A stretch of DNA of 64,000 nt. Source: Candidatus Falkowbacteria bacterium (lineage in GTDB: Bacteria > Patescibacteriota > Patescibacteriia > Patescibacteriales > VMTK01). A program made the position numbers and the translations under genes. Under the pieces are notes generated by a model. That model did not search any database, had not been told where the DNA came from, and was given only the letters and a program-made list of their open reading frames with translations. The DNA lies in the NCBI GenBank assembly GCA_013791585.1, contig VMTK01000018.1:7316-71315 (forward strand). Reading direction: 5' to 3'. Within the stretch, counting starts at the first letter, position 1. The number at the start of each line of letters is the position of its first letter. Below, piece by piece: positions 1 to 64,000 of the stretch.

Positions 1-53
1 TCAGCGCCGATGGTACTTGGGCATTAGCCCTGGGAGAGTAGGCCGCCGCCAGA
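1..53 (+). rRNA. rrf: 5S rRNA, 3' portion (partial, starts outside window)
   Basis: CCGATGGTAC..CTGGGAGAGTAGGCCGCCGCCAG resembles the conserved 3' half of bacterial 5S rRNA (GAGAGTAGG..GCCGCCA); exact 3' end approximate. Confidence 0.6.
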
Positions 54-103
54 ACAATGATGTTTTTTTGTTTGCTTAAAAGCGTTAAAAATGATAGAAT
101 TTC

Positions 104-143
104 TTTGTTAGGTTTGTTAGGATGGGTTTTAAAACCCATCCTA
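104..143. repeat. 40-nt palindromic element, copy 1 (core GGATGGGTTTTAAAACCCATCC)
   Basis: Perfect hairpin; reverse-complement copy at 2857-2900; related palindrome inside topA at 45587-45626. Confidence 0.8.
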
Positions 144-159
144 GCTAAATATATTATTT

Positions 160-1134
160 ATGAAAAAAGCCAAGCAAAAAATAGTTACAATCGGGGGCGG
201 CACGGGAAGCTTCACTTTGCTATCCGGATTAAAAGATTATCCGGTTGAATTGTCAGCTATCGTAAGCATGGCTGACGATGGCGGCTCAACCGGAATTTTG
301 CGCGATGAGCTGGGCGTCCTGCCGCCGGGAGATGTTAGGCAATGCTTGGTGGCTTTATCCGAATCAAGCCGGATACTGCGCGAGCTTTTTAATTATCGCT
401 ATGTTGGCGGCGGCTTAAGCGGGCACAGTTTCGGCAATATTTTTATCTCAACCTTGGAGAAAATTTCCGGCAATTTCAATCAGGCGATTAAAGAGGCAGG
501 GAAGATTTTGAGAATAAAAGGCAAAGTTATTCCGGTTACTTTGAGAAACACAAAACTCGCGGCGTTATTAAGCAGCGGCAAGAAAATAATAGGACAGCAC
601 AATATTGACGAATCTGACTTAACGAATTTAAAGCGGCTGCATTTTATTCCCCGCGCGGACGCTAACCCCGAAGCCATTAAGGCGATCATGGAAGCTGATA
701 AAATAATTATTAATCCGGGCAATTTTTTTTGCAGCATAATACCGAATTTTTTAACTCAAGGCCTTGCGGAAGCAATTGTTAAATCAAAAGCAAAAAAAAT
801 TTATGTGTGCAATTTAATGACAAAATTGGGCCACACTGATAATTTTACGGCGGTTGATTTTATTGCCAATATTAATAAATACGCTGGCGGTGATATTATA
901 GAATATGTAATTTACAACACGGAAAGACCGGAAGATCGGTTAATAAAAAAATATTCCCGCAAAGGGGAATATTTTGTTGAGACAGGAGATATTGATAATT
1001 TAAAAAATATTAAATTTATCGGCAAGGAATTATTAAGCCATAAAGATTATAAACAAAAAAAAGGCGATAAAATAAGGAGAACCTTAATACGCCATGACAG
1101 CCGTAAAATAGCTGAAATAATTTTAATGATTTAG
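160..1134 (+). CDS. YvcK/CofD-family (UPF0052) gluconeogenesis-factor-like protein
   Basis: IVTIGGGTGSFTLLSGLK and MADDGGSTGILRDELGVLPPGDVRQCLVAL match the YvcK signature. Confidence 0.85.
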   Translation: MKKAKQKIVTIGGGTGSFTLLSGLKDYPVELSAIVSMADDGGSTGILRDELGVLPPGDVRQCLVALSESSRILRELFNYRYVGGGLSGHSFGNIFISTLEKISGNFNQAIKEAGKILRIKGKVIPVTLRNTKLAALLSSGKKIIGQHNIDESDLTNLKRLHFIPRADANPEAIKAIMEADKIIINPGNFFCSIIPNFLTQGLAEAIVKSKAKKIYVCNLMTKLGHTDNFTAVDFIANINKYAGGDIIEYVIYNTERPEDRLIKKYSRKGEYFVETGDIDNLKNIKFIGKELLSHKDYKQKKGDKIRRTLIRHDSRKIAEIILMI

Positions 1135-1152
1135 GGATGCGTATAAGCTGTT

Positions 1153-1266
1153 TTACATTTGGCCGTATGAAAGCCAAGCCATAGCCATAATCGCGGAAAA
1201 GCAAACAGTAACAATGCCGATGATTACAGCATACGTAATAACATCATAGGGTTTTAATTTTTTCAT
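1153..1266 (-). CDS. possible 37-aa hydrophobic peptide (MKKLKPYDVITYAVIIGIVTVCFSAIMAMAWLSYGQM)
   Basis: Hand translation; below the ORF-track cutoff; one TM-like segment; no clear SD. Confidence 0.2.
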   Translation of the reverse strand: MKKLKPYDVITYAVIIGIVTVCFSAIMAMAWLSYGQM

Positions 1267-1404
1267 AGTTTTTTTTGGTTATTGTTAATTAATAAAAAGC
1301 GTATTTATATTATACATTATTTTCTAGATTTTGGGAAGTTGATGAAATTTGTTTAACATGGTAAGGTAGAGATATAAAATTTTTAAAAATGATAAGGTGA
1401 ATTC

Positions 1405-2760
1405 ATGAAACAAATAGCTGATTTGCATATTCATTCTAAATATTCCCGCGCCTGCTCTCCGCAATTGACTTTGGAAAATATTGATAAAACTTGCAGGATA
1501 AAAGGAATAGATATTATCGCTACTGGTGATTTTACTTATCCGGATTGGTTTTTTGATATAAAAAATGAATTACAGGAACTAAAGGGCTCGAAAGGGCTTT
1601 ATAAGTTAAAATCAGCAGAAGATGATAAGGTGAGATTTTTACTTTCTACTGAGTTGGCTTTAATTTATAAAAAAAATAACAAGTGCCGGCGGATTCATTT
1701 GGTTGTGCATGCGCCGAATATTAAAGCAGTGGAGGAGCTGAATAAATATTTAGATAAAAAATATAATATCCGCTCTGACGGCAGGCCGATTCTTGGCATG
1801 AGCGCCGAAGAGTTAATGAAATTATGCCTGTCTATCCATCCTAAATATTTAATTTATCCGGCGCATCTTTGGACACCATGGTTTGCCGTATTCGGCTCCA
1901 AGTCCGGTTTTGATTCCATGGGAGAATGTTTTGGAAAGTACACGGAAAATATTTATGCTTATGAAACCGGCTTATCTTCTGATCCTGAAATGAATTGGCG
2001 CTTGTCCTCTTTGGACAAATTAACATTGCTTTCCAATTCTGACGCGCACAGTTTGCCGAATATCGGCAGAGAGGCCAATGTTTTTAATTTAAAAGAGATT
2101 AGCTATGATGAGATATATAACGTGATTAAACACAAAAACACAAAAACACAAAAACACAAAAACAATGAAATGCAAGAACACGAGAACACTTGCCTTGCCG
2201 AATTAAGGTCGACGAAAACGATAAAACATAAATTAAATTCTTTTTTGGATTATACTATTGAATTTTATCCGGAAGAAGGAATGTATCATTATGACGGGCA
2301 TCGCGCTTGCGGAATCAGTTTTTGCCCGAAAGAAACCAAAAAACAAAAAGGAATTTGTCCGGTTTGCAAAAAACCGCTTACTGTCGGCGTTATGAACAGA
2401 GTTGAAGAGCTGGCTGATCGCCCGATTGGATTTAAGCCCAAAAACAAGCCTGGGTTTAAAAAGTTGGTTGAGCTGGACAAGATTATCTGCGAAGCTCTTA
2501 ATATCAAATCGCGCGCTTCAAAAGCAGTGCAGGCAGAATATAATAATTTAATAAATTGCCTTGGCAACGAGCTGGATATTTTAATGAATATTGATTTGAA
2601 TAAGATAAAACAAGCGGCGCGGCCGGAAATCGCTGAAGGCATTAAAAGAGTCCGCGCAGGCAAGCTGATTATTGAGCCGGGCTTTGACGGGCAATACGGC
2701 GCGGTTAAAATTTTCAGCGATGAGGAGAAGAGGGATAATAAACAAAAAAGTTTGTTTTGA
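1405..2760 (+). CDS. PHP-domain endonuclease Q-like protein (COG1379-type, PHP + Zn ribbon)
   Basis: DLHIHSKYSRACS PHP start, GDFTYPDW, CPVCKKPLTVGVMNRVEELA zinc ribbon; carries an in-frame CACAAAAA array (HKNTKTQKHKN, 2131-2164). Confidence 0.65.
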   Translation: MKQIADLHIHSKYSRACSPQLTLENIDKTCRIKGIDIIATGDFTYPDWFFDIKNELQELKGSKGLYKLKSAEDDKVRFLLSTELALIYKKNNKCRRIHLVVHAPNIKAVEELNKYLDKKYNIRSDGRPILGMSAEELMKLCLSIHPKYLIYPAHLWTPWFAVFGSKSGFDSMGECFGKYTENIYAYETGLSSDPEMNWRLSSLDKLTLLSNSDAHSLPNIGREANVFNLKEISYDEIYNVIKHKNTKTQKHKNNEMQEHENTCLAELRSTKTIKHKLNSFLDYTIEFYPEEGMYHYDGHRACGISFCPKETKKQKGICPVCKKPLTVGVMNRVEELADRPIGFKPKNKPGFKKLVELDKIICEALNIKSRASKAVQAEYNNLINCLGNELDILMNIDLNKIKQAARPEIAEGIKRVRAGKLIIEPGFDGQYGAVKIFSDEEKRDNKQKSLF

Positions 2761-2856
2761 GGGCAACCCATCTAAAAAAGAAGGCGCTCCGATGGACATC
2801 GGAGCGCCTTCTTCTTTTTAAAAACAAAAATAGGGCTTGCGTGCTTGAAAGATTTT

Positions 2857-2900
2857 TTTGTTAGGATGGGTTTTAAAACCCATCCTAACAAACCTAACAA
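2857..2900. repeat. 40-nt palindromic element, copy 2 (inverted relative to 104-143)
   Basis: Reverse complement equals TTTGTTAGGTTTGTTAGGATGGGTTTTAAAACCCATCCTA of copy 1; the pair brackets the two genes at 160-2760. Confidence 0.8.
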
Positions 2901-2955
2901 AAAAATTCCAGGCAAAGATCTAATATTTTCATGAAACGCGTAAATCCTAAAAACA

Positions 2956-3016
2956 AAAACTCCGCGTTTATTTACCAAGGAATTATTTTCACGGACAAAT
3001 AAACGCGGAGTTTTTT
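2956..3016. terminator. bidirectional hairpin terminator
   Basis: AAAAACTCCGCGTTTATTT ... AAATAAACGCGGAGTTTTT, A/T tracts on both sides, between convergent genes. Confidence 0.7.
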
Positions 3017-3026
3017 ATGGAAATTT

Positions 3027-3200
3027 TTATTTTTTTCTTTTTGCCGCTTTCTTTTTTCTTTTTGGCGCGGCCTTTTTTCTTTTTGCTACTTTCTTTTTTG
3101 GCGCGGCCTTTTTTCTTTTTGCCACTTTCTTTTTTGGCGCGGCCTTTTTTCTTTTTGGCGCGGCTTTTTTCTTTTTTACTGCTTTCTTTTTTGCTGTCAT
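3027..3200 (-). CDS. Lys/Ala-rich histone H1-like basic protein (57 aa from MTAKKK)
   Basis: Repeats KKAAPKRKK/KKVAKRKK; GGAGGTG SD at 3207-3213 supports the internal Met rather than the ORF-track start at 3248. Confidence 0.6.
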   Translation of the reverse strand: MTAKKKAVKKKKAAPKRKKAAPKKKVAKRKKAAPKKKVAKRKKAAPKRKKKAAKRKK

Positions 3201-3555
3201 AATTTTCACCTCCTTTCTTGAAAGCGGATTGCTAAAAAAGCATTCCACAATTTTATTTTATGAAGATTATATTTCTTAATTATATTTTACCATAAATAAA
3301 ATTAATTAACAATAGTTTCTATAAAAAGTTTTAAAATTAAATTTTTATTTTTAGAAATTGCGCACTTTTTTATTTTTATTATCAATAATGCCTTTTTCTG
3401 TCATTCCCGCGAAGCTTGTCCTCGACCTGATCGGGGAGCGGGAATCCAGAGCTACGAGCGCAAATTATAAATTATCAAACAAATCTTTTCAGGCAGTATT
3501 TTGATTTTTAATTTTTAAATAATTTTCAATGATTAAATTTCTAAATTTTCGCCGT

Positions 3556-3626
3556 GCCACAGTCTCCTCGCAAGGGACTGTGGCGGACAAATGATCGTCG
3601 CAGTCCTCTGCGGAGAGACTGCGACG
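3556..3626. repeat. two adjacent GC-rich hairpins (GCCACAGTC..GACTGTGGC and CGTCGCAGTC..GACTGCGACG)
   Basis: The second matches the elements found in-frame in pth (49199-49269) and valS (24504-24533). Confidence 0.75.
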
Positions 3627-3707
3627 AGGCGGGGGCAATAATATTCAAAAATTTAGTATTCAAATGCGTATTTTTCTTTAATATTAGCAAAGTTGAATGT
3701 AATTTGC

Positions 3708-3736
3708 TTGACTTTTTTTTCTTTGTATGTTAAGCT
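3708..3736 (+). promoter_or_regulatory. sigma70-like promoter TTGACT-17-TAAGCT
   Basis: Read directly; sits upstream of an ORF-free structured region. Confidence 0.4.
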
Positions 3737-3742
3737 GATTTA

Positions 3743-3933
3743 TTGGTTAAAAACATTAAAAAAATAAAGCTCAGTTTTAGCGGGCCAGGCACGACAAGCA
3801 TGGGGATTTTTAAGCAAGGTGTAATTTGGTTTTACTACTGAAGTATTCCTTGCAAAAATTTCTTGCCTGTCCCGCTCAAGCCGAGCTTTTAAAATTCCGC
3901 AGGCAACCATCACAAGACCTGCGGAATTTTTTT
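3743..3933 (+). ncRNA. candidate ~190-nt structured sRNA (long irregular hairpin, 6S-like shape; family not identified)
   Basis: 3769-3791 (GCTCAGTTTTAGCGGGCCAGGCA) pairs with 3864-3886 (TGCCTGTCCCGCTCAAGCCGAGC); inner GCAAGG/CCTTGC stem; hairpin + U-tract terminator at 3895-3933. Confidence 0.35.
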
Positions 3934-4220
3934 ATTCTTTTCTGTTTCGCTATAGTTTTCATGAAACGGACTTTGGCAATAACATCACATAAATCGCTAT
4001 TTTCGCCGCCCAGCCATAAATAGTAGGGTTAGTTTATTGGATTTTCAATCTCGCCAAGGCGGGATATATTTGAAAATGTTAATAGCAATATCCCGCTTCA
4101 GCGGGATTTAAAAATTAAAATATAACCCAGTTATTTATGACTGGGCGGCGAAAGCAAAGTTGTCGTTATTAATTCACAGTTTATGTGTAAAACTAATAAA
4201 TATTGGCGATGTTAATTTTT

Positions 4221-6131
4221 TTATTCTTCTGTTTCTTCTTCTGTTTTATTATCCTCGTTATTAGTTCCCGTCGTTTGTTCATCTCCGTTTATTTTTTCTT
4301 CCTCGCTCAATTTTTCCACGCCGATCAAGCAAACTTCCTGCCATGGTATGTAATGCGATGAAATTTTTTCTTCTTTTACTTCTCCGCCAGCGTAAGTGAC
4401 TTTGTAGTCAAAATAAGCGTCGGCTCCGTTGTGCGCGCGCTCGGTGCATTTTTCTTTGCCGACAGGCAAGTCCAATGTTTCTATGTATTTTGTCGGTCCT
4501 GGTTTTACAATATTATATATAGTTGGTTCTGTTTTTTCCACTACGCGACCATCTTTGGTTCCCCAAAAATCAAAATATAAATTATCGCCTTCAATGCGCG
4601 ATTGTATCAGAATATGGCTTCCGGTGTCATTAATAAAGCGCATATCCGGCCAGGGGCTGTAAATAGTCGCGTCGGTTCCAGCCGGCTCATAATATGAAAC
4701 GCGGTAAGAATGGCTTCGCCTTTGGGTAATCGGCAGGCCTGAGGATAGAGCCGCGCGGAAGATTGTCGTGCCGATCTGGCAAAGTCCGCCTCCGTATTCC
4801 GGTATGGTTTTGTTGCCTTTAATTACCAGCTCGGGCAGATACCCGCTTTCCGCGTCTATTTCTCCTAAAGCGCTGTTTATGGAAAATTCTTCATCCGGCT
4901 TTATCAGCGCTCCGTTCAAAGAATCAGCGCCTGTTTTAATATTGTGGCGCCTATTTTGCGGAGAGCCGGAAAAGTTTGATTCGCCTATGCCGATAATTTC
5001 GTTAATGCCGAGACTATTAACATCGTTAGTGTTAACAGAGCTTTTTAAATCTTTTACCACCAATTCAATTTTATTTTCCTTTGTTTCGTCAAAGCTATAA
5101 TTAGTTAATTTATAATTTATTTTCTCAAAACTGTCTTCAATTTTTAATTTAATGCCGTCTCGGCTGGCTTGGAATTCGGCTACGCGGCCGTCTTTTATTT
5201 CAAATTTAGCGTTAATCGGCTCCTGGTCTATGTCCGGAGCTATTTTTTCTTTTAAAAATTGCTCAACTATATTTTTGTTCAGCCCGATATTAACTAAATC
5301 TTGATTTTTTGCTTCGCTCTTTATTTTTAAGCTCAGCCATTGAGCCAGCTGTTCTTTGTCCACTTCCCATTTATTATCTTCAAAAATTAAAGTTATCGGC
5401 GCTAAAGATAAAATATTTTTTGCTTTAGCTTCTATGTTTAAGCAGTCTTTTTTGTAAATTTCAGGATAATCTGTTTCAGTAGACAGCTGTATCGGCGAGC
5501 TGTTTAGTTTTGATAAATTTATTTTTAATAATTCAAGCGCTTTTTCATAGTTTATAATTTTGCCCAATGTTTCTCCGTTAACAAAAAATTGATTATTTTG
5601 TTCTTTTAATATTAATTTAGCGTTTTCGGCCGGAATTTCAAATTCTGAAAAATTTTCTATTAATATTTTTTTAATTTCTTCTTCGTTCATGGAAAATGAC
5701 AAGCTAATTGCGCGCTTGCGGATTAAGCAGTTTATTTTATTGTTAAGATTTGAAAAAAAATCCTTATCGCGGCCGAGATTGTAAGCCTGATCAACGCTTT
5801 TTTCAGAATCAAAATTTATTATCTGGTAGGCGAAGTCGCTTTCCGTGGAAATTATCGTAGGCATAATAGGCGCTTTGTTTTTTTCATAATAAAATGTTAT
5901 GCCCGACCGGTTAATGTTATTTATTTCTTCATTGATTAAAGATTTTGCTTGTTCAACGGTTTTTCCGCCCAGATTGATTTCACCAATCCATACTCCGGGA
6001 TAAATTTTATCTTGATATTTTTTTTCAAAAACAAAATACAAAGAAGCGGTTATCAAACAAGCGATAAAAAAAACGATTGTCGCGTCAAGCAGCCAGCGGG
6101 GGATATTGATTTTAATTTTAATTCTACTCAT
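4221..6131 (-). CDS. VanW/YoaR-family membrane-anchored protein
   Basis: N-terminal TM segment; GGGLCQIGTTIFRAALSSGLPITQRRSHSYRVSYY is VanW-domain-like. Confidence 0.8.
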   Translation of the reverse strand: MSRIKIKINIPRWLLDATIVFFIACLITASLYFVFEKKYQDKIYPGVWIGEINLGGKTVEQAKSLINEEINNINRSGITFYYEKNKAPIMPTIISTESDFAYQIINFDSEKSVDQAYNLGRDKDFFSNLNNKINCLIRKRAISLSFSMNEEEIKKILIENFSEFEIPAENAKLILKEQNNQFFVNGETLGKIINYEKALELLKINLSKLNSSPIQLSTETDYPEIYKKDCLNIEAKAKNILSLAPITLIFEDNKWEVDKEQLAQWLSLKIKSEAKNQDLVNIGLNKNIVEQFLKEKIAPDIDQEPINAKFEIKDGRVAEFQASRDGIKLKIEDSFEKINYKLTNYSFDETKENKIELVVKDLKSSVNTNDVNSLGINEIIGIGESNFSGSPQNRRHNIKTGADSLNGALIKPDEEFSINSALGEIDAESGYLPELVIKGNKTIPEYGGGLCQIGTTIFRAALSSGLPITQRRSHSYRVSYYEPAGTDATIYSPWPDMRFINDTGSHILIQSRIEGDNLYFDFWGTKDGRVVEKTEPTIYNIVKPGPTKYIETLDLPVGKEKCTERAHNGADAYFDYKVTYAGGEVKEEKISSHYIPWQEVCLIGVEKLSEEEKINGDEQTTGTNNEDNKTEEETEE

Positions 6132-6306
6132 AGCTTGTGAGTTGAAAAACGGCTAATTATAATGTCAAGATTTAATTTCTAAATTATAAATTATAATTTC
6201 TAATAAAATTTCAAATGACTAATGCTTAAATAGCTAAAAAATAATTAGGCATTAGAAATTTTAGCATTAGGCATTTATTAGAAATTAGGAATTATAATTT
6301 AGAAAT

Positions 6307-6522
6307 TTAATCGGTATTCAATATCTCATTCAAAATATCCTTGGCTAATTGTTTTTTTTCTTTTTCCGCCTGAAGATTATCAGTGATATTAAAATTCAAA
6401 ACCATGCCTTCGCGCGCTTGTTCCGGCAGATTGTTTTTTGGCCAGATTATAGAAATGCCCTCCTCGGTTTTAAAGACAGCTTTGTCATTTTCAAAGCGGT
6501 CAATTGTTATTTTAATGTTCAT
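6307..6522 (-). CDS. DUF3006-like small protein (71 aa from MNIKITIDRFE)
   Basis: IDRFENDKAVFKTEEG...LPEQAREGMVL pattern; internal Met chosen because the longer ORF overlaps the upstream gene. Confidence 0.5.
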   Translation of the reverse strand: MNIKITIDRFENDKAVFKTEEGISIIWPKNNLPEQAREGMVLNFNITDNLQAEKEKKQLAKDILNEILNTD

Positions 6523-6541
6523 AGGGTTGATTTTTTTATTT

Positions 6542-7378
6542 TTAGGTTGATAATTTTTTTGTTTCCTTATTTTTAAGGAAATTATTTTTAGAAACGATTG
6601 GGCGCTTAATTCTTCTTTCAATTTGTTTTCTGGCAGTGCCGGCAACTTCACCTCCGGCGCGCGCGTCATCTTTTAATCTTGGCACTCCTTTTGAATTTTT
6701 TGTGCGGTGGATTTCGGTTGTTGTTTTTTCGCCGAGCATGGTTAAAATCAGTTCAAAGTCATCCATGTGGTCGCGCAAATTTTCTTTTTTTAATCCTTTT
6801 AACTTTTTATACTCGCCCGGCTTTATTCCGAATGCGGCTTGCGATATTTCAGCGGTAAGTATTTCATAATCGCGGTTAGTTTCCGCTCCGCGTTTTTGCC
6901 ATTCGCCAGTTAGTTCTTCGCGAATAGCGATTCCGCGCATTCTTTTTTCTATCCAGTCTTCAGGATATCCCTTAAGCTTGTATAATAATTTTGTCCGCTT
7001 GGTTGCCAGTTCAGGATCTTCTATTTCTTGTATCCTCTCATAGCCGACTTTAGCCAGCCAGCGCTTCAGCGGCTCTGCTTTTGGCGAGGGGATTGATTGG
7101 ACAATTCTAAACATGCCCTCGGTATTAGCGCAGTCTGTTTCACGCATTTTGCCATCCTCGGCTTGTAATTTCAACTGTTCCCAAAATGGGAACGGTTGGG
7201 ACATTCCCTTGTCCCTATCTTTCATTTTAGCCCAATAAGTTTTAGATTGCGGGCTGTCTGTTAGTATTCCAATAATATCAACAACAGAAAACCACCATTC
7301 TTTTTGAAAAATGGTTCTGCGAATTTTTTTGCCTTTAAACAAGGCAAGGTGGGTATTTTGATTTTGGATATTATTCAT
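6542..7378 (-). CDS. Bro-N/antirepressor-like DNA-binding protein
   Basis: IRRTIFQKEWWFSVVDIIGILTDS N-terminus; C-terminus resembles the DinD-like protein at 28834. Confidence 0.55.
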   Translation of the reverse strand: MNNIQNQNTHLALFKGKKIRRTIFQKEWWFSVVDIIGILTDSPQSKTYWAKMKDRDKGMSQPFPFWEQLKLQAEDGKMRETDCANTEGMFRIVQSIPSPKAEPLKRWLAKVGYERIQEIEDPELATKRTKLLYKLKGYPEDWIEKRMRGIAIREELTGEWQKRGAETNRDYEILTAEISQAAFGIKPGEYKKLKGLKKENLRDHMDDFELILTMLGEKTTTEIHRTKNSKGVPRLKDDARAGGEVAGTARKQIERRIKRPIVSKNNFLKNKETKKLST

Positions 7379-7422
7379 TTATTTGGCTGGGCTTGATTCG
7401 CTCGGGAGCGTTAAGAAAGGAA

Positions 7423-7935
7423 TTATTTATTTGGATTCACGCTTCCCAATAAAACATAGTAAAAAATACGTTTAATTATTTCAAAAGTAATTAATATTAC
7501 AAATAGTCCTGTAAATAAGTATAAAAATGCAATTTCCAAATTACCAACTGATTTATAAAAAGAAATTAACTGATAATTTTTGGTTTTAGGGGCAATTTTT
7601 GATTCGAACATAAGTTGTGAAAATGATATTTTGCCATTGTTTATTATTGTTGGGTCATTAGGGTCGTAAGAACATAATAATTTGAATTTTTTATCGTTAG
7701 ATAATGATATATAACCGTTTGATCCAAGCAATATATTGTTTTCCTCTAAATTAAATTTTCTTTCATTATCACATAAAATATATGATTTATTATTGTCAAA
7801 AGTTTTTATAGGTACAAAGATAAAGTAAACGCCGAATAAAAATATAATTACCGCTGTTAAAAAACAAAAAATATAACAAATTTTTAATAGTCTATACCAC
7901 CATTTTTTATTAAGTGTTTTTATTGTTATTTCCAT
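7423..7935 (-). CDS. hypothetical membrane protein (2 TM)
   Basis: Long ORF with hydrophobic segments near both ends. Confidence 0.5.
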   Translation of the reverse strand: MEITIKTLNKKWWYRLLKICYIFCFLTAVIIFLFGVYFIFVPIKTFDNNKSYILCDNERKFNLEENNILLGSNGYISLSNDKKFKLLCSYDPNDPTIINNGKISFSQLMFESKIAPKTKNYQLISFYKSVGNLEIAFLYLFTGLFVILITFEIIKRIFYYVLLGSVNPNK

Positions 7936-7994
7936 ATGTTTGTGTTTAAAGATAAAAAATAATTTTATTAAATTCGCCTGAGATAGATTTAATT

Positions 7995-8402
7995 TTAAAA
8001 TTTTAATAATGATAATATAAAAAATAAAATATCAATAATAAAAATTATGTATAAAGTTTCTGGCCAGTGAGCGCTACTTTTAGGTTTTGGCGTATCAAAA
8101 TCTTGCCCAAGTTTTTTAATTTTCATTTCTTGCATTACATTAATAAGATAATACATATTTTCACGTGTTTGATCAATGTAAATAGCAAGGCTTACAAGCG
8201 TTATAAATAAAAAAATAGAAAGCGACATACCTGCTAAAATAGAATTTTGAATTATATTTGTTAGAGTAAAAATAAATCCAAAAATTGCCATAGAGATAGA
8301 ACTAACAATAGCAAGTATTTCAAATCTCAAAATCCCCATTTGTTTTAATTGATTATTGCAATCTAAAATAAGTTGGTATTTTATTTTATTTTCATCATTC
8401 AT
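7995..8402 (-). CDS. hypothetical membrane protein
   Basis: Long ORF with several hydrophobic segments. Confidence 0.5.
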   Translation of the reverse strand: MNDENKIKYQLILDCNNQLKQMGILRFEILAIVSSISMAIFGFIFTLTNIIQNSILAGMSLSIFLFITLVSLAIYIDQTRENMYYLINVMQEMKIKKLGQDFDTPKPKSSAHWPETLYIIFIIDILFFILSLLKF

Positions 8403-8481
8403 AAATTTTTTACCGACAGAATCCTCTACTGAGGAGGTATCTATTGTCTGTCGTCTGCTGTCTGTCGTCTGTCGTCTAAAA

Positions 8482-8943
8482 TTACTTCTCTCTCACCTTG
8501 ATAGAAATCTGTTTTGACACTTTGGCTTTTGGCAGGACAATGGTTAAGACTCCGTTTTCCAGCGACGCTTCTATCTCCTGGGCTTTTATTTCAACCGGCA
8601 GGATTATTGACCGCGAGAAGCTGCCCCAATAGCATTCCCGGTATAAATAATCGTCAGCGTCAATATTTTCCTGCGTTTCTCTCTTGCCTCTTATGGTGAG
8701 CATGTCGTTGTTGATGGAGATGTCAATGTCTTCCGGCTTGACTCCGGCAATGGTTGAGGTGACTATCAGCTTGTCGGGAGTTTGGTAGACATCAATAGAC
8801 AGCTGGCCTTCTTCGTAATCATTTTCAAGCCATTCCTCGCCGGCGTTGCTTTCCGCTGAATCATCAATTTCTTCATCATTGCCTCCGCGGCCTGATAATT
8901 TTTTGTCGGAAAATCCCGCTAATTTTTTAAAAAAGTTGCCCAT
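8482..8943 (-). CDS. Hsp20/alpha-crystallin small heat-shock protein
   Basis: SIDVYQTPDKLIVTSTIAGVKPEDIDISINNDMLTIRGKRE ... ASLENGVLTIVLPK. Confidence 0.9.
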   Translation of the reverse strand: MGNFFKKLAGFSDKKLSGRGGNDEEIDDSAESNAGEEWLENDYEEGQLSIDVYQTPDKLIVTSTIAGVKPEDIDISINNDMLTIRGKRETQENIDADDYLYRECYWGSFSRSIILPVEIKAQEIEASLENGVLTIVLPKAKVSKQISIKVREK

Positions 8944-8993
8944 ATTGTTTTTAGTTTTTAAAATTAATTATGCTGTTATTATAAAATTTTTTA

Positions 8994-9027
8994 GAAAATT
9001 AAGCAAGGGATAGCGGTTAATAAAAAA
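8994..9027. repeat. 34-nt direct repeat, left copy (GAAAATTAAGCAAGGGATAGCGGTTAATAAAAAA)
   Basis: 33/34 identical to 18382-18415, same orientation. Confidence 0.8.
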
Positions 9028-9171
9028 TAGTTTTAGGAGCAGCCGCATTTAAAATAAAAAAATCGCTTGAAAATTATTCAGAATTAGGTAAAATGTAAGT
9101 AGTAATATTATGTTTAATGTAAAGGAATTTCAATATTACCATTCGTATGTCCCGCTGTTATGCCTTCGGCA

Positions 9172-9201
9172 GTCCCACTACAAATGGGACACATTCAAAT
9201 A
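9172..9201 (+). promoter_or_regulatory. hairpin-family copy 1: GTCCCA|CTACAAA|TGGGAC + ACAT TCAAATA
   Basis: 6-bp stem, 7-nt loop and tail shared with copies at 12.3 and 14.4 kb; lies in the 5' leader of the 779-aa gene. Confidence 0.6.
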
Positions 9202-9225
9202 GCGGGTTCGCGAAGCGAATAACTT

Positions 9226-11565
9226 ATGATAAAAGAGCAGAGTTTGCCAAATATAAACAATTTTGAAAAGCAGCCGGTGGAGGCTGAAGGGTTTGATATG
9301 GAAGAAAAGAATCGTGATTACGAATTACCGCTGGAAAAAGAAAAAGAAAGTTCAATGGAAATAATGAAGCAAATGGCAGAATATTACAATAAACTAAAGG
9401 AGCTAAAAGGCAAAAGCGGCACGGAAAAAATTAATAAAATAAAAAATTTTATTGGCGGCTCTAAAAATCAACAAGCAAAAATAAACCGTGTAAAAGCATT
9501 TTTGTCGCTTGAGCAAGATCCGGATATGGGAGATAGGATTATGCATTTAGGCGAGCGATTAAAAGAAAAACCAAAATTAGCGGATAAAGTATTTGCTGAA
9601 TACGCGGCAAATGTGGATAGCGCTGAAAAAAATGCCGATGAATTGGCGAAACTGTATAATGAAATATTTTTTGAAAAACAAATTGATCGTAATAAAGCTA
9701 AAATGGCTATGCTGAAAAATGCTGGAAATTTGTTGTATTGGGCGAATGAAGGATTATTCAGCTGTGAAGAGCAAGAAAAGGAAGATATGATTAATGATTT
9801 AATTTTACAGCTTAGGAGACAGGAAAAAGCGCAAAAAGCAATTTTAAATGATTTAAAAAGTTTGGCTGCAACATTAAACAAGAAGTATAAAGAGATTAAT
9901 GATTTATGGCGAAAAAAAGATTGGGATGAAGAGATAGAACTTCAAGCGCATTTTTTGGAGCAAGATGGATTTTCAAAAAAAGAGATTGAATCTCACATAG
10001 AGGCTATGGATGAACCTATAGAAAATTATATAGCTAGCATAGAAGAAAAAGATGAAATAGATAAACAAAAAAAATATGACAGTGAAAGAATTAAAAAAAT
10101 TATTAATAAATTAGAAAATTATTATAGAGAAAATTTATATCTTGATTCAATTTTAAAGTTAAGTGATTTTGCTAAAATTTGGCAAGTTGATGAAAGTCAA
10201 GCCAAAAAGATATTGGAAGATAAACGATTATATCAAGAAGAAAGATATAAGCCGTTTGTTGGCAAGTTTAAAATTTTATTAAAATTTCAACAAAGTTTTG
10301 AACAAAAGATAGATCAATTTATTTATGGTGATGGAATGCCGGAGTTGCCAGAAGGAGTAAAACAGGAAGCGGCTGATTTAATTTTTCAAAAATACCAGGA
10401 AATTATTGATCAAACTAAAATTACTAAGATTCAGCTTAAAGCTTTATTCAAAAATAAGAAAAAAGTTAGTGATGAGGAGATAGATCAAGCCACGGAAATT
10501 ATTATTAAAAAAGCTGACAACTTATTACATAATTTTGCACAGAGATTTAGCCAAGATGAAAAAATTGACGAGAAAGAAATAATAAATGAATTAGAAAACT
10601 ATAAAGCCAATTTAATCTTAACGGCCAGTGTTTGGAAAGCAGCTGATAAAGAAGGCATTAATTTTGAAGACTTGGAAGACGTTAGCTCTGAGCGGAAAAC
10701 AGCAGGTGAAATTACGGAGCATGGCAAGACCATGAAACTGGTTAATGAAATATACGATAGAGAAACAAGTAAAAAACAGCCTTTTATTCCCGGAGGCAAT
10801 ATAAGAAGCGCGATTTCACAATACGCGGCAGAAGCCAGTCCGGAGGAAAGGGAAAGAGCCGGCGAGATTTTAGAGATGATAAATATTTACAGCAAACAAT
10901 ACGCCCATAAACCGAAACTGCGGGAAAAATTAATACAAGGATTTATAGATAAATTAAATACGGCCGGAGACAAAACCGCGATTTATTCTTTTAAGAAAGG
11001 CGGCCATGTTTTAGCCTTTGACAGGTTTGACGATTTGGGAAAAGGCAAAAAATATTTTGGGTCATTCAACGTCCTGCCCGCGCTTACTGATTCGGCTATT
11101 GGCTCGGCTTTGTTGCGGGCAAGCTTGGACAAAGAAGCGGAGCAGTCAGCAGAAATAGAGGCGGACTGCGAGCCTGAAAAATTAATTAGCTCATATTATA
11201 TTGAAAAAGCCGGGTTTGTGGTAAAAAAAATAATCCCAGATTATGGAGACGCGGGGATTACAGCATTTAATATTTCCAGAAAAAAAGAAAACAGCAAGTA
11301 TTATTACAGGGATTACAAGGCGGAAGATTTAAAGAAAGAGCATGAAAATAATTTTTCTAACAATAAATTTAACAAAGACGATCAATATATAATATTAAAA
11401 TTTGAATCAAACGACGGCAAGCCGATAGAAAACGAACAGCAGATTAAAGAAATACTGGATCAAGCGGGCGATTTGATTAATAGCAATGGCTATGTGATGA
11501 CGAGATATATTTTCAGCAAAGACAGGCGGGCAGTTTACTGCGCGTTAGAAAGAGAAGGAAGCTGA
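9226..11565 (+). CDS. large hypothetical protein, coiled-coil N-terminal region, GNAT-like C-terminal region
   Basis: C-terminal SAIGSALLRASL and YYIEKAGFVV resemble GNAT motif A and the YEK.GF motif; rest unassigned. Confidence 0.55.
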   Translation: MIKEQSLPNINNFEKQPVEAEGFDMEEKNRDYELPLEKEKESSMEIMKQMAEYYNKLKELKGKSGTEKINKIKNFIGGSKNQQAKINRVKAFLSLEQDPDMGDRIMHLGERLKEKPKLADKVFAEYAANVDSAEKNADELAKLYNEIFFEKQIDRNKAKMAMLKNAGNLLYWANEGLFSCEEQEKEDMINDLILQLRRQEKAQKAILNDLKSLAATLNKKYKEINDLWRKKDWDEEIELQAHFLEQDGFSKKEIESHIEAMDEPIENYIASIEEKDEIDKQKKYDSERIKKIINKLENYYRENLYLDSILKLSDFAKIWQVDESQAKKILEDKRLYQEERYKPFVGKFKILLKFQQSFEQKIDQFIYGDGMPELPEGVKQEAADLIFQKYQEIIDQTKITKIQLKALFKNKKKVSDEEIDQATEIIIKKADNLLHNFAQRFSQDEKIDEKEIINELENYKANLILTASVWKAADKEGINFEDLEDVSSERKTAGEITEHGKTMKLVNEIYDRETSKKQPFIPGGNIRSAISQYAAEASPEERERAGEILEMINIYSKQYAHKPKLREKLIQGFIDKLNTAGDKTAIYSFKKGGHVLAFDRFDDLGKGKKYFGSFNVLPALTDSAIGSALLRASLDKEAEQSAEIEADCEPEKLISSYYIEKAGFVVKKIIPDYGDAGITAFNISRKKENSKYYYRDYKAEDLKKEHENNFSNNKFNKDDQYIILKFESNDGKPIENEQQIKEILDQAGDLINSNGYVMTRYIFSKDRRAVYCALEREGS

Positions 11566-12320
11566 TCGTATGCCTTTGAGCGATTCCATGTAAACTTAAA
11601 TAATGATTTATTGAATTGATAAATATTTTTATCATTTATAATCATTGATATAATGCCTTTCGTTGAAAGGGAAATATAGGCTACTTTTCCATCGTAAATT
11701 TCAACAATAGAGTTAAAAGGATATTTTAAATGGTCAATAAAACGAAACTCGCTAACTTTCGGGTGATAGTCTTTGAGATAATTTCTAGCGAACAACGTAT
11801 CAATTACTATAATTTTTTTCATAATATTCAGTTGCTCTCTTTTTTTCGCGTGTTCTCTGTTCAGCTTCTCCATATATTTAACAACCGCTTCAACATCCGC
11901 GAAAGTGCAAATTGTTTCTTTGGCGGTCAGCATATCGTCCAAAACTATTTTTAAGCCGTTTATTCCCTCAAAATACCTTACTCCCGGCTTGCCGGAAACC
12001 AGATTAAAATCCGAAACAATGCCAGATAGATTCGCTTCCAGGGTATTTTTCGCTTTTTTAAATTCGCTTTCTTTCTGCTCGGCAAAATCACGCAGTTTTT
12101 CAGGATGGTCCGGGCTGAAATAAGCGACTTTATCCTTGGTTTTCTGCGATGCCAGCCCCTTTTTAACTAATGCTGTTAAGGCATTATAAACAACTCCGCG
12201 CTTAAGCGGGGTTTTTTTAATGATTTTCCCGGCCGAAGATTCGCCGTTCTTTAATAGATATTCATAGACAACGGCTTCATTGGCCGACAGCCCTATTTGA
12301 GTAAAAATGTCTTTATACAT
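11535..12320 (-). CDS. TrmB-family winged-HTH regulator-like protein
   Basis: IGLSANEAVVYEYLLKNGESSAGKIIKKTPLKRGVVYNALTALVKKGL; 3' end overlaps the convergent 779-aa gene by 31 nt. Confidence 0.7.
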   Translation of the reverse strand: MYKDIFTQIGLSANEAVVYEYLLKNGESSAGKIIKKTPLKRGVVYNALTALVKKGLASQKTKDKVAYFSPDHPEKLRDFAEQKESEFKKAKNTLEANLSGIVSDFNLVSGKPGVRYFEGINGLKIVLDDMLTAKETICTFADVEAVVKYMEKLNREHAKKREQLNIMKKIIVIDTLFARNYLKDYHPKVSEFRFIDHLKYPFNSIVEIYDGKVAYISLSTKGIISMIINDKNIYQFNKSLFKFTWNRSKAYDQLPSLSNAQ

Positions 12321-12520
12321 GTTGTTTGCTTCGCAAAGCCCGGCTGCAAATCGGGCGCATGCGAATTAATGTTTTTTGCTTCGCAAAGCCCGGCTACGAA
12401 TCGGGCACATGCGAATTAATGTTTTTTGCTTCGCAAAGCCCGGCTACGAATCGGGCACATGCGAATTAATGTTTTTTGCTTCGCAAAGCCCGGCTACGAA
12501 TCGGGCACATGCGAATTAGC
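12321..12520. repeat. 4 x 50-nt head-to-tail tandem repeat, each unit a nested hairpin
   Basis: Units start at 12321, 12371, 12421, 12471. TTCGCA AA GCCCGG CTACGAA TCGGGC ACA TGCGAA; unit 1 has loop CTGCAAA. The array fills the whole intergenic gap, from the NTase stop codon to the TrmB-like start codon. Confidence 0.95.
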
Positions 12521-13130
12521 TTATGTTTTCTAGAATATTTTTTCTTAATTTTGCCATTTGCTGATTATTTATTTTTAGCTCTTCAGCCTTGCTTGCCTTG
12601 GTTAAAATTTCTTCAATTTCATTATATAAATTAGTTATCTTATATTCTTGGCTTAATTTTTTGAAAAATTTCCAGTCAATATCAACAGCATCCAACATGC
12701 TGATTATGTCAATTTTATCTTTTTCTCCTTTGATTGAATTTTTACGGTCTTGATAGGCAAATAATTTCAGCAGTAAAAGAACCTCAATTTTAGGAACAAT
12801 AAAACCCTCTATGTTTTGCGCGCAGCCGCTTATCTTTTCCAATGGAAAGCCGATTTTTGAATAATGCGGCAGATAAATATCAATATCAAATTCGCCTAAT
12901 TTTATTTCATATTTTTTCAGCCGCTCATTTTTAATGACTTGGTATTTTTCTTTCAGCTTTCCAAGCTCATTATAATCAATAACTATGTCAATATCTTTTG
13001 ACTTCATTTTTTTTGTCCAAAGATAAACAGCCCAGCCGCCGATTAAAATAAAATTAAATTTTTCATTTAATTCCCGCAGGGCTTGATAGCTTTTATCTGT
13101 TATATTGTCATGCCAAAATTGTTTGGTCAT
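12516..13130 (-). CDS. nucleotidyltransferase-fold protein (AbiEii/MenT-like toxin candidate)
   Basis: FILIGGWAVYLW..KSKDIDIVI..FDIDIY (GG..., DxD pattern); 4-nt overlap with the upstream HTH gene. Confidence 0.55.
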   Translation of the reverse strand: MTKQFWHDNITDKSYQALRELNEKFNFILIGGWAVYLWTKKMKSKDIDIVIDYNELGKLKEKYQVIKNERLKKYEIKLGEFDIDIYLPHYSKIGFPLEKISGCAQNIEGFIVPKIEVLLLLKLFAYQDRKNSIKGEKDKIDIISMLDAVDIDWKFFKKLSQEYKITNLYNEIEEILTKASKAEELKINNQQMAKLRKNILENIS

Positions 13131-13708
13131 ATTTTAATTCTTTCTTTTAATTTTTTTAAAAATTCCTGCGCGCACCAGCTATCATCATTCCATAAGTCAA
13201 CGAAAATCTGCCCCAATGTTCCGCATTGGCCGTAATCCTTTAAATATTCATCCTGCTTTAAAACATAAAGATTTTCAGGGCCTTTTTTCGCTGGAAATCT
13301 TTTTTTGATTTCATCAATGTTGGAGCCGTAAATATAAACTTTGCCATAGTCAGACGGCGTTTCCTTGAATTTATATTTATAAGCGCTAAAACTCGCCCAG
13401 ATAATATCCGAGGGCATATTAGCTTCAATTTTTTCAATCGGCTCGCCAACAAAGGTTTTATAGATTATATCTTTACTAAGCTTCCTGTGCGTTCCCCATA
13501 AATAAAGCATTTTTTCAATATTTATCAGCTTAAAGCCGCTGCCGGATACTTGAATCGCTTTAATTTCACGGGGGATTTTTAAGGCGTTAAAGACAGTTGA
13601 TAAGGAAAAATTGAATTTTTTAGCCAGTTCCTGTTGTTGAAAGTTAAAATTGTTTTTTTCTATTGATTGGTAAAGCATTTCGCGCCAAATCACTTCTTTT
13701 TTGAACAT
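13127..13708 (-). CDS. HTH protein, AbiEi-like antitoxin candidate
   Basis: QQELAKKFNFSLSTVFNALK HTH; coupled to the NTase gene. Confidence 0.5.
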   Translation of the reverse strand: MFKKEVIWREMLYQSIEKNNFNFQQQELAKKFNFSLSTVFNALKIPREIKAIQVSGSGFKLINIEKMLYLWGTHRKLSKDIIYKTFVGEPIEKIEANMPSDIIWASFSAYKYKFKETPSDYGKVYIYGSNIDEIKKRFPAKKGPENLYVLKQDEYLKDYGQCGTLGQIFVDLWNDDSWCAQEFLKKLKERIKI

Positions 13709-13750
13709 ATAATTAAGTTGTTTCTAAAATTGATAATAAAATATAGCTTT

Positions 13751-13770
13751 ATTTCTATTATAGTAGAAAT
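13751..13770. promoter_or_regulatory. palindrome ATTTCTA-N6-TAGAAAT upstream of the HTH/NTase operon (possible operator)
   Basis: Read directly, about 45 nt upstream of the start at 13708. Confidence 0.3.
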
Positions 13771-14007
13771 AGAATAAATGTCAAGTTTATTTTAAAGTGT
13801 TCTATAAAAAATGTGAATCAAGGTATTGGCTGTGCAATTAATTATATCACATCTAAAATAATTGTCAAGAAAAAATGATAAATATAATTATTTGATTGTT
13901 TTATATTGTCATTGAAATATGATAAAAATAGCAAAAATATAAATAATCTATTTAAGCTAAAATTAGCTTAATATTATCGCATTTGACAGAAATAAAGTCA
14001 TATACTC

Positions 14008-14036
14008 TTGACAAGATATAAAGGGTATGCTATACT
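14008..14036 (+). promoter_or_regulatory. near-consensus sigma70 promoter TTGACA-17-TATACT
   Basis: Exact -35, 17-nt spacer, 5/6 -10; fires into the ORF-free region 14.04-15.26 kb. Confidence 0.55.
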
Positions 14037-14160
14037 GGTATATCAAGCTAAAAAGATAGCTTTGATAAAAACAGCACTTTAAATTAAAATAAAATACTTT
14101 TCAGTCTTCTGCTTAGCGGGTTAGAGTGGTAATAGCTATAAATAATTATGGCTTTATCCA

Positions 14161-14323
14161 TTAGACTTGCCGCGTAATTAGTTTCTACTGCAATTTCCAT
14201 ATTTTGGCCAAATTTCCCAAAAATTTTTTCAGCTTAGCTCAGGCTAAACCTCAAAAATTGTTTGAAAAATTTGACTCAAAATCTGAAAATTTCGTTACAA
14301 AACTAATTACGCGGCAAGTCTAA
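14161..14323. mobile_element. MITE-like 163-bp element with 24-bp perfect terminal inverted repeats
   Basis: TTAGACTTGCCGCGTAATTAGTTT (14161-14184) and its exact reverse complement (14300-14323); arms continue imperfectly; flanked by TCCA at 14157-14160 and 14324-14327. Confidence 0.45.
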
Positions 14324-14410
14324 TCCAAAAGGCATAAAATTGAAAAATGCTAGCGAGTGGCATTTCTTTCAAGCCAAATGCTTGTCGGCTTGAAAGAAGT
14401 CCAGTCTCTG

Positions 14411-14497
14411 GGATTTGAAACGCGGCGCTACAAATGCCGCCCATCCGAATAAACGGATTTGAAACGCGGCGCTACAAATGCCGCTCGTGCGAATAGA
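14411..14497 (+). repeat. two 44-nt-spaced units GGATTTGAAAC GCGGCG|CTACAAA|TGCCGC + (CCAT CCGAATA / TCGT GCGAATA)
   Basis: Hairpin-family copies 6 and 7 (stems 14422-14440 and 14466-14484). Confidence 0.85.
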
Positions 14498-14552
14498 ACA
14501 GGGATTAAATAGCACATTAAATTAAAATATTATTGTTCTTTATAAATAAAAC

Positions 14553-14727
14553 GCAATCAAGGAAACTAATGAAGAAGATTATTTATAACTATGATTTATG
14601 GCCAAGGCCTAAGTTAAGGTTATAAAGATCAATAAAATAAGTGCATAAAACAGCAAGGGATATCAAATAATAACTAAGCTCTTTAATAATTCATCTATTG
14701 CTCTTCTTCATCATTTTCTTTGATTGC
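14553..14727. repeat. 26-nt imperfect inverted repeats enclosing about 120 nt
   Basis: GCAATCAAGGAAACTAATGAAGAAGA vs TCTTCTTCATCATTTTCTTTGATTGC, 23/26 complementary. Confidence 0.7.
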
Positions 14728-15140
14728 AAAATCAGCTAAAAGCGATTGCTGTAAATTTTAGAATAAAAGCAGATTAAGCCATGCTTGTAATCTGCTTCCT
14801 AAGATATAATAGCCGCTTTAGTTCGTCCCGCTCCAATATAAATTTGGGCGGGAGATGGAATTAATTTTTGAATTATTATTTTAAATAATTATTCAAAAAA
14901 AGCGTAATCTAAATTGCACGAACCAATTTTGATAACGCGCCGCTTGAGTAAATTGTGATTCAGTTGTCTTTAAAAGATGATGAAATCCATTTTAAAGCGA
15001 TTCTGTCAACTGATGTGTTTGCCTCTCGAAAATCCCGAGGGAAGGACATTGGCTGGACGCAAAGTCTTGAACCCGCTTTGTGTCTAGAAATGTCTTAGCT
15101 AATAATTTAGAGCAATCCCGTTATTTATGACGGAGTAAGC

Positions 15141-15261
15141 GTTCTTTAAAACAAAATTTAAACTGAGGCAAAATGGAAATTAAATTTTTTAGTTTTTATT
15201 TTGTCTCAGTTTAGAGGCATAAACATTGAGCCCAGCCCGAGGGGAAATTCGGGCAAGGAGG
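15141..15261 (+). promoter_or_regulatory. 121-nt structured leader, copy 1 (ends in the SD AAGGAGG)
   Basis: 118/121 identical to 17024-17144; 15-bp stem 15160-15174/15198-15212; CCCGA..TCGGG hairpin 15236-15253 next to the SD. Confidence 0.8.
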
Positions 15262-15265
15262 AAAA

Positions 15266-16219
15266 ATGAATTTTTTTCAAATTGATCCGCGACCTGTCGG
15301 CCGTGGAGCGAATGAAAAGTTTTTTTCCGAGAACAGCAATGTCCTCGGAATTGAAGTAACTATTCCTGAGTGGGCATCTCGATGTTCATTTGGGAATATA
15401 GATCATCACGGCTCACAAGACACGGCGGAAACTCCGTCGGCTTGTGAACAAGCCATAAAGTATGGGACGCGATTTTTCGGTCGCCCCTGTTGCGGCGGTG
15501 GCTGGGATACTTATTCGTGTCCCAAATGTGACGGGGCTGATTGTCCTCCGGTTAAACCGGAGGCAATAGTCACTGTTCGCCCTGATGCGGATTCTGTGAC
15601 GGCAATGGCAGTTGTTTTTTCTTGCCTTTTAGGGGGTGGGCGAGAGATTGATCGCGACCTTGTAAAAATGGTCGGAACATTCGACCGACTTGGACATCAT
15701 GCCGAGCAACGCGATGACCGAGTTGTCGCCATTGCCCGAGTCTCCGCAGATTTCAAGCGTTCGCTCACAGAGCGAGTCGCTTGGGTGCAGGGATTGCTCG
15801 CTGGAAACAGTGAGCAGATGGCTGAGGTGGCTGAACTTGTTGCGGAACGCGATAAAGAATTTGCTGAGGCCAAAGTGGCGAGTGAGATTAATCTTGTCGC
15901 TAACGGTCGGATTGCTACGGTTGTTTCGTCGCATCGTTTTGCGACAAACTTGGGTTATGAGTATGCGACAGTTGTCGTAGCTCAAAACCCTGAAATGCCC
16001 GTGAATTTTCGTGACCCGTTCGCTGGTACATACAATAAATTTACGGTGTGTCGGTATAATTCGCACACACCGTGTAATTTACCGGCGGCACTTGCTGAGC
16101 TCCAAGTATTGGAGCCCGGCTGGGGCGGTCGAGGGGATATCTTCGGATCTCCTCAAGGAGTAAACTCTAAACTAACCCTCAACCAAGTGGTTGAGGTGGT
16201 TCAGAAACACCTCAAATAA
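15266..16219 (+). CDS. hypothetical protein with DHH/DHHA1-like motifs in non-canonical order and a Cys cluster
   Basis: GNIDHHG (aa 43-49), VRPDADS (aa 104-110), GWGGRGDIFGSPQG near the C-terminus; RPCCGGGWDTYSCPKCDGADC; strong SD; higher G+C than its surroundings. Confidence 0.7.
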   Translation: MNFFQIDPRPVGRGANEKFFSENSNVLGIEVTIPEWASRCSFGNIDHHGSQDTAETPSACEQAIKYGTRFFGRPCCGGGWDTYSCPKCDGADCPPVKPEAIVTVRPDADSVTAMAVVFSCLLGGGREIDRDLVKMVGTFDRLGHHAEQRDDRVVAIARVSADFKRSLTERVAWVQGLLAGNSEQMAEVAELVAERDKEFAEAKVASEINLVANGRIATVVSSHRFATNLGYEYATVVVAQNPEMPVNFRDPFAGTYNKFTVCRYNSHTPCNLPAALAELQVLEPGWGGRGDIFGSPQGVNSKLTLNQVVEVVQKHLK

Positions 16220-16286
16220 TATTCATCTCTCCCAAGTAAACGCGCGCTTGGGAGAGTAAAAAAATAGCGCTAAAAAAGGTTCACTT

Positions 16287-16325
16287 CGGGTAGGGATAAG
16301 TAGTTTTATTCCTACCCGCTTTTTC
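16287..16325 (+). terminator. rho-independent terminator
   Basis: CGGGTAGG..CCTACCCG followed by CTTTTT. Confidence 0.6.
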
Positions 16326-16494
16326 CAAGATTATCATTTTTATATTTAATAGTTAAATAATATTTTCATACTGCGGTTTTTGCCACAGGGTAATTTACTT
16401 AATTTAGCAAAAAATATAAATGGTGATTTTAGAGGAAGTAATTCTTTAGATTGTTCTTTATAATTAAATAATACATATTAAAAATTTTCATTGA

Positions 16495-16606
16495 TTTCTC
16501 CCTTTCTTTATAAATTCATTTACCTTTTAAGCTGATAAATATTTTTTAGCTTAAAAGGTAAATGAATAAAAATGCTACATTTTTGGCAAAAAAAGAAAGG
16601 GGGAAA
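16495..16606 (+). promoter_or_regulatory. SD-sequestering leader structure upstream of the 109-aa ORF
   Basis: 16495-16509 (TTTCTCCCTTTCTTT) pairs with 16592-16606 (AAAGAAAGGGGGAAA, includes the SD; one G-U); perfect 20-bp inner hairpin 16514-16533/16548-16567. Confidence 0.5.
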
Positions 16607-16608
16607 AA

Positions 16609-16938
16609 ATGAAAAAAGACAGAAAATTTGAAAGCCTCTTGCGTGAGATTCTTGGAGACCCAAATTTTTGGGTTCCTGGAGTTGGAAATGGAGGAATTGA
16701 GGGCGTCCTTGATGCCCTCAATTCTTTAAACGATGCGGAGATAATCCGCATCATTAGGGGAGGAGACAAAGCTAAATCCACCGCTTCGGTGGATTTTGAG
16801 AAAGAGCTCTCTTTAATAGAAGAGAGCATAAAGCGTCAGACAGCAGGAAGTGATCCTGCTTATGACACCCTCTATTACGCGTATGCCAACGCGTATGGAG
16901 AAGTTTGTGCCCTCATAGAAAACCTGCTAAGGGGTTAA
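16609..16938 (+). CDS. hypothetical protein (109 aa)
   Basis: ORF with a GGGGG SD and its own terminator; no recognisable motif. Confidence 0.6.
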   Translation: MKKDRKFESLLREILGDPNFWVPGVGNGGIEGVLDALNSLNDAEIIRIIRGGDKAKSTASVDFEKELSLIEESIKRQTAGSDPAYDTLYYAYANAYGEVCALIENLLRG

Positions 16939-16948
16939 TTGGTTTAAC

Positions 16949-16984
16949 GGGGAGTTTTTCTTGGTAAAAACTCCCCATCTTTCC
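16949..16984 (+). terminator. hairpin terminator GGGGAGTTTTT..AAAAACTCCCC
   Basis: 11-bp stem, 6-nt loop, T-rich tail. Confidence 0.5.
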
Positions 16985-17023
16985 AAATTCACCAATATGA
17001 TTGGCGGATTTAGAAAGGTGATT

Positions 17024-17144
17024 GTTCTTTAAAACAAAATTTAAACTGAGGCAAAACGGAAATTAAATTTTTTAGTTTTTATTTTGTCTCAATTTAGAGA
17101 CATAAACATTGAGCCCAGCCCGAGGGGAAATTCGGGCAAGGAGG
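17024..17144 (+). promoter_or_regulatory. 121-nt structured leader, copy 2
   Basis: 3 substitutions relative to 15141-15261; ends in AAGGAGG 6 nt before the ATG at 17151. Confidence 0.8.
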
Positions 17145-17150
17145 TGAAAA

Positions 17151-17510
17151 ATGAAGAAGAAGTATTTAGAAATTTTTTTTGATAAATGTACTTTTTCTGC
17201 AGAGGATATTGTTTCTTTAGCAGAAGAGGTAAGAAAGAATTTTACTGAGATAAGAATCGTCCCATCCTCAGTATATTCTTATCAAGGAGGAGAGCACGGT
17301 AGCAATCCTCCTAAAACTCGACCAGATGATTGGTCGGGAGTTATTCCTCGTATAAGTGACGGGGATACCCGTGACGGAGATTATCTTCTGTGCCTCGGCA
17401 CTGAGGATAGATACGGATATGTAGACGAGCGAGGGCTTGTCTACAAAAAGGCTTCCTCAATTGAGGAAGCAAAAAAATTTTTAAAGGGGGTGAATAATGC
17501 AAAAACATAA
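17151..17510 (+). CDS. hypothetical protein (119 aa)
   Basis: Strong SD; no recognisable motif; 14-nt overlap with the next ORF. Confidence 0.6.
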   Translation: MKKKYLEIFFDKCTFSAEDIVSLAEEVRKNFTEIRIVPSSVYSYQGGEHGSNPPKTRPDDWSGVIPRISDGDTRDGDYLLCLGTEDRYGYVDERGLVYKKASSIEEAKKFLKGVNNAKT

Positions 17511-18255
17511 AATTTACCCCTCAGGTCTAGAGCAGTATGAACATGCTCTAGGCCTGTACCAGCCTGTGTCGTATTGGCTGGCGCCAGAAGAGCAGACCTG
17601 CCGAGTGGTCTGCAATTTGCGAAGCCGGACTCATGAAGTATGGCTGAGTGAGCCGGCCTATAGGAGTCCGGAGCTTTTGCTCCCAGACATTGTCCATAAA
17701 CTTTGCCATTGCGCTCTGGCGGAACGAGTGGACACGGCTTTTTCCACGATTTGGTTCACTGAAAAATGGAATCAAATCAGCCGGAAAGAGCCGGGACGGT
17801 TCAGTCAGTCCGCCCGGATGCTCTACTTGGCATGGTGCCATGTGGACATTTGGGTCAATGATCTCCGGCACAAACATTGGCCGGAGTTAATCGCTCAGGA
17901 GCACTCCACCTTTGCTCAAGGAGTTGTTATTTTACTCCAAAGGCATGAGTGGGGCATGCTCTCCAGATCTGAGACGCTTCTCGGCTTGGCTCAGCACCAG
18001 GCCGAGCGGGAGCGGCACGGCCTATCTAAATCAGCTGACCTTTTTGCCGTTTTGTCAGCCCATGGCATAGAGGTTGAAAAAAAGATTAAAGGGCTGGCAG
18101 AATTTTTTAAATTTTTGCCGCGCTTGCGTTTTAAGCCGCGCAAGGATTTGAAAATTTTGGAAAGTTCAGTTGTAGAAGTTGCGCGCCGGCTGGAATTTCC
18201 AATTAGTCCCAAACTCGTGTTTAAAAACGGACTATGGGTTTGGGATTTGGGTTAA
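17497..18255 (+). CDS. hypothetical protein (252 aa) with an HExxH-like HKLCH motif
   Basis: IVHKLCHCALAE (Lys where a metalloprotease Glu would sit); SD AGGGGG upstream; translationally coupled. Confidence 0.6.
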   Translation: MQKHKIYPSGLEQYEHALGLYQPVSYWLAPEEQTCRVVCNLRSRTHEVWLSEPAYRSPELLLPDIVHKLCHCALAERVDTAFSTIWFTEKWNQISRKEPGRFSQSARMLYLAWCHVDIWVNDLRHKHWPELIAQEHSTFAQGVVILLQRHEWGMLSRSETLLGLAQHQAERERHGLSKSADLFAVLSAHGIEVEKKIKGLAEFFKFLPRLRFKPRKDLKILESSVVEVARRLEFPISPKLVFKNGLWVWDLG

Positions 18256-18328
18256 AGATTACTTCGTCCACCCGAGGTTTTGGGTTTAACAGCAAGCAAG
18301 GAGCGGATAAGCTTGCAAGGGTTTTAAA

Positions 18329-18358
18329 AAGGAGACATAATGGATTGTCTCCTTTTTT
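18329..18358 (+). terminator. rho-independent terminator AAGGAGACA..TGTCTCCTT + T-tract
   Basis: Read directly, after the last cassette gene. Confidence 0.7.
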
Positions 18359-18381
18359 ATGATTTTTAAGTTTATTTTTAT

Positions 18382-18415
18382 GAAAATTAAGCAAGGGATG
18401 GCGGTTAATAAAAAA
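18382..18415. repeat. 34-nt direct repeat, right copy
   Basis: GAAAATTAAGCAAGGGATGGCGGTTAATAAAAAA; 33/34 identical to 8994-9027. Confidence 0.8.
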
Positions 18416-18502
18416 GGGCTAAACCGCTCGCAGACGATTTAGCCCCTTTACCGTTTCAAATATCTGATCTGAAATCTGAAATCCGACATCAGAAATCCGA
18501 AA

Positions 18503-18613
18503 TGGTGGGCGACACAAGATTTGAACTTGCGACCTCCACGATGTCAACGTGGCGCTCTAATTTACTCCGGTACGCCCCGCTGGGCTACCGGAGCGAGCTG
18601 AGCTGCTTGTTGT
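18503..18613 (-). pseudogene. tRNA-Val(GAC)-like gene with a 37-nt hairpin inserted in the D-loop and no matching 5' acceptor strand
   Basis: 3' half is canonical (CCACG TTGACAT CGTGG AGGTC GCAAG TTCAAAT CTTGT GTCGCCC A CCA). D arm is GCTC AG[CTCGCTCCGGTAGCCCAGCGGGGCGTACCGGAGTAAA]TTA GAGC. The upstream 7 nt do not pair with GTCGCCC. Confidence 0.4.
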
Positions 18614-18618
18614 TTTTG

Positions 18619-18692
18619 TGGACGACACTGGACTCGAACCAGTGACCTCTTCGATGTCAACGAAGCGCTCTAACCAGCTGAGCTAGCCGTCC
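18619..18692 (-). tRNA. tRNA-Val (anticodon GAC)
   Basis: Hand-folded 74-nt cloverleaf: GGACGGC TA GCTC AGCTGGTTA GAGC G CTTCG TTGACAT CGAAG AGGTC ACTGG TTCGAGT CCAGT GTCGTCC A. Confidence 0.85.
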
Positions 18693-18774
18693 GTATCGGA
18701 TGTCAGATTTCGGATATCTGAAATCAGATTGTTAATTTATCCGAAATCCGAGATCTGAAATCCGATATCCGAAA

Positions 18775-18922
18775 TGGTGGGCATAGATGGATTTGAAGCT
18801 CCTCGGCGCTATCCTCGGTGCCGAAACTGGGAAACGGGGCGACATCCACGTTATAAGCGTGGCGCTCTAATTTACTCCGGTACGCCCCGCTGGGCTACCG
18901 GAGCGAGCTGAGCTAGCCGCCC
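18775..18922 (-). pseudogene. aberrant tRNA-like gene (UAU anticodon loop) with the same D-loop insertion, no foldable T arm, plus a stray tRNA 3' fragment
   Basis: GGGCGGC TA GCTC AG[37-nt insert]TTA GAGC G CCACG CTTATAA CGTGG AT GTCGCCC. GTCGCCC pairs with the 5' acceptor directly after the anticodon arm. The gene then ends ..TTCAAATCCATCTATGCCCACCA. Confidence 0.35.
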
Positions 18923-18939
18923 ATTTTTGAAATCTGAAA

Positions 18940-19015
18940 TGGTGCGCCCAGATGGACTTGAACCATCGACCCCCGGCTTATAAGGCCGGTGCTCTAACCA
19001 CTGAGCTATGGGCGC
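18940..19015 (-). tRNA. tRNA-Ile (anticodon UAU as encoded)
   Basis: Hand-folded 76-nt cloverleaf: GCGCCCA TA GCTC AGTGGTTA GAGC A CCGGC CTTATAA GCCGG GGGTC GATGG TTCAAGT CCATC TGGGCGC A CCA. Confidence 0.8.
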
Positions 19016-19188
19016 GGAAAATAAAAAAAGGATTTTTTATCCTTGTGCTATTTTAAATTTATCACTATATTTACTTTTTTTCAAGCCGTATAAAAATAAT
19101 AAAGTAATAAAATAACAAAATAAGATAATCAAGAGAGATGAAATTTTATTTTATTATTTTTTTTATTTCTATTATTTTGTTATTTTAA

Positions 19189-20397
19189 TTATATCGGCAG
19201 CTTGTTTAATTTTTCTTCTATGGAGCTGATGATTTGTTTTTCCGCTTCTTGAATCGGCGCGTCTAAGGAAGCGAATGCCAGATTTCTATCGCCTTGAGGG
19301 TTGTATTCTTTTATTATGTTTAATGAGTTTATATTTTTTATAGAATGGACTAGTACGTTGGTTTTAAGTTTTGGCGTTTCTCGGCCTTCTTGTTTTATTA
19401 TTTTTTCATAGATTATGATAATAATTTTCGCCTGCGGTATGTTAATAATCAGCTCGTCAATCACATCAGGCAGATCTTTTTCGCTGGAACATGTTTTTTT
19501 AAAATCCGCGGACGACAAAGCGGACCAGACCAATTTATTGTCCAAAGAGCTGGACAGCCGCGCCAAAACTCTGCCCCATAATTTCAGCACGCTTAACGGC
19601 CTGGAGCGGTAAAGATGATTAACGATTTCCTCGCGGCGCGCGCCCATGGAAATTAACTGCGAAGCGGCCAGCAAACAGGCAGGAGTTATATTTGAAGTTT
19701 TAAAGCTTTTGGTTTCGTAAATCATGCCGGCCAGCAGGCAGGTGGCGATATCCTCGTCCATTAAATCCCTGGAGCAGCTGTTGAAAAGAGAAAACAGGAT
19801 TTCTCCTGACGCGACCGCGGTAAGATCCGTATAATTGATTTGCCCGAAATCTTCATTGTTGGAATTGCGGTCAATATTAATGATAGGCATTTTGTAGAAA
19901 AATTCCGTGTCGTTGTCGTAGATTTTTCCCAGCGATTCCAGATCAGGCGAGCCGATAACAATAATCAAGTCATATTTAAATCCGCTTGAATGCGATGTTA
20001 TGTCTTCTTCGGTAAAAAATCCGTCCCGCGGAGAAACTATGAAATTCAGAGAATTCTCTTCCATTTTGTATTTTATCTGGCTTACTTTAGTGTCGGTTAT
20101 ATCCAGGGAAATAATGAATTTGCGCAGATTTTCCAAGGAATTTTTTATCTCGCCGAAGCCGGGAAGAAACGAGAATGTCCGTCCGTCATTGAATTTTTCA
20201 GCAACCAGGTCGGCATTTTTGCCCAGCTTTTTCAAAAAAAGATGCATAGCCAAAGCAGAAGCGACAGCATCGCCGTCCCATGTTTTCTTGAATGTTATTA
20301 AAATATTTTCAGCTTTTTTGATTTGTTCAAAAATCTGCTGTTCCTGGGTTAGCATAGAAAATAATGCGAATCTGCGAATTATATCCAAATACTCCAA
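19189..20397 (-). CDS. DHH/DHHA1-family phosphoesterase (NrnA-like) with a degenerate DHH motif
   Basis: KKTWDGDAVASALAM (motif I/II); IDRN in place of IDHH. The start may be the MLTQEQQ Met at 20355. Confidence 0.65.
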   Translation of the reverse strand: MEYLDIIRRFALFSMLTQEQQIFEQIKKAENILITFKKTWDGDAVASALAMHLFLKKLGKNADLVAEKFNDGRTFSFLPGFGEIKNSLENLRKFIISLDITDTKVSQIKYKMEENSLNFIVSPRDGFFTEEDITSHSSGFKYDLIIVIGSPDLESLGKIYDNDTEFFYKMPIINIDRNSNNEDFGQINYTDLTAVASGEILFSLFNSCSRDLMDEDIATCLLAGMIYETKSFKTSNITPACLLAASQLISMGARREEIVNHLYRSRPLSVLKLWGRVLARLSSSLDNKLVWSALSSADFKKTCSSEKDLPDVIDELIINIPQAKIIIIIYEKIIKQEGRETPKLKTNVLVHSIKNINSLNIIKEYNPQGDRNLAFASLDAPIQEAEKQIISSIEEKLNKLPI

Positions 20398-20618
20398 ATG
20401 CGAATTATCCGAATAACTTTAATTCGATTTACAGTTATTCGGAGCATTAGGATTATAATAGAATTAGTATTTCAATATATCCTATATTTTTATTAGTGTC
20501 AAGCATAAATGGCTTTGACATAGCTGGTTTTTACATTTTTAGCGCTGTTTTTTGCTAATTTTTAAAAAATCTTGCAAGAAAGTAAAAAGTATGATATTAT
20601 ACAAATAGATTAACATAA

Positions 20619-21197
20619 TTGTTAACCTTTATGTCTAATATCACTAAAAAAATATTAAAATTAGCGATTTCAAAAAAATCAGTTTTTACCGCTGATGAGT
20701 TGGCATTGGCATGGAAAATTACAAACAAGAATGTTTTGAGAGTGATGATCAATAGAAGCACTAAAAGCAATATTCTAAAAAAAATCAGGAGAGGAATTTA
20801 TTCGTTGAATGAAAAAGATGTTAATGTTTTTGAGTTAGCGTGCAAGCTTAAAAAAAGATCGTATATTAGTTTTGAAACAGTCCTAAGTAAAGCCGGAATA
20901 ATATTTCAATGGCAGGATAAAATATTTTTAGCCAGCAATAGGACATCGGAGATTAAAAATAAATATGGAAAATTTGTTTATAGAAAAATACCCGATAAAG
21001 CTCTGCATAGCAACGACGGGATAATTAGCAAAGGGAATTATTTTATTGCCACGGAAGAAAGGGCTTTGTGCGATAAAGTCTATAAAGACGGCATAAGTTA
21101 TTTTGACGATTTATCAGGAATAGACAGAAAGAAAATATTGCCAATAGCTAAATTATATAACAAAAGATTAGAGAAAGATATTAGAAAAATAATATGA
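20619..21197 (+). CDS. AbiEi-like type IV TA antitoxin
   Basis: N-terminal wHTH, 4-nt overlap with the AbiEii-like gene. Confidence 0.55.
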   Translation: MLTFMSNITKKILKLAISKKSVFTADELALAWKITNKNVLRVMINRSTKSNILKKIRRGIYSLNEKDVNVFELACKLKKRSYISFETVLSKAGIIFQWQDKIFLASNRTSEIKNKYGKFVYRKIPDKALHSNDGIISKGNYFIATEERALCDKVYKDGISYFDDLSGIDRKKILPIAKLYNKRLEKDIRKII

Positions 21198-21916
21198 AAA
21201 CAGATAAAGAAAAACATAAAAAAATAATGCTGAATATATTGGCTGATATTTCCAAAGATCCTGAATTGTCTGTTAATCTTGGCTTTAAAGGCGGAACTTG
21301 TTGTTATTTTATTTATGGCTTGGATAGATTTTCCGTAGATTTGGATTTTGATTTGCTGAATATGGAGGCAAAAGATTTAGTTATGAAAAAAATGAATGAG
21401 TTATTAAAAAAATATGGAACAGTTAAAAAGGAGGGTGGAGAATCGCGCATGAAATTAAAATATTCAGATGATAGCAGCGCCTTAAAGGTTGATATATCTT
21501 CAAGAGATGAATTAAATTATTTAAATAGCTATGAAATTAAAGATATTGTTTCAAGTGTTCCTTTAAATATATTAAAAAAGGAAGATATTTTTGCCAACAA
21601 GCTTGTGGCTGTTAAAGATAGATTTGAGAATAAATTAGCAAATAAAATAATAGCAAATAGGGATATTTATGATATTAATTTTTTCTTTAATAAAAATTGG
21701 GGGATTAATTATGAAATAATCGCGCTCAGAAGAAAAAAAGACGCGAAATCATACCTTAAAGAATTAATAGAATTTATAGAAAAAAAAGTTGATAATAAAA
21801 GAATTCTAGACGGAATCGGGGCTTTGGTTAGCGATGAAAAAAGAGAATGGGTAAAAAATGAATTAAAAAATGAGGTTATCAAGCAGTTAGCTATTCAAAT
21901 TAAGTCAATGGAGTAA
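21194..21916 (+). CDS. AbiEii/AbiGii-family nucleotidyltransferase toxin
   Basis: FKGGTCCYFIYGLDRFSVDLDFD matches the GGTAL..R.S.DIDF signature. Confidence 0.75.
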   Translation: MKTDKEKHKKIMLNILADISKDPELSVNLGFKGGTCCYFIYGLDRFSVDLDFDLLNMEAKDLVMKKMNELLKKYGTVKKEGGESRMKLKYSDDSSALKVDISSRDELNYLNSYEIKDIVSSVPLNILKKEDIFANKLVAVKDRFENKLANKIIANRDIYDINFFFNKNWGINYEIIALRRKKDAKSYLKELIEFIEKKVDNKRILDGIGALVSDEKREWVKNELKNEVIKQLAIQIKSME

Positions 21917-21926
21917 AATAAATTTT

Positions 21927-24803
21927 ATGATCAAAGAACTGCCAAAGGCGTATGAGCCGTCCAAATATGAAGACGGGATTTATAAAAAATGGGAAAAGTC
22001 CGGTTTTTTTAATCCTGATAATTTAGATTTGCCCAAAAACGCGCCAAGCTATACTATTATTTTGCCGCCGCCAAACATTACTGACAAACTGCATTTAGGG
22101 CATTCTTCCATGCTTGCCATAGAAGATTTGCTGATCCGCTATCATAGGATGAAAGGATTTAGAACACTTTGGCTGCCGGGCACGGATCACGCCGCAATTG
22201 CCACGCAGAATGTTGTTGAAAAAAAGCTATTAAAAGAAGAGGGGAAAACAAGGCAAGATTTGGGCAGGGAAAAATTCTTAGAAAAAGTCTTGGAATTCGT
22301 AAAAATTACCCAGTCTGTTATTTTGCGTCAAACCAGAAAAATGGGAGCTTCTCTGGATTGGTCGCGTGAAGCATTTACTTTGGATAAGCCCAGAGAAGAG
22401 GCAGTCAAGAAAATGTTTATTGATATGTATGAGGCAGGAGTGATTTACCGCGGAGAGAGGATTGTTAATTGGTGTCCGCGCTGCCATTCAACATTGGCTG
22501 ATGATGAAGTGGAATACAAAGACCAACAAGCGAAATTGTACACTTTTAAATATAGCAAGGACTTTCCTTTTACTATTGCCACAACTCGGCCGGAAACAAA
22601 GCTTGGCGATACGGCGGTTGCGGTGAATCCAAAAGACAAAAGGTACAAAAAATATATTGGCAAGGTTTATGAAGTGGATTTTGTCGGGATAAAATTAAAA
22701 CTGAAAATTATCGCTGATCGGCATGTTGAAATGGATTTTGGCACAGGCGCGCTGGGCGTGACGCCGGCGCATTCTATGGCTGATTGGCAGATGGCGGAAG
22801 CAAACGGTTTGGAAATTATAAAAGTAATCGGCGAGGACGGGAAAATTAATAATAACTTCAAAAAATATTCAGGCAAGACAGTTGAGGAAGCTCGGGAGAT
22901 GATTGTTAAAGAGTTAAGAAAAAATAATCTTTTGGAGAAAGAGGAAGAGATAGAAAATAATTTGTCTATTTGCTACAGGTGCAATACTCCCATAGAGCCG
23001 TTGCCGTCTAAGCAGTGGTTTGTAAGTGTTGATAAAAAATTAAAGCGGCTTGGAGGCGAAACACAAAAACACAAAAACACAAAAACACAAAAACACAAAT
23101 TAGATATTGAAGGCAAAACGCTTAAAGAAGCCGCCATAGAAGCTGTTAAATCCGGAAAGATTAAGTTTATTCCGGACAGGTTTGAAAAAAGATATATTGA
23201 TTGGATGGAAAATTTGCATGATTGGTGCATTTCAAGGCAGATTTGGTTTGGGCATAGGATTCCGGTATGGCATAGAACACGAAAACACGAAAACACGAAA
23301 ACACAAAAACACGAAAACACAAAAACACGAAAACACAAAAACACGAAAACACAAAAACACGAAATAGAGGAAATTTATGTCGGGATTGAACCGCCGAAAG
23401 GTGAAGGATGGGTTCAAGATCCGGATTCTTTAGATACTTGGTTTTCTTCTGGGATGTGGACTTTTTCTACATTGGGCTGGCCTGATAATTTTAAAAATGG
23501 GAAAAAGAAAGGGGATCTATCAAGGTTTCATCCTACTCAGGTTTTGGAAACCGGCTATGATATTCTTACGCTTTGGGTTTCTCGCATGATAATGATGTCT
23601 TTGTTCGCTTTGCGGGAAATACCTTTTGAAAATGTTTATCTGCACGGCATGGTTTTGGACGAGCATGGCAAGAAAATGAGCAAGTCAAAAGGCAATGGCA
23701 TTGATCCTGTTGATATGATTGATAAATTCGGCGCGGACGCGGCGCGCCTGTCTTTGCTTATAGGCAATACTCCGGGAAATGATTTGCGGTTAAGCGAAGA
23801 GAAAATCGCCGGGTTTAGGAATTTGGTTAATAAGATTTGGAATGTTTCGAGGTATGTAATTTCAGATTTCAGATTTCAGACCCCGCCCAGCTCCGCTGAC
23901 CGGGGCTGGGTTTCAGATTTCAGATTTAATCAAAAAAATTTAACAGTATCCGACAAATGGATTTTAGGCAAGATGGAAAATCTAATTAAGGAAACAGGCG
24001 ATGATCTGGATAATTACAGATTTTCGCAGGCAGGCGAAAGATTGCGGGAATTTACTTGGAATGATTTCGCGGATTGGTATTTGGAAGTCAGCAAGTTTGA
24101 AAAAAATAAAGAAAAAGGAAAAATACTATCGGTAATTTTAAATGATTTATTGAAATTATGGCATCCTTTTATTCCGTTTGTGACGGAAAAAATTTGGGAA
24201 GAGATGGGGAATGATAAATTTTTAATGATTGAAAAGTGGCCGGTAACCCCCCACCCCCAACCCCTCCCCCACTCCTGTTGTCGCGGGAGAGGGGAGATAG
24301 ATTTTGAATTGATAAAAGATGTTATCACAGCCATACGCAACGCGCGGGCGGAAAACAAGATTGAGCCGGCGCGGAAAATCAAGGCGGTAATTTACGGAGG
24401 CAAATCAGCGGATTTAATCAAGTCGCAGGAGTATTTGATTAAAAACATGCGGACAGGGATTAAAGAATTAGAAATTAAGGAAAAAGCAGATAAAATAAAG
24501 AATCGCCGCAGTCCTCTGCGAGAGGCTGCGGCGGGGCAGAGAATGTGGCATTGTCTTGTTCCTAAAGATGCCATTCATATTGCCGTTGCCGGCATTGAAA
24601 TTTATCTGATCGGCGCGGTTGATGAGGAAAAAGAAAAAATCAGAATTAAAAAAGAACGCGAGAATTTGGAAAAATTAATTATTATGGCAGAAAAAAAATT
24701 ATCCAATAAAGAGTTTGTGGAAAAAGCGCCGGAAAAAATCGTGAAACAGGAAAAAGAGAAATTGAAATTGCGAAAAGAGGAATTGAAAAAGCTAACCAAG
24801 TAA
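21927..24803 (+). CDS. valS: valyl-tRNA synthetase with multiple repeat-derived in-frame inserts
   Basis: PPPNITDKLHLGHS (HIGH), KMSKSKGN (KMSKS), C-terminal coiled coil; inserts at 23060-23099, 23277-23364, 23859-23928, 24245-24296, 24504-24533. Confidence 0.95.
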   Translation: MIKELPKAYEPSKYEDGIYKKWEKSGFFNPDNLDLPKNAPSYTIILPPPNITDKLHLGHSSMLAIEDLLIRYHRMKGFRTLWLPGTDHAAIATQNVVEKKLLKEEGKTRQDLGREKFLEKVLEFVKITQSVILRQTRKMGASLDWSREAFTLDKPREEAVKKMFIDMYEAGVIYRGERIVNWCPRCHSTLADDEVEYKDQQAKLYTFKYSKDFPFTIATTRPETKLGDTAVAVNPKDKRYKKYIGKVYEVDFVGIKLKLKIIADRHVEMDFGTGALGVTPAHSMADWQMAEANGLEIIKVIGEDGKINNNFKKYSGKTVEEAREMIVKELRKNNLLEKEEEIENNLSICYRCNTPIEPLPSKQWFVSVDKKLKRLGGETQKHKNTKTQKHKLDIEGKTLKEAAIEAVKSGKIKFIPDRFEKRYIDWMENLHDWCISRQIWFGHRIPVWHRTRKHENTKTQKHENTKTRKHKNTKTQKHEIEEIYVGIEPPKGEGWVQDPDSLDTWFSSGMWTFSTLGWPDNFKNGKKKGDLSRFHPTQVLETGYDILTLWVSRMIMMSLFALREIPFENVYLHGMVLDEHGKKMSKSKGNGIDPVDMIDKFGADAARLSLLIGNTPGNDLRLSEEKIAGFRNLVNKIWNVSRYVISDFRFQTPPSSADRGWVSDFRFNQKNLTVSDKWILGKMENLIKETGDDLDNYRFSQAGERLREFTWNDFADWYLEVSKFEKNKEKGKILSVILNDLLKLWHPFIPFVTEKIWEEMGNDKFLMIEKWPVTPHPQPLPHSCCRGRGEIDFELIKDVITAIRNARAENKIEPARKIKAVIYGGKSADLIKSQEYLIKNMRTGIKELEIKEKADKIKNRRSPLREAAAGQRMWHCLVPKDAIHIAVAGIEIYLIGAVDEEKEKIRIKKERENLEKLIIMAEKKLSNKEFVEKAPEKIVKQEKEKLKLRKEELKKLTK

Positions 24804-24860
24804 TTAAAATAATTTTGTGTTACGCGTTCCCCCGCCCGTTTTTCGCGCGGCGGGGCAGGC

Positions 24861-25952
24861 ATGTTATGCGTTATGCGATATAAATTTATGTTCAACCAAT
24901 TCATCATCAACAATCCATTTTTGCAAATTGAAATTTTTAATAATACGGCATTTGTTTGGCTAAAGGCGATTGCTGTTTTTTTTATTGTCTTGTTGATTTT
25001 AAAACTTTTCCAATCAATTTTGATTGTCCGGCTCAAAAAAACATTTGCCAAAACCAAAACCCGGATTGATGATTTGGTCATCAATGCAATAGACGCGATT
25101 TATTGGCCGTTTTATGTTTTTGCTTCCCTGTATATCGCTATGCAGTTTATCGTTGCTCCGGAAATTATCAGCAAGTGGTCTTTTTATGTTTTTATGGTTG
25201 TTGTCGCCTACTACGCGATCAAATTTTTAGCAGAATTGATTGATTTTGGCGCCAAAATGATTATTAAGAAAAAAGGCGGAGAGCAGGATGTTGAAATAAT
25301 CAAACTAATAAGTTCGGTGGCAAAGGTTTTATTATGGCTGGGCGCGGCTGTTTTAGTCCTCGCCAACATGGGCTATAATGTGACTTCGTTAATAACCGGC
25401 TTGGGCATCGGCGGAATTGCTATTGCTTTGGCTTTGCAGAATATTCTGGGGGATTTGTTCAGCTCTTTGGCTATATATTTTGACAAGCCGTTCAAGGTCG
25501 GGGACTTTATTGTCCTGGGAGACAAGATGGGCTCGGTGAAAAAAATAGGCATCAAGACAACCAGAATCCAGACTCCGCAAGGCGAGGAGCTGGTGGTGCC
25601 GAACAGCGAATTAACAAAATCGCAAATTCAAAATTTTGGCGTGATGGAGCGTCGGCGCAATCTCCAGCTTATCGGCGTAACTTATAATACTCCGGCGGAG
25701 AAGCTAAAGCGCATCCCGGATATTATTAAAACAGCTATAGAAAACACAGGCAATCTGGAATTTGACCGCGTTAATTTTAAATCGTTTGGGGATTCCAGTT
25801 TGGTTTTTGAATCTGTTTATTATGTGCTGTCCGGCGATTACAAGGAATTTATGGATATGCAGGAAAAGGTTAATCTGGCTATTGTTGAGAAGTTTGAACA
25901 GGAGAATATTGAGATTGCTTATCCTACGCAGACGGTTTATTTGAAGAAGTAA
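24861..25952 (+). CDS. MscS-family mechanosensitive channel
   Basis: TM segments, then FKVGDFIVLGDKMGSVKKIGIKTTRIQTPQGEELVVPNSEL; the true start may be a downstream Met. Confidence 0.85.
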   Translation: MLCVMRYKFMFNQFIINNPFLQIEIFNNTAFVWLKAIAVFFIVLLILKLFQSILIVRLKKTFAKTKTRIDDLVINAIDAIYWPFYVFASLYIAMQFIVAPEIISKWSFYVFMVVVAYYAIKFLAELIDFGAKMIIKKKGGEQDVEIIKLISSVAKVLLWLGAAVLVLANMGYNVTSLITGLGIGGIAIALALQNILGDLFSSLAIYFDKPFKVGDFIVLGDKMGSVKKIGIKTTRIQTPQGEELVVPNSELTKSQIQNFGVMERRRNLQLIGVTYNTPAEKLKRIPDIIKTAIENTGNLEFDRVNFKSFGDSSLVFESVYYVLSGDYKEFMDMQEKVNLAIVEKFEQENIEIAYPTQTVYLKK

Positions 25953-26000
25953 TAGGCGGTAATTTGAAATTAGAAATTAGAAATTTGGTTTTTGAGATAT

Positions 26001-26043
26001 AAAAAACCGCTCCGAGATGTGTGAACTGGGAGCGGTTTTTGGT
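26001..26043. terminator. bidirectional hairpin terminator (A6 CCGCTCC .. GGAGCGG T5)
   Basis: Read directly downstream of the MscS gene. Confidence 0.7.
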
Positions 26044-26056
26044 TTATGCGTAAAAT

Positions 26057-26112
26057 CAGGGTGTTTTTTGTATGTTAAAACTCGGTTATTTTGGTGCAAA
26101 TCAGCCGAGTTG
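26057..26112. repeat. 56-nt module CAGGGTGTTTTTTGTATGTTAAAAC + hairpin with loop TTTGGTGCAAA, copy 1
   Basis: Second copy at 57087-57142 has a different but still complementary stem. Confidence 0.7.
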
Positions 26113-26152
26113 CGCTATGGTTTATGGAAGGCGTTTAATGTCTTGTTTGGAT

Positions 26153-26180
26153 TGAAAAATTTTAGGGGAAATGGTAGAGT
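26153..26180 (+). promoter_or_regulatory. shared promoter TTGAAA-16-(TGg)TAGAGT, copy A
   Basis: TTGAAAAATTTTAGGGGAAATGGTAGAGT; near-identical copies at 31241 and 58009. Confidence 0.55.
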
Positions 26181-26207
26181 GGAGGTAATCATCTAATTAA
26201 CAAAATT

Positions 26208-27311
26208 ATGGCAAACAGCAATCTTACAAACGCAAAAAGAGCGAAGAACGACGAGTTTTATACTCAGTATGGCGATATTCAAAAAGAGATTGGAGCGTAT
26301 TTGGAATACAACGGAGATGTATTTCGCGGCAAAGTGGTGTATTGCAACTGCGACGATCCGTTTGAGAGCAATTTCTTTCGCTATTTCGCGCTTAATTTCA
26401 ACAAGATTGGATTAAAACAGCTGATCACCACCAGCTATAAACCCTCGCCCGTAGCCAACACGCAATTGAGTTTGTTCGGCGATGATAAAACTCTCACACG
26501 AAATCACCTGTGCGCCTCTGGCGCAAAAGGCCGTCCAAAGGTAACCGCCAACAAATTTATTATCAACGAGGCGCGCGACATAGACGGCGACGGAGAGTTC
26601 AATTTGAAGGACATTGCCAAGCAGTTAAAAGCGAACAAAAACAATGAATGGACGCCGTTAGAAAATGACGGCGATTTCCGCAGTGATGAATGTATAAAAT
26701 TACTTAAGCAATCCGACATCGTGATTACCAATCCTCCGTTCAGTTTGTTTCGCGAATATGTTAAGCAACTTTTTGATTACAATAAAAAGTTCGTCATTAT
26801 CGGCAGTATGAACGCGATTACTTACAAAGAAATATTTCCACTGATTAAAAATAATAAGATGTGGCTGGGAAATGGTTTTCGCGCCGGCAACGCATATTTT
26901 TTTACGCCAAACGCAAGGGAATACGCCAGCGGCGTACTTGATGACAAAACAGGGCTTGTCAAATTTCGTAATTGCCATTGGTTCACCAACCTTGACCACG
27001 GCCGTCGCCATCAATCATTGCAATTAATGACAATGAAAAATAATTTGAAATACAGCAAGCACAAAGAAATTCAAGGCAAAAAAGCGTATGATAAATACGA
27101 TAATTACAATGCCATAGAAGTGCCGTTTACCGATTCTATCCCGAGCGATTATGACGGCGTGATGGGCGTGCCGATTAGTTTTTTGGATAAATATTGTCCG
27201 GAGCAGTTTGAGATTGTAAAATTTAGACACGGAAACGATGATAAGGATTTGAGATTAAAAGATGGAAAATGTCCGTATTTTAGAGTTTTAATTAAACATA
27301 AGAAGAAATAA
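26208..27311 (+). CDS. N6-adenine DNA methyltransferase, EcoRI-methylase-like family
   Basis: KNDEFYTQYGDIQKEI..VYCNCDDPFESNFFRYF N-terminus and the TNPPF catalytic motif. Confidence 0.75.
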   Translation: MANSNLTNAKRAKNDEFYTQYGDIQKEIGAYLEYNGDVFRGKVVYCNCDDPFESNFFRYFALNFNKIGLKQLITTSYKPSPVANTQLSLFGDDKTLTRNHLCASGAKGRPKVTANKFIINEARDIDGDGEFNLKDIAKQLKANKNNEWTPLENDGDFRSDECIKLLKQSDIVITNPPFSLFREYVKQLFDYNKKFVIIGSMNAITYKEIFPLIKNNKMWLGNGFRAGNAYFFTPNAREYASGVLDDKTGLVKFRNCHWFTNLDHGRRHQSLQLMTMKNNLKYSKHKEIQGKKAYDKYDNYNAIEVPFTDSIPSDYDGVMGVPISFLDKYCPEQFEIVKFRHGNDDKDLRLKDGKCPYFRVLIKHKKK

Positions 27312-27316
27312 TTTTT

Positions 27317-27805
27317 ATGAATAAATATCTCTTCCAGCGAACTGCTAAATATTGGAATGATTGGGCTTGTCAGTCAGTTAAACTAGTTAAAGATTTTCTA
27401 GTGAGCGACATTACCGAAGACGAACCCCGTTTCAGGTCATATTATATTTTACTTTCATACGCTTTTGAATTGATGCTTAAATCTAGATTGGTAATGGTTA
27501 CTAACATTTCCGAAGATGAACTCATCAAAATATACGGACACGATGTCAAAAAAATATTACAGAAGTTGAAAGATTTAAACGAATTAAAAAATATAGGGAT
27601 TAAGGATTTACCCGAAGTAATAAAGCAATATATCTATAAAATCGAAACAACCGATAGTAAAATATTCTATATCTATGATTTCACCAATATCAGGTATTAT
27701 CCCAAAGAAGACAAAGATTCTTGGGAAACAGCAAATATCATTCTTTGTACGGCTGATATAATGTTAAGCATTTCAAATAAAATTCGTGCAATTGAAGTAA
27801 AATAA
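27317..27805 (+). CDS. hypothetical helical protein coupled to the methylase
   Basis: 5-nt gap after the methylase; YAFELMLKSRL...YGHDVKKILQKL is loosely HEPN-like, but no Rx4-6H motif. Confidence 0.5.
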   Translation: MNKYLFQRTAKYWNDWACQSVKLVKDFLVSDITEDEPRFRSYYILLSYAFELMLKSRLVMVTNISEDELIKIYGHDVKKILQKLKDLNELKNIGIKDLPEVIKQYIYKIETTDSKIFYIYDFTNIRYYPKEDKDSWETANIILCTADIMLSISNKIRAIEVK

Positions 27806-27837
27806 AATAACATGACAAGTTGCATTAAAATAAAAAT

Positions 27838-28734
27838 ATGAACGATTTAATAAACATAAAAGTTATCCAAAAAGATTTTAATGGTGAAAAGAAAAGGTTT
27901 GTTAATGCGCGCGAATTGCACAACTGGCTTAAAGTCGGCAGAGATTTTTCCACTTGGATAAAAGACAGGATAGAAAAATATGATTTTACAGAAAATTTGG
28001 ATTATTTTATAGCCTTCCCCCAATTTGGGGATGGACTAAAACCCAATAAAACAGGGAGAATTGTGGATTCTAAAAAAGGAACTATTTTACCAAAAGAATA
28101 CATTTTATCAGTGGATATGGCCAAAGAATTGGCTATGATTGAAAATAGCGAAATCGGCAAGCAAGTAAGAAAATATTTTATCCGAGTAGAGGGCGAATTT
28201 AAAAAAGTCATGCGGATCGCCACCATGGATCCCAAAACGATCAATCAATTGACTGAACAATTTTGGGAAACCAGAAATGAAACCAAAGAATACCGCCGAG
28301 ATTTTACTGACTGCATCAAAGATTTTGTGGCTGTTAAAAATTATGGAACTTATACCGATATGTTCTATAAATTTTTATTTTTGGAAAGAGCTAAAGAATA
28401 CAGAAAACTTTTAAGATTGATTAAAAAAGATTTTACCCGCAATTATATGTATGAGGAAATTTTATTGATTATCGGCGCGTTTGAAACAGGATTAGCAGGC
28501 GAGGTTGAAAAAGAATTTAAAAAATTGAAAAGACATCTAACCCAAAAAGAATTTGAAAAAATATTTAAAGAATTTTCGTCGCAGAGAAATTGGAAAGTTT
28601 ACCAAAAACGCGCCAGAAATATTATGGCTACTTATGATGAGGAATTAAGAAATATCAAGCATCCGAAATTGATTGATTATAAAAAGGAATTTAGCCAGGA
28701 AGACATTCAAAAATTAATTGGCAAGGAAAAATAA
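27838..28734 (+). CDS. AntA/AntB-type phage antirepressor-like protein
   Basis: RFVNARELHNWLKVGRDFSTWIKDRIEKYDFTENLDY. Confidence 0.65.
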   Translation: MNDLINIKVIQKDFNGEKKRFVNARELHNWLKVGRDFSTWIKDRIEKYDFTENLDYFIAFPQFGDGLKPNKTGRIVDSKKGTILPKEYILSVDMAKELAMIENSEIGKQVRKYFIRVEGEFKKVMRIATMDPKTINQLTEQFWETRNETKEYRRDFTDCIKDFVAVKNYGTYTDMFYKFLFLERAKEYRKLLRLIKKDFTRNYMYEEILLIIGAFETGLAGEVEKEFKKLKRHLTQKEFEKIFKEFSSQRNWKVYQKRARNIMATYDEELRNIKHPKLIDYKKEFSQEDIQKLIGKEK

Positions 28735-28833
28735 TATGAAAATTAAAATGCGTTTAGTTTATATCTCGCTTGCCAATATAAACAAAATAGCCCAAAACGT
28801 TTACATTACTAAGACCAATATAAACTAAAATAT

Positions 28834-29649
28834 ATGAAAGAAAATCAATTCGAAAAGATAAAGAGATTAGACGAAAACGGTAAAGAGTACTGGTCGTCTC
28901 GGGAACTTGCCAAAGAGCTTGATTATGTTGATTACCGTAATTTTTTGACCGCAGTTAATAAGGCTAAAACTGCTTGTGAAAATAGCGGCGAAGTTATCCA
29001 CAACCATTTCGTTGACGCCAACGAGATGGTTCAAATTGGCTCTGGAGCGGAAAAACCGCTGGAAACCATATATCTCTCGCGATATGCCTGCTATCTGATA
29101 GTCCAAAACTCTAACCCGACAAAAGTTGTTGTGGCAAAAGGACAAACATATTTTGCGATTCAAACTCGTCGACAGGAAAAGACAGATAATCTAATTGAAG
29201 ATCACAACCGCGTTTTCTTGCGTGAGGAAATGAAGAAGCACAATATAAACTTGATGCATACTGCTTCCGAGGCTGGAGTCGAAAGTTATGCAATTTTTCA
29301 AAATTATGGTTATAAAGGGCTGTATGGCGGATTAACAATGCAAGATATTCATGCAAAAAAGAAGTTAAAGAAACCGCAAAAAATTCTTGACCATATGAAT
29401 AGCGAAGAGCTAGCGGCCAATCTATTCCGCGCCACTCAAACAGATGCAAAGATAAAACGTGAAAATATAAAAGGGCAGGGAAATGCAAACCTTGCGCATT
29501 ATGAAGTTGGCCAAAAAGTTCGAAATACAATCACGGCTTTAGGTGGAACTATGCCAGAAAAACTTCCAACCCCAGATGCTATTGGAAAAGCGCAAACGAG
29601 AATAAAGAAATCAAAAAATAAGAAATTATTAGGTGGAAATAAAAAATAA
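28834..29649 (+). CDS. DNA damage-inducible protein D (DinD)-like
   Basis: FEKIKRLDENGKEYWSSRELAKELDYVDYRNFLTAVNKAKTACENSG..HFVD. Confidence 0.65.
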   Translation: MKENQFEKIKRLDENGKEYWSSRELAKELDYVDYRNFLTAVNKAKTACENSGEVIHNHFVDANEMVQIGSGAEKPLETIYLSRYACYLIVQNSNPTKVVVAKGQTYFAIQTRRQEKTDNLIEDHNRVFLREEMKKHNINLMHTASEAGVESYAIFQNYGYKGLYGGLTMQDIHAKKKLKKPQKILDHMNSEELAANLFRATQTDAKIKRENIKGQGNANLAHYEVGQKVRNTITALGGTMPEKLPTPDAIGKAQTRIKKSKNKKLLGGNKK

Positions 29650-29793
29650 TTATGGCAAAAATAAAACATCCAATTAAAGAATTTTGGGAATCAGACAAAA
29701 AATCTAATTATCTTGAAGTATCAAAAACAAAAGATAGTTCGGTAAAGATAGTGAAATTTATAAAACCAAAATCGAAAAACAAGAAAAAATAAT

Positions 29794-30960
29794 ATGAAAA
29801 CAATTTTAAAAACCGACATCACTGTTAAAGATATTTGCGAGGGGTTCGTCTATAACGAACTGGAAGGCAAGGGTTTGTTTGGCTTGTCCGGCAAGTTGAC
29901 TATTCAGCCGGAGTATCAGCGAAATTACATCTATGCGTCTGACGGCGGAAAAAGAGAGATGGCTGTTATTGAATCACTGCTTAAAGATTACCCGATAGGT
30001 TTGATTTATTTTAATAAGGTTTCTGAAAATAATTTGGAAGTTTTGGACGGACAGCAGCGCATCACCAGTGTTGGGCGTTTTGTGACTGACAAATTTGCAA
30101 TAAAAGATGAAAACGGGATGCAATATTTTGGCGGCATGGCAAAAGACAAGAAAGCCAAGATTTTGGAAACAAAACTGCTCATTTATGAATGCGAAGGCAC
30201 GGAAAGCCAGATAAAAGAGTGGTTTAAGACGATTAATATTGCCGGAGTTCCGCTCGTCTCCCAAGAATTGTTAAATGCGATCTATTCCGGACCATTCGTT
30301 ACTCTGGGCAAAGAAGAGTTCAGCAACAGCCAAAATGCCAATATTCAAAAATGGAGCGCGTATGTAAAGGGCAGCGCAAACCGACAGGCATTTTTTGAGA
30401 GGGCTTTAGACTGGGCGAGTAAAGGAAATATTGATGATTATATGAGCATTCATCGCCACGACAAAAATATCAATGAGTTAAAAAAATATTTCAACAGCGT
30501 GATTGACTGGGTTTCCGGTGTATTTATTGATGTAGAAAGCGAGATGCGCGGACTTGAGTGGGGACGAATGTATGAGCAGTATCACAAGAAAGCATATAAC
30601 CCTGCAAAAGTGTCGGCAGAAGCTCAAAAACTCTACGGCGATCCTTATATTAAAAATCGCAAGGGCATCTTTGAGTATATTCTCGGCGGCTCCATTGACA
30701 CAAAATTGCTTGAAGTTCGCGTTTTTGATGACGCGACCAAAAAAGCAGTTTATGCAGCGCAAACTGCCAAAGCAAAGAAAAAAGGCAAGTCAAATTGCCC
30801 GCATTGCGCTATTGGACACGACGCAAACAAAGAGAAAATTTGGAGTTTAAGCGATATGGACGCCGACCATGTTGCGGCTTGGAGCAAGGGCGGCGCGACT
30901 TCGGCAAAGAATTGTCAGATGCTTTGCAAGACGCATAATAGGGCAAAGGGAAATCGTTAA
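29794..30960 (+). CDS. DUF262 (GmrSD N-terminal-like) + C-terminal HNH nuclease
   Basis: [12 protein letters not shown] (DGQQR) and [32 protein letters not shown] (HNH). Confidence 0.8.
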
Positions 30961-31240
30961 AATACTAAAAGCGTAAAAATGAAAACTTAATGGTCATTTT
31001 GTTTCAGTTTACCTCAAACATATTCGCGCAATGCGACAAATTGATTTTGAAAAAATTTGGAAAAATAAAGATGGAGACTTAGAATTATTAGAAAATAAAT
31101 TGTATAAAATGAAGAAAAAATAATGAGTTTATGGGCAAGTGGCAACTCACCTCCTTAGTTTTTCTATGTTTAATAAATAAAAATTAAAATACATCAAAAA
31201 AAATACCCTAATCTCAGGGTGTTTTTATTTTTGCCACGCA

Positions 31241-31269
31241 TTGAAAAATTTTAGGGAAAATGGTAGAGT
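31241..31269 (+). promoter_or_regulatory. shared promoter, copy B (upstream of tyrS)
   Basis: TTGAAAAATTTTAGGGAAAATGGTAGAGT. Confidence 0.55.
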
Positions 31270-31304
31270 ATAGGCAGGAGATTATTAAAATAACATATAT
31301 CATT

Positions 31305-32513
31305 ATGCCAAAAATCATAACGGACAAGAATAAAATCAAGGAATTATTAACAAGGGGGGTTGTTGATGTTATTGTTAAAAAAAGTTTGGAGAAAAAGCTG
31401 ATGAGCGGCAAGCAGTTGAGGATAAAGCACGGCGTTGATCCCACAGGGCCTAAAATTCATCTTGGCAGGGCTTCCACTTTGCGCAAGCTGGCAAAATTTC
31501 AGGAGCTTGGCCATAAGGTGGTTTTAATTATAGGCGACTTTACAGCTTTAATCGGGGATGCGTCTGATAAAGATGAAGAGCGGACAATGCTTACTCGCGC
31601 GCAAGTCAAAGAAAACATGAAAGGGTATCTTAAGCAAATGGGGAATATTTTTAATATAGAAAAGGCGGAAATTCATTATAACAGCGAATGGCTGAGCAAA
31701 CTGAATTATTATGATATATGCAGACAGGCAAACGCTTTTTCAGCCGCGCAGATATTGGATAGGGATAATTTTTCAAAGCGCTTTAAAGCAGGCGAGAGGA
31801 TTTCTTTGCGTGAAATGTTTTATCCTTTAATGCAGGGCTATGACAGCGTCGCGATAAAATCCGACATTGAAATAGGAGGAAGCGACCAGTTGTTTAATGT
31901 TTTGGCAGGCAGGGAATTGCAGCGGCTGTATAAGCAGGAGCCGCAGGATATTATTACTTTTAAATTAATGGATGGCATTGACGGAAGGAAAATGAGCACG
32001 AGCTGGGGCAATGTTATCTGCGTTGTTGAAGATCCAAAAGATATTTACGGCAAGATTATGTCAATGCGCGATGAAATTATCGCGCAATATTTTGAATTAG
32101 CCACGGATATTTTTTTAAGCGAAATTAAAAAGTATGAGCAAGAAATGAAAGCTAACAAAATCAATCCCCGTGATTTAAAAATGAAATTGGCGCGTGAAAT
32201 TGTAAGAATTTACCATGGCGATAAAAAAGCGAAACAAGCGGAAGAGCATTTTATCAAAACAGTTCAGAAAAAAGAAGCGCCGGACGAAGTAAGAAGTAAG
32301 AAGTTAGAAGTAAGAAGTATGAATATAATTAATTTACTAATGGAAGTAAAATTAGTCGGCAGCAAAGGAGAAGCAAGGCGTTTAATAGCGCAGAACGGAA
32401 TTAAAGTTGACGGTAAAATAGTTGAAGATGCTAACAGGGAAATTAAAATAAGCAAAAAAGAAATGTTATTGCAAAGAGGCAAGAGGCAATTTGTTAAAGT
32501 AATTGGAAATTAG
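31305..32513 (+). CDS. tyrS: tyrosyl-tRNA synthetase (start taken at MPKIITDK)
   Basis: HGVDPTGPKIHLGRA, KMSTSWGN, C-terminal S4-like RRLIAQNGIKVDG; the -10 box lies inside the longer ORF-track start; in-frame 7-nt repeat at 32286-32320. Confidence 0.85.
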   Translation: MPKIITDKNKIKELLTRGVVDVIVKKSLEKKLMSGKQLRIKHGVDPTGPKIHLGRASTLRKLAKFQELGHKVVLIIGDFTALIGDASDKDEERTMLTRAQVKENMKGYLKQMGNIFNIEKAEIHYNSEWLSKLNYYDICRQANAFSAAQILDRDNFSKRFKAGERISLREMFYPLMQGYDSVAIKSDIEIGGSDQLFNVLAGRELQRLYKQEPQDIITFKLMDGIDGRKMSTSWGNVICVVEDPKDIYGKIMSMRDEIIAQYFELATDIFLSEIKKYEQEMKANKINPRDLKMKLAREIVRIYHGDKKAKQAEEHFIKTVQKKEAPDEVRSKKLEVRSMNIINLLMEVKLVGSKGEARRLIAQNGIKVDGKIVEDANREIKISKKEMLLQRGKRQFVKVIGN

Positions 32514-32561
32514 AAATTGGCGATTTGGATATAAAATAGAATTTTATTTTTGCGTTTTTTT

Positions 32562-35500
32562 ATGAGCGGTTTAACGGAAAAATTAAATAAAGAACAATCG
32601 CAGGCCGTTACTCATAGAGAAGGGCCGCTTTTAATAGTGGCGGGCGCCGGGACAGGAAAAACCACTGTCATAACTCAGCGCATCGCTTATATCATAGAGC
32701 GGGGCTGGGCAAAATCAGATGAGATTTTGGCTTTAACTTTTACGGAAAAAGCAGCCGGCGAGATGGAGGAAAGAGTTGATCGGCTTCTGCCGATGGGTTA
32801 TCTGGATTTGTGGATTTCAACTTTTCACAGCTTTGGCGAACGGATTTTAAAAGAGCATGGGCTGGAGATCGGCTTGCCGGCTGATTTTAAATTGCTTAAT
32901 GAATTTGAGCAGTGGTCGCTGGTTAGAAAAAATTTGGATAAATTCAACTTGGATTATTACCGGCCAATGGGCAACCCGGCCAAGTTTATCCATGCTTTAA
33001 TCAAGCATTTTTCCCGCGCCAAAGATGAAGATATTTCGCCGGCGGATTACCTCCAATACGCGGAAGGGTTGAGGGAGAATTTGGACGGGATGTTGAGCGG
33101 AGCAATTACAAAAAACACAAAAACACAAAAACACAAAAACACAAAAACAAATATAGACGGAGAGAATAGTAAAGAAATTGCGGAGCAGGAAATTTTAAGG
33201 ATTAATGAGGTTGCGAACGCATATCATGTTTATCAGCAGTTATTATTGGACAACAGCGCTTTGGATTTTGGGGATTTGATAAATTATTCTTTGAAATTAT
33301 TCAGGGAGCGGCCGGCAGTGCTGGAAAAATACAGGAAGCAATTTAAATATATTTTGCTTGACGAATTTCAGGACACGAATTGGGCGCAGTATGAATTGAT
33401 AAAAATACTGGCTCAGCCAAGGAATAATTTGGCGGTTGTTGGAGACGATGATCAGAGCATTTATAAATTCCGCGGGGCGTCAATATCAAATATTCTGCAG
33501 TTTAAAAAAGATTTTCCAAAGTCCAAAGAGATTTTTTTGGTTAATAATTACCGCAACAAGCAGAATGTGCTGGATTTGTCTTATGAATTTATTAAATTAA
33601 ATAATCCAAATAGATTGGAATATCAGTTGAACACGAAAACACGAAAACACAAAAACACGGAAAACACGAAAACACTCGGCCTGCGGCCTCAAAACACAAA
33701 AACACTCAGCTTCGCCTCAAAACACGAAAACACGAAAACACGAAAACACGAAAACACTGAAACACATGAGTTAAATAAAAAGTTGTTGGCGCAGGGAAAG
33801 GGCGAGGGCGTGATTGAGGTGATTCAGGGAAGTGATTTGCAGGATGAGGTTGGCCGAGTGGTGGAAAAAATTGCCGATTTAAAAATTCAGAGCAAGAACT
33901 CCAGCTGGAATGATTTTGCCATATTGGTTCGGGCGAATGACAGCGCCAAGGATTTTTGCAACGCGCTGGAAATTGCCGGCTTGCCTTACCAATTTTTATC
34001 TTCCCGCGGGCTTTATGCCAAGCCGGTGATTATGGATTTGACGGCTTACTTGAAATTGCTTGACGACTATCATGAAAGCGCGGCTGTGTACAGAATTTTA
34101 AATTTGCCTGTTTTAGATTTTTCTTATCAGGAATTGGTTAATTTTAATTATATCGCCAGAAAAAAAGCTTGGTCGCTTTATACTGTTTTGCGCGATTCGC
34201 GCGGCAGATTAGGCAGCGCAATTCAGCAAAAGATTGATAGAATTTTATCTTTGATAGGCAAGCATACCGCTTTGGCAAGAGAGAAAAGCGTTAGTGAAAT
34301 TATTATAGCTTTTTTAAACGATAGCGGCTATTTAAAATATTTGACCTCACCCCCCGCCCCCTCTCCTTCGCATGTCCCTGGCTTGAACAGGGAAGAGGGG
34401 GAATATGAGCGGGAAAGCAGAGAGAACATGAATTTGCTTAACCAATTTATGAAAAGAATAAAAAAGTTTGAATCAGCAAGCGACGATAAAAGCGTTAAAG
34501 CGTTTTTGGCTGAACTGAATATGGAGATTGATTCCGGTGAGCAGGGCTCTTTGTCTCCGGATATTGAATCCGGTCCGGAAGCGATTAAGATTATGACAAT
34601 ACACGGATCTAAAGGCCTTGAATTCAAATATGTGTTTATCGCCAATATGGTTGACAAGCGGTTCCCGACAATAGAGCGTCAAGAGCAGATTTTGATTCCG
34701 GACGCTTTGATCAAGGAAATTCTGCCGGAAGGGGATATTCACCTTGAAGAAGAGCGCCGGCTTTTTTACGTGGCCATGACGCGGGCTAAAAATGACCTTT
34801 ATTTTTCCTGGGCGCCTGATTATGGAGGGGTTCGGAAAAAGAAACCTTCAAGGTTTTTGGCGGAATGCGGGTTGATTCACGAAAACACGAAAACACTAAA
34901 ACACTCGGCTTCGCCTCAAAACACGAAAACACTCGGCTTCGCCTCAAAACACGAAAACACAAAAACACGAAAACACGAAAACACGAAAACAGCAATATCA
35001 GATATTGGCGAGAGCGCAAAGCGCAAAGTACAAATTACTAAAACCGAAACGGAGATGCAAATTCCAAATTATTTTTCCTATACTCAGCTGGCGGCGTTTT
35101 CAAATTGTCCGTACCAATACCGCTTTGCGCATATTTTGCGGGTTCCGATGACAGGCAAGCCGGTTTTTTCATTCGGCAAAACCATGCACTCTGTTTTGCA
35201 GAAGACATTTGAGCTGGTTAATGAAAAGAAGGGATTGGGGCAGGGGGATTTGTTTTCCCTCACCCCCCAGCCCCCTCTCCCGGCTGGGAGAGGGGGAGGC
35301 GATTCCAGCTCCGCGCCTCGTCGCGCAGCCGCCTCTGCTAAACAGTATATGGGGAGTATTGAAAATAGTCCCCCCTCCTGTTTAGGAGGGGCAGGGGGAG
35401 GTATAAATATTAGCTTGGAAGAAATTTTGAAATTATACGAACAAAGCTGGATTGATGACTGGTATGAATCTGACAAGCAAAAGCAGGAATACAAAAAGAA

Positions 35501-36050
35501 AGGCAGGGAAATTTTGAAAGAGTTTTACGCAAAGCATCAGGATAACTGGCCGCACGCGGCATATTTGGAAAAGGGATTTAATATTAAGCTGCGCGGAACA
35601 CGAAAACACGAAAACACGAAAACACAAAAACACGAAAACACGAAAACACAAAAACACGAAAACATTGGGACAACAGCGGTTGGAGGCGAGGTGTATACTG
35701 TGCGCGGCGTGATAGACAGAATTGACGAGGAGGACGGCAAGTTGAAAATTGTTGACTACAAAACAGGAAGCCCGAAAGACAAATTAACTTTTAATGAAAA
35801 AGAGCAATTGCTTATTTATCAAATGGCGGTAAGCGAAATATTCAGGCAAGAAATCAGTTCGCTGGCTTTTTATTATTTGAATAATAATTCAGAAGTTGAA
35901 TTTTTGGGCACAGATGAGGAATTAGACAAAACTAAAGATAAAATTTTAAATATTATTAAAGATATTAAAAAAGGAGAATTCCCGGCCAAGCCCAGCCAAT
36001 TGTGCAAGTTTTGCGATTTTTATAGTATTTGCGAATTTCGGAAAAGTTAA
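32562..36050 (+). CDS. UvrD/PcrA-type helicase fused to a PD-(D/E)XK Cas4/AddB-like nuclease, with large repeat inserts
   Basis: AGAGTGKTTV, LLDEFQDTN, VVGDDDQSIY; C-terminal CPYQYRF, DRID..DYKTG, CKFCDFYSIC; inserts at 33108-33150, 33631-33775, 34347-34401, 34878-34991, 35258-35402, 35598-35664. Confidence 0.85.
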   Translation: MSGLTEKLNKEQSQAVTHREGPLLIVAGAGTGKTTVITQRIAYIIERGWAKSDEILALTFTEKAAGEMEERVDRLLPMGYLDLWISTFHSFGERILKEHGLEIGLPADFKLLNEFEQWSLVRKNLDKFNLDYYRPMGNPAKFIHALIKHFSRAKDEDISPADYLQYAEGLRENLDGMLSGAITKNTKTQKHKNTKTNIDGENSKEIAEQEILRINEVANAYHVYQQLLLDNSALDFGDLINYSLKLFRERPAVLEKYRKQFKYILLDEFQDTNWAQYELIKILAQPRNNLAVVGDDDQSIYKFRGASISNILQFKKDFPKSKEIFLVNNYRNKQNVLDLSYEFIKLNNPNRLEYQLNTKTRKHKNTENTKTLGLRPQNTKTLSFASKHENTKTRKHENTETHELNKKLLAQGKGEGVIEVIQGSDLQDEVGRVVEKIADLKIQSKNSSWNDFAILVRANDSAKDFCNALEIAGLPYQFLSSRGLYAKPVIMDLTAYLKLLDDYHESAAVYRILNLPVLDFSYQELVNFNYIARKKAWSLYTVLRDSRGRLGSAIQQKIDRILSLIGKHTALAREKSVSEIIIAFLNDSGYLKYLTSPPAPSPSHVPGLNREEGEYERESRENMNLLNQFMKRIKKFESASDDKSVKAFLAELNMEIDSGEQGSLSPDIESGPEAIKIMTIHGSKGLEFKYVFIANMVDKRFPTIERQEQILIPDALIKEILPEGDIHLEEERRLFYVAMTRAKNDLYFSWAPDYGGVRKKKPSRFLAECGLIHENTKTLKHSASPQNTKTLGFASKHENTKTRKHENTKTAISDIGESAKRKVQITKTETEMQIPNYFSYTQLAAFSNCPYQYRFAHILRVPMTGKPVFSFGKTMHSVLQKTFELVNEKKGLGQGDLFSLTPQPPLPAGRGGGDSSSAPRRAAASAKQYMGSIENSPPSCLGGAGGGINISLEEILKLYEQSWIDDWYESDKQKQEYKKKGREILKEFYAKHQDNWPHAAYLEKGFNIKLRGTRKHENTKTQKHENTKTQKHENIGTTAVGGEVYTVRGVIDRIDEEDGKLKIVDYKTGSPKDKLTFNEKEQLLIYQMAVSEIFRQEISSLAFYYLNNNSEVEFLGTDEELDKTKDKILNIIKDIKKGEFPAKPSQLCKFCDFYSICEFRKS

Positions 36051-36188
36051 ATGTGATGCGAGATTGAGGCTAAAGCCTCAAAACCTGACTTAAAAGTCGG
36101 TAGAAGTTTTTGATTTGCGCATATTTTAATCAGGGGTTGAAAATTCGCAAAGAAAATGATAAAGTAGTATCATATAACGCGCAACAAA

Positions 36189-36644
36189 ATGACTTTAAAA
36201 GCATATTTAATCATAATGTCAATAACAACTCTGCTTTGCTGGCTGGCTTTTGGGTTTATTCTGCGGAGCATTGATCCGTATGTTACTAACTGGGTTGGAT
36301 TTTTGCTGTTTTACGGCTCTTTATTTTTAACCATGGCGGGAACAAGCGCGATAATCGGCTTTTTGATCAGATTCGCCCCGCACCCTTTTGGCAGTATTAT
36401 TCCGAAATGTTTTAGAAAGGCAAACACTGAACTCTGCCAAAAGGGTGCGGGGTTAAAGCATGAGCTTGTTTTTAATTCAGTTAGAAATGCTTTTCGCCAG
36501 TCATTTTTTTTCGCTTTTTTAATTATAGCGGCTTTGATTTTACTGTCAAAGGATTTGTTTACATGGGGTAATTTGATTTTATTAATATCAAGCTTGTCGG
36601 TTTTGGAATTTTTTATGATAAGCTATGGATCGCGTAATGCGTAG
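36189..36644 (+). CDS. hypothetical membrane protein interrupted by a 19-bp-arm palindrome
   Basis: 4 TM-like segments; CCCCGCACCCTTTTGGCAG (36376-36394) and its exact reverse complement (36434-36452) lie in-frame. Confidence 0.55.
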   Translation: MTLKAYLIIMSITTLLCWLAFGFILRSIDPYVTNWVGFLLFYGSLFLTMAGTSAIIGFLIRFAPHPFGSIIPKCFRKANTELCQKGAGLKHELVFNSVRNAFRQSFFFAFLIIAALILLSKDLFTWGNLILLISSLSVLEFFMISYGSRNA

Positions 36645-36942
36645 CGCATAACGCGTAACGCGTAAAACTTTATTGTCATTCCTCCGTACATTGTCATCCC
36701 GTAAAAATTTTGCGTGTGAGCAAAATTTTATACGGGATCCAGGGTTAAAATCAACGAATTATATTTTAGAATACGCAAGTTAAAAGCTATAAATACGATT
36801 AACAAAGCATTAAGCTTAAGCGTGTCTAATCCTGTATTCCGCATCATTTAATAATAAAAAAAATAATGAGTGTGCGGGATGACAAAAAAATCATATAAAT
36901 CATATAAATCCCTGCTAAATAAAAGGGCAGAGATATAAGATA

Positions 36943-37986
36943 ATGAAAGAGAGACTATTACAACTTAAACAAGAAATATTGGATAATTTGGGCAAGGCAA
37001 AAGACTTGTCAGTTTTGCGTAATTTAGAAACTAAATATTTAGGGCGCAAAGGAGAACTGACCAAAATATTGCGGGGCATTTCCAGCATGGCAGGGGAAGA
37101 AAAAAAGAATATCGGCAAATTAGCCAATGAAATTAAAACAGAATTGCGAAATAAATTTGAACAAGTTGAAAGATCCTTGAGCGGAAGCGCTGACAAAGCC
37201 GGTTTTTTAGATGTAACTTTGCCGGGCAAAAAAATAAAACAGGGCCATCTTCACCCCATAACCATAATTCAAAATGAATTGGAAGACTTATTCACTTCCA
37301 TGGGATTTATGGTGCTGGACGGCCCTGAGCTGGAAAGCGATTATTATAATTTTGAAGCATTGAACATACCCGGCAATCATCCGGCCAGAGATATGCAGGA
37401 TACTTTTTATGTTGCCCCCGGCCCCTCCCCCGCTGGCGCGGGAGAGTGGAGGAGCGATATGGTGATGCGGACGCATACTTCGCCGGTGCAGATTCGGGCT
37501 ATGCGGAAATACGGCGCGCCGTTAAGGTGCGTGGTTCCCGGCAGGGTTTTCAGATGCGAAGCGACAGACGCCTGCCATGACACCACTTTTGATCAGCTGG
37601 AAGGTTTTATGATTGATAAAAATATTTCAATTTCAAACCTTATTTCAGTGTTGAAAGAAATGCTTTCCGGAATTTTCAAGCAGGAAGTAAAAATCAGAGT
37701 GCGGCCGGGATATTTTCCTTTTGTTGAGCCGGGATTGGAAGTTGATGTGAACTGTACGATTTGCGATGGGAAAGGGTGCCCGAGCTGCAAACATAGCGGC
37801 TGGCTGGAAATGATTGGCGCCGGCATGATCCATCCCAATGTTTTAAAATACGGCGGAATAGATTCAAAGGAATATTCCGGCTTTGCTTTCGGCTTGGGAT
37901 TGACCAGATTAGCCATGATGAAATACGGCATTGATGATATTAGATTATTTAATAGCGGGGATTTGAAATTTTTGGAGCAATTTTAA
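36943..37986 (+). CDS. pheS: phenylalanyl-tRNA synthetase alpha subunit
   Basis: HPARDMQDTFY, VPGRVFRCEATDACHDTTFDQLEG, GAGMIHPNVL; GC-rich insert APGPSPAGAGEWRS. Confidence 0.95.
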   Translation: MKERLLQLKQEILDNLGKAKDLSVLRNLETKYLGRKGELTKILRGISSMAGEEKKNIGKLANEIKTELRNKFEQVERSLSGSADKAGFLDVTLPGKKIKQGHLHPITIIQNELEDLFTSMGFMVLDGPELESDYYNFEALNIPGNHPARDMQDTFYVAPGPSPAGAGEWRSDMVMRTHTSPVQIRAMRKYGAPLRCVVPGRVFRCEATDACHDTTFDQLEGFMIDKNISISNLISVLKEMLSGIFKQEVKIRVRPGYFPFVEPGLEVDVNCTICDGKGCPSCKHSGWLEMIGAGMIHPNVLKYGGIDSKEYSGFAFGLGLTRLAMMKYGIDDIRLFNSGDLKFLEQF

Positions 37987-38047
37987 TCGCATAACTCATA
38001 TCGCATATCGCATAACGCATAACGCATAACGCATAACATAAATATAT

Positions 38048-38791
38048 ATGGAAACAAAAAAAATCGTAAAATATTGCGAGGATTATCTTAAAGTCAAAGA
38101 TTTTGAAGATTATTGCGTTAATGGCCTTCAGGTTGAAGGCGCGCCAAAAGTAAGCAAAATTATTACCGGAGTCAGCTTGTCGGAGAAATTAATCAGAGAA
38201 GCAATCAAGAAGCAAGCCAAGATGATAATGGTCCATCACGGTTTATTTGTTAAGCAAATCGGCAAGCCGCCATGCGTCAAAGCCGTTGTCAGAAATAGAT
38301 TAAAATTGCTTTTGGAAAACGATATTAATCTTTGCGGCTTTCACCTGCCGCTTGACGCGCATCCGGTGATTGGCAATAATATCAGCTTGTGCAAACTGTT
38401 TAACATTCAAAAAACCGAGCCGTTTGATGTTGGATTCGTGGGCGAGTTAAAGCAAGCGATAGCGCTTGAAGATTTTTATAATTTAATTTGCGATGAATTG
38501 GAAACTCAGCCCTATATAATACCGGCAGGTCCGAAGAAAATAAAGAAAATCGGCGTTATTTCCGGCGGAGCTTCTCCCGACTTTCAACAAGCGGTTGAGC
38601 TTGGCGCGGATACTTATTTATGCGGCGACGCGCGCGAGGAAGTGGTTGAAGCGGTCCAAGAAGCAAAAATTAATTTTATCAATGCCGGACATTATAATAC
38701 AGAGAAGCTTGGCATTCAGAATTTGGGAAATTTAATCGCCAAGAAGTTTAAAATAAAAGTTGAATTCGTTGATGTGCCTTGCGATGTATAA
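38048..38791 (+). CDS. Nif3-like dinuclear metal centre protein
   Basis: NGLQVEG, MIMVHHG, CGFHLPLDAHP, NAGHYNTE. Confidence 0.8.
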   Translation: METKKIVKYCEDYLKVKDFEDYCVNGLQVEGAPKVSKIITGVSLSEKLIREAIKKQAKMIMVHHGLFVKQIGKPPCVKAVVRNRLKLLLENDINLCGFHLPLDAHPVIGNNISLCKLFNIQKTEPFDVGFVGELKQAIALEDFYNLICDELETQPYIIPAGPKKIKKIGVISGGASPDFQQAVELGADTYLCGDAREEVVEAVQEAKINFINAGHYNTEKLGIQNLGNLIAKKFKIKVEFVDVPCDV

Positions 38792-38874
38792 GGAGTTATT
38801 CTTTATTGGTATTTGACATATTCACCAAAAGGATATATATTTAAGTGAGTATATTCACCTAAATACTATTTTTT

Positions 38875-39999
38875 ATGAACATAAAAAGACAAATACAAAA
38901 GAATATAGAACAAAACCTTTTTAAAGGTAAAATAATTATTATTTATGGGGCAAGGCAGGTAGGAAAGACAACTTTAGTTAAGGAGATACAAAAAAAATAT
39001 TTTGCTAAAGCTAACTATTTTAATTGCGACGAAATAGACATAAGAGATGCTTTGACGGATAAAACATCTACTGAAATTAAAGCGTTTTTAGGACATAAGA
39101 AATTGATTATTCTTGATGAAGCTCAAAGAGTAAAAAATATCGGTTTAACTTTAAAATTGATTATTGATAATTTTCCTGATTTGCAAATAATAGCTACGGG
39201 ATCATCTTCTTTTGATTTGTCCAATAAAATCGTTGAGCCGCTAACCGGCAGAAAAATAGAGTATTATTTATACCCTTTTTCATTAGGTGAATTAAGATCA
39301 ATTTATTCAGCCATAGAAACTGATCGGCTTTTGGAAACAAGAATGATTTTCGGGATGTATCCTGAAATCGCGCAAAACCAAGATAATATCGCGCAAAATT
39401 TAAAAAGCGTTGCCAGAAGTTACGCGTATAAAGATGTTTTGCAATATCAAAATATAAAAAATCCTGAAATATTGGAAAAATTATTGCAAGCGATAGCCTT
39501 GCAGATTGGAAATGAGGTCTCTTATAATGAATTGTCAAATATAATAGGCATTGATAAAAACACGGTTTCAAATTACATCTCAATTTTAGAAAAATCTTTT
39601 ATTATATTTCGCTTAAATCCATTTAGCAGAAATTTAAGAAATGAATTAAAAAAATTAAGAAAAATATATTTTTATGACAACGGAATCAGAAACGCGCTTA
39701 TTAATAATTTAAACCCTTTAAATTTAAGGCAAGATGTCGGCGCTTTATGGGAAAATTTTATGATTAGCGAAAGATTAAAATATAATAATAATTATAATAT
39801 AGATCAGAATATTTATTTTTGGAGAACAAAACAGAAGCAAGAGATTGATTATTTAGAGGAGAGAGGCGGAAAATTGCAAGGTTTTGAATTTAAGTGGAAT
39901 AAAGGCGGTTTTAAAAAACCGAAAATTTTTTTATCCGCTTACCCGGAAAGTTCCATTGAACTAGTTAACAGAGAAAATTATAAAAATTTTGTTTTGTAA
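38875..39999 (+). CDS. AAA-type ATPase (COG1373-like, AAA_14 + DUF4143)
   Basis: IYGARQVGKTTL Walker A, ILDEAQ Walker B. Confidence 0.75.
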   Translation: MNIKRQIQKNIEQNLFKGKIIIIYGARQVGKTTLVKEIQKKYFAKANYFNCDEIDIRDALTDKTSTEIKAFLGHKKLIILDEAQRVKNIGLTLKLIIDNFPDLQIIATGSSSFDLSNKIVEPLTGRKIEYYLYPFSLGELRSIYSAIETDRLLETRMIFGMYPEIAQNQDNIAQNLKSVARSYAYKDVLQYQNIKNPEILEKLLQAIALQIGNEVSYNELSNIIGIDKNTVSNYISILEKSFIIFRLNPFSRNLRNELKKLRKIYFYDNGIRNALINNLNPLNLRQDVGALWENFMISERLKYNNNYNIDQNIYFWRTKQKQEIDYLEERGGKLQGFEFKWNKGGFKKPKIFLSAYPESSIELVNRENYKNFVL

Positions 40000-40008
40000 A
40001 TAAAACAT

Positions 40009-42543
40009 ATGTATCTATCGCTAAACTGGCTAAAAGATTTTGTTAATATTCCGAAATCAATAACTCCGGAAGAGTTAGGTTTGCGCTTAACTATGCATAC
40101 GGTGGAGATTGACGGAGTGGAAAAGCAGGCAGATAAGCTTGCTCATATTGTTGTGGGAAAAATTTTAGAAATCAAGAAACACCCTGATGCTGATCGCTTG
40201 CAACTGGTTAAAGTTGATATTAAGGATAAAAAATTAGATATAGTTTGCGGCGCTTCAAACATTGAAATAGGACAGTCAGTTCCAGTGGCTTTGGCAGGCG
40301 CTATTTTACCTAATGGAGCGGAAATTAAAGAAACTGAGGTGAGGGGAGAAAAATCTTTCGGCATGCTTTGCGCTGAAGATGAATTGGGGCTGGGCGATGA
40401 TCATAGAGGTATTATGATATTGGACAAGGGCGCAAAGATCGGACAGAGTTTAGGAGAGTATTTGAAATTAAAAGATGTTATTTTTGAAGTTGACAATAAG
40501 TCAATTACCAATCGCCCTGATCTGTGGGGGCATTACGGAATGGCGCGGGAGATCGCGGCTTTTTTAAGTGTTAAATTAAGACCTCACCCCGTCCCTCTCC
40601 TTAGTAAGGAGAGGGTGCCTGATAAGGCGGGTGAGGTTAAGATAGATGTTAAGGTTGAGAATTTTAAATTATGCCCTCGCTATATGGCGGTATGCTTGGA
40701 CGGAATCAAGATTGAAGATTCGCCCAAATGGATGCGGGAGCGGCTGATAGCCGTAGGCATGCGGCCGATAAATAATATTGTTGATATAACCAATTATGTG
40801 ATGCTGGAATTGGGACAGCCCTTGCATGCGTTTGATGTTAGAACAATCTTAGGCGATGAAATTCCAAATAACAAATTTCAAATAACAAACCCCGCAACAT
40901 CGCTGCGCGACAACGGGGCAGGTAAATCTCAAATTCCAAATCTCAAATTCCAAAATGATATTAAGATAGTTGTGAGGCGGGCTAAAAAAGGCGAGGTGAT
41001 GGAAACTTTAGACGGGGAGAAAAAAGAATTAGACAATGAAATGCTGGTGATAGCCGATGATAAAAAGCCGATTGCCATAGCCGGTGTAATGGGAGGCGCC
41101 AACAGCGAGATAAGAAATGAAACCAATTCCATTATCATGGAATGCGCCAATTTTGACTTTGCTTCAATCAGAAAAACATCGCAGAAACTGGGTTTGCGCA
41201 CGGAATCTTCAATGCGATTTGAAAAAGGGCTGGATCCTAATCTTTGCGAATTGGCTTTGGCGCGCGCCGTTGAGCTGGTTAAAAAAATATGCCCTAAAGT
41301 AAAAGTCGTCAGTGAATTAGCGGATGAAAAAAAGTTTACGATAAATCAAGGCCCGATTAAGCTGAATTTAGACTGGCTGAATCAGAGTTTAGGCGAAATA
41401 ATTGAAGAAAAAAAAGCAGTAAATATTTTAGAAAATCTGGGTTTTGGCGTTAAGAAGATTAAAGATGAGCTGGATGTTACAATTCCAACATGGCGCGCCG
41501 GCCGGGACATTTCCATTCCCGAGGACTTGCTTGAGGAAGTCGCGAGGATTTTCGGCTATAACAATTTAAAGCCCGCTATGCCCAAGGTTGCCATGAAAGC
41601 TCCTGAACTTAATCAAGAGCGGTTGTTTGAGCGCGAGATAAAAAATATTTTGTCCAACGGCGCGGGCTTGTCGGAAGTTTATAATTATTCTTTTGTCGGA
41701 GAAGATCAGCTCACAAAGCTTGGCATTGATTTTTCTTCGCACATTAAATTGGCCAATCCGATAGCTGTTCATCAAACATTGCTCCGCCAGAATTTGGCTC
41801 CGAATTTGATCAATAATATCAAAACAAATCAAGCTAAATTTGAGCAGTTTGGCTTTTTTGAAATAGGCAGTGTTTATTTAAGCACTCCGGGGGATATTAA
41901 CAAAGACAATAGCGGCAAAGAGCATCTTCCTTATCAGGAAAAACGGATCGGCATTGTTTTGGCGGCTGATAAAAAAACAGATGTTTTCAGCCAAGCCAAA
42001 GGAGCGGTTGAATATTTGTTGTCATCGTTGAACTTGCCGGTTGATTTTACAGCGATTGAATCCGGCCCGGGCTGGGCTGATGAAAATATCGCCGCGGATA
42101 TTAATTGCCAAAAAAATAAAATAGGAATAGCGGCCAAGCTGAATGAAAAATCAGCCAAAGCTTTGGGCGTGAAAAAAGAAGCCGCGATAGTTGAGATAAT
42201 TTTGAGCGAGCTGTATAAACTAGCCGGCAAGCAAGCCGTTAAGAAATATCAGGAGTATGAAAAATATCCGCCGCTTGTCAGGGATTTGGCTTTTGTGGTT
42301 AGCGAGAAAATATTGTATAATAACATCAGGAATGATATAATTAATTTTAGTGAATTAATAAGGAGCGCTGAATTGTTTGATGTTTATTATGGCGGCAAGC
42401 TGGGATTTGGCAAAAAAAGCTTGGCGTTTCACATTGTTTATCAAGCCGGCAGAACATTAACAACGGAAGAAATTGATATTTTGCAAAAACAGTTAATTCA
42501 GAGGTTGGAAGAGAAATTTGACGCGAAGATTAGGGACTTTTGA
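40009..42543 (+). CDS. pheT: phenylalanyl-tRNA synthetase beta subunit
   Basis: N-terminal tRNA-binding domain (HPDADRLQLVKVD), B3/4, B5 and C-terminal FDX-ACB-like regions; inserts at 40582-40636 and 40860-40960. Confidence 0.95.
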   Translation: MYLSLNWLKDFVNIPKSITPEELGLRLTMHTVEIDGVEKQADKLAHIVVGKILEIKKHPDADRLQLVKVDIKDKKLDIVCGASNIEIGQSVPVALAGAILPNGAEIKETEVRGEKSFGMLCAEDELGLGDDHRGIMILDKGAKIGQSLGEYLKLKDVIFEVDNKSITNRPDLWGHYGMAREIAAFLSVKLRPHPVPLLSKERVPDKAGEVKIDVKVENFKLCPRYMAVCLDGIKIEDSPKWMRERLIAVGMRPINNIVDITNYVMLELGQPLHAFDVRTILGDEIPNNKFQITNPATSLRDNGAGKSQIPNLKFQNDIKIVVRRAKKGEVMETLDGEKKELDNEMLVIADDKKPIAIAGVMGGANSEIRNETNSIIMECANFDFASIRKTSQKLGLRTESSMRFEKGLDPNLCELALARAVELVKKICPKVKVVSELADEKKFTINQGPIKLNLDWLNQSLGEIIEEKKAVNILENLGFGVKKIKDELDVTIPTWRAGRDISIPEDLLEEVARIFGYNNLKPAMPKVAMKAPELNQERLFEREIKNILSNGAGLSEVYNYSFVGEDQLTKLGIDFSSHIKLANPIAVHQTLLRQNLAPNLINNIKTNQAKFEQFGFFEIGSVYLSTPGDINKDNSGKEHLPYQEKRIGIVLAADKKTDVFSQAKGAVEYLLSSLNLPVDFTAIESGPGWADENIAADINCQKNKIGIAAKLNEKSAKALGVKKEAAIVEIILSELYKLAGKQAVKKYQEYEKYPPLVRDLAFVVSEKILYNNIRNDIINFSELIRSAELFDVYYGGKLGFGKKSLAFHIVYQAGRTLTTEEIDILQKQLIQRLEEKFDAKIRDF

Positions 42544-42697
42544 ATTAAATAATAAAATAGTAAAATAATAAAATAATTAACTAAATTTGAGTCTAAAATT
42601 TAACGCAACACTCTTTATTAAAGCAGTATTAAAATGTTCGTTGAAGCTAATTAAATTAATTTTATTATTTTATTATTTTACTATTTAATTATTTTTT

Positions 42698-43018
42698 ATG
42701 TTTGAAACAACTCAAGATTTATTAAACACAGTCAAAGCCGTTTCTATCTTCGGCTTGGCTTTTTTCGCCTGCTGGGCGATTTTTTATCTGGCAATGATTT
42801 TGCGCCAAGGGTTTAAAATCATAAAAGACACCAGAGAGCGCCTGCATAAAGTTGACGAAGTAATCAAGGCGCTGAAAGAAAAAATAGAGCACAGCGCTTC
42901 GTATTTGCTGTTGATTGGCGAAGGGGTCAAGAAATTGGTTGACATGGCCAAGGAGTATTCTGGCAAGGGGGAGAAGAAAGCAAGAAGCAAGAAGCAAGAA
43001 GTGAGAAGCAAGAAGTGA
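42698..43018 (+). CDS. hypothetical small membrane protein
   Basis: One TM segment; the C-terminal tail is encoded by the 7-nt repeat AGAAGTG/AGAAGCA. Confidence 0.45.
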   Translation: MFETTQDLLNTVKAVSIFGLAFFACWAIFYLAMILRQGFKIIKDTRERLHKVDEVIKALKEKIEHSASYLLLIGEGVKKLVDMAKEYSGKGEKKARSKKQEVRSKK

Positions 43019-43068
43019 GAAGTGAGAAGTGAGAAAAAATAGTTAAATGCGTAAAATTATTTTTTATT

Positions 43069-43118
43069 ATGCTGGAATTTTTGCAGGAGAATTTTAATTT
43101 GTATAAGGAGCTGTATTA
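43069..43118. repeat. 50-nt direct repeat, left copy, flanking the DUF433/DUF5615 cassette
   Basis: ATGCTGGAATTTTTGCAGGAGAATTTTAATTTGTATAAGGAGCTGTATTA; 49/50 identical to 43779-43828. Confidence 0.9.
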
Positions 43119-43163
43119 AGAATTTTGACAATAAAAAATATTTGTGATAGTTTTATAAATAAT

Positions 43164-43415
43164 ATGATAAATAAATATAAAAATAGAATAATTATTGATC
43201 CTGAAATAATGGTCGGCAAGCCGATTATTAAAGGGACTAGGATTACCGTGGAATTGATTTTAAAATTACTTGCCCAAGGGCAACCCACTGAAGAGATTCT
43301 AAATGCTTATCCTCATCTTAAAAATAAGGATATTTACGCATGCTTAGAATATGCCGGCGGGATTGTTGAAGAAGAAAGAGTTTTGCCTTTAAGCCGTAAA
43401 TTAAAATTCGCATAG
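43164..43415 (+). CDS. DUF433-family antitoxin-like protein
   Basis: IIIDPEIMVGKPIIKGTRITVELILKLLAQG. Confidence 0.7.
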   Translation: MINKYKNRIIIDPEIMVGKPIIKGTRITVELILKLLAQGQPTEEILNAYPHLKNKDIYACLEYAGGIVEEERVLPLSRKLKFA

Positions 43416-43417
43416 TT

Positions 43418-43768
43418 ATGAAATTTCTTTTTGATGAAAATATAGGATGGCGCGTTGTTGAATTTTTCAAGATGCAAGATTATGACATTAAATCAGCATT
43501 AGATGAATTAAGAGGCGAGAGCGATAAAAAAATATTAAAAATCGCTTATCAAGAAAAGAGAATTATTGTGACATTGGATAAGGATTTTTGTAGTTTTATT
43601 TTCAAGGATTTTATCCATTGCCACGGGGTAATTTTATTAAGATTGTCCAACGAATCGCAGGAAAATATTATTAACGCGCTAAAAAATGTTTTAGAAAATA
43701 CAGGCGATGAGCTTCATGGCAGCTTCTTGGTTGTCAATGATGATAATGTGAGAATCCGCAAGATATGA
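43418..43768 (+). CDS. DUF5615 (PIN/Mut7-C-like) toxin-like protein
   Basis: MKFLFDENIG...IIVTLDKDF pattern, adjacent to the DUF433 gene. Confidence 0.65.
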   Translation: MKFLFDENIGWRVVEFFKMQDYDIKSALDELRGESDKKILKIAYQEKRIIVTLDKDFCSFIFKDFIHCHGVILLRLSNESQENIINALKNVLENTGDELHGSFLVVNDDNVRIRKI

Positions 43769-43778
43769 TTTTATATTA

Positions 43779-43828
43779 ATGCTGGAATTTCTGCAGGAGA
43801 ATTTTAATTTGTATAAGGAGCTGTATTA
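43779..43828. repeat. 50-nt direct repeat, right copy
   Basis: One T/C difference from 43069-43118. Confidence 0.9.
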
Positions 43829-43851
43829 GTTTGAACTAATAGAATAATATA

Positions 43852-43970
43852 AACACGAAAACACGAAAACACGAAAACACACGGTCTAACGGCCTAAACA
43901 CAAAAAACACTATTTATTTTTTTAGTGTTTTCGTGTTTTGAGGCGAAGCCGAGTGTTTTCGTGTTTTTTT
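43852..43970. repeat. intergenic inverted pair of CACGAAAA arrays (hairpin between convergent genes)
   Basis: AAACACGAAAACACGAAAACACGAAAACAC ... GTGTTTTCGTGTTTTGAGGCGAAGCCGAGTGTTTTCGTGTTTTT; same words as the intragenic arrays. Confidence 0.85.
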
Positions 43971-46215
43971 ATTTCGCATACCCGCATCCCTTGGCCGAAC
44001 ACTTAACCCCTCCCTCTTTGCCCTCAACCAGCAGCGCTTCGCAGTCAGGGCATTTTTCGCCGGTCGGCTTGCCCCAAAAAGCGGTTTTGCAGTCCGGGTA
44101 TTGGTCGCAGGCGTAGAAAATTCCGCGCTTGCTTCTTTTTTGCACGATTTCGCCTTGGCCGCAGACAGGGCATTTTACTCCGGTTGAATTATTATTTTCT
44201 TTGATGTTTTTGATGTTTTTGCAGTTTGGATAAGCCGTGCAGGCGAGGAAAGGGCCGAATTTGCCGCTTTTGATCGCCATATCAGCTCCGCATTTTTCGC
44301 ATTTTTCTCCGTTATATTTTTCTTCCAGCTTCTTGATGTCCTCGCTTTTTTCTTTACCGCCGCTGTTTTTATTCCCGTTTAAACCTTTTATATTTTTACA
44401 GTCAGGGAAAGCGCCGCAGGCAAGGAATTTGCCGTAGCGTCCGATTTTAATTATCATGTTCGCGCCGCATTTGTCGCAAACTTCTTTTGATTTTTCTTCA
44501 GGCATAATGTCTTTTTTATTAAGTTTATTATACTTATTAGTTAAATTTTCGTGGAATGGCTGGTAAAAATCATTTATAACCGGCTGCCATTGGACTTTGC
44601 CGCGGGCAATGTCGTCTAAATTATTTTCCAGCTTGGCCGTAAACTCATAATCAACAATATGCGGAAAATGCGCGACTAACAAATCAATAACAACAAACGC
44701 AATGTCAGTCGGGGCTAATTTTTTATTTTCATCCCGGTTTACGTAATTTCTTGCTTCAATCGTGGAAATGGTCGGCGCGTAAGTGGAAGGCCGGCCGATT
44801 CCGTATTTTTCTAATTCTTTAACTAATCCGGCGTCGCTATATCTTGCCGGCGGCTTGGTAAAATGCTGTTCCGGATTTAATTTAATCAAATCAAGCTGTT
44901 CGTCTTTCTCTACATCCGGCATTTCAATCTCCTTGCTCTTCTCCGGATAAATTTTTAAGTAGCCGTCAAATTTTAAAATTTGGCCGGTAGCGCGGAATTG
45001 GTATTTTGTATTGTTAGCGTCAATGTCAATGACAGTAGCGTCAACAATAGCTTCAGGCATTTGGCCGGCCAAGCTTCTTTGCCAGATCAATTTGTATAAT
45101 CTGTATTGGTTATTATCAAGCTTTGATTTAAGCGCTTCAGGATCATTCGCGGCTTCAGTCGGACGGATTGCTTCATGCGCTTCTTGCGCGCCTTTGCTTT
45201 TGGTTTTGAATTCGCGCGGTTCCGCCAAGCTGTAATTTTGGCCCAAATTTTTAATTAAAAATTCTTTCGCTTCTCGCAAAAACTTGTTAGACAGATTAAG
45301 CGAATCAGTCCTCATGTATGTAATCAAGCCGTTTTCATAAAGCCGCTGGGCAAGCATCATGGTTTGCTTGGCGGAAAAGCCCAGCCAGCGGTTGGCGGTT
45401 TGCTGAAGAGTTGAAGTGGTAAACGGCTTGGGCGGATTTTTTTTTGTTTGCTTTTTTACAATGTCAGAAATGACATATTCGGCATTTTTTAAATCAGATA
45501 AAATTTTATCAGCTTGCTCTTTATTTTTTATTTCCAATTTGCTTATGGTTTTATTATTGATTTTGTTTAACTGTGCTTCAAATTCAAAAATGTTAGCTTG
45601 GGTTTTAAAACCCAAGCTAACATTTTTTCGCAGCAACGCCGCAATACCCCAATATTCTTTAGAATCAAAAGTTTGTATTTCGCGCTCGCGCTCCACCACC
45701 AAGCGCACGGCAACGCTCTGCACTCGTCCGGCAGACAGTCCTCTGGCGACTTTTTTCCACAAGAAAGGCGACATTTCATAGCCGACCAGCCGATCTAAAA
45801 TGCGGCGCGCTTGCTGGGCGTCCACCATTTTCATATCAATTTTTCGCGGATTAGCCAGCGCGTTTTGGATAGCGTCTTTGGTTATTTCGTGGAAAGCAAT
45901 CCGCTCAATTTTGCTTTTAGGCAGGTCAAGAGCTTTTGCCAAATGCCAGGCGATAGCTTCTCCCTCCCGGTCTTCATCCGGCGCAAGTATTACTTTGTCG
46001 GCTTTCGCCGCGCCGCTTTTCAGCTTCGCGACTGTTTTAAGGCATTTGTCAGGTATGATGTATTCCGGCTCAAAATTATTTTCTATATCAATGCCCATTT
46101 TGCTTTTCGGCAAGTCGCGGATATGCCCGAAAGACGATTCAATTTTGTATTCTTTGCCCAAAAACTTGGTAATAGTTTTTGCTTTGGTCGGACTTTCCAC
46201 GATAACTAGATTCAT
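43969..46215 (-). CDS. topA: DNA topoisomerase I with C-terminal zinc ribbons
   Basis: MNLVIVESPTKAKTI, Toprim DEDREGEAI, YMRTDS active-site region, repeated C..C zinc ribbons; 40-nt palindrome in-frame at 45587-45626. Confidence 0.95.
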   Translation of the reverse strand: MNLVIVESPTKAKTITKFLGKEYKIESSFGHIRDLPKSKMGIDIENNFEPEYIIPDKCLKTVAKLKSGAAKADKVILAPDEDREGEAIAWHLAKALDLPKSKIERIAFHEITKDAIQNALANPRKIDMKMVDAQQARRILDRLVGYEMSPFLWKKVARGLSAGRVQSVAVRLVVEREREIQTFDSKEYWGIAALLRKNVSLGFKTQANIFEFEAQLNKINNKTISKLEIKNKEQADKILSDLKNAEYVISDIVKKQTKKNPPKPFTTSTLQQTANRWLGFSAKQTMMLAQRLYENGLITYMRTDSLNLSNKFLREAKEFLIKNLGQNYSLAEPREFKTKSKGAQEAHEAIRPTEAANDPEALKSKLDNNQYRLYKLIWQRSLAGQMPEAIVDATVIDIDANNTKYQFRATGQILKFDGYLKIYPEKSKEIEMPDVEKDEQLDLIKLNPEQHFTKPPARYSDAGLVKELEKYGIGRPSTYAPTISTIEARNYVNRDENKKLAPTDIAFVVIDLLVAHFPHIVDYEFTAKLENNLDDIARGKVQWQPVINDFYQPFHENLTNKYNKLNKKDIMPEEKSKEVCDKCGANMIIKIGRYGKFLACGAFPDCKNIKGLNGNKNSGGKEKSEDIKKLEEKYNGEKCEKCGADMAIKSGKFGPFLACTAYPNCKNIKNIKENNNSTGVKCPVCGQGEIVQKRSKRGIFYACDQYPDCKTAFWGKPTGEKCPDCEALLVEGKEGGVKCSAKGCGYAK

Positions 46216-46378
46216 ATATTTTTTTTAAATTAATTATTATTTAGTTAACGGGTTAGCGAGTTAACGGGTTGTTATTTTATTATCGCTTCGCTATTTATTA
46301 AAATTAATAAACTAATACATTAATAAAATATCTATATTTTTATTATTTAATTAACCCGTTAATTCGTTAACTAAAAAA

Positions 46379-47467
46379 TTAAACAATAATATACTGCATC
46401 CCTCCCAAATTTTTCACCATTCCCTTCATCTCCATCATGGCCAGGGCGCTGTTGATAATTGATGTGTTAAGTTCGGTTTTGCGCACCAGTTCATTTATAT
46501 GCTCCGGCTCGCGCGTCAGGCATGATAATATTTTTTCTTCTTCCGCTGATTCCGGGATTATTTTTTTATTGTCAATATAGGCGCTAACTTGATTTAAGTC
46601 AAGCGCCTCCATAATATCGGCCGCGTTTTTTACCGGCTTGGCGCCCAGCTCTATCAGCTTGTTCGGCCCTTTTGACGTTTCGGAATAGATGCTGCCCGGC
46701 ACGGCGAAAACATCACGATTTTGCTCCAGGGCGCAGTTGGCCGTGATAAGCGCGCCTGATTTCTCGCCTGCCTCAACAACCAATACGCCAAGGGAAATTC
46801 CGGCAATAATTCTGTTGCGCTGGGGAAAATTATACCTGAGCGGCTGAGTGCCCAAAGGGAATTCGGAAATTATCGCTCCGCCGGATTCCGCGATTTTTTC
46901 CGCCAGATAGCGGTTGGCTGAAGGGTAGATGCTTTCCTTGTCTATTCCGGAGCCAAGCACGGCGATAGTTTTGCCGCGCGCTTCTACTGCCGCGGAATGC
47001 GCGATCGCGTCAATTCCCAGCGCCAGGCCGCTTATGATGGTCAAATTGTTTTTTGCCAAATCCCCGGTTATTTCTTCGGCGGCTCTTTTGCCGTAGCCGG
47101 TGTATTTTCTGGAGCCGACTACGGCCAATGATAATTCATTGCCGCTTTCCAACTCTCCTTTATAATAAATAATCTGCGGCGGATTGTAAATTTCCAAAAG
47201 CAATTTAGGATAATTTGCGTCATCAACAGTTATAATTTTAATATTTTCTTTATTTAATCTTTCCGCCAGTTCATCGGGATTAATGCTTATTCTGGCAGAT
47301 ACAAATTCTTCGGCAATATTTTTTTCAATCCCGGCTTTTTCCAGTTCGCTTGAGGACGCGTTAAAAGCATGCTCGTATTCCGCGAAATATTTTTTTATTT
47401 TTTTTAATCTTACCGGCCCGAATTTAGGGAAATGGCTCAAGCCAACCCAGTATTTTAATTTGTCCAT
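46379..47467 (-). CDS. dprA: DNA processing protein DprA/Smf
   Basis: AVVGSRKYTGYG, ISGLALGIDAIAHSAAV, C-terminal wHTH. Confidence 0.9.
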   Translation of the reverse strand: MDKLKYWVGLSHFPKFGPVRLKKIKKYFAEYEHAFNASSSELEKAGIEKNIAEEFVSARISINPDELAERLNKENIKIITVDDANYPKLLLEIYNPPQIIYYKGELESGNELSLAVVGSRKYTGYGKRAAEEITGDLAKNNLTIISGLALGIDAIAHSAAVEARGKTIAVLGSGIDKESIYPSANRYLAEKIAESGGAIISEFPLGTQPLRYNFPQRNRIIAGISLGVLVVEAGEKSGALITANCALEQNRDVFAVPGSIYSETSKGPNKLIELGAKPVKNAADIMEALDLNQVSAYIDNKKIIPESAEEEKILSCLTREPEHINELVRKTELNTSIINSALAMMEMKGMVKNLGGMQYIIV

Positions 47468-47714
47468 AGTTTAGAAATTAGAAATTATGGCTCCCTGTCA
47501 TTGCGAGTGGAGCGATAGCGGAACGAAGCAATCTCGCGAAAAGCAGGCAGTTCGTAATACACGGGATTGCTTCGTCGCTTCCAGTAAATATTATTTTTGC
47601 GTATTAGCTGTATTTAGCGCAAAAATAAAATAAAACTTTTAAAAATATAACGCTCCTCGCAATGGGCATAAAGCGCGTCCCTTGACTAAAAATGTTAAAT
47701 GTGATAATGTGGTA

Positions 47715-47860
47715 TATCGCGCGATACAAATACCATTCAGCTTGCTGTTTGCCTAGAGGCGCTGATTTTATAAATAAACTTCCTCCTTGATTATTTATAA
47801 ATGAATTGTCCTTAACGGGGGCAACCCCTGAAGGCAAGCGGCAAATTGGATGGTATTTTG
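47715..47860 (+). ncRNA. candidate structured RNA (family unknown)
   Basis: TTGACT-15-TGtGATAAT at 47682-47708. The 21-bp stem 47733-47753/47833-47853 has four G-U pairs that exist only on the plus strand. Inner GGGG-GCAA-CCCC GNRA hairpin. Confidence 0.3.
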
Positions 47861-48150
47861 CGGGAATTAGGAATATTGAATATCAAATTTTTTAAATTTG
47901 CCATAATCCATTATTCATAATTCCTTATTCCTAATTCATTTTTTATAATAGCATATTTTGATTATTTAAAATAGTTTTCAGATTTTTGCCTAGGAGTGAT
48001 GAAAGCCAAGCCACCCTCCTGGCGCGGCCGGAGTCTTCGCGCGGGGCCTTGTGCCCCTGCTCCTAGGCAATAATTTGGAGGGTATTTAAAAGCCCCTCAT
48101 CGCAGTATTGATGAGGGGCTTTTATTTTTTAAAATAATATAAACATTTTT

Positions 48151-48489
48151 CTACCGAAAACTAACCACCAATTCCTTGTTAAGCGCAAAAGCTATTTTTT
48201 GTAAAGTTTCAATGGTGAGGTTTTGCTTGCCGGCTTCAATCCTGCCGACAGCGCTTTGCTTCATCCCGATTTTTTCAGCCAGCTTTGCCTGGCTTACTTT
48301 TTTCTTTTTGCGCAAATTGATTATAGACAAAGACATTTCCAGCTTTTTCTTTTCCATTTCAAACCCTCTCCTAAATTCAGGATCTTTTAATTCTTCCTTG
48401 ATTATTTTACCAAAATCAATTAATGTCGCCCCGCCAATTTTTACCAATGGCGGATTTTTCATATATTCTTTTAATTTTTTAGTGCTCAT
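48151..48489 (-). CDS. XRE-family HTH antitoxin (HigA-like)
   Basis: KKKVSQAKLAEKIGMKQSAVGRIEAGKQNLTIETLQKIA. Confidence 0.75.
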   Translation of the reverse strand: MSTKKLKEYMKNPPLVKIGGATLIDFGKIIKEELKDPEFRRGFEMEKKKLEMSLSIINLRKKKKVSQAKLAEKIGMKQSAVGRIEAGKQNLTIETLQKIAFALNKELVVSFR

Positions 48490-48854
48490 AATTTTATAAA
48501 GTTTAAATTATCAATAAAGTCATCATAGTTATTTTTAGCTTTTTTAATTTCTTTAGACGGTGTTTTATTGGTTTTTTTATTAAAGCCGTGAAGAAAGACA
48601 ATTTGTTTTCCGGTAAAGATGAAATAAAATATTCTGTAGTAATTTTTATCAAAATCAACACGCAATTCCCATATTTTATCAAGAATATGCCTGGAATACG
48701 GCATACCTAATTTGCCATTATTTTCTATAAGCAGTGAAATATACAATGCAATTTTTATTTTTTTATCTAAATTTTTATAATAATCAAAAATTGGAGACTT
48801 GCCGTTTGAGTTGCGATAAAAAAGTAAATTTTCTAAAATTTTATTTATATCCAT
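48486..48854 (-). CDS. Gp49/HigB-like RelE-superfamily toxin
   Basis: LDKIWELRVDFDKNYYRIFYFIFTGKQIVFLHGFNKKTNKTP; 4-nt overlap with the HTH gene. Confidence 0.7.
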   Translation of the reverse strand: MDINKILENLLFYRNSNGKSPIFDYYKNLDKKIKIALYISLLIENNGKLGMPYSRHILDKIWELRVDFDKNYYRIFYFIFTGKQIVFLHGFNKKTNKTPSKEIKKAKNNYDDFIDNLNFIKL

Positions 48855-48908
48855 AATAATAACATATATGTTATAAAAGTCAAGTAGGGGCAGAACAATG
48901 TTCTGCCC

Positions 48909-49553
48909 CTACTTTGATTCAGCGATTATTTCCAAAATTAAATTATTAATAATTTCCATCTCTTCTTCGCTAAATTTTTGCAAGACAAATTTCTCTACAG
49001 GTATTTTATCAGCCGTTTCTGTTTTAATTCCGATTCTAATTCGTTTAAATTTTTTGGTTTTAAGATGATTGATAATTGACTGTACTCCGTTGTGCCCGGC
49101 GCTTCTTGAATCAGTTGAGATTTTATATTTGCCCAGCTCAATGTCAATATCATCGTGGATTACCGTGAGGATATCGGATAGATTAACCTTTTTCGCCTCG
49201 TCGCAGTCTCTCCGCAGAGGACTGCGACGGAACAGGAATCGCCGCAGTCCCCTTCGGGAGACTGCGGCGGAGCAGTGGGAGGGTAGTAATTTATAATAAG
49301 ACAAAATCGCTTGAACCGCTTGTCCGGAATTATTCATAAAAGTTTGCGGTTTGGCAAGAATTAATCTCCCGCTTTCTCCCTCTCCTTGCGAAGGAGAGGG
49401 TTGGGGCGAGGTAATATCAGCGTTGAATTTTTTATTAAATTTCCAAACTGAATTATATTTTTCAGCCAGAGCGTCAACTGCCATAAAACCGGCATTGTGG
49501 CGGGTGAGTTTGTATTTTTCGCCCGGGTTGCCCAGGCCGATTATTATTCGCAT
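48909..49553 (-). CDS. pth: peptidyl-tRNA hydrolase with two palindrome-derived inserts
   Basis: MRIIIGLGNPGEKYKLTRHNAGF, PQTFMNNSG, SAGHNGVQSI; inserts encoded at 49199-49269 and 49366-49411. Confidence 0.9.
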   Translation of the reverse strand: MRIIIGLGNPGEKYKLTRHNAGFMAVDALAEKYNSVWKFNKKFNADITSPQPSPSQGEGESGRLILAKPQTFMNNSGQAVQAILSYYKLLPSHCSAAVSRRGLRRFLFRRSPLRRDCDEAKKVNLSDILTVIHDDIDIELGKYKISTDSRSAGHNGVQSIINHLKTKKFKRIRIGIKTETADKIPVEKFVLQKFSEEEMEIINNLILEIIAESK

Positions 49554-49681
49554 AACGCGTAACTTATAAATAATTAAAATATTATTTAGTTAGCGAGTTA
49601 ACGGGTTAACGAGTTATTGTTTAAAATTTGATTAACTCGTTAACTCTTTAACCCGTTAATTAAAAAACTAAATAATTTTCG

Positions 49682-51109
49682 TTATGCGTTGCGCGCCACG
49701 CTCTCGTCATGCATGCCATGGACAACCCGGCCCTTTGTTATTCTGGTGGTGAGGGGAGTGCCCATGAAGCCGTATTGCTCCCGCAGGCGGTTTTCTATGA
49801 ACCGGACATAAGAAAAATGCAGAGTGTCTTTCGGCCCGATGCGCAGCTCAAATTTCGGCGGATCCGAGCGCGTTTGCTTTAATTCATAAATTCTAGGGTG
49901 TTTTGTCCCCTTGGCTTTGGCCGGCTTGTGCCTTTTTACGATTTTTACCAAAAATTTATTCAATTGGGAATCGCCGAGCTTTTTTCCTCTTTGCTCCTTG
50001 ATTTCCAAAACAAGATCAAGGACTTTTTTTGTTTTTTCTCCGGTCAGCGCGGAAGTGAATTGTATGGGCGCGAAATGCGCGAAAGGAAATTGAGCGTAAA
50101 TATATTTAGTATATCTTTTCGTGTCCCGTTCTTCAATCAAATCCCACTTATTGGCCACAATGATTAAGCTTTTTTTTCTGTCAAATATTTCTTCCACCAA
50201 TTTAGCGTCTTGATGGGTGATGTTTTTATTGATATCCAAAATAAGAAGCGCTATGTCAGCTTTATTCAGGGCGGATAGCGATTTTTCAATGCCGTATTTT
50301 TCCAGGCCGTCGGTTTTGGCTCCTTTTCTGTTTATTCCCGCTGTGTCAATTAAATTTATAATTTGATTATTGTATTCTATTTTAGTGTCTTGCGGCTCCC
50401 GCGTAGTGTGCGGCGCGGCGCTTACGATAACTCTTTCATATCCTAATATTGAATTAATCAAGCTGGATTTGCCGACATTCGGCTTGCCGATGATGCAAAC
50501 ATTTACCGGATGTCGGATGTCGGATGTCGGATGTCGGATGTCGGATGTTGATTTAATTTTAAGGTTTTTAATAATAATATCTAAAAGGTCGCCAGTGCCG
50601 GAGCCGCTGGACGCTGACACAGGAATCGGCTCTCCCATGGATAATTTATGGAATTCGGCTGTTTTCGCCCTTTGTTTCGGGCTGTCTACTTTATTGGCGG
50701 TCAGAATAATTTTTTTCTGCTGTTTTTTTGGCAGATTTTTTTTAAGGAATAGCGCCATTTGCTTGTCCTGCGGCAATAGCCCTGTTTTGTTGTCAACCAT
50801 AAACAGAATTAAATTTGCTTTATTCAAATATTCCAGCGCTTGTTTTTGAACCTTGGATTCAACATCTTCGGTTTTGTCTTTTTTGCCGGTTAAATATTTC
50901 AGATCAATTATTCCGCCGGTGTCAATTAAATCAAAAGTTTTTCCTCCCCAGCTTACCTGGCCGATATTGCTGTCTCTGGTAACGCCCTCTTGGTCGGCAA
51001 CCAGCGCCTGCCTTTTTTCCGTAAGGCAGTTAAACAACGTTGATTTGCCGACATTGGTGCGGCCGAATATTACCACTAAGGGCATTTTTTTATTATTTAT
51101 ATAACTCAT
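49682..51109 (-). CDS. der: GTPase Der/EngA (two G domains + KH-like)
   Basis: GRTNVGKSTLFN and GKPNVGKSSLIN P-loops; linker carries the TCGGATGT array (SDIRHPTSDIRHP, 50505-50550). Confidence 0.9.
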   Translation of the reverse strand: MSYINNKKMPLVVIFGRTNVGKSTLFNCLTEKRQALVADQEGVTRDSNIGQVSWGGKTFDLIDTGGIIDLKYLTGKKDKTEDVESKVQKQALEYLNKANLILFMVDNKTGLLPQDKQMALFLKKNLPKKQQKKIILTANKVDSPKQRAKTAEFHKLSMGEPIPVSASSGSGTGDLLDIIIKNLKIKSTSDIRHPTSDIRHPVNVCIIGKPNVGKSSLINSILGYERVIVSAAPHTTREPQDTKIEYNNQIINLIDTAGINRKGAKTDGLEKYGIEKSLSALNKADIALLILDINKNITHQDAKLVEEIFDRKKSLIIVANKWDLIEERDTKRYTKYIYAQFPFAHFAPIQFTSALTGEKTKKVLDLVLEIKEQRGKKLGDSQLNKFLVKIVKRHKPAKAKGTKHPRIYELKQTRSDPPKFELRIGPKDTLHFSYVRFIENRLREQYGFMGTPLTTRITKGRVVHGMHDESVARNA

Positions 51110-51161
51110 AACTCATAACTCATAATCGGTTTAAGACGAGTTATAAGTTATAAGTTATGGG

Positions 51162-51545
51162 TTATTTTTTATTATTATTCATTTGAATTTTTGTGTTGCA
51201 TATTAAGCCATTAATTTTGCTATCAACTTTTTCAATTTGTTTTATAAATCTGCTAAACATTTCTTTACTAATATAGCCAACATCATAACTTAAATGAATA
51301 TCGCTTTTAACTTCGCGCAAGCATCCTTGAGCAATATCATAAAATCTCATACTTTCTCTATAAAAATATCTGCCGAACCCCTCGCCAATATTGCCCATTA
51401 CGCCTCTTCCGCTTTCCCTTAAATGCTTAACTATATTATACTTTTCAGATTTAGGAAATGTTTTAGTGATTTCATAAATACCTTTACATAATTTTTTTGC
51501 TTCCTGCCACGCCTCTAAGTCTTCTAATCTTCTTATAGTGGCCAT
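51162..51545 (-). CDS. four-helix-bundle protein (23S rRNA intervening-sequence protein family)
   Basis: LEAWQEAKKLCKGIYEIT..NIGEGFGRYFYRESMRFYDIAQGCLREV. Confidence 0.8.
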   Translation of the reverse strand: MATIRRLEDLEAWQEAKKLCKGIYEITKTFPKSEKYNIVKHLRESGRGVMGNIGEGFGRYFYRESMRFYDIAQGCLREVKSDIHLSYDVGYISKEMFSRFIKQIEKVDSKINGLICNTKIQMNNNKK

Positions 51546-51646
51546 AGAATATTTACATTTAACATTTTATAACTAATAACCCATAACTCATAACTATTCT
51601 TTAAGCTAACTATAGGTTATATTTTAATTCATAGTCATATTATAAG

Positions 51647-53149
51647 CTATTTTTCAGTATTTTCTACTCCCGACGCTGTCGGATCCGCGTTTTGGCCTAA
51701 AATCAAGATAAAGTCCGGCTGGACAGGATTTGCTTCCTCCGCCAATTCTTCCGCTATTTCATCAATCAGCCATTGTGGCAGGCCGAATGAAACATTAGCG
51801 TTTGTTTTTTCTTTCAGCACGGTTAATGATTTCATTTTTTCGCCGTAAGTAAGGTCGTAGATAACTGATTTTTGAAAATCCTGCCGGCTGCAGCCGCCGA
51901 CGCGGATGACATTGAAGCCGTATTTTTCTATATCCAAAGCGGCTTGGCTGGCCAGCCCGTTAATCCATGTTCCGTTTCGCACTTCAACGGAAGAGTTTTC
52001 GTTAAGCACAACCTCTTTTATTCTAATCGGCGCGTCGGAAAATATATTGCTTACCATATATTGAATTTCCGCGAAATCGCCGCTTCTGGGGACCAATATA
52101 TACGCTCCGTCTTCATTGATCATATCAATTAGCAGGCCGTTCGCGCTGTTATCAAGAGCCTTGTTTGAAATATCGCTTTCCTTAACATCCTTGAACATGT
52201 CCCATAATTTTACAATTTCCCAAATTTTTAAATTAGCGCTGAAATGCGCCTGCGCTTCACTGATAATATTCATTATTTTATTGGGTTGAAATAAAAAGTT
52301 CGTTGAAAGCATTTTTTCTTTTACCGCTCCCAGTACTTTTTGCTGGCGCCGCCCGCGCCCGAAATCAGATCCTTCAACTCCGGGCGTGTGCCTGGAGCGG
52401 GCGTATTTGAGCGCTAAATCGCCGTTCATTTTTTGCAGGCCTTTTTCAATATAAAGATGCTCAAATCTTGATTCATACGGCTCGGCTTCTTCCATGCCCA
52501 TGACAGGGTAGCTGTAGTCGTCTATGGTATTTTCAACATTTATTTCCACTCCGCCCAATTCGTCAATAATTTTTACAAAGCCGGCAAAATCAATCCTTAT
52601 GTAATAATCAATCGGGATATCCAAAACATCGCTTATGGCCTGGCTCACGGCCATGCCGCCGCTGCCCGGATTTTTCGTTTCGGCAAAAGCATTGATATTG
52701 TTTATTTTCCTCCAACCCATATCTTCCATGGGAATAGTCGTATCCCGCGGAATGGACAGCATGGCGGCTTTTTTCGCGGACGGCTGCAGGCTGGCTAAAA
52801 TTATCGTGTCTGTCAGATAGCCGCCTTGGTGGTTTTTGCCGCCCATGCCAAGCAAAAGAATATTAATCCTGTCTTCTGACTCGCCTTTTAATTCCTTGTC
52901 AGCGCTTTCAACCAAATGCTTGAATTTTCCAATAATAGGTATTTTATCAATCCATGATGATGTGTTTTGTTCTGAAATGTTGGCATTGGCTGAAAACAAC
53001 ACAAAAGCGACAATAAAAAAAACAGAAACATAAGCGAACAATTTCCTTTTTCTTTTAGGTTTTTCACGCTTTTCTTCTTGGTTATTTTTATTGAATTTAT
53101 TTATTTCTTCTTTTTCCATTAGATCAAGAAGGTTAATGTCTTTGGGCAT
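51647..53149 (-). CDS. LytR-CpsA-Psr (LCP) family protein with a LytR_C domain
   Basis: INILLLGMGGKNHQGGYLTDTIILASL; membrane anchor. Confidence 0.85.
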   Translation of the reverse strand: MPKDINLLDLMEKEEINKFNKNNQEEKREKPKRKRKLFAYVSVFFIVAFVLFSANANISEQNTSSWIDKIPIIGKFKHLVESADKELKGESEDRINILLLGMGGKNHQGGYLTDTIILASLQPSAKKAAMLSIPRDTTIPMEDMGWRKINNINAFAETKNPGSGGMAVSQAISDVLDIPIDYYIRIDFAGFVKIIDELGGVEINVENTIDDYSYPVMGMEEAEPYESRFEHLYIEKGLQKMNGDLALKYARSRHTPGVEGSDFGRGRRQQKVLGAVKEKMLSTNFLFQPNKIMNIISEAQAHFSANLKIWEIVKLWDMFKDVKESDISNKALDNSANGLLIDMINEDGAYILVPRSGDFAEIQYMVSNIFSDAPIRIKEVVLNENSSVEVRNGTWINGLASQAALDIEKYGFNVIRVGGCSRQDFQKSVIYDLTYGEKMKSLTVLKEKTNANVSFGLPQWLIDEIAEELAEEANPVQPDFILILGQNADPTASGVENTEK

Positions 53150-53501
53150 AGTTTATGAATAATGAATTAGGAATAATGAATTATGAATTATGAATTATGA
53201 ATAAAATTTTAAAACCCTAATTCCTAATTCATAATTCTTTATTCAAGTTAATTATACAAGTGTTTTTCTTTTTTGACAAATTTTTTTCAATTTGCTTTTT
53301 TTCCACTAGCTTGTTATAATGCCATTATAGACAGTTTCCAAGAATCGTGGGCTTGTTAAAGCAAATTAATAAGCCCAAGTTATTGTTTTGAGAATTAGAA
53401 ATAATAAAATAATAAAATAACAAAAATAATAAAATAACAAAAAAAGTATAAAAAATTTTAAAATAATATTTTTTTATTTTTTTATTTTATTATTTTAATC
53501 T

Positions 53502-54065
53502 ATGATAAGAAATTTTTTCAGCTTTACTTTTGAATTGATTAAAGTGGTGATAATATCGTTAGTGATTATTATTCCAATCAGGTATTTTTTGATTCAGCCG
53601 TTTTACGTCAAAGGCGCTTCAATGGAGCCGAGTTTTTTTGACCATGAATATTTAATCATTGACGAAATAAGCTACCGGCTTAATGATCCGGAAAGAGGAG
53701 ATATCGTGGTTTTTCGCTATCCCAAGAATCCCCAGGAATATTTTATCAAACGAGTAATCGGCTTGCCCGGAGAAAGAGTGCAGATTAAAGAAGGGCAGGT
53801 TTATGTGTACAACCAAGAAAATCCGGACGGCGTAAAGCTGTGGGAGCCGTACTTGACTGATGGCATTAAGACTTACAGCTTGAGCGAGGAGATAATTATT
53901 TTAGCCGAAGATGAATATTACCTTTTGGGCGACAACAGAAACTCTTCAAAAGATTCTAGGAGTTTCGGCCCGGTGAAACAAAGCTTTGTCATAGGCAAAG
54001 TGCTGCTGCGCGGCTGGCCGTTCAACCGCATCAAGCTATTTGAAACTTTGGAGTATCAATATTAA
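53502..54065 (+). CDS. lepB: signal peptidase I
   Basis: KGASMEPSF, GDIVVF, IKRVIGLPGE, GDNRNSSKDSR. Confidence 0.9.
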   Translation: MIRNFFSFTFELIKVVIISLVIIIPIRYFLIQPFYVKGASMEPSFFDHEYLIIDEISYRLNDPERGDIVVFRYPKNPQEYFIKRVIGLPGERVQIKEGQVYVYNQENPDGVKLWEPYLTDGIKTYSLSEEIIILAEDEYYLLGDNRNSSKDSRSFGPVKQSFVIGKVLLRGWPFNRIKLFETLEYQY

Positions 54066-54224
54066 GGAAATTTGAAATTAGAAATTGGAAATTGGAAATT
54101 TGGGCATTAGTTTTTGTTTAATAAAACATATTTTAGCGGTTTTAAAATTCAGTTCTTTTTTATATTTTTCTTTATTTCTAATTTCAAATTTCTAATTACA
54201 AACATATTTCTAATTTCAAAAATT

Positions 54225-54626
54225 ATGGCAAATCAAAACTATATTACTCTAGGTAATTTGCAAGTTTATCAATTATCAAGGCAATTATCAAGACAGGCAT
54301 GGACAGTTTATAAAAACATGGATTGGCAAATAAAGAAAGTGATCGGAGATCAATTTATTAGAGCAACTGATTCAATAGGAGCTAATATCGCGGAAGGATA
54401 CGGCAGGTATCATTATTTAGACAAAATCAAATTTTATTATAACGCAAGAGCATCGCATTATGAAGCTATAGCTCATTGGCTGGATTTGTTATTTGAAAGA
54501 TTATTAATAGAAAAAAAAGATTATTTAAGTATATTAAAAATATCAAGTGAACTTGCGCCAAAGCTTAATGGCTTTATTTCATCAACTTATAATGCTAAAC
54601 AAAATTATCAAATTTCTAATTTCTAA
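54225..54626 (+). CDS. four-helix-bundle protein (23S IVS protein family), start at MANQNY
   Basis: LQVYQLSRQLSRQAWTVY..SIGANIAEGYGRYHYLDKIKFYYNARAS; the upstream part of the ORF-track ORF is repeat-derived. Confidence 0.8.
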   Translation: MANQNYITLGNLQVYQLSRQLSRQAWTVYKNMDWQIKKVIGDQFIRATDSIGANIAEGYGRYHYLDKIKFYYNARASHYEAIAHWLDLLFERLLIEKKDYLSILKISSELAPKLNGFISSTYNAKQNYQISNF

Positions 54627-54646
54627 TTTCTAATTTCCGTAAATAT

Positions 54647-56002
54647 ATGCCAAAAATAAATTTTAAAAAGAAAAATATTAAAAAAGACGGCCAGATGAAA
54701 GATAACGGCAAGAGAAAAAGAAGGTTCGCCCGGCTCAGGGGCATGAGGGATGTTTTGCCTGACGAATATAAATATTGGAATTTGGTGCTTTGCAAAGCGG
54801 CCAAATTGGCTGAAACGTACAGCTTCAACCGAATTGACATTCCGGTTTTGGAGCAGATGGATTTATACGAACGTTCAAGCGGAAAAACCAGCGATATCGT
54901 CACCAAGGAGATGTTTTCCTTTGTTGACAAAAGCGGGGACAGGATCGCTTTGCGCCCGGAAGCGACTCCCGGCATGGTCAGATCCTATATTGAGCATGGA
55001 ATGTTCAATCTTCCCCAGCCGGTGAAATTATTTCTGCTCGGGCCGCTGTTCCGCCACGAAAAGCCCCAGTCCGGCAGGTACAGGCAGCATAACCAGTTTG
55101 ATTTGGAAATATTCGGCGAAAGCAATCCGGCGGCTGACGCGCAGTTGATTTTAATAGCTTATAATTTTTTCCGCGAATTGCAAATTGAAGTCCAGATTCA
55201 AATCAACAGCATCGGATGCGAAGAATGCCGGGAAGAGTATTGCCGGCAGCTGGTTGAATTTTATAAAGAAAGGGGCAAAAGAGCCAAGCTGTGCAATGAC
55301 TGCAAAAAAAGATTGGCTAAAAATCCTTTGCGCCTGCTGGACTGCAAAGAAGCGCCATGCATTGAGCTGAAAGAGGAAGCCCCGCAAATAGTTGATTCCT
55401 TGTGCGATAATTGCCGCAACCATTTTATCAAAGTTTTGGAATACTTGGACGAGCTGGATGTCGCTTATAATCTGGACCCGCATTTGGTAAGAGGATTGGA
55501 TTATTACAACAAAACAGTTTTTGAAATTTTTCCGCTCAACAGCGAAGATCAGGGCAGGCAGATTTCTTTGGGCGGAGGCGGGCGCTATGACGGATTGGTT
55601 GAGCAAATGGGAGGCAGGCCCACGCCTGCTTGCGGCTTTGGCATAGGGATTGAGCGCGCGGTTTCGCAAGTTAAAGAAAAAAATATACCAATCAAAGAAA
55701 ACAACAAGGCGGATATTTTTTTGGCCCAATTGGGAGAGCAGGCCAGGCAGAAGGCCATGGTTTTGTTTGAAGAATTGCGCCGGGCGGGATTTCAAATCAG
55801 GGAAGCGTTCACCAAAGACAGCTTAAGGTCCCAGCTTGAAATAGCCAACCGCATGGGAGTAAAATTCAGCTTGATTTTGGGGCAGAAAGAAATAATGGAC
55901 AAGACTATTTTAATTAGGGATATGGAATCAGGCATTCAGGAAGTGGTTGACTGCAAAAAGCTGATTTTGGAAATTGAAAAAAGATTAAATAATGGGAAAT
56001 AG
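54647..56002 (+). CDS. hisS: histidyl-tRNA synthetase
   Basis: RGMRDVLP, ALRPEATP, GPLFRHEKPQSGRYRQHNQFD, GGGRYDGL; the start may be a downstream Met. Confidence 0.9.
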   Translation: MPKINFKKKNIKKDGQMKDNGKRKRRFARLRGMRDVLPDEYKYWNLVLCKAAKLAETYSFNRIDIPVLEQMDLYERSSGKTSDIVTKEMFSFVDKSGDRIALRPEATPGMVRSYIEHGMFNLPQPVKLFLLGPLFRHEKPQSGRYRQHNQFDLEIFGESNPAADAQLILIAYNFFRELQIEVQIQINSIGCEECREEYCRQLVEFYKERGKRAKLCNDCKKRLAKNPLRLLDCKEAPCIELKEEAPQIVDSLCDNCRNHFIKVLEYLDELDVAYNLDPHLVRGLDYYNKTVFEIFPLNSEDQGRQISLGGGGRYDGLVEQMGGRPTPACGFGIGIERAVSQVKEKNIPIKENNKADIFLAQLGEQARQKAMVLFEELRRAGFQIREAFTKDSLRSQLEIANRMGVKFSLILGQKEIMDKTILIRDMESGIQEVVDCKKLILEIEKRLNNGK

Positions 56003-56237
56003 ATGATTTTAATGACCTTGTTTGATTATAAAAAGTTCATTGATTTTAATGCGGTTTTGTTAAATTAGTTCTTAGTTAAAGGATGGTAAAATAAAACATA
56101 AAAATCAAGAATATAGAATTAATTTAACGTATTTAACTAAGAACAAAAACTGTAATTAAAATAATTAAATTATTACTTGTTAATAATATGCGGTTTACAT
56201 AATGTGAACCTTGATTTTCTAGATCGGAGGTATTTTT

Positions 56238-56474
56238 ATGGTAGAGTTTAAAAGAAAAAAAGGCGAAAGCTTTGAGGCCTTTTTAAGAAGATTCAATAAG
56301 CGGCTGCAGCAAAGCGGCAAGCTGTACCTTGCGCGCCAGATTCAGTATTTGCAGCCGGAAAAAAGCAGAGACGAAAAAAAGAAAAGCGCTTTGATCAGAA
56401 AAAAATTTCGCGAAGGCAAGGAATATTTAAGAAAAATCGGAAAATTAAAAGAAGAGAATACCAGACGATGGTAA
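56238..56474 (+). CDS. rpsU: ribosomal protein bS21
   Basis: MVEFKRKKGESFEAFLRRFNKRLQQSGKL. Confidence 0.85.
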   Translation: MVEFKRKKGESFEAFLRRFNKRLQQSGKLYLARQIQYLQPEKSRDEKKKSALIRKKFREGKEYLRKIGKLKEENTRRW

Positions 56475-56582
56475 GAAATTTTCTACCGCTCTTTAGAGCG
56501 GGTTCAAGAGGCTTTAGCCTCTTTCGGTTTTGATGCTAAAGCATCTTGAACCCGAACTAAAATTCGGTAGAAGAATAAAAAT

Positions 56583-57044
56583 ATGCCTAAATTGCGACAA
56601 CAAATAAATAATGACTTAAAGCAGGCAATGCTCAACAAGGAAGCTGAAACATTGTCTGTTTTAAGGATGCTGATCAGCTCAATCAGAAACCAGGAAATCG
56701 CTTTGAGAAAAGGCGAGGATGTGAGTTTGACCGACGAACAGATTGTCAAAGTTTTAAGAAGTGAAATAAAAAAAAGAAAAGATTCTGTTTTAGCGTATGA
56801 ACAAGGCAACCGGCAGGACTTGGCTGAAAAAGAAAAGAGTGAAATGCAAATTCTGGAAAAATATTTGCCGCCGGAATTAAGCGATGAAGAAGTAGAAAAA
56901 ATTATCAAAGAAGTTTTGTCGGGATGCGCCGGCGCGTCCATGAAAGCATTTGGCAAAATCATGGGGCAGGTTATGGCGAAAGTAAGCGGCAAGGCGGACG
57001 GGGGCATGGTTGGCGGGAAGATTAAGGAGATGTTGGAAAAGTAA
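56583..57044 (+). CDS. GatB/YqeY-domain protein
   Basis: INNDLKQAMLNKEAETLSVLRMLISSIRNQEI..LTDEQIVKVL..KYLPPELSDEEVEKII. Confidence 0.85.
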   Translation: MPKLRQQINNDLKQAMLNKEAETLSVLRMLISSIRNQEIALRKGEDVSLTDEQIVKVLRSEIKKRKDSVLAYEQGNRQDLAEKEKSEMQILEKYLPPELSDEEVEKIIKEVLSGCAGASMKAFGKIMGQVMAKVSGKADGGMVGGKIKEMLEK

Positions 57045-57086
57045 AAGAATAAATACAGGAAAATATATAAAAAAGCACCCTAAACC

Positions 57087-57142
57087 CAGGGTGTTTTTTG
57101 TATGTTAAAACTTGTATCATTTGGTGCAAATGATACAAGTTG
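57087..57142. repeat. 56-nt module, copy 2 (stem AACTTGTATCA/TGATACAAGTT, loop TTTGGTGCAAA)
   Basis: Shares the 26-nt 5' part and the loop with 26057-26112. Confidence 0.7.
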
Positions 57143-57144
57143 TT

Positions 57145-57981
57145 TTATTTGCTATTTACCGGTTTGTAGAATATGTTTGACTTTGCGCCAAACCTGATTA
57201 ATTTTCCTTGTTTTTTTAATATATTAAGGTAGCGGACAGCTTGAACATGCTTTACTCCGGTCAACCTCTCCACATCATCATTTGTTATTCTTTGTGTTTC
57301 TTTGCCGTATTCCATTATTTTATCCAAGTTTTTTTGTACTTTTTCGCTTCGTTTTTGATTAGCTTGTTGCCTGAATTCAGTTAGTTTGTTTTTGAATTTG
57401 GTTATAAAAGGCACTGTTGGCTCTGCGGCCGGCCCGCCTTCACTTTGTTTCGGCGTGGCAAGTTGGACTGTTTGGATTGGTTTAGTTGGCTGGACTGGAG
57501 TAGTTTGAATGGGTGGTTGAGCGGTTGGCTCGGTTGATTTGTCGGTTTTAATTTCAGCAGGTGGTATTGGTTTAATCTCTTCAGTAGGCCCGCCTTCACT
57601 TTGTTTCGGCGTGGCAAGTAATTCAGTTTTTTGCTTTTCAGACAATTCTTCTACAACCTGCGGCTGTTTTTCTTCTGCTTGTTCAGTTTTTTCTTGGGTT
57701 GGTGTCGCAAGTTGCGGTTCTGGTTCAATAGCTTGTTTTAGTTCTGCTTCCGCGGGCAAGGCGGCTGGCTCTTCTGCTGGGACAATTGGTTTTGATATTT
57801 CTGCTTTTGTTGGCGCGGGAGGAGATGGCGCGGGAGTTGGTGGGTTATCAGCAGGGGATTGCGCTGGTTCCGGTGTAGGATTGTTTACTGGTGCGGGTTC
57901 ACTCCCGCCTTCACTTTGTTTCGGCGTGGCAAGCGCAACAGGATTATTTTCTGTTTGAATTGTTTTGTTTTCTTCGGTCAT
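57145..57981 (-). CDS. Pro/Thr/Glu-rich repeat protein with a C-terminal wHTH-like domain
   Basis: Three LATPKQSEGG(P/S) copies encoded by the repeat CTTGCCACGCCGAAACAAAGTGAAGGCGGG; C-terminal ITNDDVERLTGVKHVQAVRYLNILKKQGKL. Confidence 0.6.
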   Translation of the reverse strand: MTEENKTIQTENNPVALATPKQSEGGSEPAPVNNPTPEPAQSPADNPPTPAPSPPAPTKAEISKPIVPAEEPAALPAEAELKQAIEPEPQLATPTQEKTEQAEEKQPQVVEELSEKQKTELLATPKQSEGGPTEEIKPIPPAEIKTDKSTEPTAQPPIQTTPVQPTKPIQTVQLATPKQSEGGPAAEPTVPFITKFKNKLTEFRQQANQKRSEKVQKNLDKIMEYGKETQRITNDDVERLTGVKHVQAVRYLNILKKQGKLIRFGAKSNIFYKPVNSK

Positions 57982-58008
57982 GCTTATAGTTTAGCAGATT
58001 TGCGGGGG

Positions 58009-58038
58009 TTTGAAAAATTTTAGGGGAAATGGTAGAGT
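58009..58038 (+). promoter_or_regulatory. shared promoter, copy C
   Basis: TTGAAAAATTTTAGGGGAAATGGTAGAGT. Confidence 0.55.
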
Positions 58039-58080
58039 AGAGGTAGGAGATTGATCGCGGTTTCCCCAATATTTTTAAAT

Positions 58081-58905
58081 ATGGCAGCAAAAAATAAAAT
58101 TTTAAGCAATATAAAAAATAAACCTTATTTCGTAAAGGATAATTTTGTATTGTATAAAAATGATTGTTTAAAAATCCTAGAACAAATTCCCGAGAATTCA
58201 ATTGATATGATTTTTGCCGATCCGCCTTATTTTTTATCATCAGGAACATTCAGCTGCCAAAACGGAAAAATGGTAAGTGTTAAAAAGGGGAACTGGGATT
58301 TAAGCAATGGACTGAAAAAGGATTTTGATTTTCATATAGCTTGGACTAAAGCTTGTCATAGAGTTTTAAAACCAGGCGGGACTATTTGGATTAGCGGAAC
58401 TTATCATTCAATTTATCAGTGCGGATTTGCTTTGCAAGTTAATAAATTTCATATTTTAAACGACATAGCATGGTTCAAGCCGAATGCGTCGCCGAATTTA
58501 AGCTGCCGTTTTTTTACTGCCAGCCATGAAACCTTAATTTGGGCTAGAAAAGACAAAAAAGGAAAGCATAAATTTAATTATAAATTAATGAAAGAGGGTA
58601 ATTGGCCTGAAGATTTTATTAAAAAGCCGGGACTTCAAATGAGAAGCGTTTGGGCGATGGGGACGCCAAAGCCGGCAGAAAAAAAATTCGGCAAGCATCC
58701 GACTCAAAAGCCGATAGATTTGTTGGTTAGAATAGTTATGGCAAGCACGGACAAGAATGATGTTGTGCTTGATCCGTTTGCAGGATCATCAACAACCGGC
58801 TTGGCGTCCGCTTTGAATAATAGAAAATTTATCGGGATTGATTTAGAAAAACAATATTTGGATTTGTCTGTGAAAAGATTTAAGGATTTAAAAAATATTA
58901 AATAA
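58081..58905 (+). CDS. beta-class N4/N6 DNA methyltransferase (start at MAAKNK)
   Basis: IFADPPYF (DPPY) early, HPTQKP and VLDPFAGSSTTG late. Confidence 0.85.
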   Translation: MAAKNKILSNIKNKPYFVKDNFVLYKNDCLKILEQIPENSIDMIFADPPYFLSSGTFSCQNGKMVSVKKGNWDLSNGLKKDFDFHIAWTKACHRVLKPGGTIWISGTYHSIYQCGFALQVNKFHILNDIAWFKPNASPNLSCRFFTASHETLIWARKDKKGKHKFNYKLMKEGNWPEDFIKKPGLQMRSVWAMGTPKPAEKKFGKHPTQKPIDLLVRIVMASTDKNDVVLDPFAGSSTTGLASALNNRKFIGIDLEKQYLDLSVKRFKDLKNIK

Positions 58906-58909
58906 AATT

Positions 58910-59548
58910 ATGCAAACAAATAAAAAACAAGAAAAAAATACTTTAAGCTTACTCGGCAATCTAGAAGTTATTCGTTGGTGCTATGAGGGAATTACGGATG
59001 TTACCATGAAAGATACCAGCAATCAAAATGTTTTAAATGAAGCAAAGATGATAGAAAAAAAATGGGGTAATGCTGCGGTTGGCGGCGACGGGGGCGGACA
59101 ATGGACAACTAAATTATGTGAAGATTTAGTTATGGAAGGATTGATTAAGCTGGGCAGAAAGAATGTGAGAAAAACCACGCCCATAAAAAGCTCATTAAGG
59201 AATAAAAAATACAATCCTGATTTGGAATGTGATGATTATGTCTACGAAGTAAAAGGCAGTAATTGGTGCGTTACCGGCACAGCTGGGGAAAAAATTCTTG
59301 GCGTTCCCTTAAAATATGGGGAAGTGCCGAGACTATTTAAAAAACCGCTGCAAATAATATTGGTAGGATATCAAGAATACGAAGCCCGAATGGGCTATGC
59401 TTTTGGTGATTTATTGGATGAGAATAATCAAACAAAAGAATTACATGCAAGTCTAGCTTTTTACAAAGAACAAGACATTGAATATGTTGCATTTACTGAT
59501 ATATTGCAAGCGATAGGGCTTAATGATGGCTGCTGGAATAATAATTAA
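58910..59548 (+). CDS. putative type II restriction endonuclease partner
   Basis: Directly follows the methylase; PDLECDDYVYEVKG gives a D..(D/E)xK-like motif; no family recognised. Confidence 0.4.
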   Translation: MQTNKKQEKNTLSLLGNLEVIRWCYEGITDVTMKDTSNQNVLNEAKMIEKKWGNAAVGGDGGGQWTTKLCEDLVMEGLIKLGRKNVRKTTPIKSSLRNKKYNPDLECDDYVYEVKGSNWCVTGTAGEKILGVPLKYGEVPRLFKKPLQIILVGYQEYEARMGYAFGDLLDENNQTKELHASLAFYKEQDIEYVAFTDILQAIGLNDGCWNNN

Positions 59549-59643
59549 ATTTTAAAAACACACCAAAAAAACACCCCCTCAGGGTGTTTTTGCATTTTCC
59601 CGCAACGTGAAAAAACCATATAACAATATAACTATATAAATAA

Positions 59644-61110
59644 TTATATCCCATGAATCAATCTTTTGATATTTTCCAGCCGTGAATGCGTAGCCGATTG
59701 CTTTATTTTGCTGCTGGCGCGGTGGGTTTTTACGAATTTCAGCCAGTCGCGGTTCGGGCCTTTTCTGTTTTTATCAATAATAATCTCCACCACATCGCCG
59801 TTTTTTAATTCTCGGTCAAGAGTCGCTATGCTGTTGTTGACCAGCGCCCCGCTTGCTTGGCTGCCGACATCAGTATGGACCGCGTAGGCGAAGTCAACCG
59901 GAGTCGCGTTTTCCGGCAGATCAAAGACATCGCCTTTCGGGGAAAAGACAAAAATGCGGCCGCGGAAAACATCAAATTTCATTTGCGCTATAAAGTCATT
60001 GGTATTTTCCGCGTTTCTTTGGATTTGCAGTATTTTTCTTATCCATTTCGGCTGGCTGTCCGCCTGTTTGGCCGAGCCGATTTTTTGCTTGTAATACCAA
60101 TGGGCGGCAATTCCATAATGCGCTTCCTCATCCATTTCCCGGGTTCTGATTTGGAATTCCGTTGCCTTGCCTTCTATGCCGAAGACGGTAGTGTGCAAGC
60201 TGCGGTATCCGTTGGGTTTTGGCACGGCAATATAATCTTTAAAGCGCTTGGTGTTCGGCTTCCACAAAGTGTGGATTGTGCCTAGTGTTTTATAACAGTC
60301 TGATATGGTGGGCACGATGATGCGCAGAGCGAACACATCTTGAATTTCATTGAATTTTCTTTCTTTCTTTTGCATTTTTTGGTAAATACTGTAAAGATGC
60401 TTGAATCTGCCTTGTATTTCATAAGAAATATCCGCTTCATTAAGCTTTTGGCCAAGTATATTTTTTATTTTTTGGATATATTGGTTGCGCTCAACTTTTT
60501 TTTCAACCTCGTATTTAAATTCCAGATTTTTATATTCTTCCGGATAAAGATGCTTGAAGCAGATGTCTTCCATCTGCCATTTCAGGCGCCAGATGCCGAG
60601 CAGGCCAGCTATCGGCGCGTAAATTTCCAGAGTTTCCTGGGCGATGCGCAGCCGCTTCTCGCGCGGCAGAGCGTCCAACGTCCTTAAATTATGCAGGCGA
60701 TCGGCAAACTTGATTAAAATAACCCTTAAGTCCCGCGCCATTGATAAAAACATTTTGCGCAGGCTTTCCCTATATCTTTCAATGCCGCGGTATTTTATCT
60801 TGCTTAATTTGGTTATTCCCTCAACTAAATTCGCCACTTCTCGCCCGAAGTTTTTTTCAACTTCTTCCAAAGTATATTCGGTGTCTTCAGGCACATCATG
60901 CAGAATGCCGGCGATTATCGTGTTCAAATCGGCTTTCATCCCGGCTAAAATAAAAGCAGTGTGCAAACTATGCTGGATATACGATTCGCCGCTTTTTCGC
61001 TTCTGGTTCTTATGGGCTTTTTGCGCGAATTCATGCGCCAGCTCCAGCATGGTAGTGTCTGCTTTGGGGTTGTTTTTTTTAACTTTGCCGATAATTTGGC
61101 CTATGGTCAT
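59644..61110 (-). CDS. RelA/SpoT-homolog bifunctional (p)ppGpp synthetase/hydrolase (HD + synthetase + TGS, short form)
   Basis: HSLHTAFILAG..GILHDVPEDT, DYIAVPKPNGYRSLHTTV, IFVFSPKGDVFDLPENATPVDFAYAVHTDVG. Confidence 0.9.
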   Translation of the reverse strand: MTIGQIIGKVKKNNPKADTTMLELAHEFAQKAHKNQKRKSGESYIQHSLHTAFILAGMKADLNTIIAGILHDVPEDTEYTLEEVEKNFGREVANLVEGITKLSKIKYRGIERYRESLRKMFLSMARDLRVILIKFADRLHNLRTLDALPREKRLRIAQETLEIYAPIAGLLGIWRLKWQMEDICFKHLYPEEYKNLEFKYEVEKKVERNQYIQKIKNILGQKLNEADISYEIQGRFKHLYSIYQKMQKKERKFNEIQDVFALRIIVPTISDCYKTLGTIHTLWKPNTKRFKDYIAVPKPNGYRSLHTTVFGIEGKATEFQIRTREMDEEAHYGIAAHWYYKQKIGSAKQADSQPKWIRKILQIQRNAENTNDFIAQMKFDVFRGRIFVFSPKGDVFDLPENATPVDFAYAVHTDVGSQASGALVNNSIATLDRELKNGDVVEIIIDKNRKGPNRDWLKFVKTHRASSKIKQSATHSRLENIKRLIHGI

Positions 61111-61419
61111 ATGTTTGTAATTAGTAATTTGAAATTTGAAATTTGGGCATTAGTTTTTGTTTAATAAAGCGCATTTTAGAATTTTGGAATTTTTTGTATT
61201 TTTCATTTTCATTTTTTAAAATAATAGAATAAATCCAAATTTCCAGTTTCCAGTTTCCAATTTCCAAACTTTTGCTTTCTTTTTGTATTTTATGTTATAA
61301 TAACATTATATATTAAACTGTGGATTAGTCAATTTCGCATAACGCATAATGCATAACGCATAACGCATAACGCATATAACATGTTATGTGTTGTGTGTTA
61401 TGCGTTATGCGCGTTCCCC

Positions 61420-63225
61420 ATGCTTAAATTATTAAAACTAAATAAACATTTTATAACAGGCATATTTATTGTCGCGATGTGCGCTGTTTTTTTATTGCCG
61501 AATTCAGTTCTCGCGCAAAATAATATTGATATTGGCATGGAATACGGCAATCAGCTGGGTTTGAGCAGCGAGGATCCGCGCATTATAATAGTAAAAATTA
61601 TTAGGATATTGCTGGGATTTTTAGGGCTGATCGCGGTCTCATTTATAATGTACGCCGGCTGGCTGTGGATGACCAGCGAAGGAGATGAGCAAAAGATAAG
61701 GAAAGCCAAGGATACATTAAAAAGCGCGATTATCGGGCTGGTTATCATGCTGGCGTCTTTTGCCATAGTTAGCTTTATTTTGCAACAAATGCAAGGCGCG
61801 CTGGGCGGCATCGGTCCGGGCGGCGCCCCCCCTGACCTAAGGGTTGGAATCAATGCTTTGGGCGGAGGCATAATTGAGGCGCATTACCCTTCGCGCAACC
61901 AGACAGATGTTCCGCGCAACACCAAAATAGCGATTACTTTCAAAGAGCCGATGCGGCTGGCTGATATTATCAGCGATACCAATGGCTCAGGCAGCTGGGG
62001 AGACTGGATTGACGACGGCGACAGCATAATGGAAGACGGGGAGTATGACAAGATTAATTCAAGCAATATTTTAATATACAAAACAGTTGTCGGCTCAGGC
62101 GGGCCTTTTACTGATGATTTATACGCCGCTTCAACCGCTGATAAAAAGTCATTTGTGTTCAGGCAGGTTGATCCGTCAAATTATATCGGCAGCCCGTCGG
62201 AAAACATCTGGTATTCCATAGCGCTCACCAAAGATATCAAGAAAGACAACGGAGACAGCGCTTTTCAAGGAGTCGTAGGGGATATTGCTTACGAATGGTC
62301 GTTTCAAGTAAGCACAATTATTGACATTACGCCCCCGCAGATCATAGATGTTATTCCGGAGCCGAATAATACTTACGCGCGCAATATAGTGGTTCAAATT
62401 AATTTTAATGAAGCGGTTGATCCTTTGCTATCAAGCGGCGAAACCATAAACGGCTTTACAAACATTGAAGTTCAGGATTTGGGTTCAGGTCTTAATACAG
62501 AAGGCGCATTTTATGTTTCAAACCAATACAAGACAGTTGAATTCTTGACAACCGATGCTTGCGGAGTTAATTCATGCGGCGGCACAATTTACTGCTTGCC
62601 CGGCAATGCCAATGTGCAAAGCTTGATTAAGGCCGCTGACTTAGCTTCGTTTTTGGGAGGCATAGCCGATATGGCTGACAATTCTCTAGACGGCAATGCT
62701 GACGGCACAGCCCAAGGCCCGGTGTCTGATTGCGATTTAGCCGGCTTGCCGGACAGGCCGACCTGCCTCGCTGATGGTGATAATGCTTTTTGGCAGTTCA
62801 GCACCAATAATACGATTGATTTGACTCCGCCGGAAATAGAAGCAATATTGCCGGCGAGCGGCCAGAGCGCGGTAAGCTTAAGCGCTGTTCCGGAAGCTAT
62901 TTTCAGCAAGTATCTTTTAAGCGCCACATTAAATACAACCAATATTATTATGAGCAGCGATCCGGTTCATTTGTTTAATCATTGGATCGGCAAAAATAAC
63001 GACACTGTCCTTGGCAGAACATCCGCTTATATTTACCACGACCAATTTGAAGAAGACACTGATTACGCGCCGCTGTTTTTTTCAGAGATTTTGGATGTCT
63101 ACCAGAATTGCTACAATCCGGCCGCTGGCCCGGGCTGCGCCCCAAACCCGCCGAGTCAGCCGTATTGCTGCCCCAACCCTTCCCTGCCAGGCAGTTTTAT
63201 TTTAAGCGCGAGTTCGTGCCCGTAG
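61420..63225 (+). CDS. secreted/surface protein with a TrbC/VirB2-type pilin-like N-terminus (start at MLKLLK)
   Basis: FIMYAGWLWMTSEGDEQKIRKAKDTLKSAIIGLVIMLASF; Ig-like middle region, Cys/Pro-rich end; the upstream part of the ORF-track ORF is a CGCATAAC palindrome. Confidence 0.55.
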   Translation: MLKLLKLNKHFITGIFIVAMCAVFLLPNSVLAQNNIDIGMEYGNQLGLSSEDPRIIIVKIIRILLGFLGLIAVSFIMYAGWLWMTSEGDEQKIRKAKDTLKSAIIGLVIMLASFAIVSFILQQMQGALGGIGPGGAPPDLRVGINALGGGIIEAHYPSRNQTDVPRNTKIAITFKEPMRLADIISDTNGSGSWGDWIDDGDSIMEDGEYDKINSSNILIYKTVVGSGGPFTDDLYAASTADKKSFVFRQVDPSNYIGSPSENIWYSIALTKDIKKDNGDSAFQGVVGDIAYEWSFQVSTIIDITPPQIIDVIPEPNNTYARNIVVQINFNEAVDPLLSSGETINGFTNIEVQDLGSGLNTEGAFYVSNQYKTVEFLTTDACGVNSCGGTIYCLPGNANVQSLIKAADLASFLGGIADMADNSLDGNADGTAQGPVSDCDLAGLPDRPTCLADGDNAFWQFSTNNTIDLTPPEIEAILPASGQSAVSLSAVPEAIFSKYLLSATLNTTNIIMSSDPVHLFNHWIGKNNDTVLGRTSAYIYHDQFEEDTDYAPLFFSEILDVYQNCYNPAAGPGCAPNPPSQPYCCPNPSLPGSFILSASSCP

Positions 63226-63267
63226 GATAGAAAGTAAAAAATTTTGTTTTAAATTTAATTTTTTAAT

Positions 63268-64000
63268 ATGACTCATTTAAATAAACCAAAAAATAGCGAA
63301 GTTGACGCTTATACATATATTAAAGAAGAATTAGAAAAACTTGGCTGGGTTGTTAAGAATCCGGCAAGGGTTGCCGGCGGTGAAGTTTATAAACAAAATG
63401 AAGCGCTTTACAACAAAGAGTTAAAAAAGTTTCTAATTAGAGATATGCCGGAAGCTGTTGTAAAACTTAGCGATGATGAATTTTGGGCAATTGAAAGCAA
63501 GAGAGACAGAGACAATATAGATCAGGCGCTTGATGAAGCAAAAAATCAGTATGCAAAAAAAATAAATCAAAGTAAAAAAGTAAGATGTGTTTTAATTTCA
63601 GGTGTTGCCGGCAATGATACGGATGGATATAAAGTAAGAAATCAGTATTTGAAAAATGGAAAATGGGAAGATGTTCTTTTGGAAAAAGGCAAGATAAAAA
63701 ATATTTTACTTTCTAAAAAACAAGCTCAATATATTTTAAAGCATGACACTTTTGATTGGCAAGAAGTCCCGGATCTTCCGGAAGAAAAATACATTGACTC
63801 CGCTTTAGAAATAAATGAAATTTTACATAATGCAGGAATAAATAAAAACAAAAGAGCAAGATTTATTGCAGGACTTGTTTTGTCGATGTCTGATAATTCT
63901 CCAATCAATTTAAGAGAGGATGACACTACAACTTTAGTTGAAAGTGTTAATTCTTTAATAAAAAAGAAATTAAGAGAAGTAAAAAAAGATAACTTTTACC
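63268..64000 (+). CDS. partial ORF (runs off window end), possible restriction-enzyme N-terminal PD-ExK-like domain
   Basis: Hand translation is open from the ATG at 63268 to the window end; LSDDEFWAIESKRD gives a D..ExK-like motif. Confidence 0.4.
   Translation, partial: MTHLNKPKNSEVDAYTYIKEELEKLGWVVKNPARVAGGEVYKQNEALYNKELKKFLIRDMPEAVVKLSDDEFWAIESKRDRDNIDQALDEAKNQYAKKINQSKKVRCVLISGVAGNDTDGYKVRNQYLKNGKWEDVLLEKGKIKNILLSKKQAQYILKHDTFDWQEVPDLPEEKYIDSALEINEILHNAGINKNKRARFIAGLVLSMSDNSPINLREDDTTTLVESVNSLIKKKLREVKKDNFY

Follow-up and report, generated by a model that had tools for sequence, protein, structure and literature searches.

What are the short GC-rich hairpins that interrupt conserved genes of this AT-rich patescibacterial genome, and how do they come to lie in reading frame? 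The question arises from a 64-kb stretch of DNA (64,000 nucleotides, 37.9% GC; hereafter the window), for which the original prediction described GC-rich palindromes in frame in housekeeping genes, in the manner of Rickettsia palindromic elements (RPEs). Every hairpin sequence quoted there was found where it had been placed. Perfect GC-rich hairpins (arm ≥8, loop 3-14, arm GC ≥0.6) occur ~18-fold above 40 block-wise dinucleotide shuffles, with 20 seen in the 64-kb window and 1.1 ± 1.0 expected; nine have arms of at least 10, for which the shuffles yield 0.05. Individual motifs are enriched as well: CCCTCTCC is seen nine times (0.5 expected), CGCAGTC 10 times (2.45 expected), and CCTCACCCC, with at most one mismatch, 10 times (3.3 expected). 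Six genes carry the in-frame copies:

21927..24803, forward strand: valS (Pfam, PDB alignment)
32550..36050, forward strand: UvrD-type helicase with a PD-(D/E)XK nuclease domain, AddA/PcrA-like (Pfam)
36189..36644, forward strand: conserved small membrane ORF, unmatched in Pfam
36943..37986, forward strand: pheS (Pfam, PDB alignment)
40009..42543, forward strand: pheT (Pfam, PDB alignment)
48909..49553, reverse strand: pth (Pfam, PDB alignment)

Extra in-frame segments were judged against PDB orthologues and orthologues from GTDB loci. These alignments bear out the presence of GC-rich palindromes in frame in conserved genes, and the extra segments are lineage-specific in valS, the helicase, the membrane ORF, pheS, pheT, and pth. 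The inserts measure 8-36 aa and coincide with gaps in the PDB alignments. ValRS reaches 958 aa, compared with 870-891 aa in 10 orthologues, and the helicase 1166 aa, compared with 872-992 aa in five. The inserts are not conserved across distant orthologues, most of which are without them. To call them all insertions is accurate only in part: at pheT 40582-40636, in pheS, and at valS 24245-24296 the element occupies a linker of variable length, substituting for sequence there with no net gain in length.

The frame is preserved in all ~17 independent inserts in the six genes, repeat arrays counted. This fits translated inserts, which need the frame, whereas excised inserts would not. One could suppose that the segments are removed before or during translation, by intron-like excision or by ribosomal bypassing of the 'byp' kind, leaving normal proteins. 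Stable GC-rich hairpins in an AT-rich genome do resemble byp elements and the GC clusters of mitochondria, which likewise invade the coding sequence of AT-rich genomes. The byp elements of yeast mitochondria, however, disrupt the frame and the ribosome passes over them, whereas every insert here preserves the frame, an outcome with a chance of ~(1/3)^17 if length were unconstrained. Moreover, an in-frame octamer array differs by exactly three units between strains, no Rfam intron or ribozyme match was obtained, and no take-off/landing codon pairs were noted. We therefore reject a self-splicing intron or bypass element, and regard removal of any kind as very improbable. Inteins are ruled out, since inserts of 8-36 aa are far too short.

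The inserts are apparently translated as floppy loops. In the AlphaFold (AF2) model of Pth the core is predicted with pLDDT of 85-90, and both inserts (residues 51-59 and 94-120) are modeled as low-confidence loops with pLDDT below 50.

The hairpins had been sorted into two types. Repeat families are indeed present, but there are several, at least three, which we designate A, B, and C. Family A, the CGCAGTC type, is represented by the following copies:

3548..3635, forward strand: intergenic doublet; left hairpin GCCACAGTC..GACTGTGGC, 13-nt spacer, right hairpin CGTCGCAGTCCTCTGCGGAGAGACTGCGACG, then AGGCGG
24500..24569, forward strand: monomer (24504-24533) with adjoining extra sequence, in frame in valS (RRSPLREAAAGQ..); z = -4.3
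49190..49285, reverse strand: doublet in frame in pth (hairpins 49199-49229 and 49240-49269), encoding ..CSAAVSRRGLRRFLFRRSPLRRDCDEA..

The consensus is CGYCGCAGTC...GACTGCGRCG. Two related hairpins, inverted relative to each other, make up a ~90-nt doublet that can fold into one long hairpin and is bounded by 16-nt terminal inverted repeats (CCGCCTCGYCRCAGTC). In the minimum-energy fold of both doublets the left half pairs with the right half (-52.8 kcal/mol, z = -6.5 for the single long hairpin of the intergenic copy; -56.2 kcal/mol, z = -7.3 for the RNA fold of the pth copy), and 35 nt of the intergenic doublet (3590-3625) are identical to the pth copy. Each stem can be drawn as a perfect 10-bp helix with a 10-11 nt 'loop', or as a bulged 13-bp helix with a GCGG tetraloop; the tail is AGGCGG. 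The valS copy corresponds to a 22-aa segment specific to the window. Three of the five family A hairpins in the 64-kb window are inside ORFs. Elsewhere, an exact 23-mer of the family occurs 36 times in 35 groundwater metagenome loci; ~30 of these copies are outside long ORFs, and two real genes carry it in frame, one for a FemAB-like protein (L219) and the other for a protein resembling ELP3 (L225). Family A has no stop codon in any of its six frames, and at least two are used (RRSPLRRDCD and SSAERLRRG).

Family B has the motif CCTCACCCC..CCCTCTCC..GGAGAGGG..GGGTGAGG, and all of its copies in the window are inside ORFs. These are listed with related or degenerate hairpins of the same genes:

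24243..24299, forward strand: family B-like C-rich/G-rich hairpin in valS (TPHPQPLPHSCCRGRGE); z = -2.8
34345..34406, forward strand: family B copy in the helicase (SPPAPSPSHVPGLNREEGEY); 17-aa segment missing from five orthologues
35256..35343, forward strand: family B copy in the helicase; perfect CCCCCTCTCCC-GGCT-GGGAGAGGGGG (35271-35296), then a GC-rich tail
35368..35408, forward strand: hairpin CCCCTCC-TGTTT-AGGAGGGG in the helicase; segment of 13 aa specific to the window
37412..37455, forward strand: degenerate family B-like segment in pheS (APGPSPAGAGEW), between DTFY and MRTHTSPVQ
40580..40638, forward strand: nested family B copy in pheT; outer stem CCTCACCCC/GGGTGAGG, inner CCCTCTCCTT-AGT-AAGGAGAGGG, GCCT..AGGC
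49364..49413, reverse strand: family B copy in pth (SPQPSPSQGEGESG), from PDB and homologue alignments

The pth and pheT copies had been assigned to one family, which holds for 49364-49413 and 40580-40638, both of family B; the other pth copy, 49190-49285, belongs to family A. The fold of the pheT copy (40580..40638) has an energy of -39.1 kcal/mol (z = -7.4). In pheS the hairpin is weak (RNA fold z = -0.3), and the segment has 12 aa extra relative to PDB PheS at a position where CPR orthologues vary in length, and the helicase hairpins at 34345-34404 and 35256-35300 do not fold significantly better than their own composition predicts.

Family C has a single entry:

36374..36452, forward strand: 77 nt; perfect 19-bp arms (CCCCGCACCCTTTTGGCAG) enclosing an AT-rich loop of 39 nt; z = -6.8

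It lengthens the small membrane ORF by 24 aa. A further GC hairpin had been reported as a tRNA D-loop insert of the same character. The hairpin exists (35 nt), but it is of another family, and the two tRNA-like sequences that hold it are rejected as tRNAs by ARAGORN and Rfam, even with the insert taken out.

Presence and absence vary among relatives, with filled and empty sites at both pth sites and in the membrane ORF. L085 and L088 lack an insert at the family B site of pth (site 1). The family A site (site 2) holds an 87-nt insert in L087 and is filled in L088, and it is empty in L084 and L085. Family C is missing from P0242 (98% identity) and from L255/L256 (99.5% identical downstream), where the empty site reads AGATTT-ATTGCT-TTAAAG; the filled site replaces ATTGCT and carries no duplication. 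Likewise, no duplication is seen at the pth junctions. Among near-identical strains (100-99.8%) no hairpin movement was found.

Local slippage, template switching, or low-complexity drift in variable linkers could in principle yield such segments, with the family resemblance arising from composition. The pheS, valS 24245-24296, and 34345-34404 segments would suit this origin, being degenerate, no better folded than shuffles, and placed in length-variable linkers; tandem arrays in the same genes clearly expand by slippage. Against it are long exact matches at unlinked sites (pth shares 35 nt with 3590-3625, and pheT shares 23 nt with the divergent genome L006), the 36 metagenome copies of one 23-mer, and a motif enrichment of 4- to 18-fold. 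Exact matches, copy number, and motif enrichment refute local origin for families A, B (core copies), and C, and as a general account it is hardly credible.

A better model comes from REP/REPIN-RayT systems, in which short GC-rich imperfect palindromes of 20-40 nt are present in many copies. Family A shares the inverted doublets forming one long hairpin. Its placement is mostly intergenic in the metagenome loci though not in the window, and it may share an association with single-domain Y1/HUH RayT genes flanked by the same kind of hairpins. A search for RayT gave 1480 homologues, many from Patescibacteria, and the intact 182-aa proteins score 84-94 bits against a cut-off of 80 (NCBIfam equivalog NF047646). 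Judged by alignment, homologous hairpins flank predicted RayT genes in Patescibacteria contigs, on both sides in L247, L248/L249, and L257. In the alignment, the left half of family A corresponds to the hairpin upstream of RayT and the right half to the one downstream, with the CCGCCTCGCC and GACGAGGCGG ends included. Of the 10 stem pairs, three are altered on both sides, with pairing intact in 100% of cells. RayT was also found in ERZ27247124, the assembly holding the contig of the window, and in Ga0180732, the metagenome richest in family A; these copies are located in other MAGs or contigs from the same samples, and the 64-kb window itself contains no RayT gene. Because 2-3 compensated stem pairs separate the RayT-flanking hairpins from family A, and the exact flanking type is absent from the window, the RayT cognate to family A is only a candidate. 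Several RayT copies adjoining family A are truncated or interrupted. No target-site signature or cleavage motif was identified for the elements.

The match to two hairpins flanking RayT (HUH/Y1) genes in related genomes suggests that family A is most likely a RayT-less derivative. We put at about 0.7 the probability that the GC-rich hairpins as a whole are repeats of the REP/REPIN kind: small, palindromic, and non-autonomous, belonging to several families, and dispersed within this patescibacterial lineage. Following the REPIN proposal, family A would be moved in trans by RayT as single-stranded hairpin DNA. The majority of copies would insert between genes, and some would enter ORFs because the genomes are tightly packed. 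The only ORF copies to survive would be those with a net length that is a multiple of three, no stop in the frame used, and a position in a surface loop or variable linker; these would be transcribed and translated as disordered loops rich in Pro, Ser, Gly, and Arg, presumably as neutral passengers. RayT is thus a putative mover, and for families B and C no transposase link was found.

Some features depart from the published REPs. These are defined by a conserved unpaired GTAG or CGTC at one end, the context of RayT cleavage (PMC3733652), and family A has no such tag: GTAG is absent, and CGTC, with which the right-hand hairpin begins (finishing in GACG), is paired at the stem base. In the published CGTC families the tag is unpaired, stems measure 8-9 bp and loops 4-5 nt, the tail is CCA, and the elements 'apparently lack a dedicated transposase' (PMC3733652); in family A the CGTC lies within a 10-bp stem (13 bp with the bulged extension), and homologous hairpins flank RayT genes. 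Membership in CGTC families 1-4 is rejected on the stem, the loop, and the AGGCGG tail. The share of family A hairpins inside ORFs of the window is a further difference from REPINs. Even so, other phyla are known to carry GTAG/CGTC-tagged intragenic REPs, mostly dimers coding 20-30 aa, in their repair and tRNA synthetase genes (PMC3733652). These resemble the elements here in occurring in frame as monomers and dimers, in a coding length of about 20-30 aa, and in favoured hosts that include repair helicases/nucleases and tRNA synthetases. The elements are therefore not new in kind. In the literature searched we found no report of REP/REPIN-RayT systems in Patescibacteria.

The RPE-like reading is thereby upheld and sharpened. 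In-frame RPEs have been described (PMC10969869), and some of them (RPE-4, RPE-6) are assigned to the REP class (Di Nocera et al. 2013, PMC3733652). RPEs and the present hairpins are both palindromic repeats that lie in frame within housekeeping genes unrelated to one another, in a reduced genome and at structurally permissive sites, compatible with the protein fold and polymorphic among relatives. RPE-1 (Ogata et al. 2000, 2002, cited in PMC10969869) is about 150 bp long and gives a conserved peptide in one frame. The elements here measure 30-90 nt, are hosted by Patescibacteria, and yield different peptides according to frame, so that the RPE trait of one conserved peptide per family is lacking. 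This is a known Rickettsia-type phenomenon in a new phylum, and, as the doublet of the CGCAGTC type is REPIN-like and has relatives among RayT-flanking hairpins, REP/REPIN is the closer label.

Families B and C, and perhaps all, might instead be ordinary MITEs that owe their movement to a DDE transposase (TA/TAA-duplicating, IS630/Tc1-like or other) and not to RayT. Bacterial MITEs (Correia, ERIC, BOX, Nezha, QMITE) are likewise small and non-autonomous, with terminal inverted repeats (as in families A and C) and occasional in-frame fusions. Family C, with its perfect 19-bp terminal inverted repeats round an AT-rich core, has this form. The family B copies in the pheT genes of the window and of L006, and an intergenic copy of the pheT element in L239, have TAA on both flanks, which would suit a mechanism other than RayT, and a family-B-like element in frame in a phage ORF of 50% GC implies that the motif family is broad. 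TAA is frequent in an AT-rich genome, however, and two of the three TAA-flanked copies share one gene site. A DDE transposase with such ends is present in none of the loci examined, no parent IS is seen apart from the RayT arrangement, and the junctions in pth and the membrane ORF, the latter with its replaced ATTGCT, show no duplication. We consider a MITE origin unlikely, and family A fits the REPIN model more closely.

L006 is informative in another respect. It carries the same family B element at the same pheT site, although its PheT is only 47% identical to that of the window. The core CCCTCTCCTTAGTAAGGAGAGGG is identical at 23 of 23 positions but is read in another frame (PLLSKER in the window, LSLVRRG in L006), and the unit is thus the DNA and not the peptide. 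Across homologues of 61-68% identity, pth site 1 similarly keeps its stems while the loops vary. Such conservation of family B cores across divergent genomes could reflect selection on the hairpin rather than neutrality. The hairpins might then be kept in ORFs for a nucleic-acid role, with the peptide a tolerated by-product; possible roles are a ribosome-pausing RNA hairpin, an mRNA decay or processing site, a host-protein binding site as for REPs, and a DNA uptake or replication signal. The very stable folds are in keeping with this, as are REPs reported to act as RNA elements (PMC3733652). On the other hand, the majority of orthologues are without the elements, as is L004, the closest species in GTDB, and their presence differs between strains that are 99.5% identical. 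The conservation is also accounted for by repeated insertion into a permissive site or by copy correction among the repeats. We judge such a role rather doubtful, and prefer the REP/REPIN-like passengers.

Two further inserts combine a hairpin with tandem repeats:

23859..23930, forward strand: compound insert in valS; (ATTTCAG)x3, GC hairpin CCCAGCTCCGCTGACCGGGGCTGGG, (TTTCAGA)x2
40858..40962, forward strand: compound insert in pheT; 7-nt CAAATWM array, GC hairpin CCCCG..CGGGG, 7-nt array

The pheT compound insert amounts to 35 aa lacking in 16 orthologues. Hairpins and 7/8-nt arrays are fused as array-hairpin-array in valS and pheT, and they are interleaved in the helicase. It is conceivable, if improbable, that the two belong to a single system by which loops of variable length are written into essential proteins, with the hairpins selected at the DNA or RNA level, as the identical pheT core in different frames suggests. 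Array length could then shift in frame-preserving steps, such as the three octamers gained between strains. If true, this would be a contingency-like or regulatory mechanism within CPR housekeeping genes and not passive junk. The in-frame 7-nt and 8-nt arrays, which the original prediction overlooked, are odder than the hairpins that they accompany.

The GC-rich hairpins are most simply explained as REP/REPIN-like selfish elements (a REPIN being an inverted REP doublet). The original prediction, of palindromic inserts lying in frame in conserved genes and resembling Rickettsia palindromic elements (RPEs), is confirmed as an observation, and its interpretation is supported and sharpened accordingly. 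Each sequence it quoted is present at its quoted position. In-frame hairpins are carried by valS, pheS, pheT, pth, a small membrane ORF, and the gene of a UvrD-type helicase that includes a PD-(D/E)XK nuclease domain. In a window of 37.9% GC, 20 perfect GC-rich hairpins with arms of at least 8 and loops of 3-14 are observed, where block-wise dinucleotide shuffles give 1.1 ± 1.0; for arms of at least 10 the observed count is 9 and the shuffled one 0.05. Hairpin core words are enriched 4- to 18-fold. Contig JAHIHH010000004 (MAG GCA_018899735.1, 'Patescibacteria group bacterium') is identical to the window, and near-identical copies are present in independent ENA and JGI assemblies, so the hairpins are not assembly artefacts. 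The nearest GTDB species representatives are Parcubacteria/Falkowbacteria-type MAGs, with PheS identities of 55-69%. With gathering and E-value thresholds, Rfam identifies none of the inserts as an intron, ribozyme, or other known structured RNA; its only matches in the window are two tRNAs and one sub-threshold tRNA-like match.

Hairpin families and compound inserts
Family A left hairpin: CGCC-RCAGTC..GACTGYG-GCG, then a spacer of ~13 nt
Family A right hairpin, after the spacer: CGTCGCAGTC-CTCTGCGGAGA-GACTGCGACG-AGGCGG
3548-3635: family A doublet, intergenic copy
Family A monomer: in valS
Family B: CCTCACCCC-n-CCCTCTCC-loop-GGAGAGGG-n-GGGTGAGG, best copies in pheT and pth
Family C: one 77-nt element, in the membrane ORF; arms perfect over 19 bp
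23859-23930: compound insert in valS, GC hairpin with 7-nt tandem arrays on both sides
40858-40962: compound insert in pheT, GC hairpin with 7-nt tandem arrays on both sides

The family A doublet also occurs in frame in pth, and this copy has 35 identical bases in common with the intergenic one. The doublet folds into a single long hairpin (-56 kcal/mol, z = -7.3) and is stop-free in all six frames. The family B copy in pheT folds at -39 kcal/mol (z = -7.4). Family B also has degenerate copies in pheS, valS, and the helicase. The one in pheS and two in the helicase fold no better than shuffles of their own composition. TAA flanks three family B copies, which is a weak clue to how the family is mobilized.

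Alignment to orthologues bears out the expectation of lineage-specific insertions, with window-specific segments in valS, the helicase (nine), the membrane ORF, pheT, and pth; relative to orthologues from the fetched loci, the segment in the membrane ORF is exactly 24 aa. ValRS reaches 958 aa (870-891 aa in orthologues) and the helicase 1166 aa (872-992 aa). Against solved structures, the extra segments of Pth (8 and 36 aa) and several in ValRS fall exactly at hairpins, and PheS carries 12 extra residues between DTFY and MRTHTSPVQ. The elements in pheS, at valS 24245-24296, and at pheT 40582-40636 occupy linkers whose length varies, where they substitute for sequence and add no net length. AlphaFold2 models the Pth core with confidence (33 homologues, pLDDT 85-90), and the inserts, residues 51-59 (between strands 45-48 and 64-69) and 94-120 (between helix 73-86 and strand 129-134), have pLDDT below 50 and no secondary structure. 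A helicase of 950 aa at locus L089 was rejected as a polymorphism, being truncated by the contig end. The inserts enlarge and diversify conserved marker proteins, by ~80 aa in ValRS and ~180 aa in the helicase, which affects alignment-based CPR phylogeny, annotation, and structure prediction.

The presence/absence polymorphism among relatives that mobile elements were expected to leave is found for pth and the membrane ORF. At the first Pth site (after FNAxI), the family B peptide is present in ~10 of 32 homologues, six have nothing, and some others carry different hairpin-like or repeat peptides. At the second (after YYKLLP), family A is confined to the window and proteins P0001, P0002, and P0005 among the same 32. 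An 87-nt insert lies between GGCATT and ATC in pth of relative L087, is missing in L084 and L085, and in L088 contains a further nested hairpin. The membrane-ORF element is missing in P0242, a protein 98% identical, and in MAGs L255 and L256, which are 99.5% identical to the window directly downstream. The empty site reads AGATTT-ATTGCT-TTAAAG; in the filled site 78 nt replace ATTGCT, a net gain of 72. Identity between the window and L255 shifts from 96.5% at 34921-36373 to 99.5% at 36453-43881, placing the hairpin at an apparent recombination breakpoint. Because of this lower identity upstream, the filled allele may have arrived by recombination and not by fresh insertion. Essentially identical strains show no hairpin differences. 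The inserts provide natural presence/absence markers for strain tracking.

The repeat unit is DNA and not a protein module. The pheT element recurs at the same position in L006, where PheT identity is 47%; the core matches at 23/23 bases and the ends are very similar, but an extra nested hairpin is present and the frame differs (LSLVRRG vs PLLSKER in the window). An intergenic element at L239 is also very similar to the pheT copy. The family A reading is ..RRSPLRRDCD.. in pth and valS; in metagenomic FemAB-like and ELP3-like proteins it is ..SSAERLRRG... The main rival explanation, a function of the hairpins at the nucleic-acid level, draws on the conservation of the pheT and pth cores across divergent genomes; selfish REP/REPIN-like elements remain the simpler account. 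A metagenome scan with the 23-mer GCAGTCCTCTGCGGAGAGACTGC gave 35 loci from groundwater samples, mostly doublets with consensus ends CCGCCTCGYCRCAGTC...GACTGCGACGAGGCGG and mostly outside long ORFs. The window has no blastn overlap with L212-L246, so these copies come from other loci or genomes. Perfect GC hairpins reach 1.6 per 10 kb in the window vs 0-0.5 in most AT-rich CPR relatives (0 in the nearest species, L004), so the expansion is lineage-specific.

Among viral contigs, family C has no match, and a scan with the loose pattern CGCAGTCN{10,11}GACTGCG was discarded as unspecific after matching >120 unrelated contigs. Three IMG/VR contigs (L252-L254) contain CCTCACCCCGACCCTCTCCTACATAGGAGAGGG..., a family-B-like element with another G/C hairpin behind it (L252 4138-4169, for example). 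It lies in frame in a 412-aa phage head-morphogenesis-like ORF, on a viral contig of 50% GC, and the family B motif family is therefore broad. L247, a related Patescibacteria MAG with the helicase-ORF-pheS order of the window, has a different hairpin family, ATTCCGGCCTCCGAGCCGGAAT and variants (5995-6016, 16384-16405, 16960-16981, 17013-17034, 6087-6109, and 11391-11411), inside the helicase, a Laminin_G_3 protein, and a peptidase M16 gene.

Fragments of a Y1/HUH transposase occur at some family A loci. The NCBIfam equivalog for the REP-associated tyrosine transposase (RayT) is passed at 84-94 bits (cut-off 80) both by a composite built from these fragments and by three natural, intact proteins of 182 aa. 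Of the ~1480 homologues, many carry the name RayT or 'transposase [Patescibacteria group bacterium]'. Searched against PDB, RayT yields just a marginal match to TnpA-REP (4er8, E = 0.79). In L247 the RayT gene is 5 kb from the helicase of the helicase-small ORF-pheS cluster. There, and in L248/L249, CGGCAGAGTC..GACTCTGCCG hairpins stand on both sides of RayT, and across all fetched loci this type occurs solely next to RayT genes. At L257 the upstream hairpin, CCGCCTCGCC-AGAGTC-TCCTGAAAGG-GACTCT-GGCGG, and the downstream one, CCGTC-AGAGTC-..-GACTCT-GACGAGGCGGGG, each correspond to one half of family A, left and right respectively, apart from two compensated changes in the stem. In the right-half alignment every cell is paired, with both sides changed in 3 of 10 pairs. 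The L257 RayT is present in ERZ27247124, the assembly that also includes the window contig. It is found in Ga0180732 too, where family A is more abundant than in any other metagenome, but it belongs to a different MAG from the window; tblastn finds no RayT in the window or its near-identical copies.

GTAG- and CGTC-tagged REPs occur in >80 species, and Rickettsia RPE-4 and RPE-6 are assigned to the CGTC class (Di Nocera et al., PMC3733652). In that survey CGTC repeats had no transposase of their own; the present loci would concretely pair a CGTC-headed hairpin family with RayT genes. Family A differs from the published CGTC families in stem, loop, and tail, and lacks an unpaired tag; on its architecture and RayT association we file it as REP/REPIN-like, outside those families. 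It is most likely a doublet that stems from a REPtron and lacks RayT. Copies inserted into ORFs would then persist only where the frame is kept and the loop is tolerant, and would be translated. In-frame RPEs are summarized in a MITE review (PMC10969869), and the literature searched yielded no paper on such hairpins in CPR/Patescibacteria. The window adds the ultra-small, tightly packed genomes of this group to the range of REP/REPIN-type selfish hairpins and of their survival in essential genes.

Translation of the inserts is indicated by the frame itself: all ~17 inserts in the six genes keep it, and the difference between strains in the length of one in-frame octamer array is exactly three units. 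Neither constraint would follow from excision or ribosomal bypass, and both observations speak against these. Junction peptides expected upon translation include DITSPQPSPSQGEGESGR, GLRRFLFRRSPLRRDCDEAK, and FAPHPFGSIIPK. If translated, the inserts amount to a natural list of loops where aminoacyl-tRNA synthetases and Pth tolerate 8-36 additional residues.

The in-frame 7-/8-nt arrays are more unusual than the hairpins.

Tandem arrays
23059-23100, 23275-23370: AAACACRA, valS
33090-33154, 33629-33770, 34875-34996, 35594-35672: AAACACRA, helicase
2128-2190, 43865-43911: AAACACRA, further arrays
25959-26003, 32499-32543, 36627-36673, 37984-38044, 46226-46371: intergenic arrays
49571-49679, 53151-53245, 54067-54125, 61124-61168, 61318-61411: intergenic arrays

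The 8-nt AAACACRA arrays lie in frame in valS and the helicase, encode peptides such as TRKHENTKTQKHENTKT, and are missing in orthologues; in the helicase they are interleaved with CTCGGCYTSCGCCTC units. Since eight is not divisible by 3, the frame survives only three-unit steps, and the array at 35594 is exactly three units (24 nt) longer in L255. The intergenic arrays have 7-8-nt units (CGCATAA, GAAATTR, GAATTAT, GTTAACGR), often as inverted pairs that form long AT-rich hairpins. L255/L256 have one CGCATAA fewer at 38009, and L002 lacks 28 nt of the 53170-53240 arrays (21 nt of the left arm and 7 nt of the right). A 50-nt tandem repeat at 12319-12518 has four copies, apparently one fewer in the near-identical L090. 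Just upstream of the intergenic family A doublet, T-rich repeats with alternating 21-/15-nt spacing and GGCGCGGCC span 3012-3214; their minus strand may encode a Lys-rich peptide.

Behind each of the genes for tRNA Ile-UAU and tRNA Val-GAC lies a degenerate tRNA-like copy whose anticodon loop is the same.

tRNA and tRNA-like features
18940-19015, minus strand: tRNA-Ile, anticodon UAU
18775-18922, minus strand: tRNA-like region, hairpin 18875-18903
18503-18606, minus strand: tRNA-like region, hairpin 18565-18593

A tRNA-Ile with UAU is an uncommon route to reading AUA in bacteria. The D-loops of both copies contain one and the same 35-nt GC hairpin, CGCTCCGGTAGCCCAGCGGGGCGTACCGGAGTAAA; the first copy also has a T-arm insert, and the second lacks the 5' acceptor strand. 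The D-loop insert described originally is only partly borne out, the hairpin being of a different family. A functional tRNA gene with an insert is unsupported, since ARAGORN recovers neither sequence, with introns allowed and the 35-nt hairpin deleted in several ways. Rfam scores 18506-18577 at 28.5 bits, against a cut-off of 29.

Nearby, a 3-kb region at 15141-18255 (GC 40-42%) is dense in strong local hairpins and is bracketed in part by a 126-nt repeat (15141-15266 and 17024-17149). Rfam gives no match there, and none of its ORFs (15266-16219, 16609-16938, 17151-17510, and 17497-18255) matches Pfam; the region may be a structured RNA or mobile. At 21194-21916 are AbiEii-like genes. The block at 26208-30960, between mscS and tyrS, comprises EcoRI-type methylase, AntA, Bro-N, and GmrSD/HNH genes and resembles an island of phage origin or a defence island. 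Several genes for '23S rRNA intervening sequence protein' (PF05635) are found at 51162-51545 and 54114-54626, and adjoin RayT genes in related loci (L230, L247, and L248). In L230 one such gene ends inside a family A doublet, and a neighboring reverse-transcriptase-like ORF is truncated by a hairpin.
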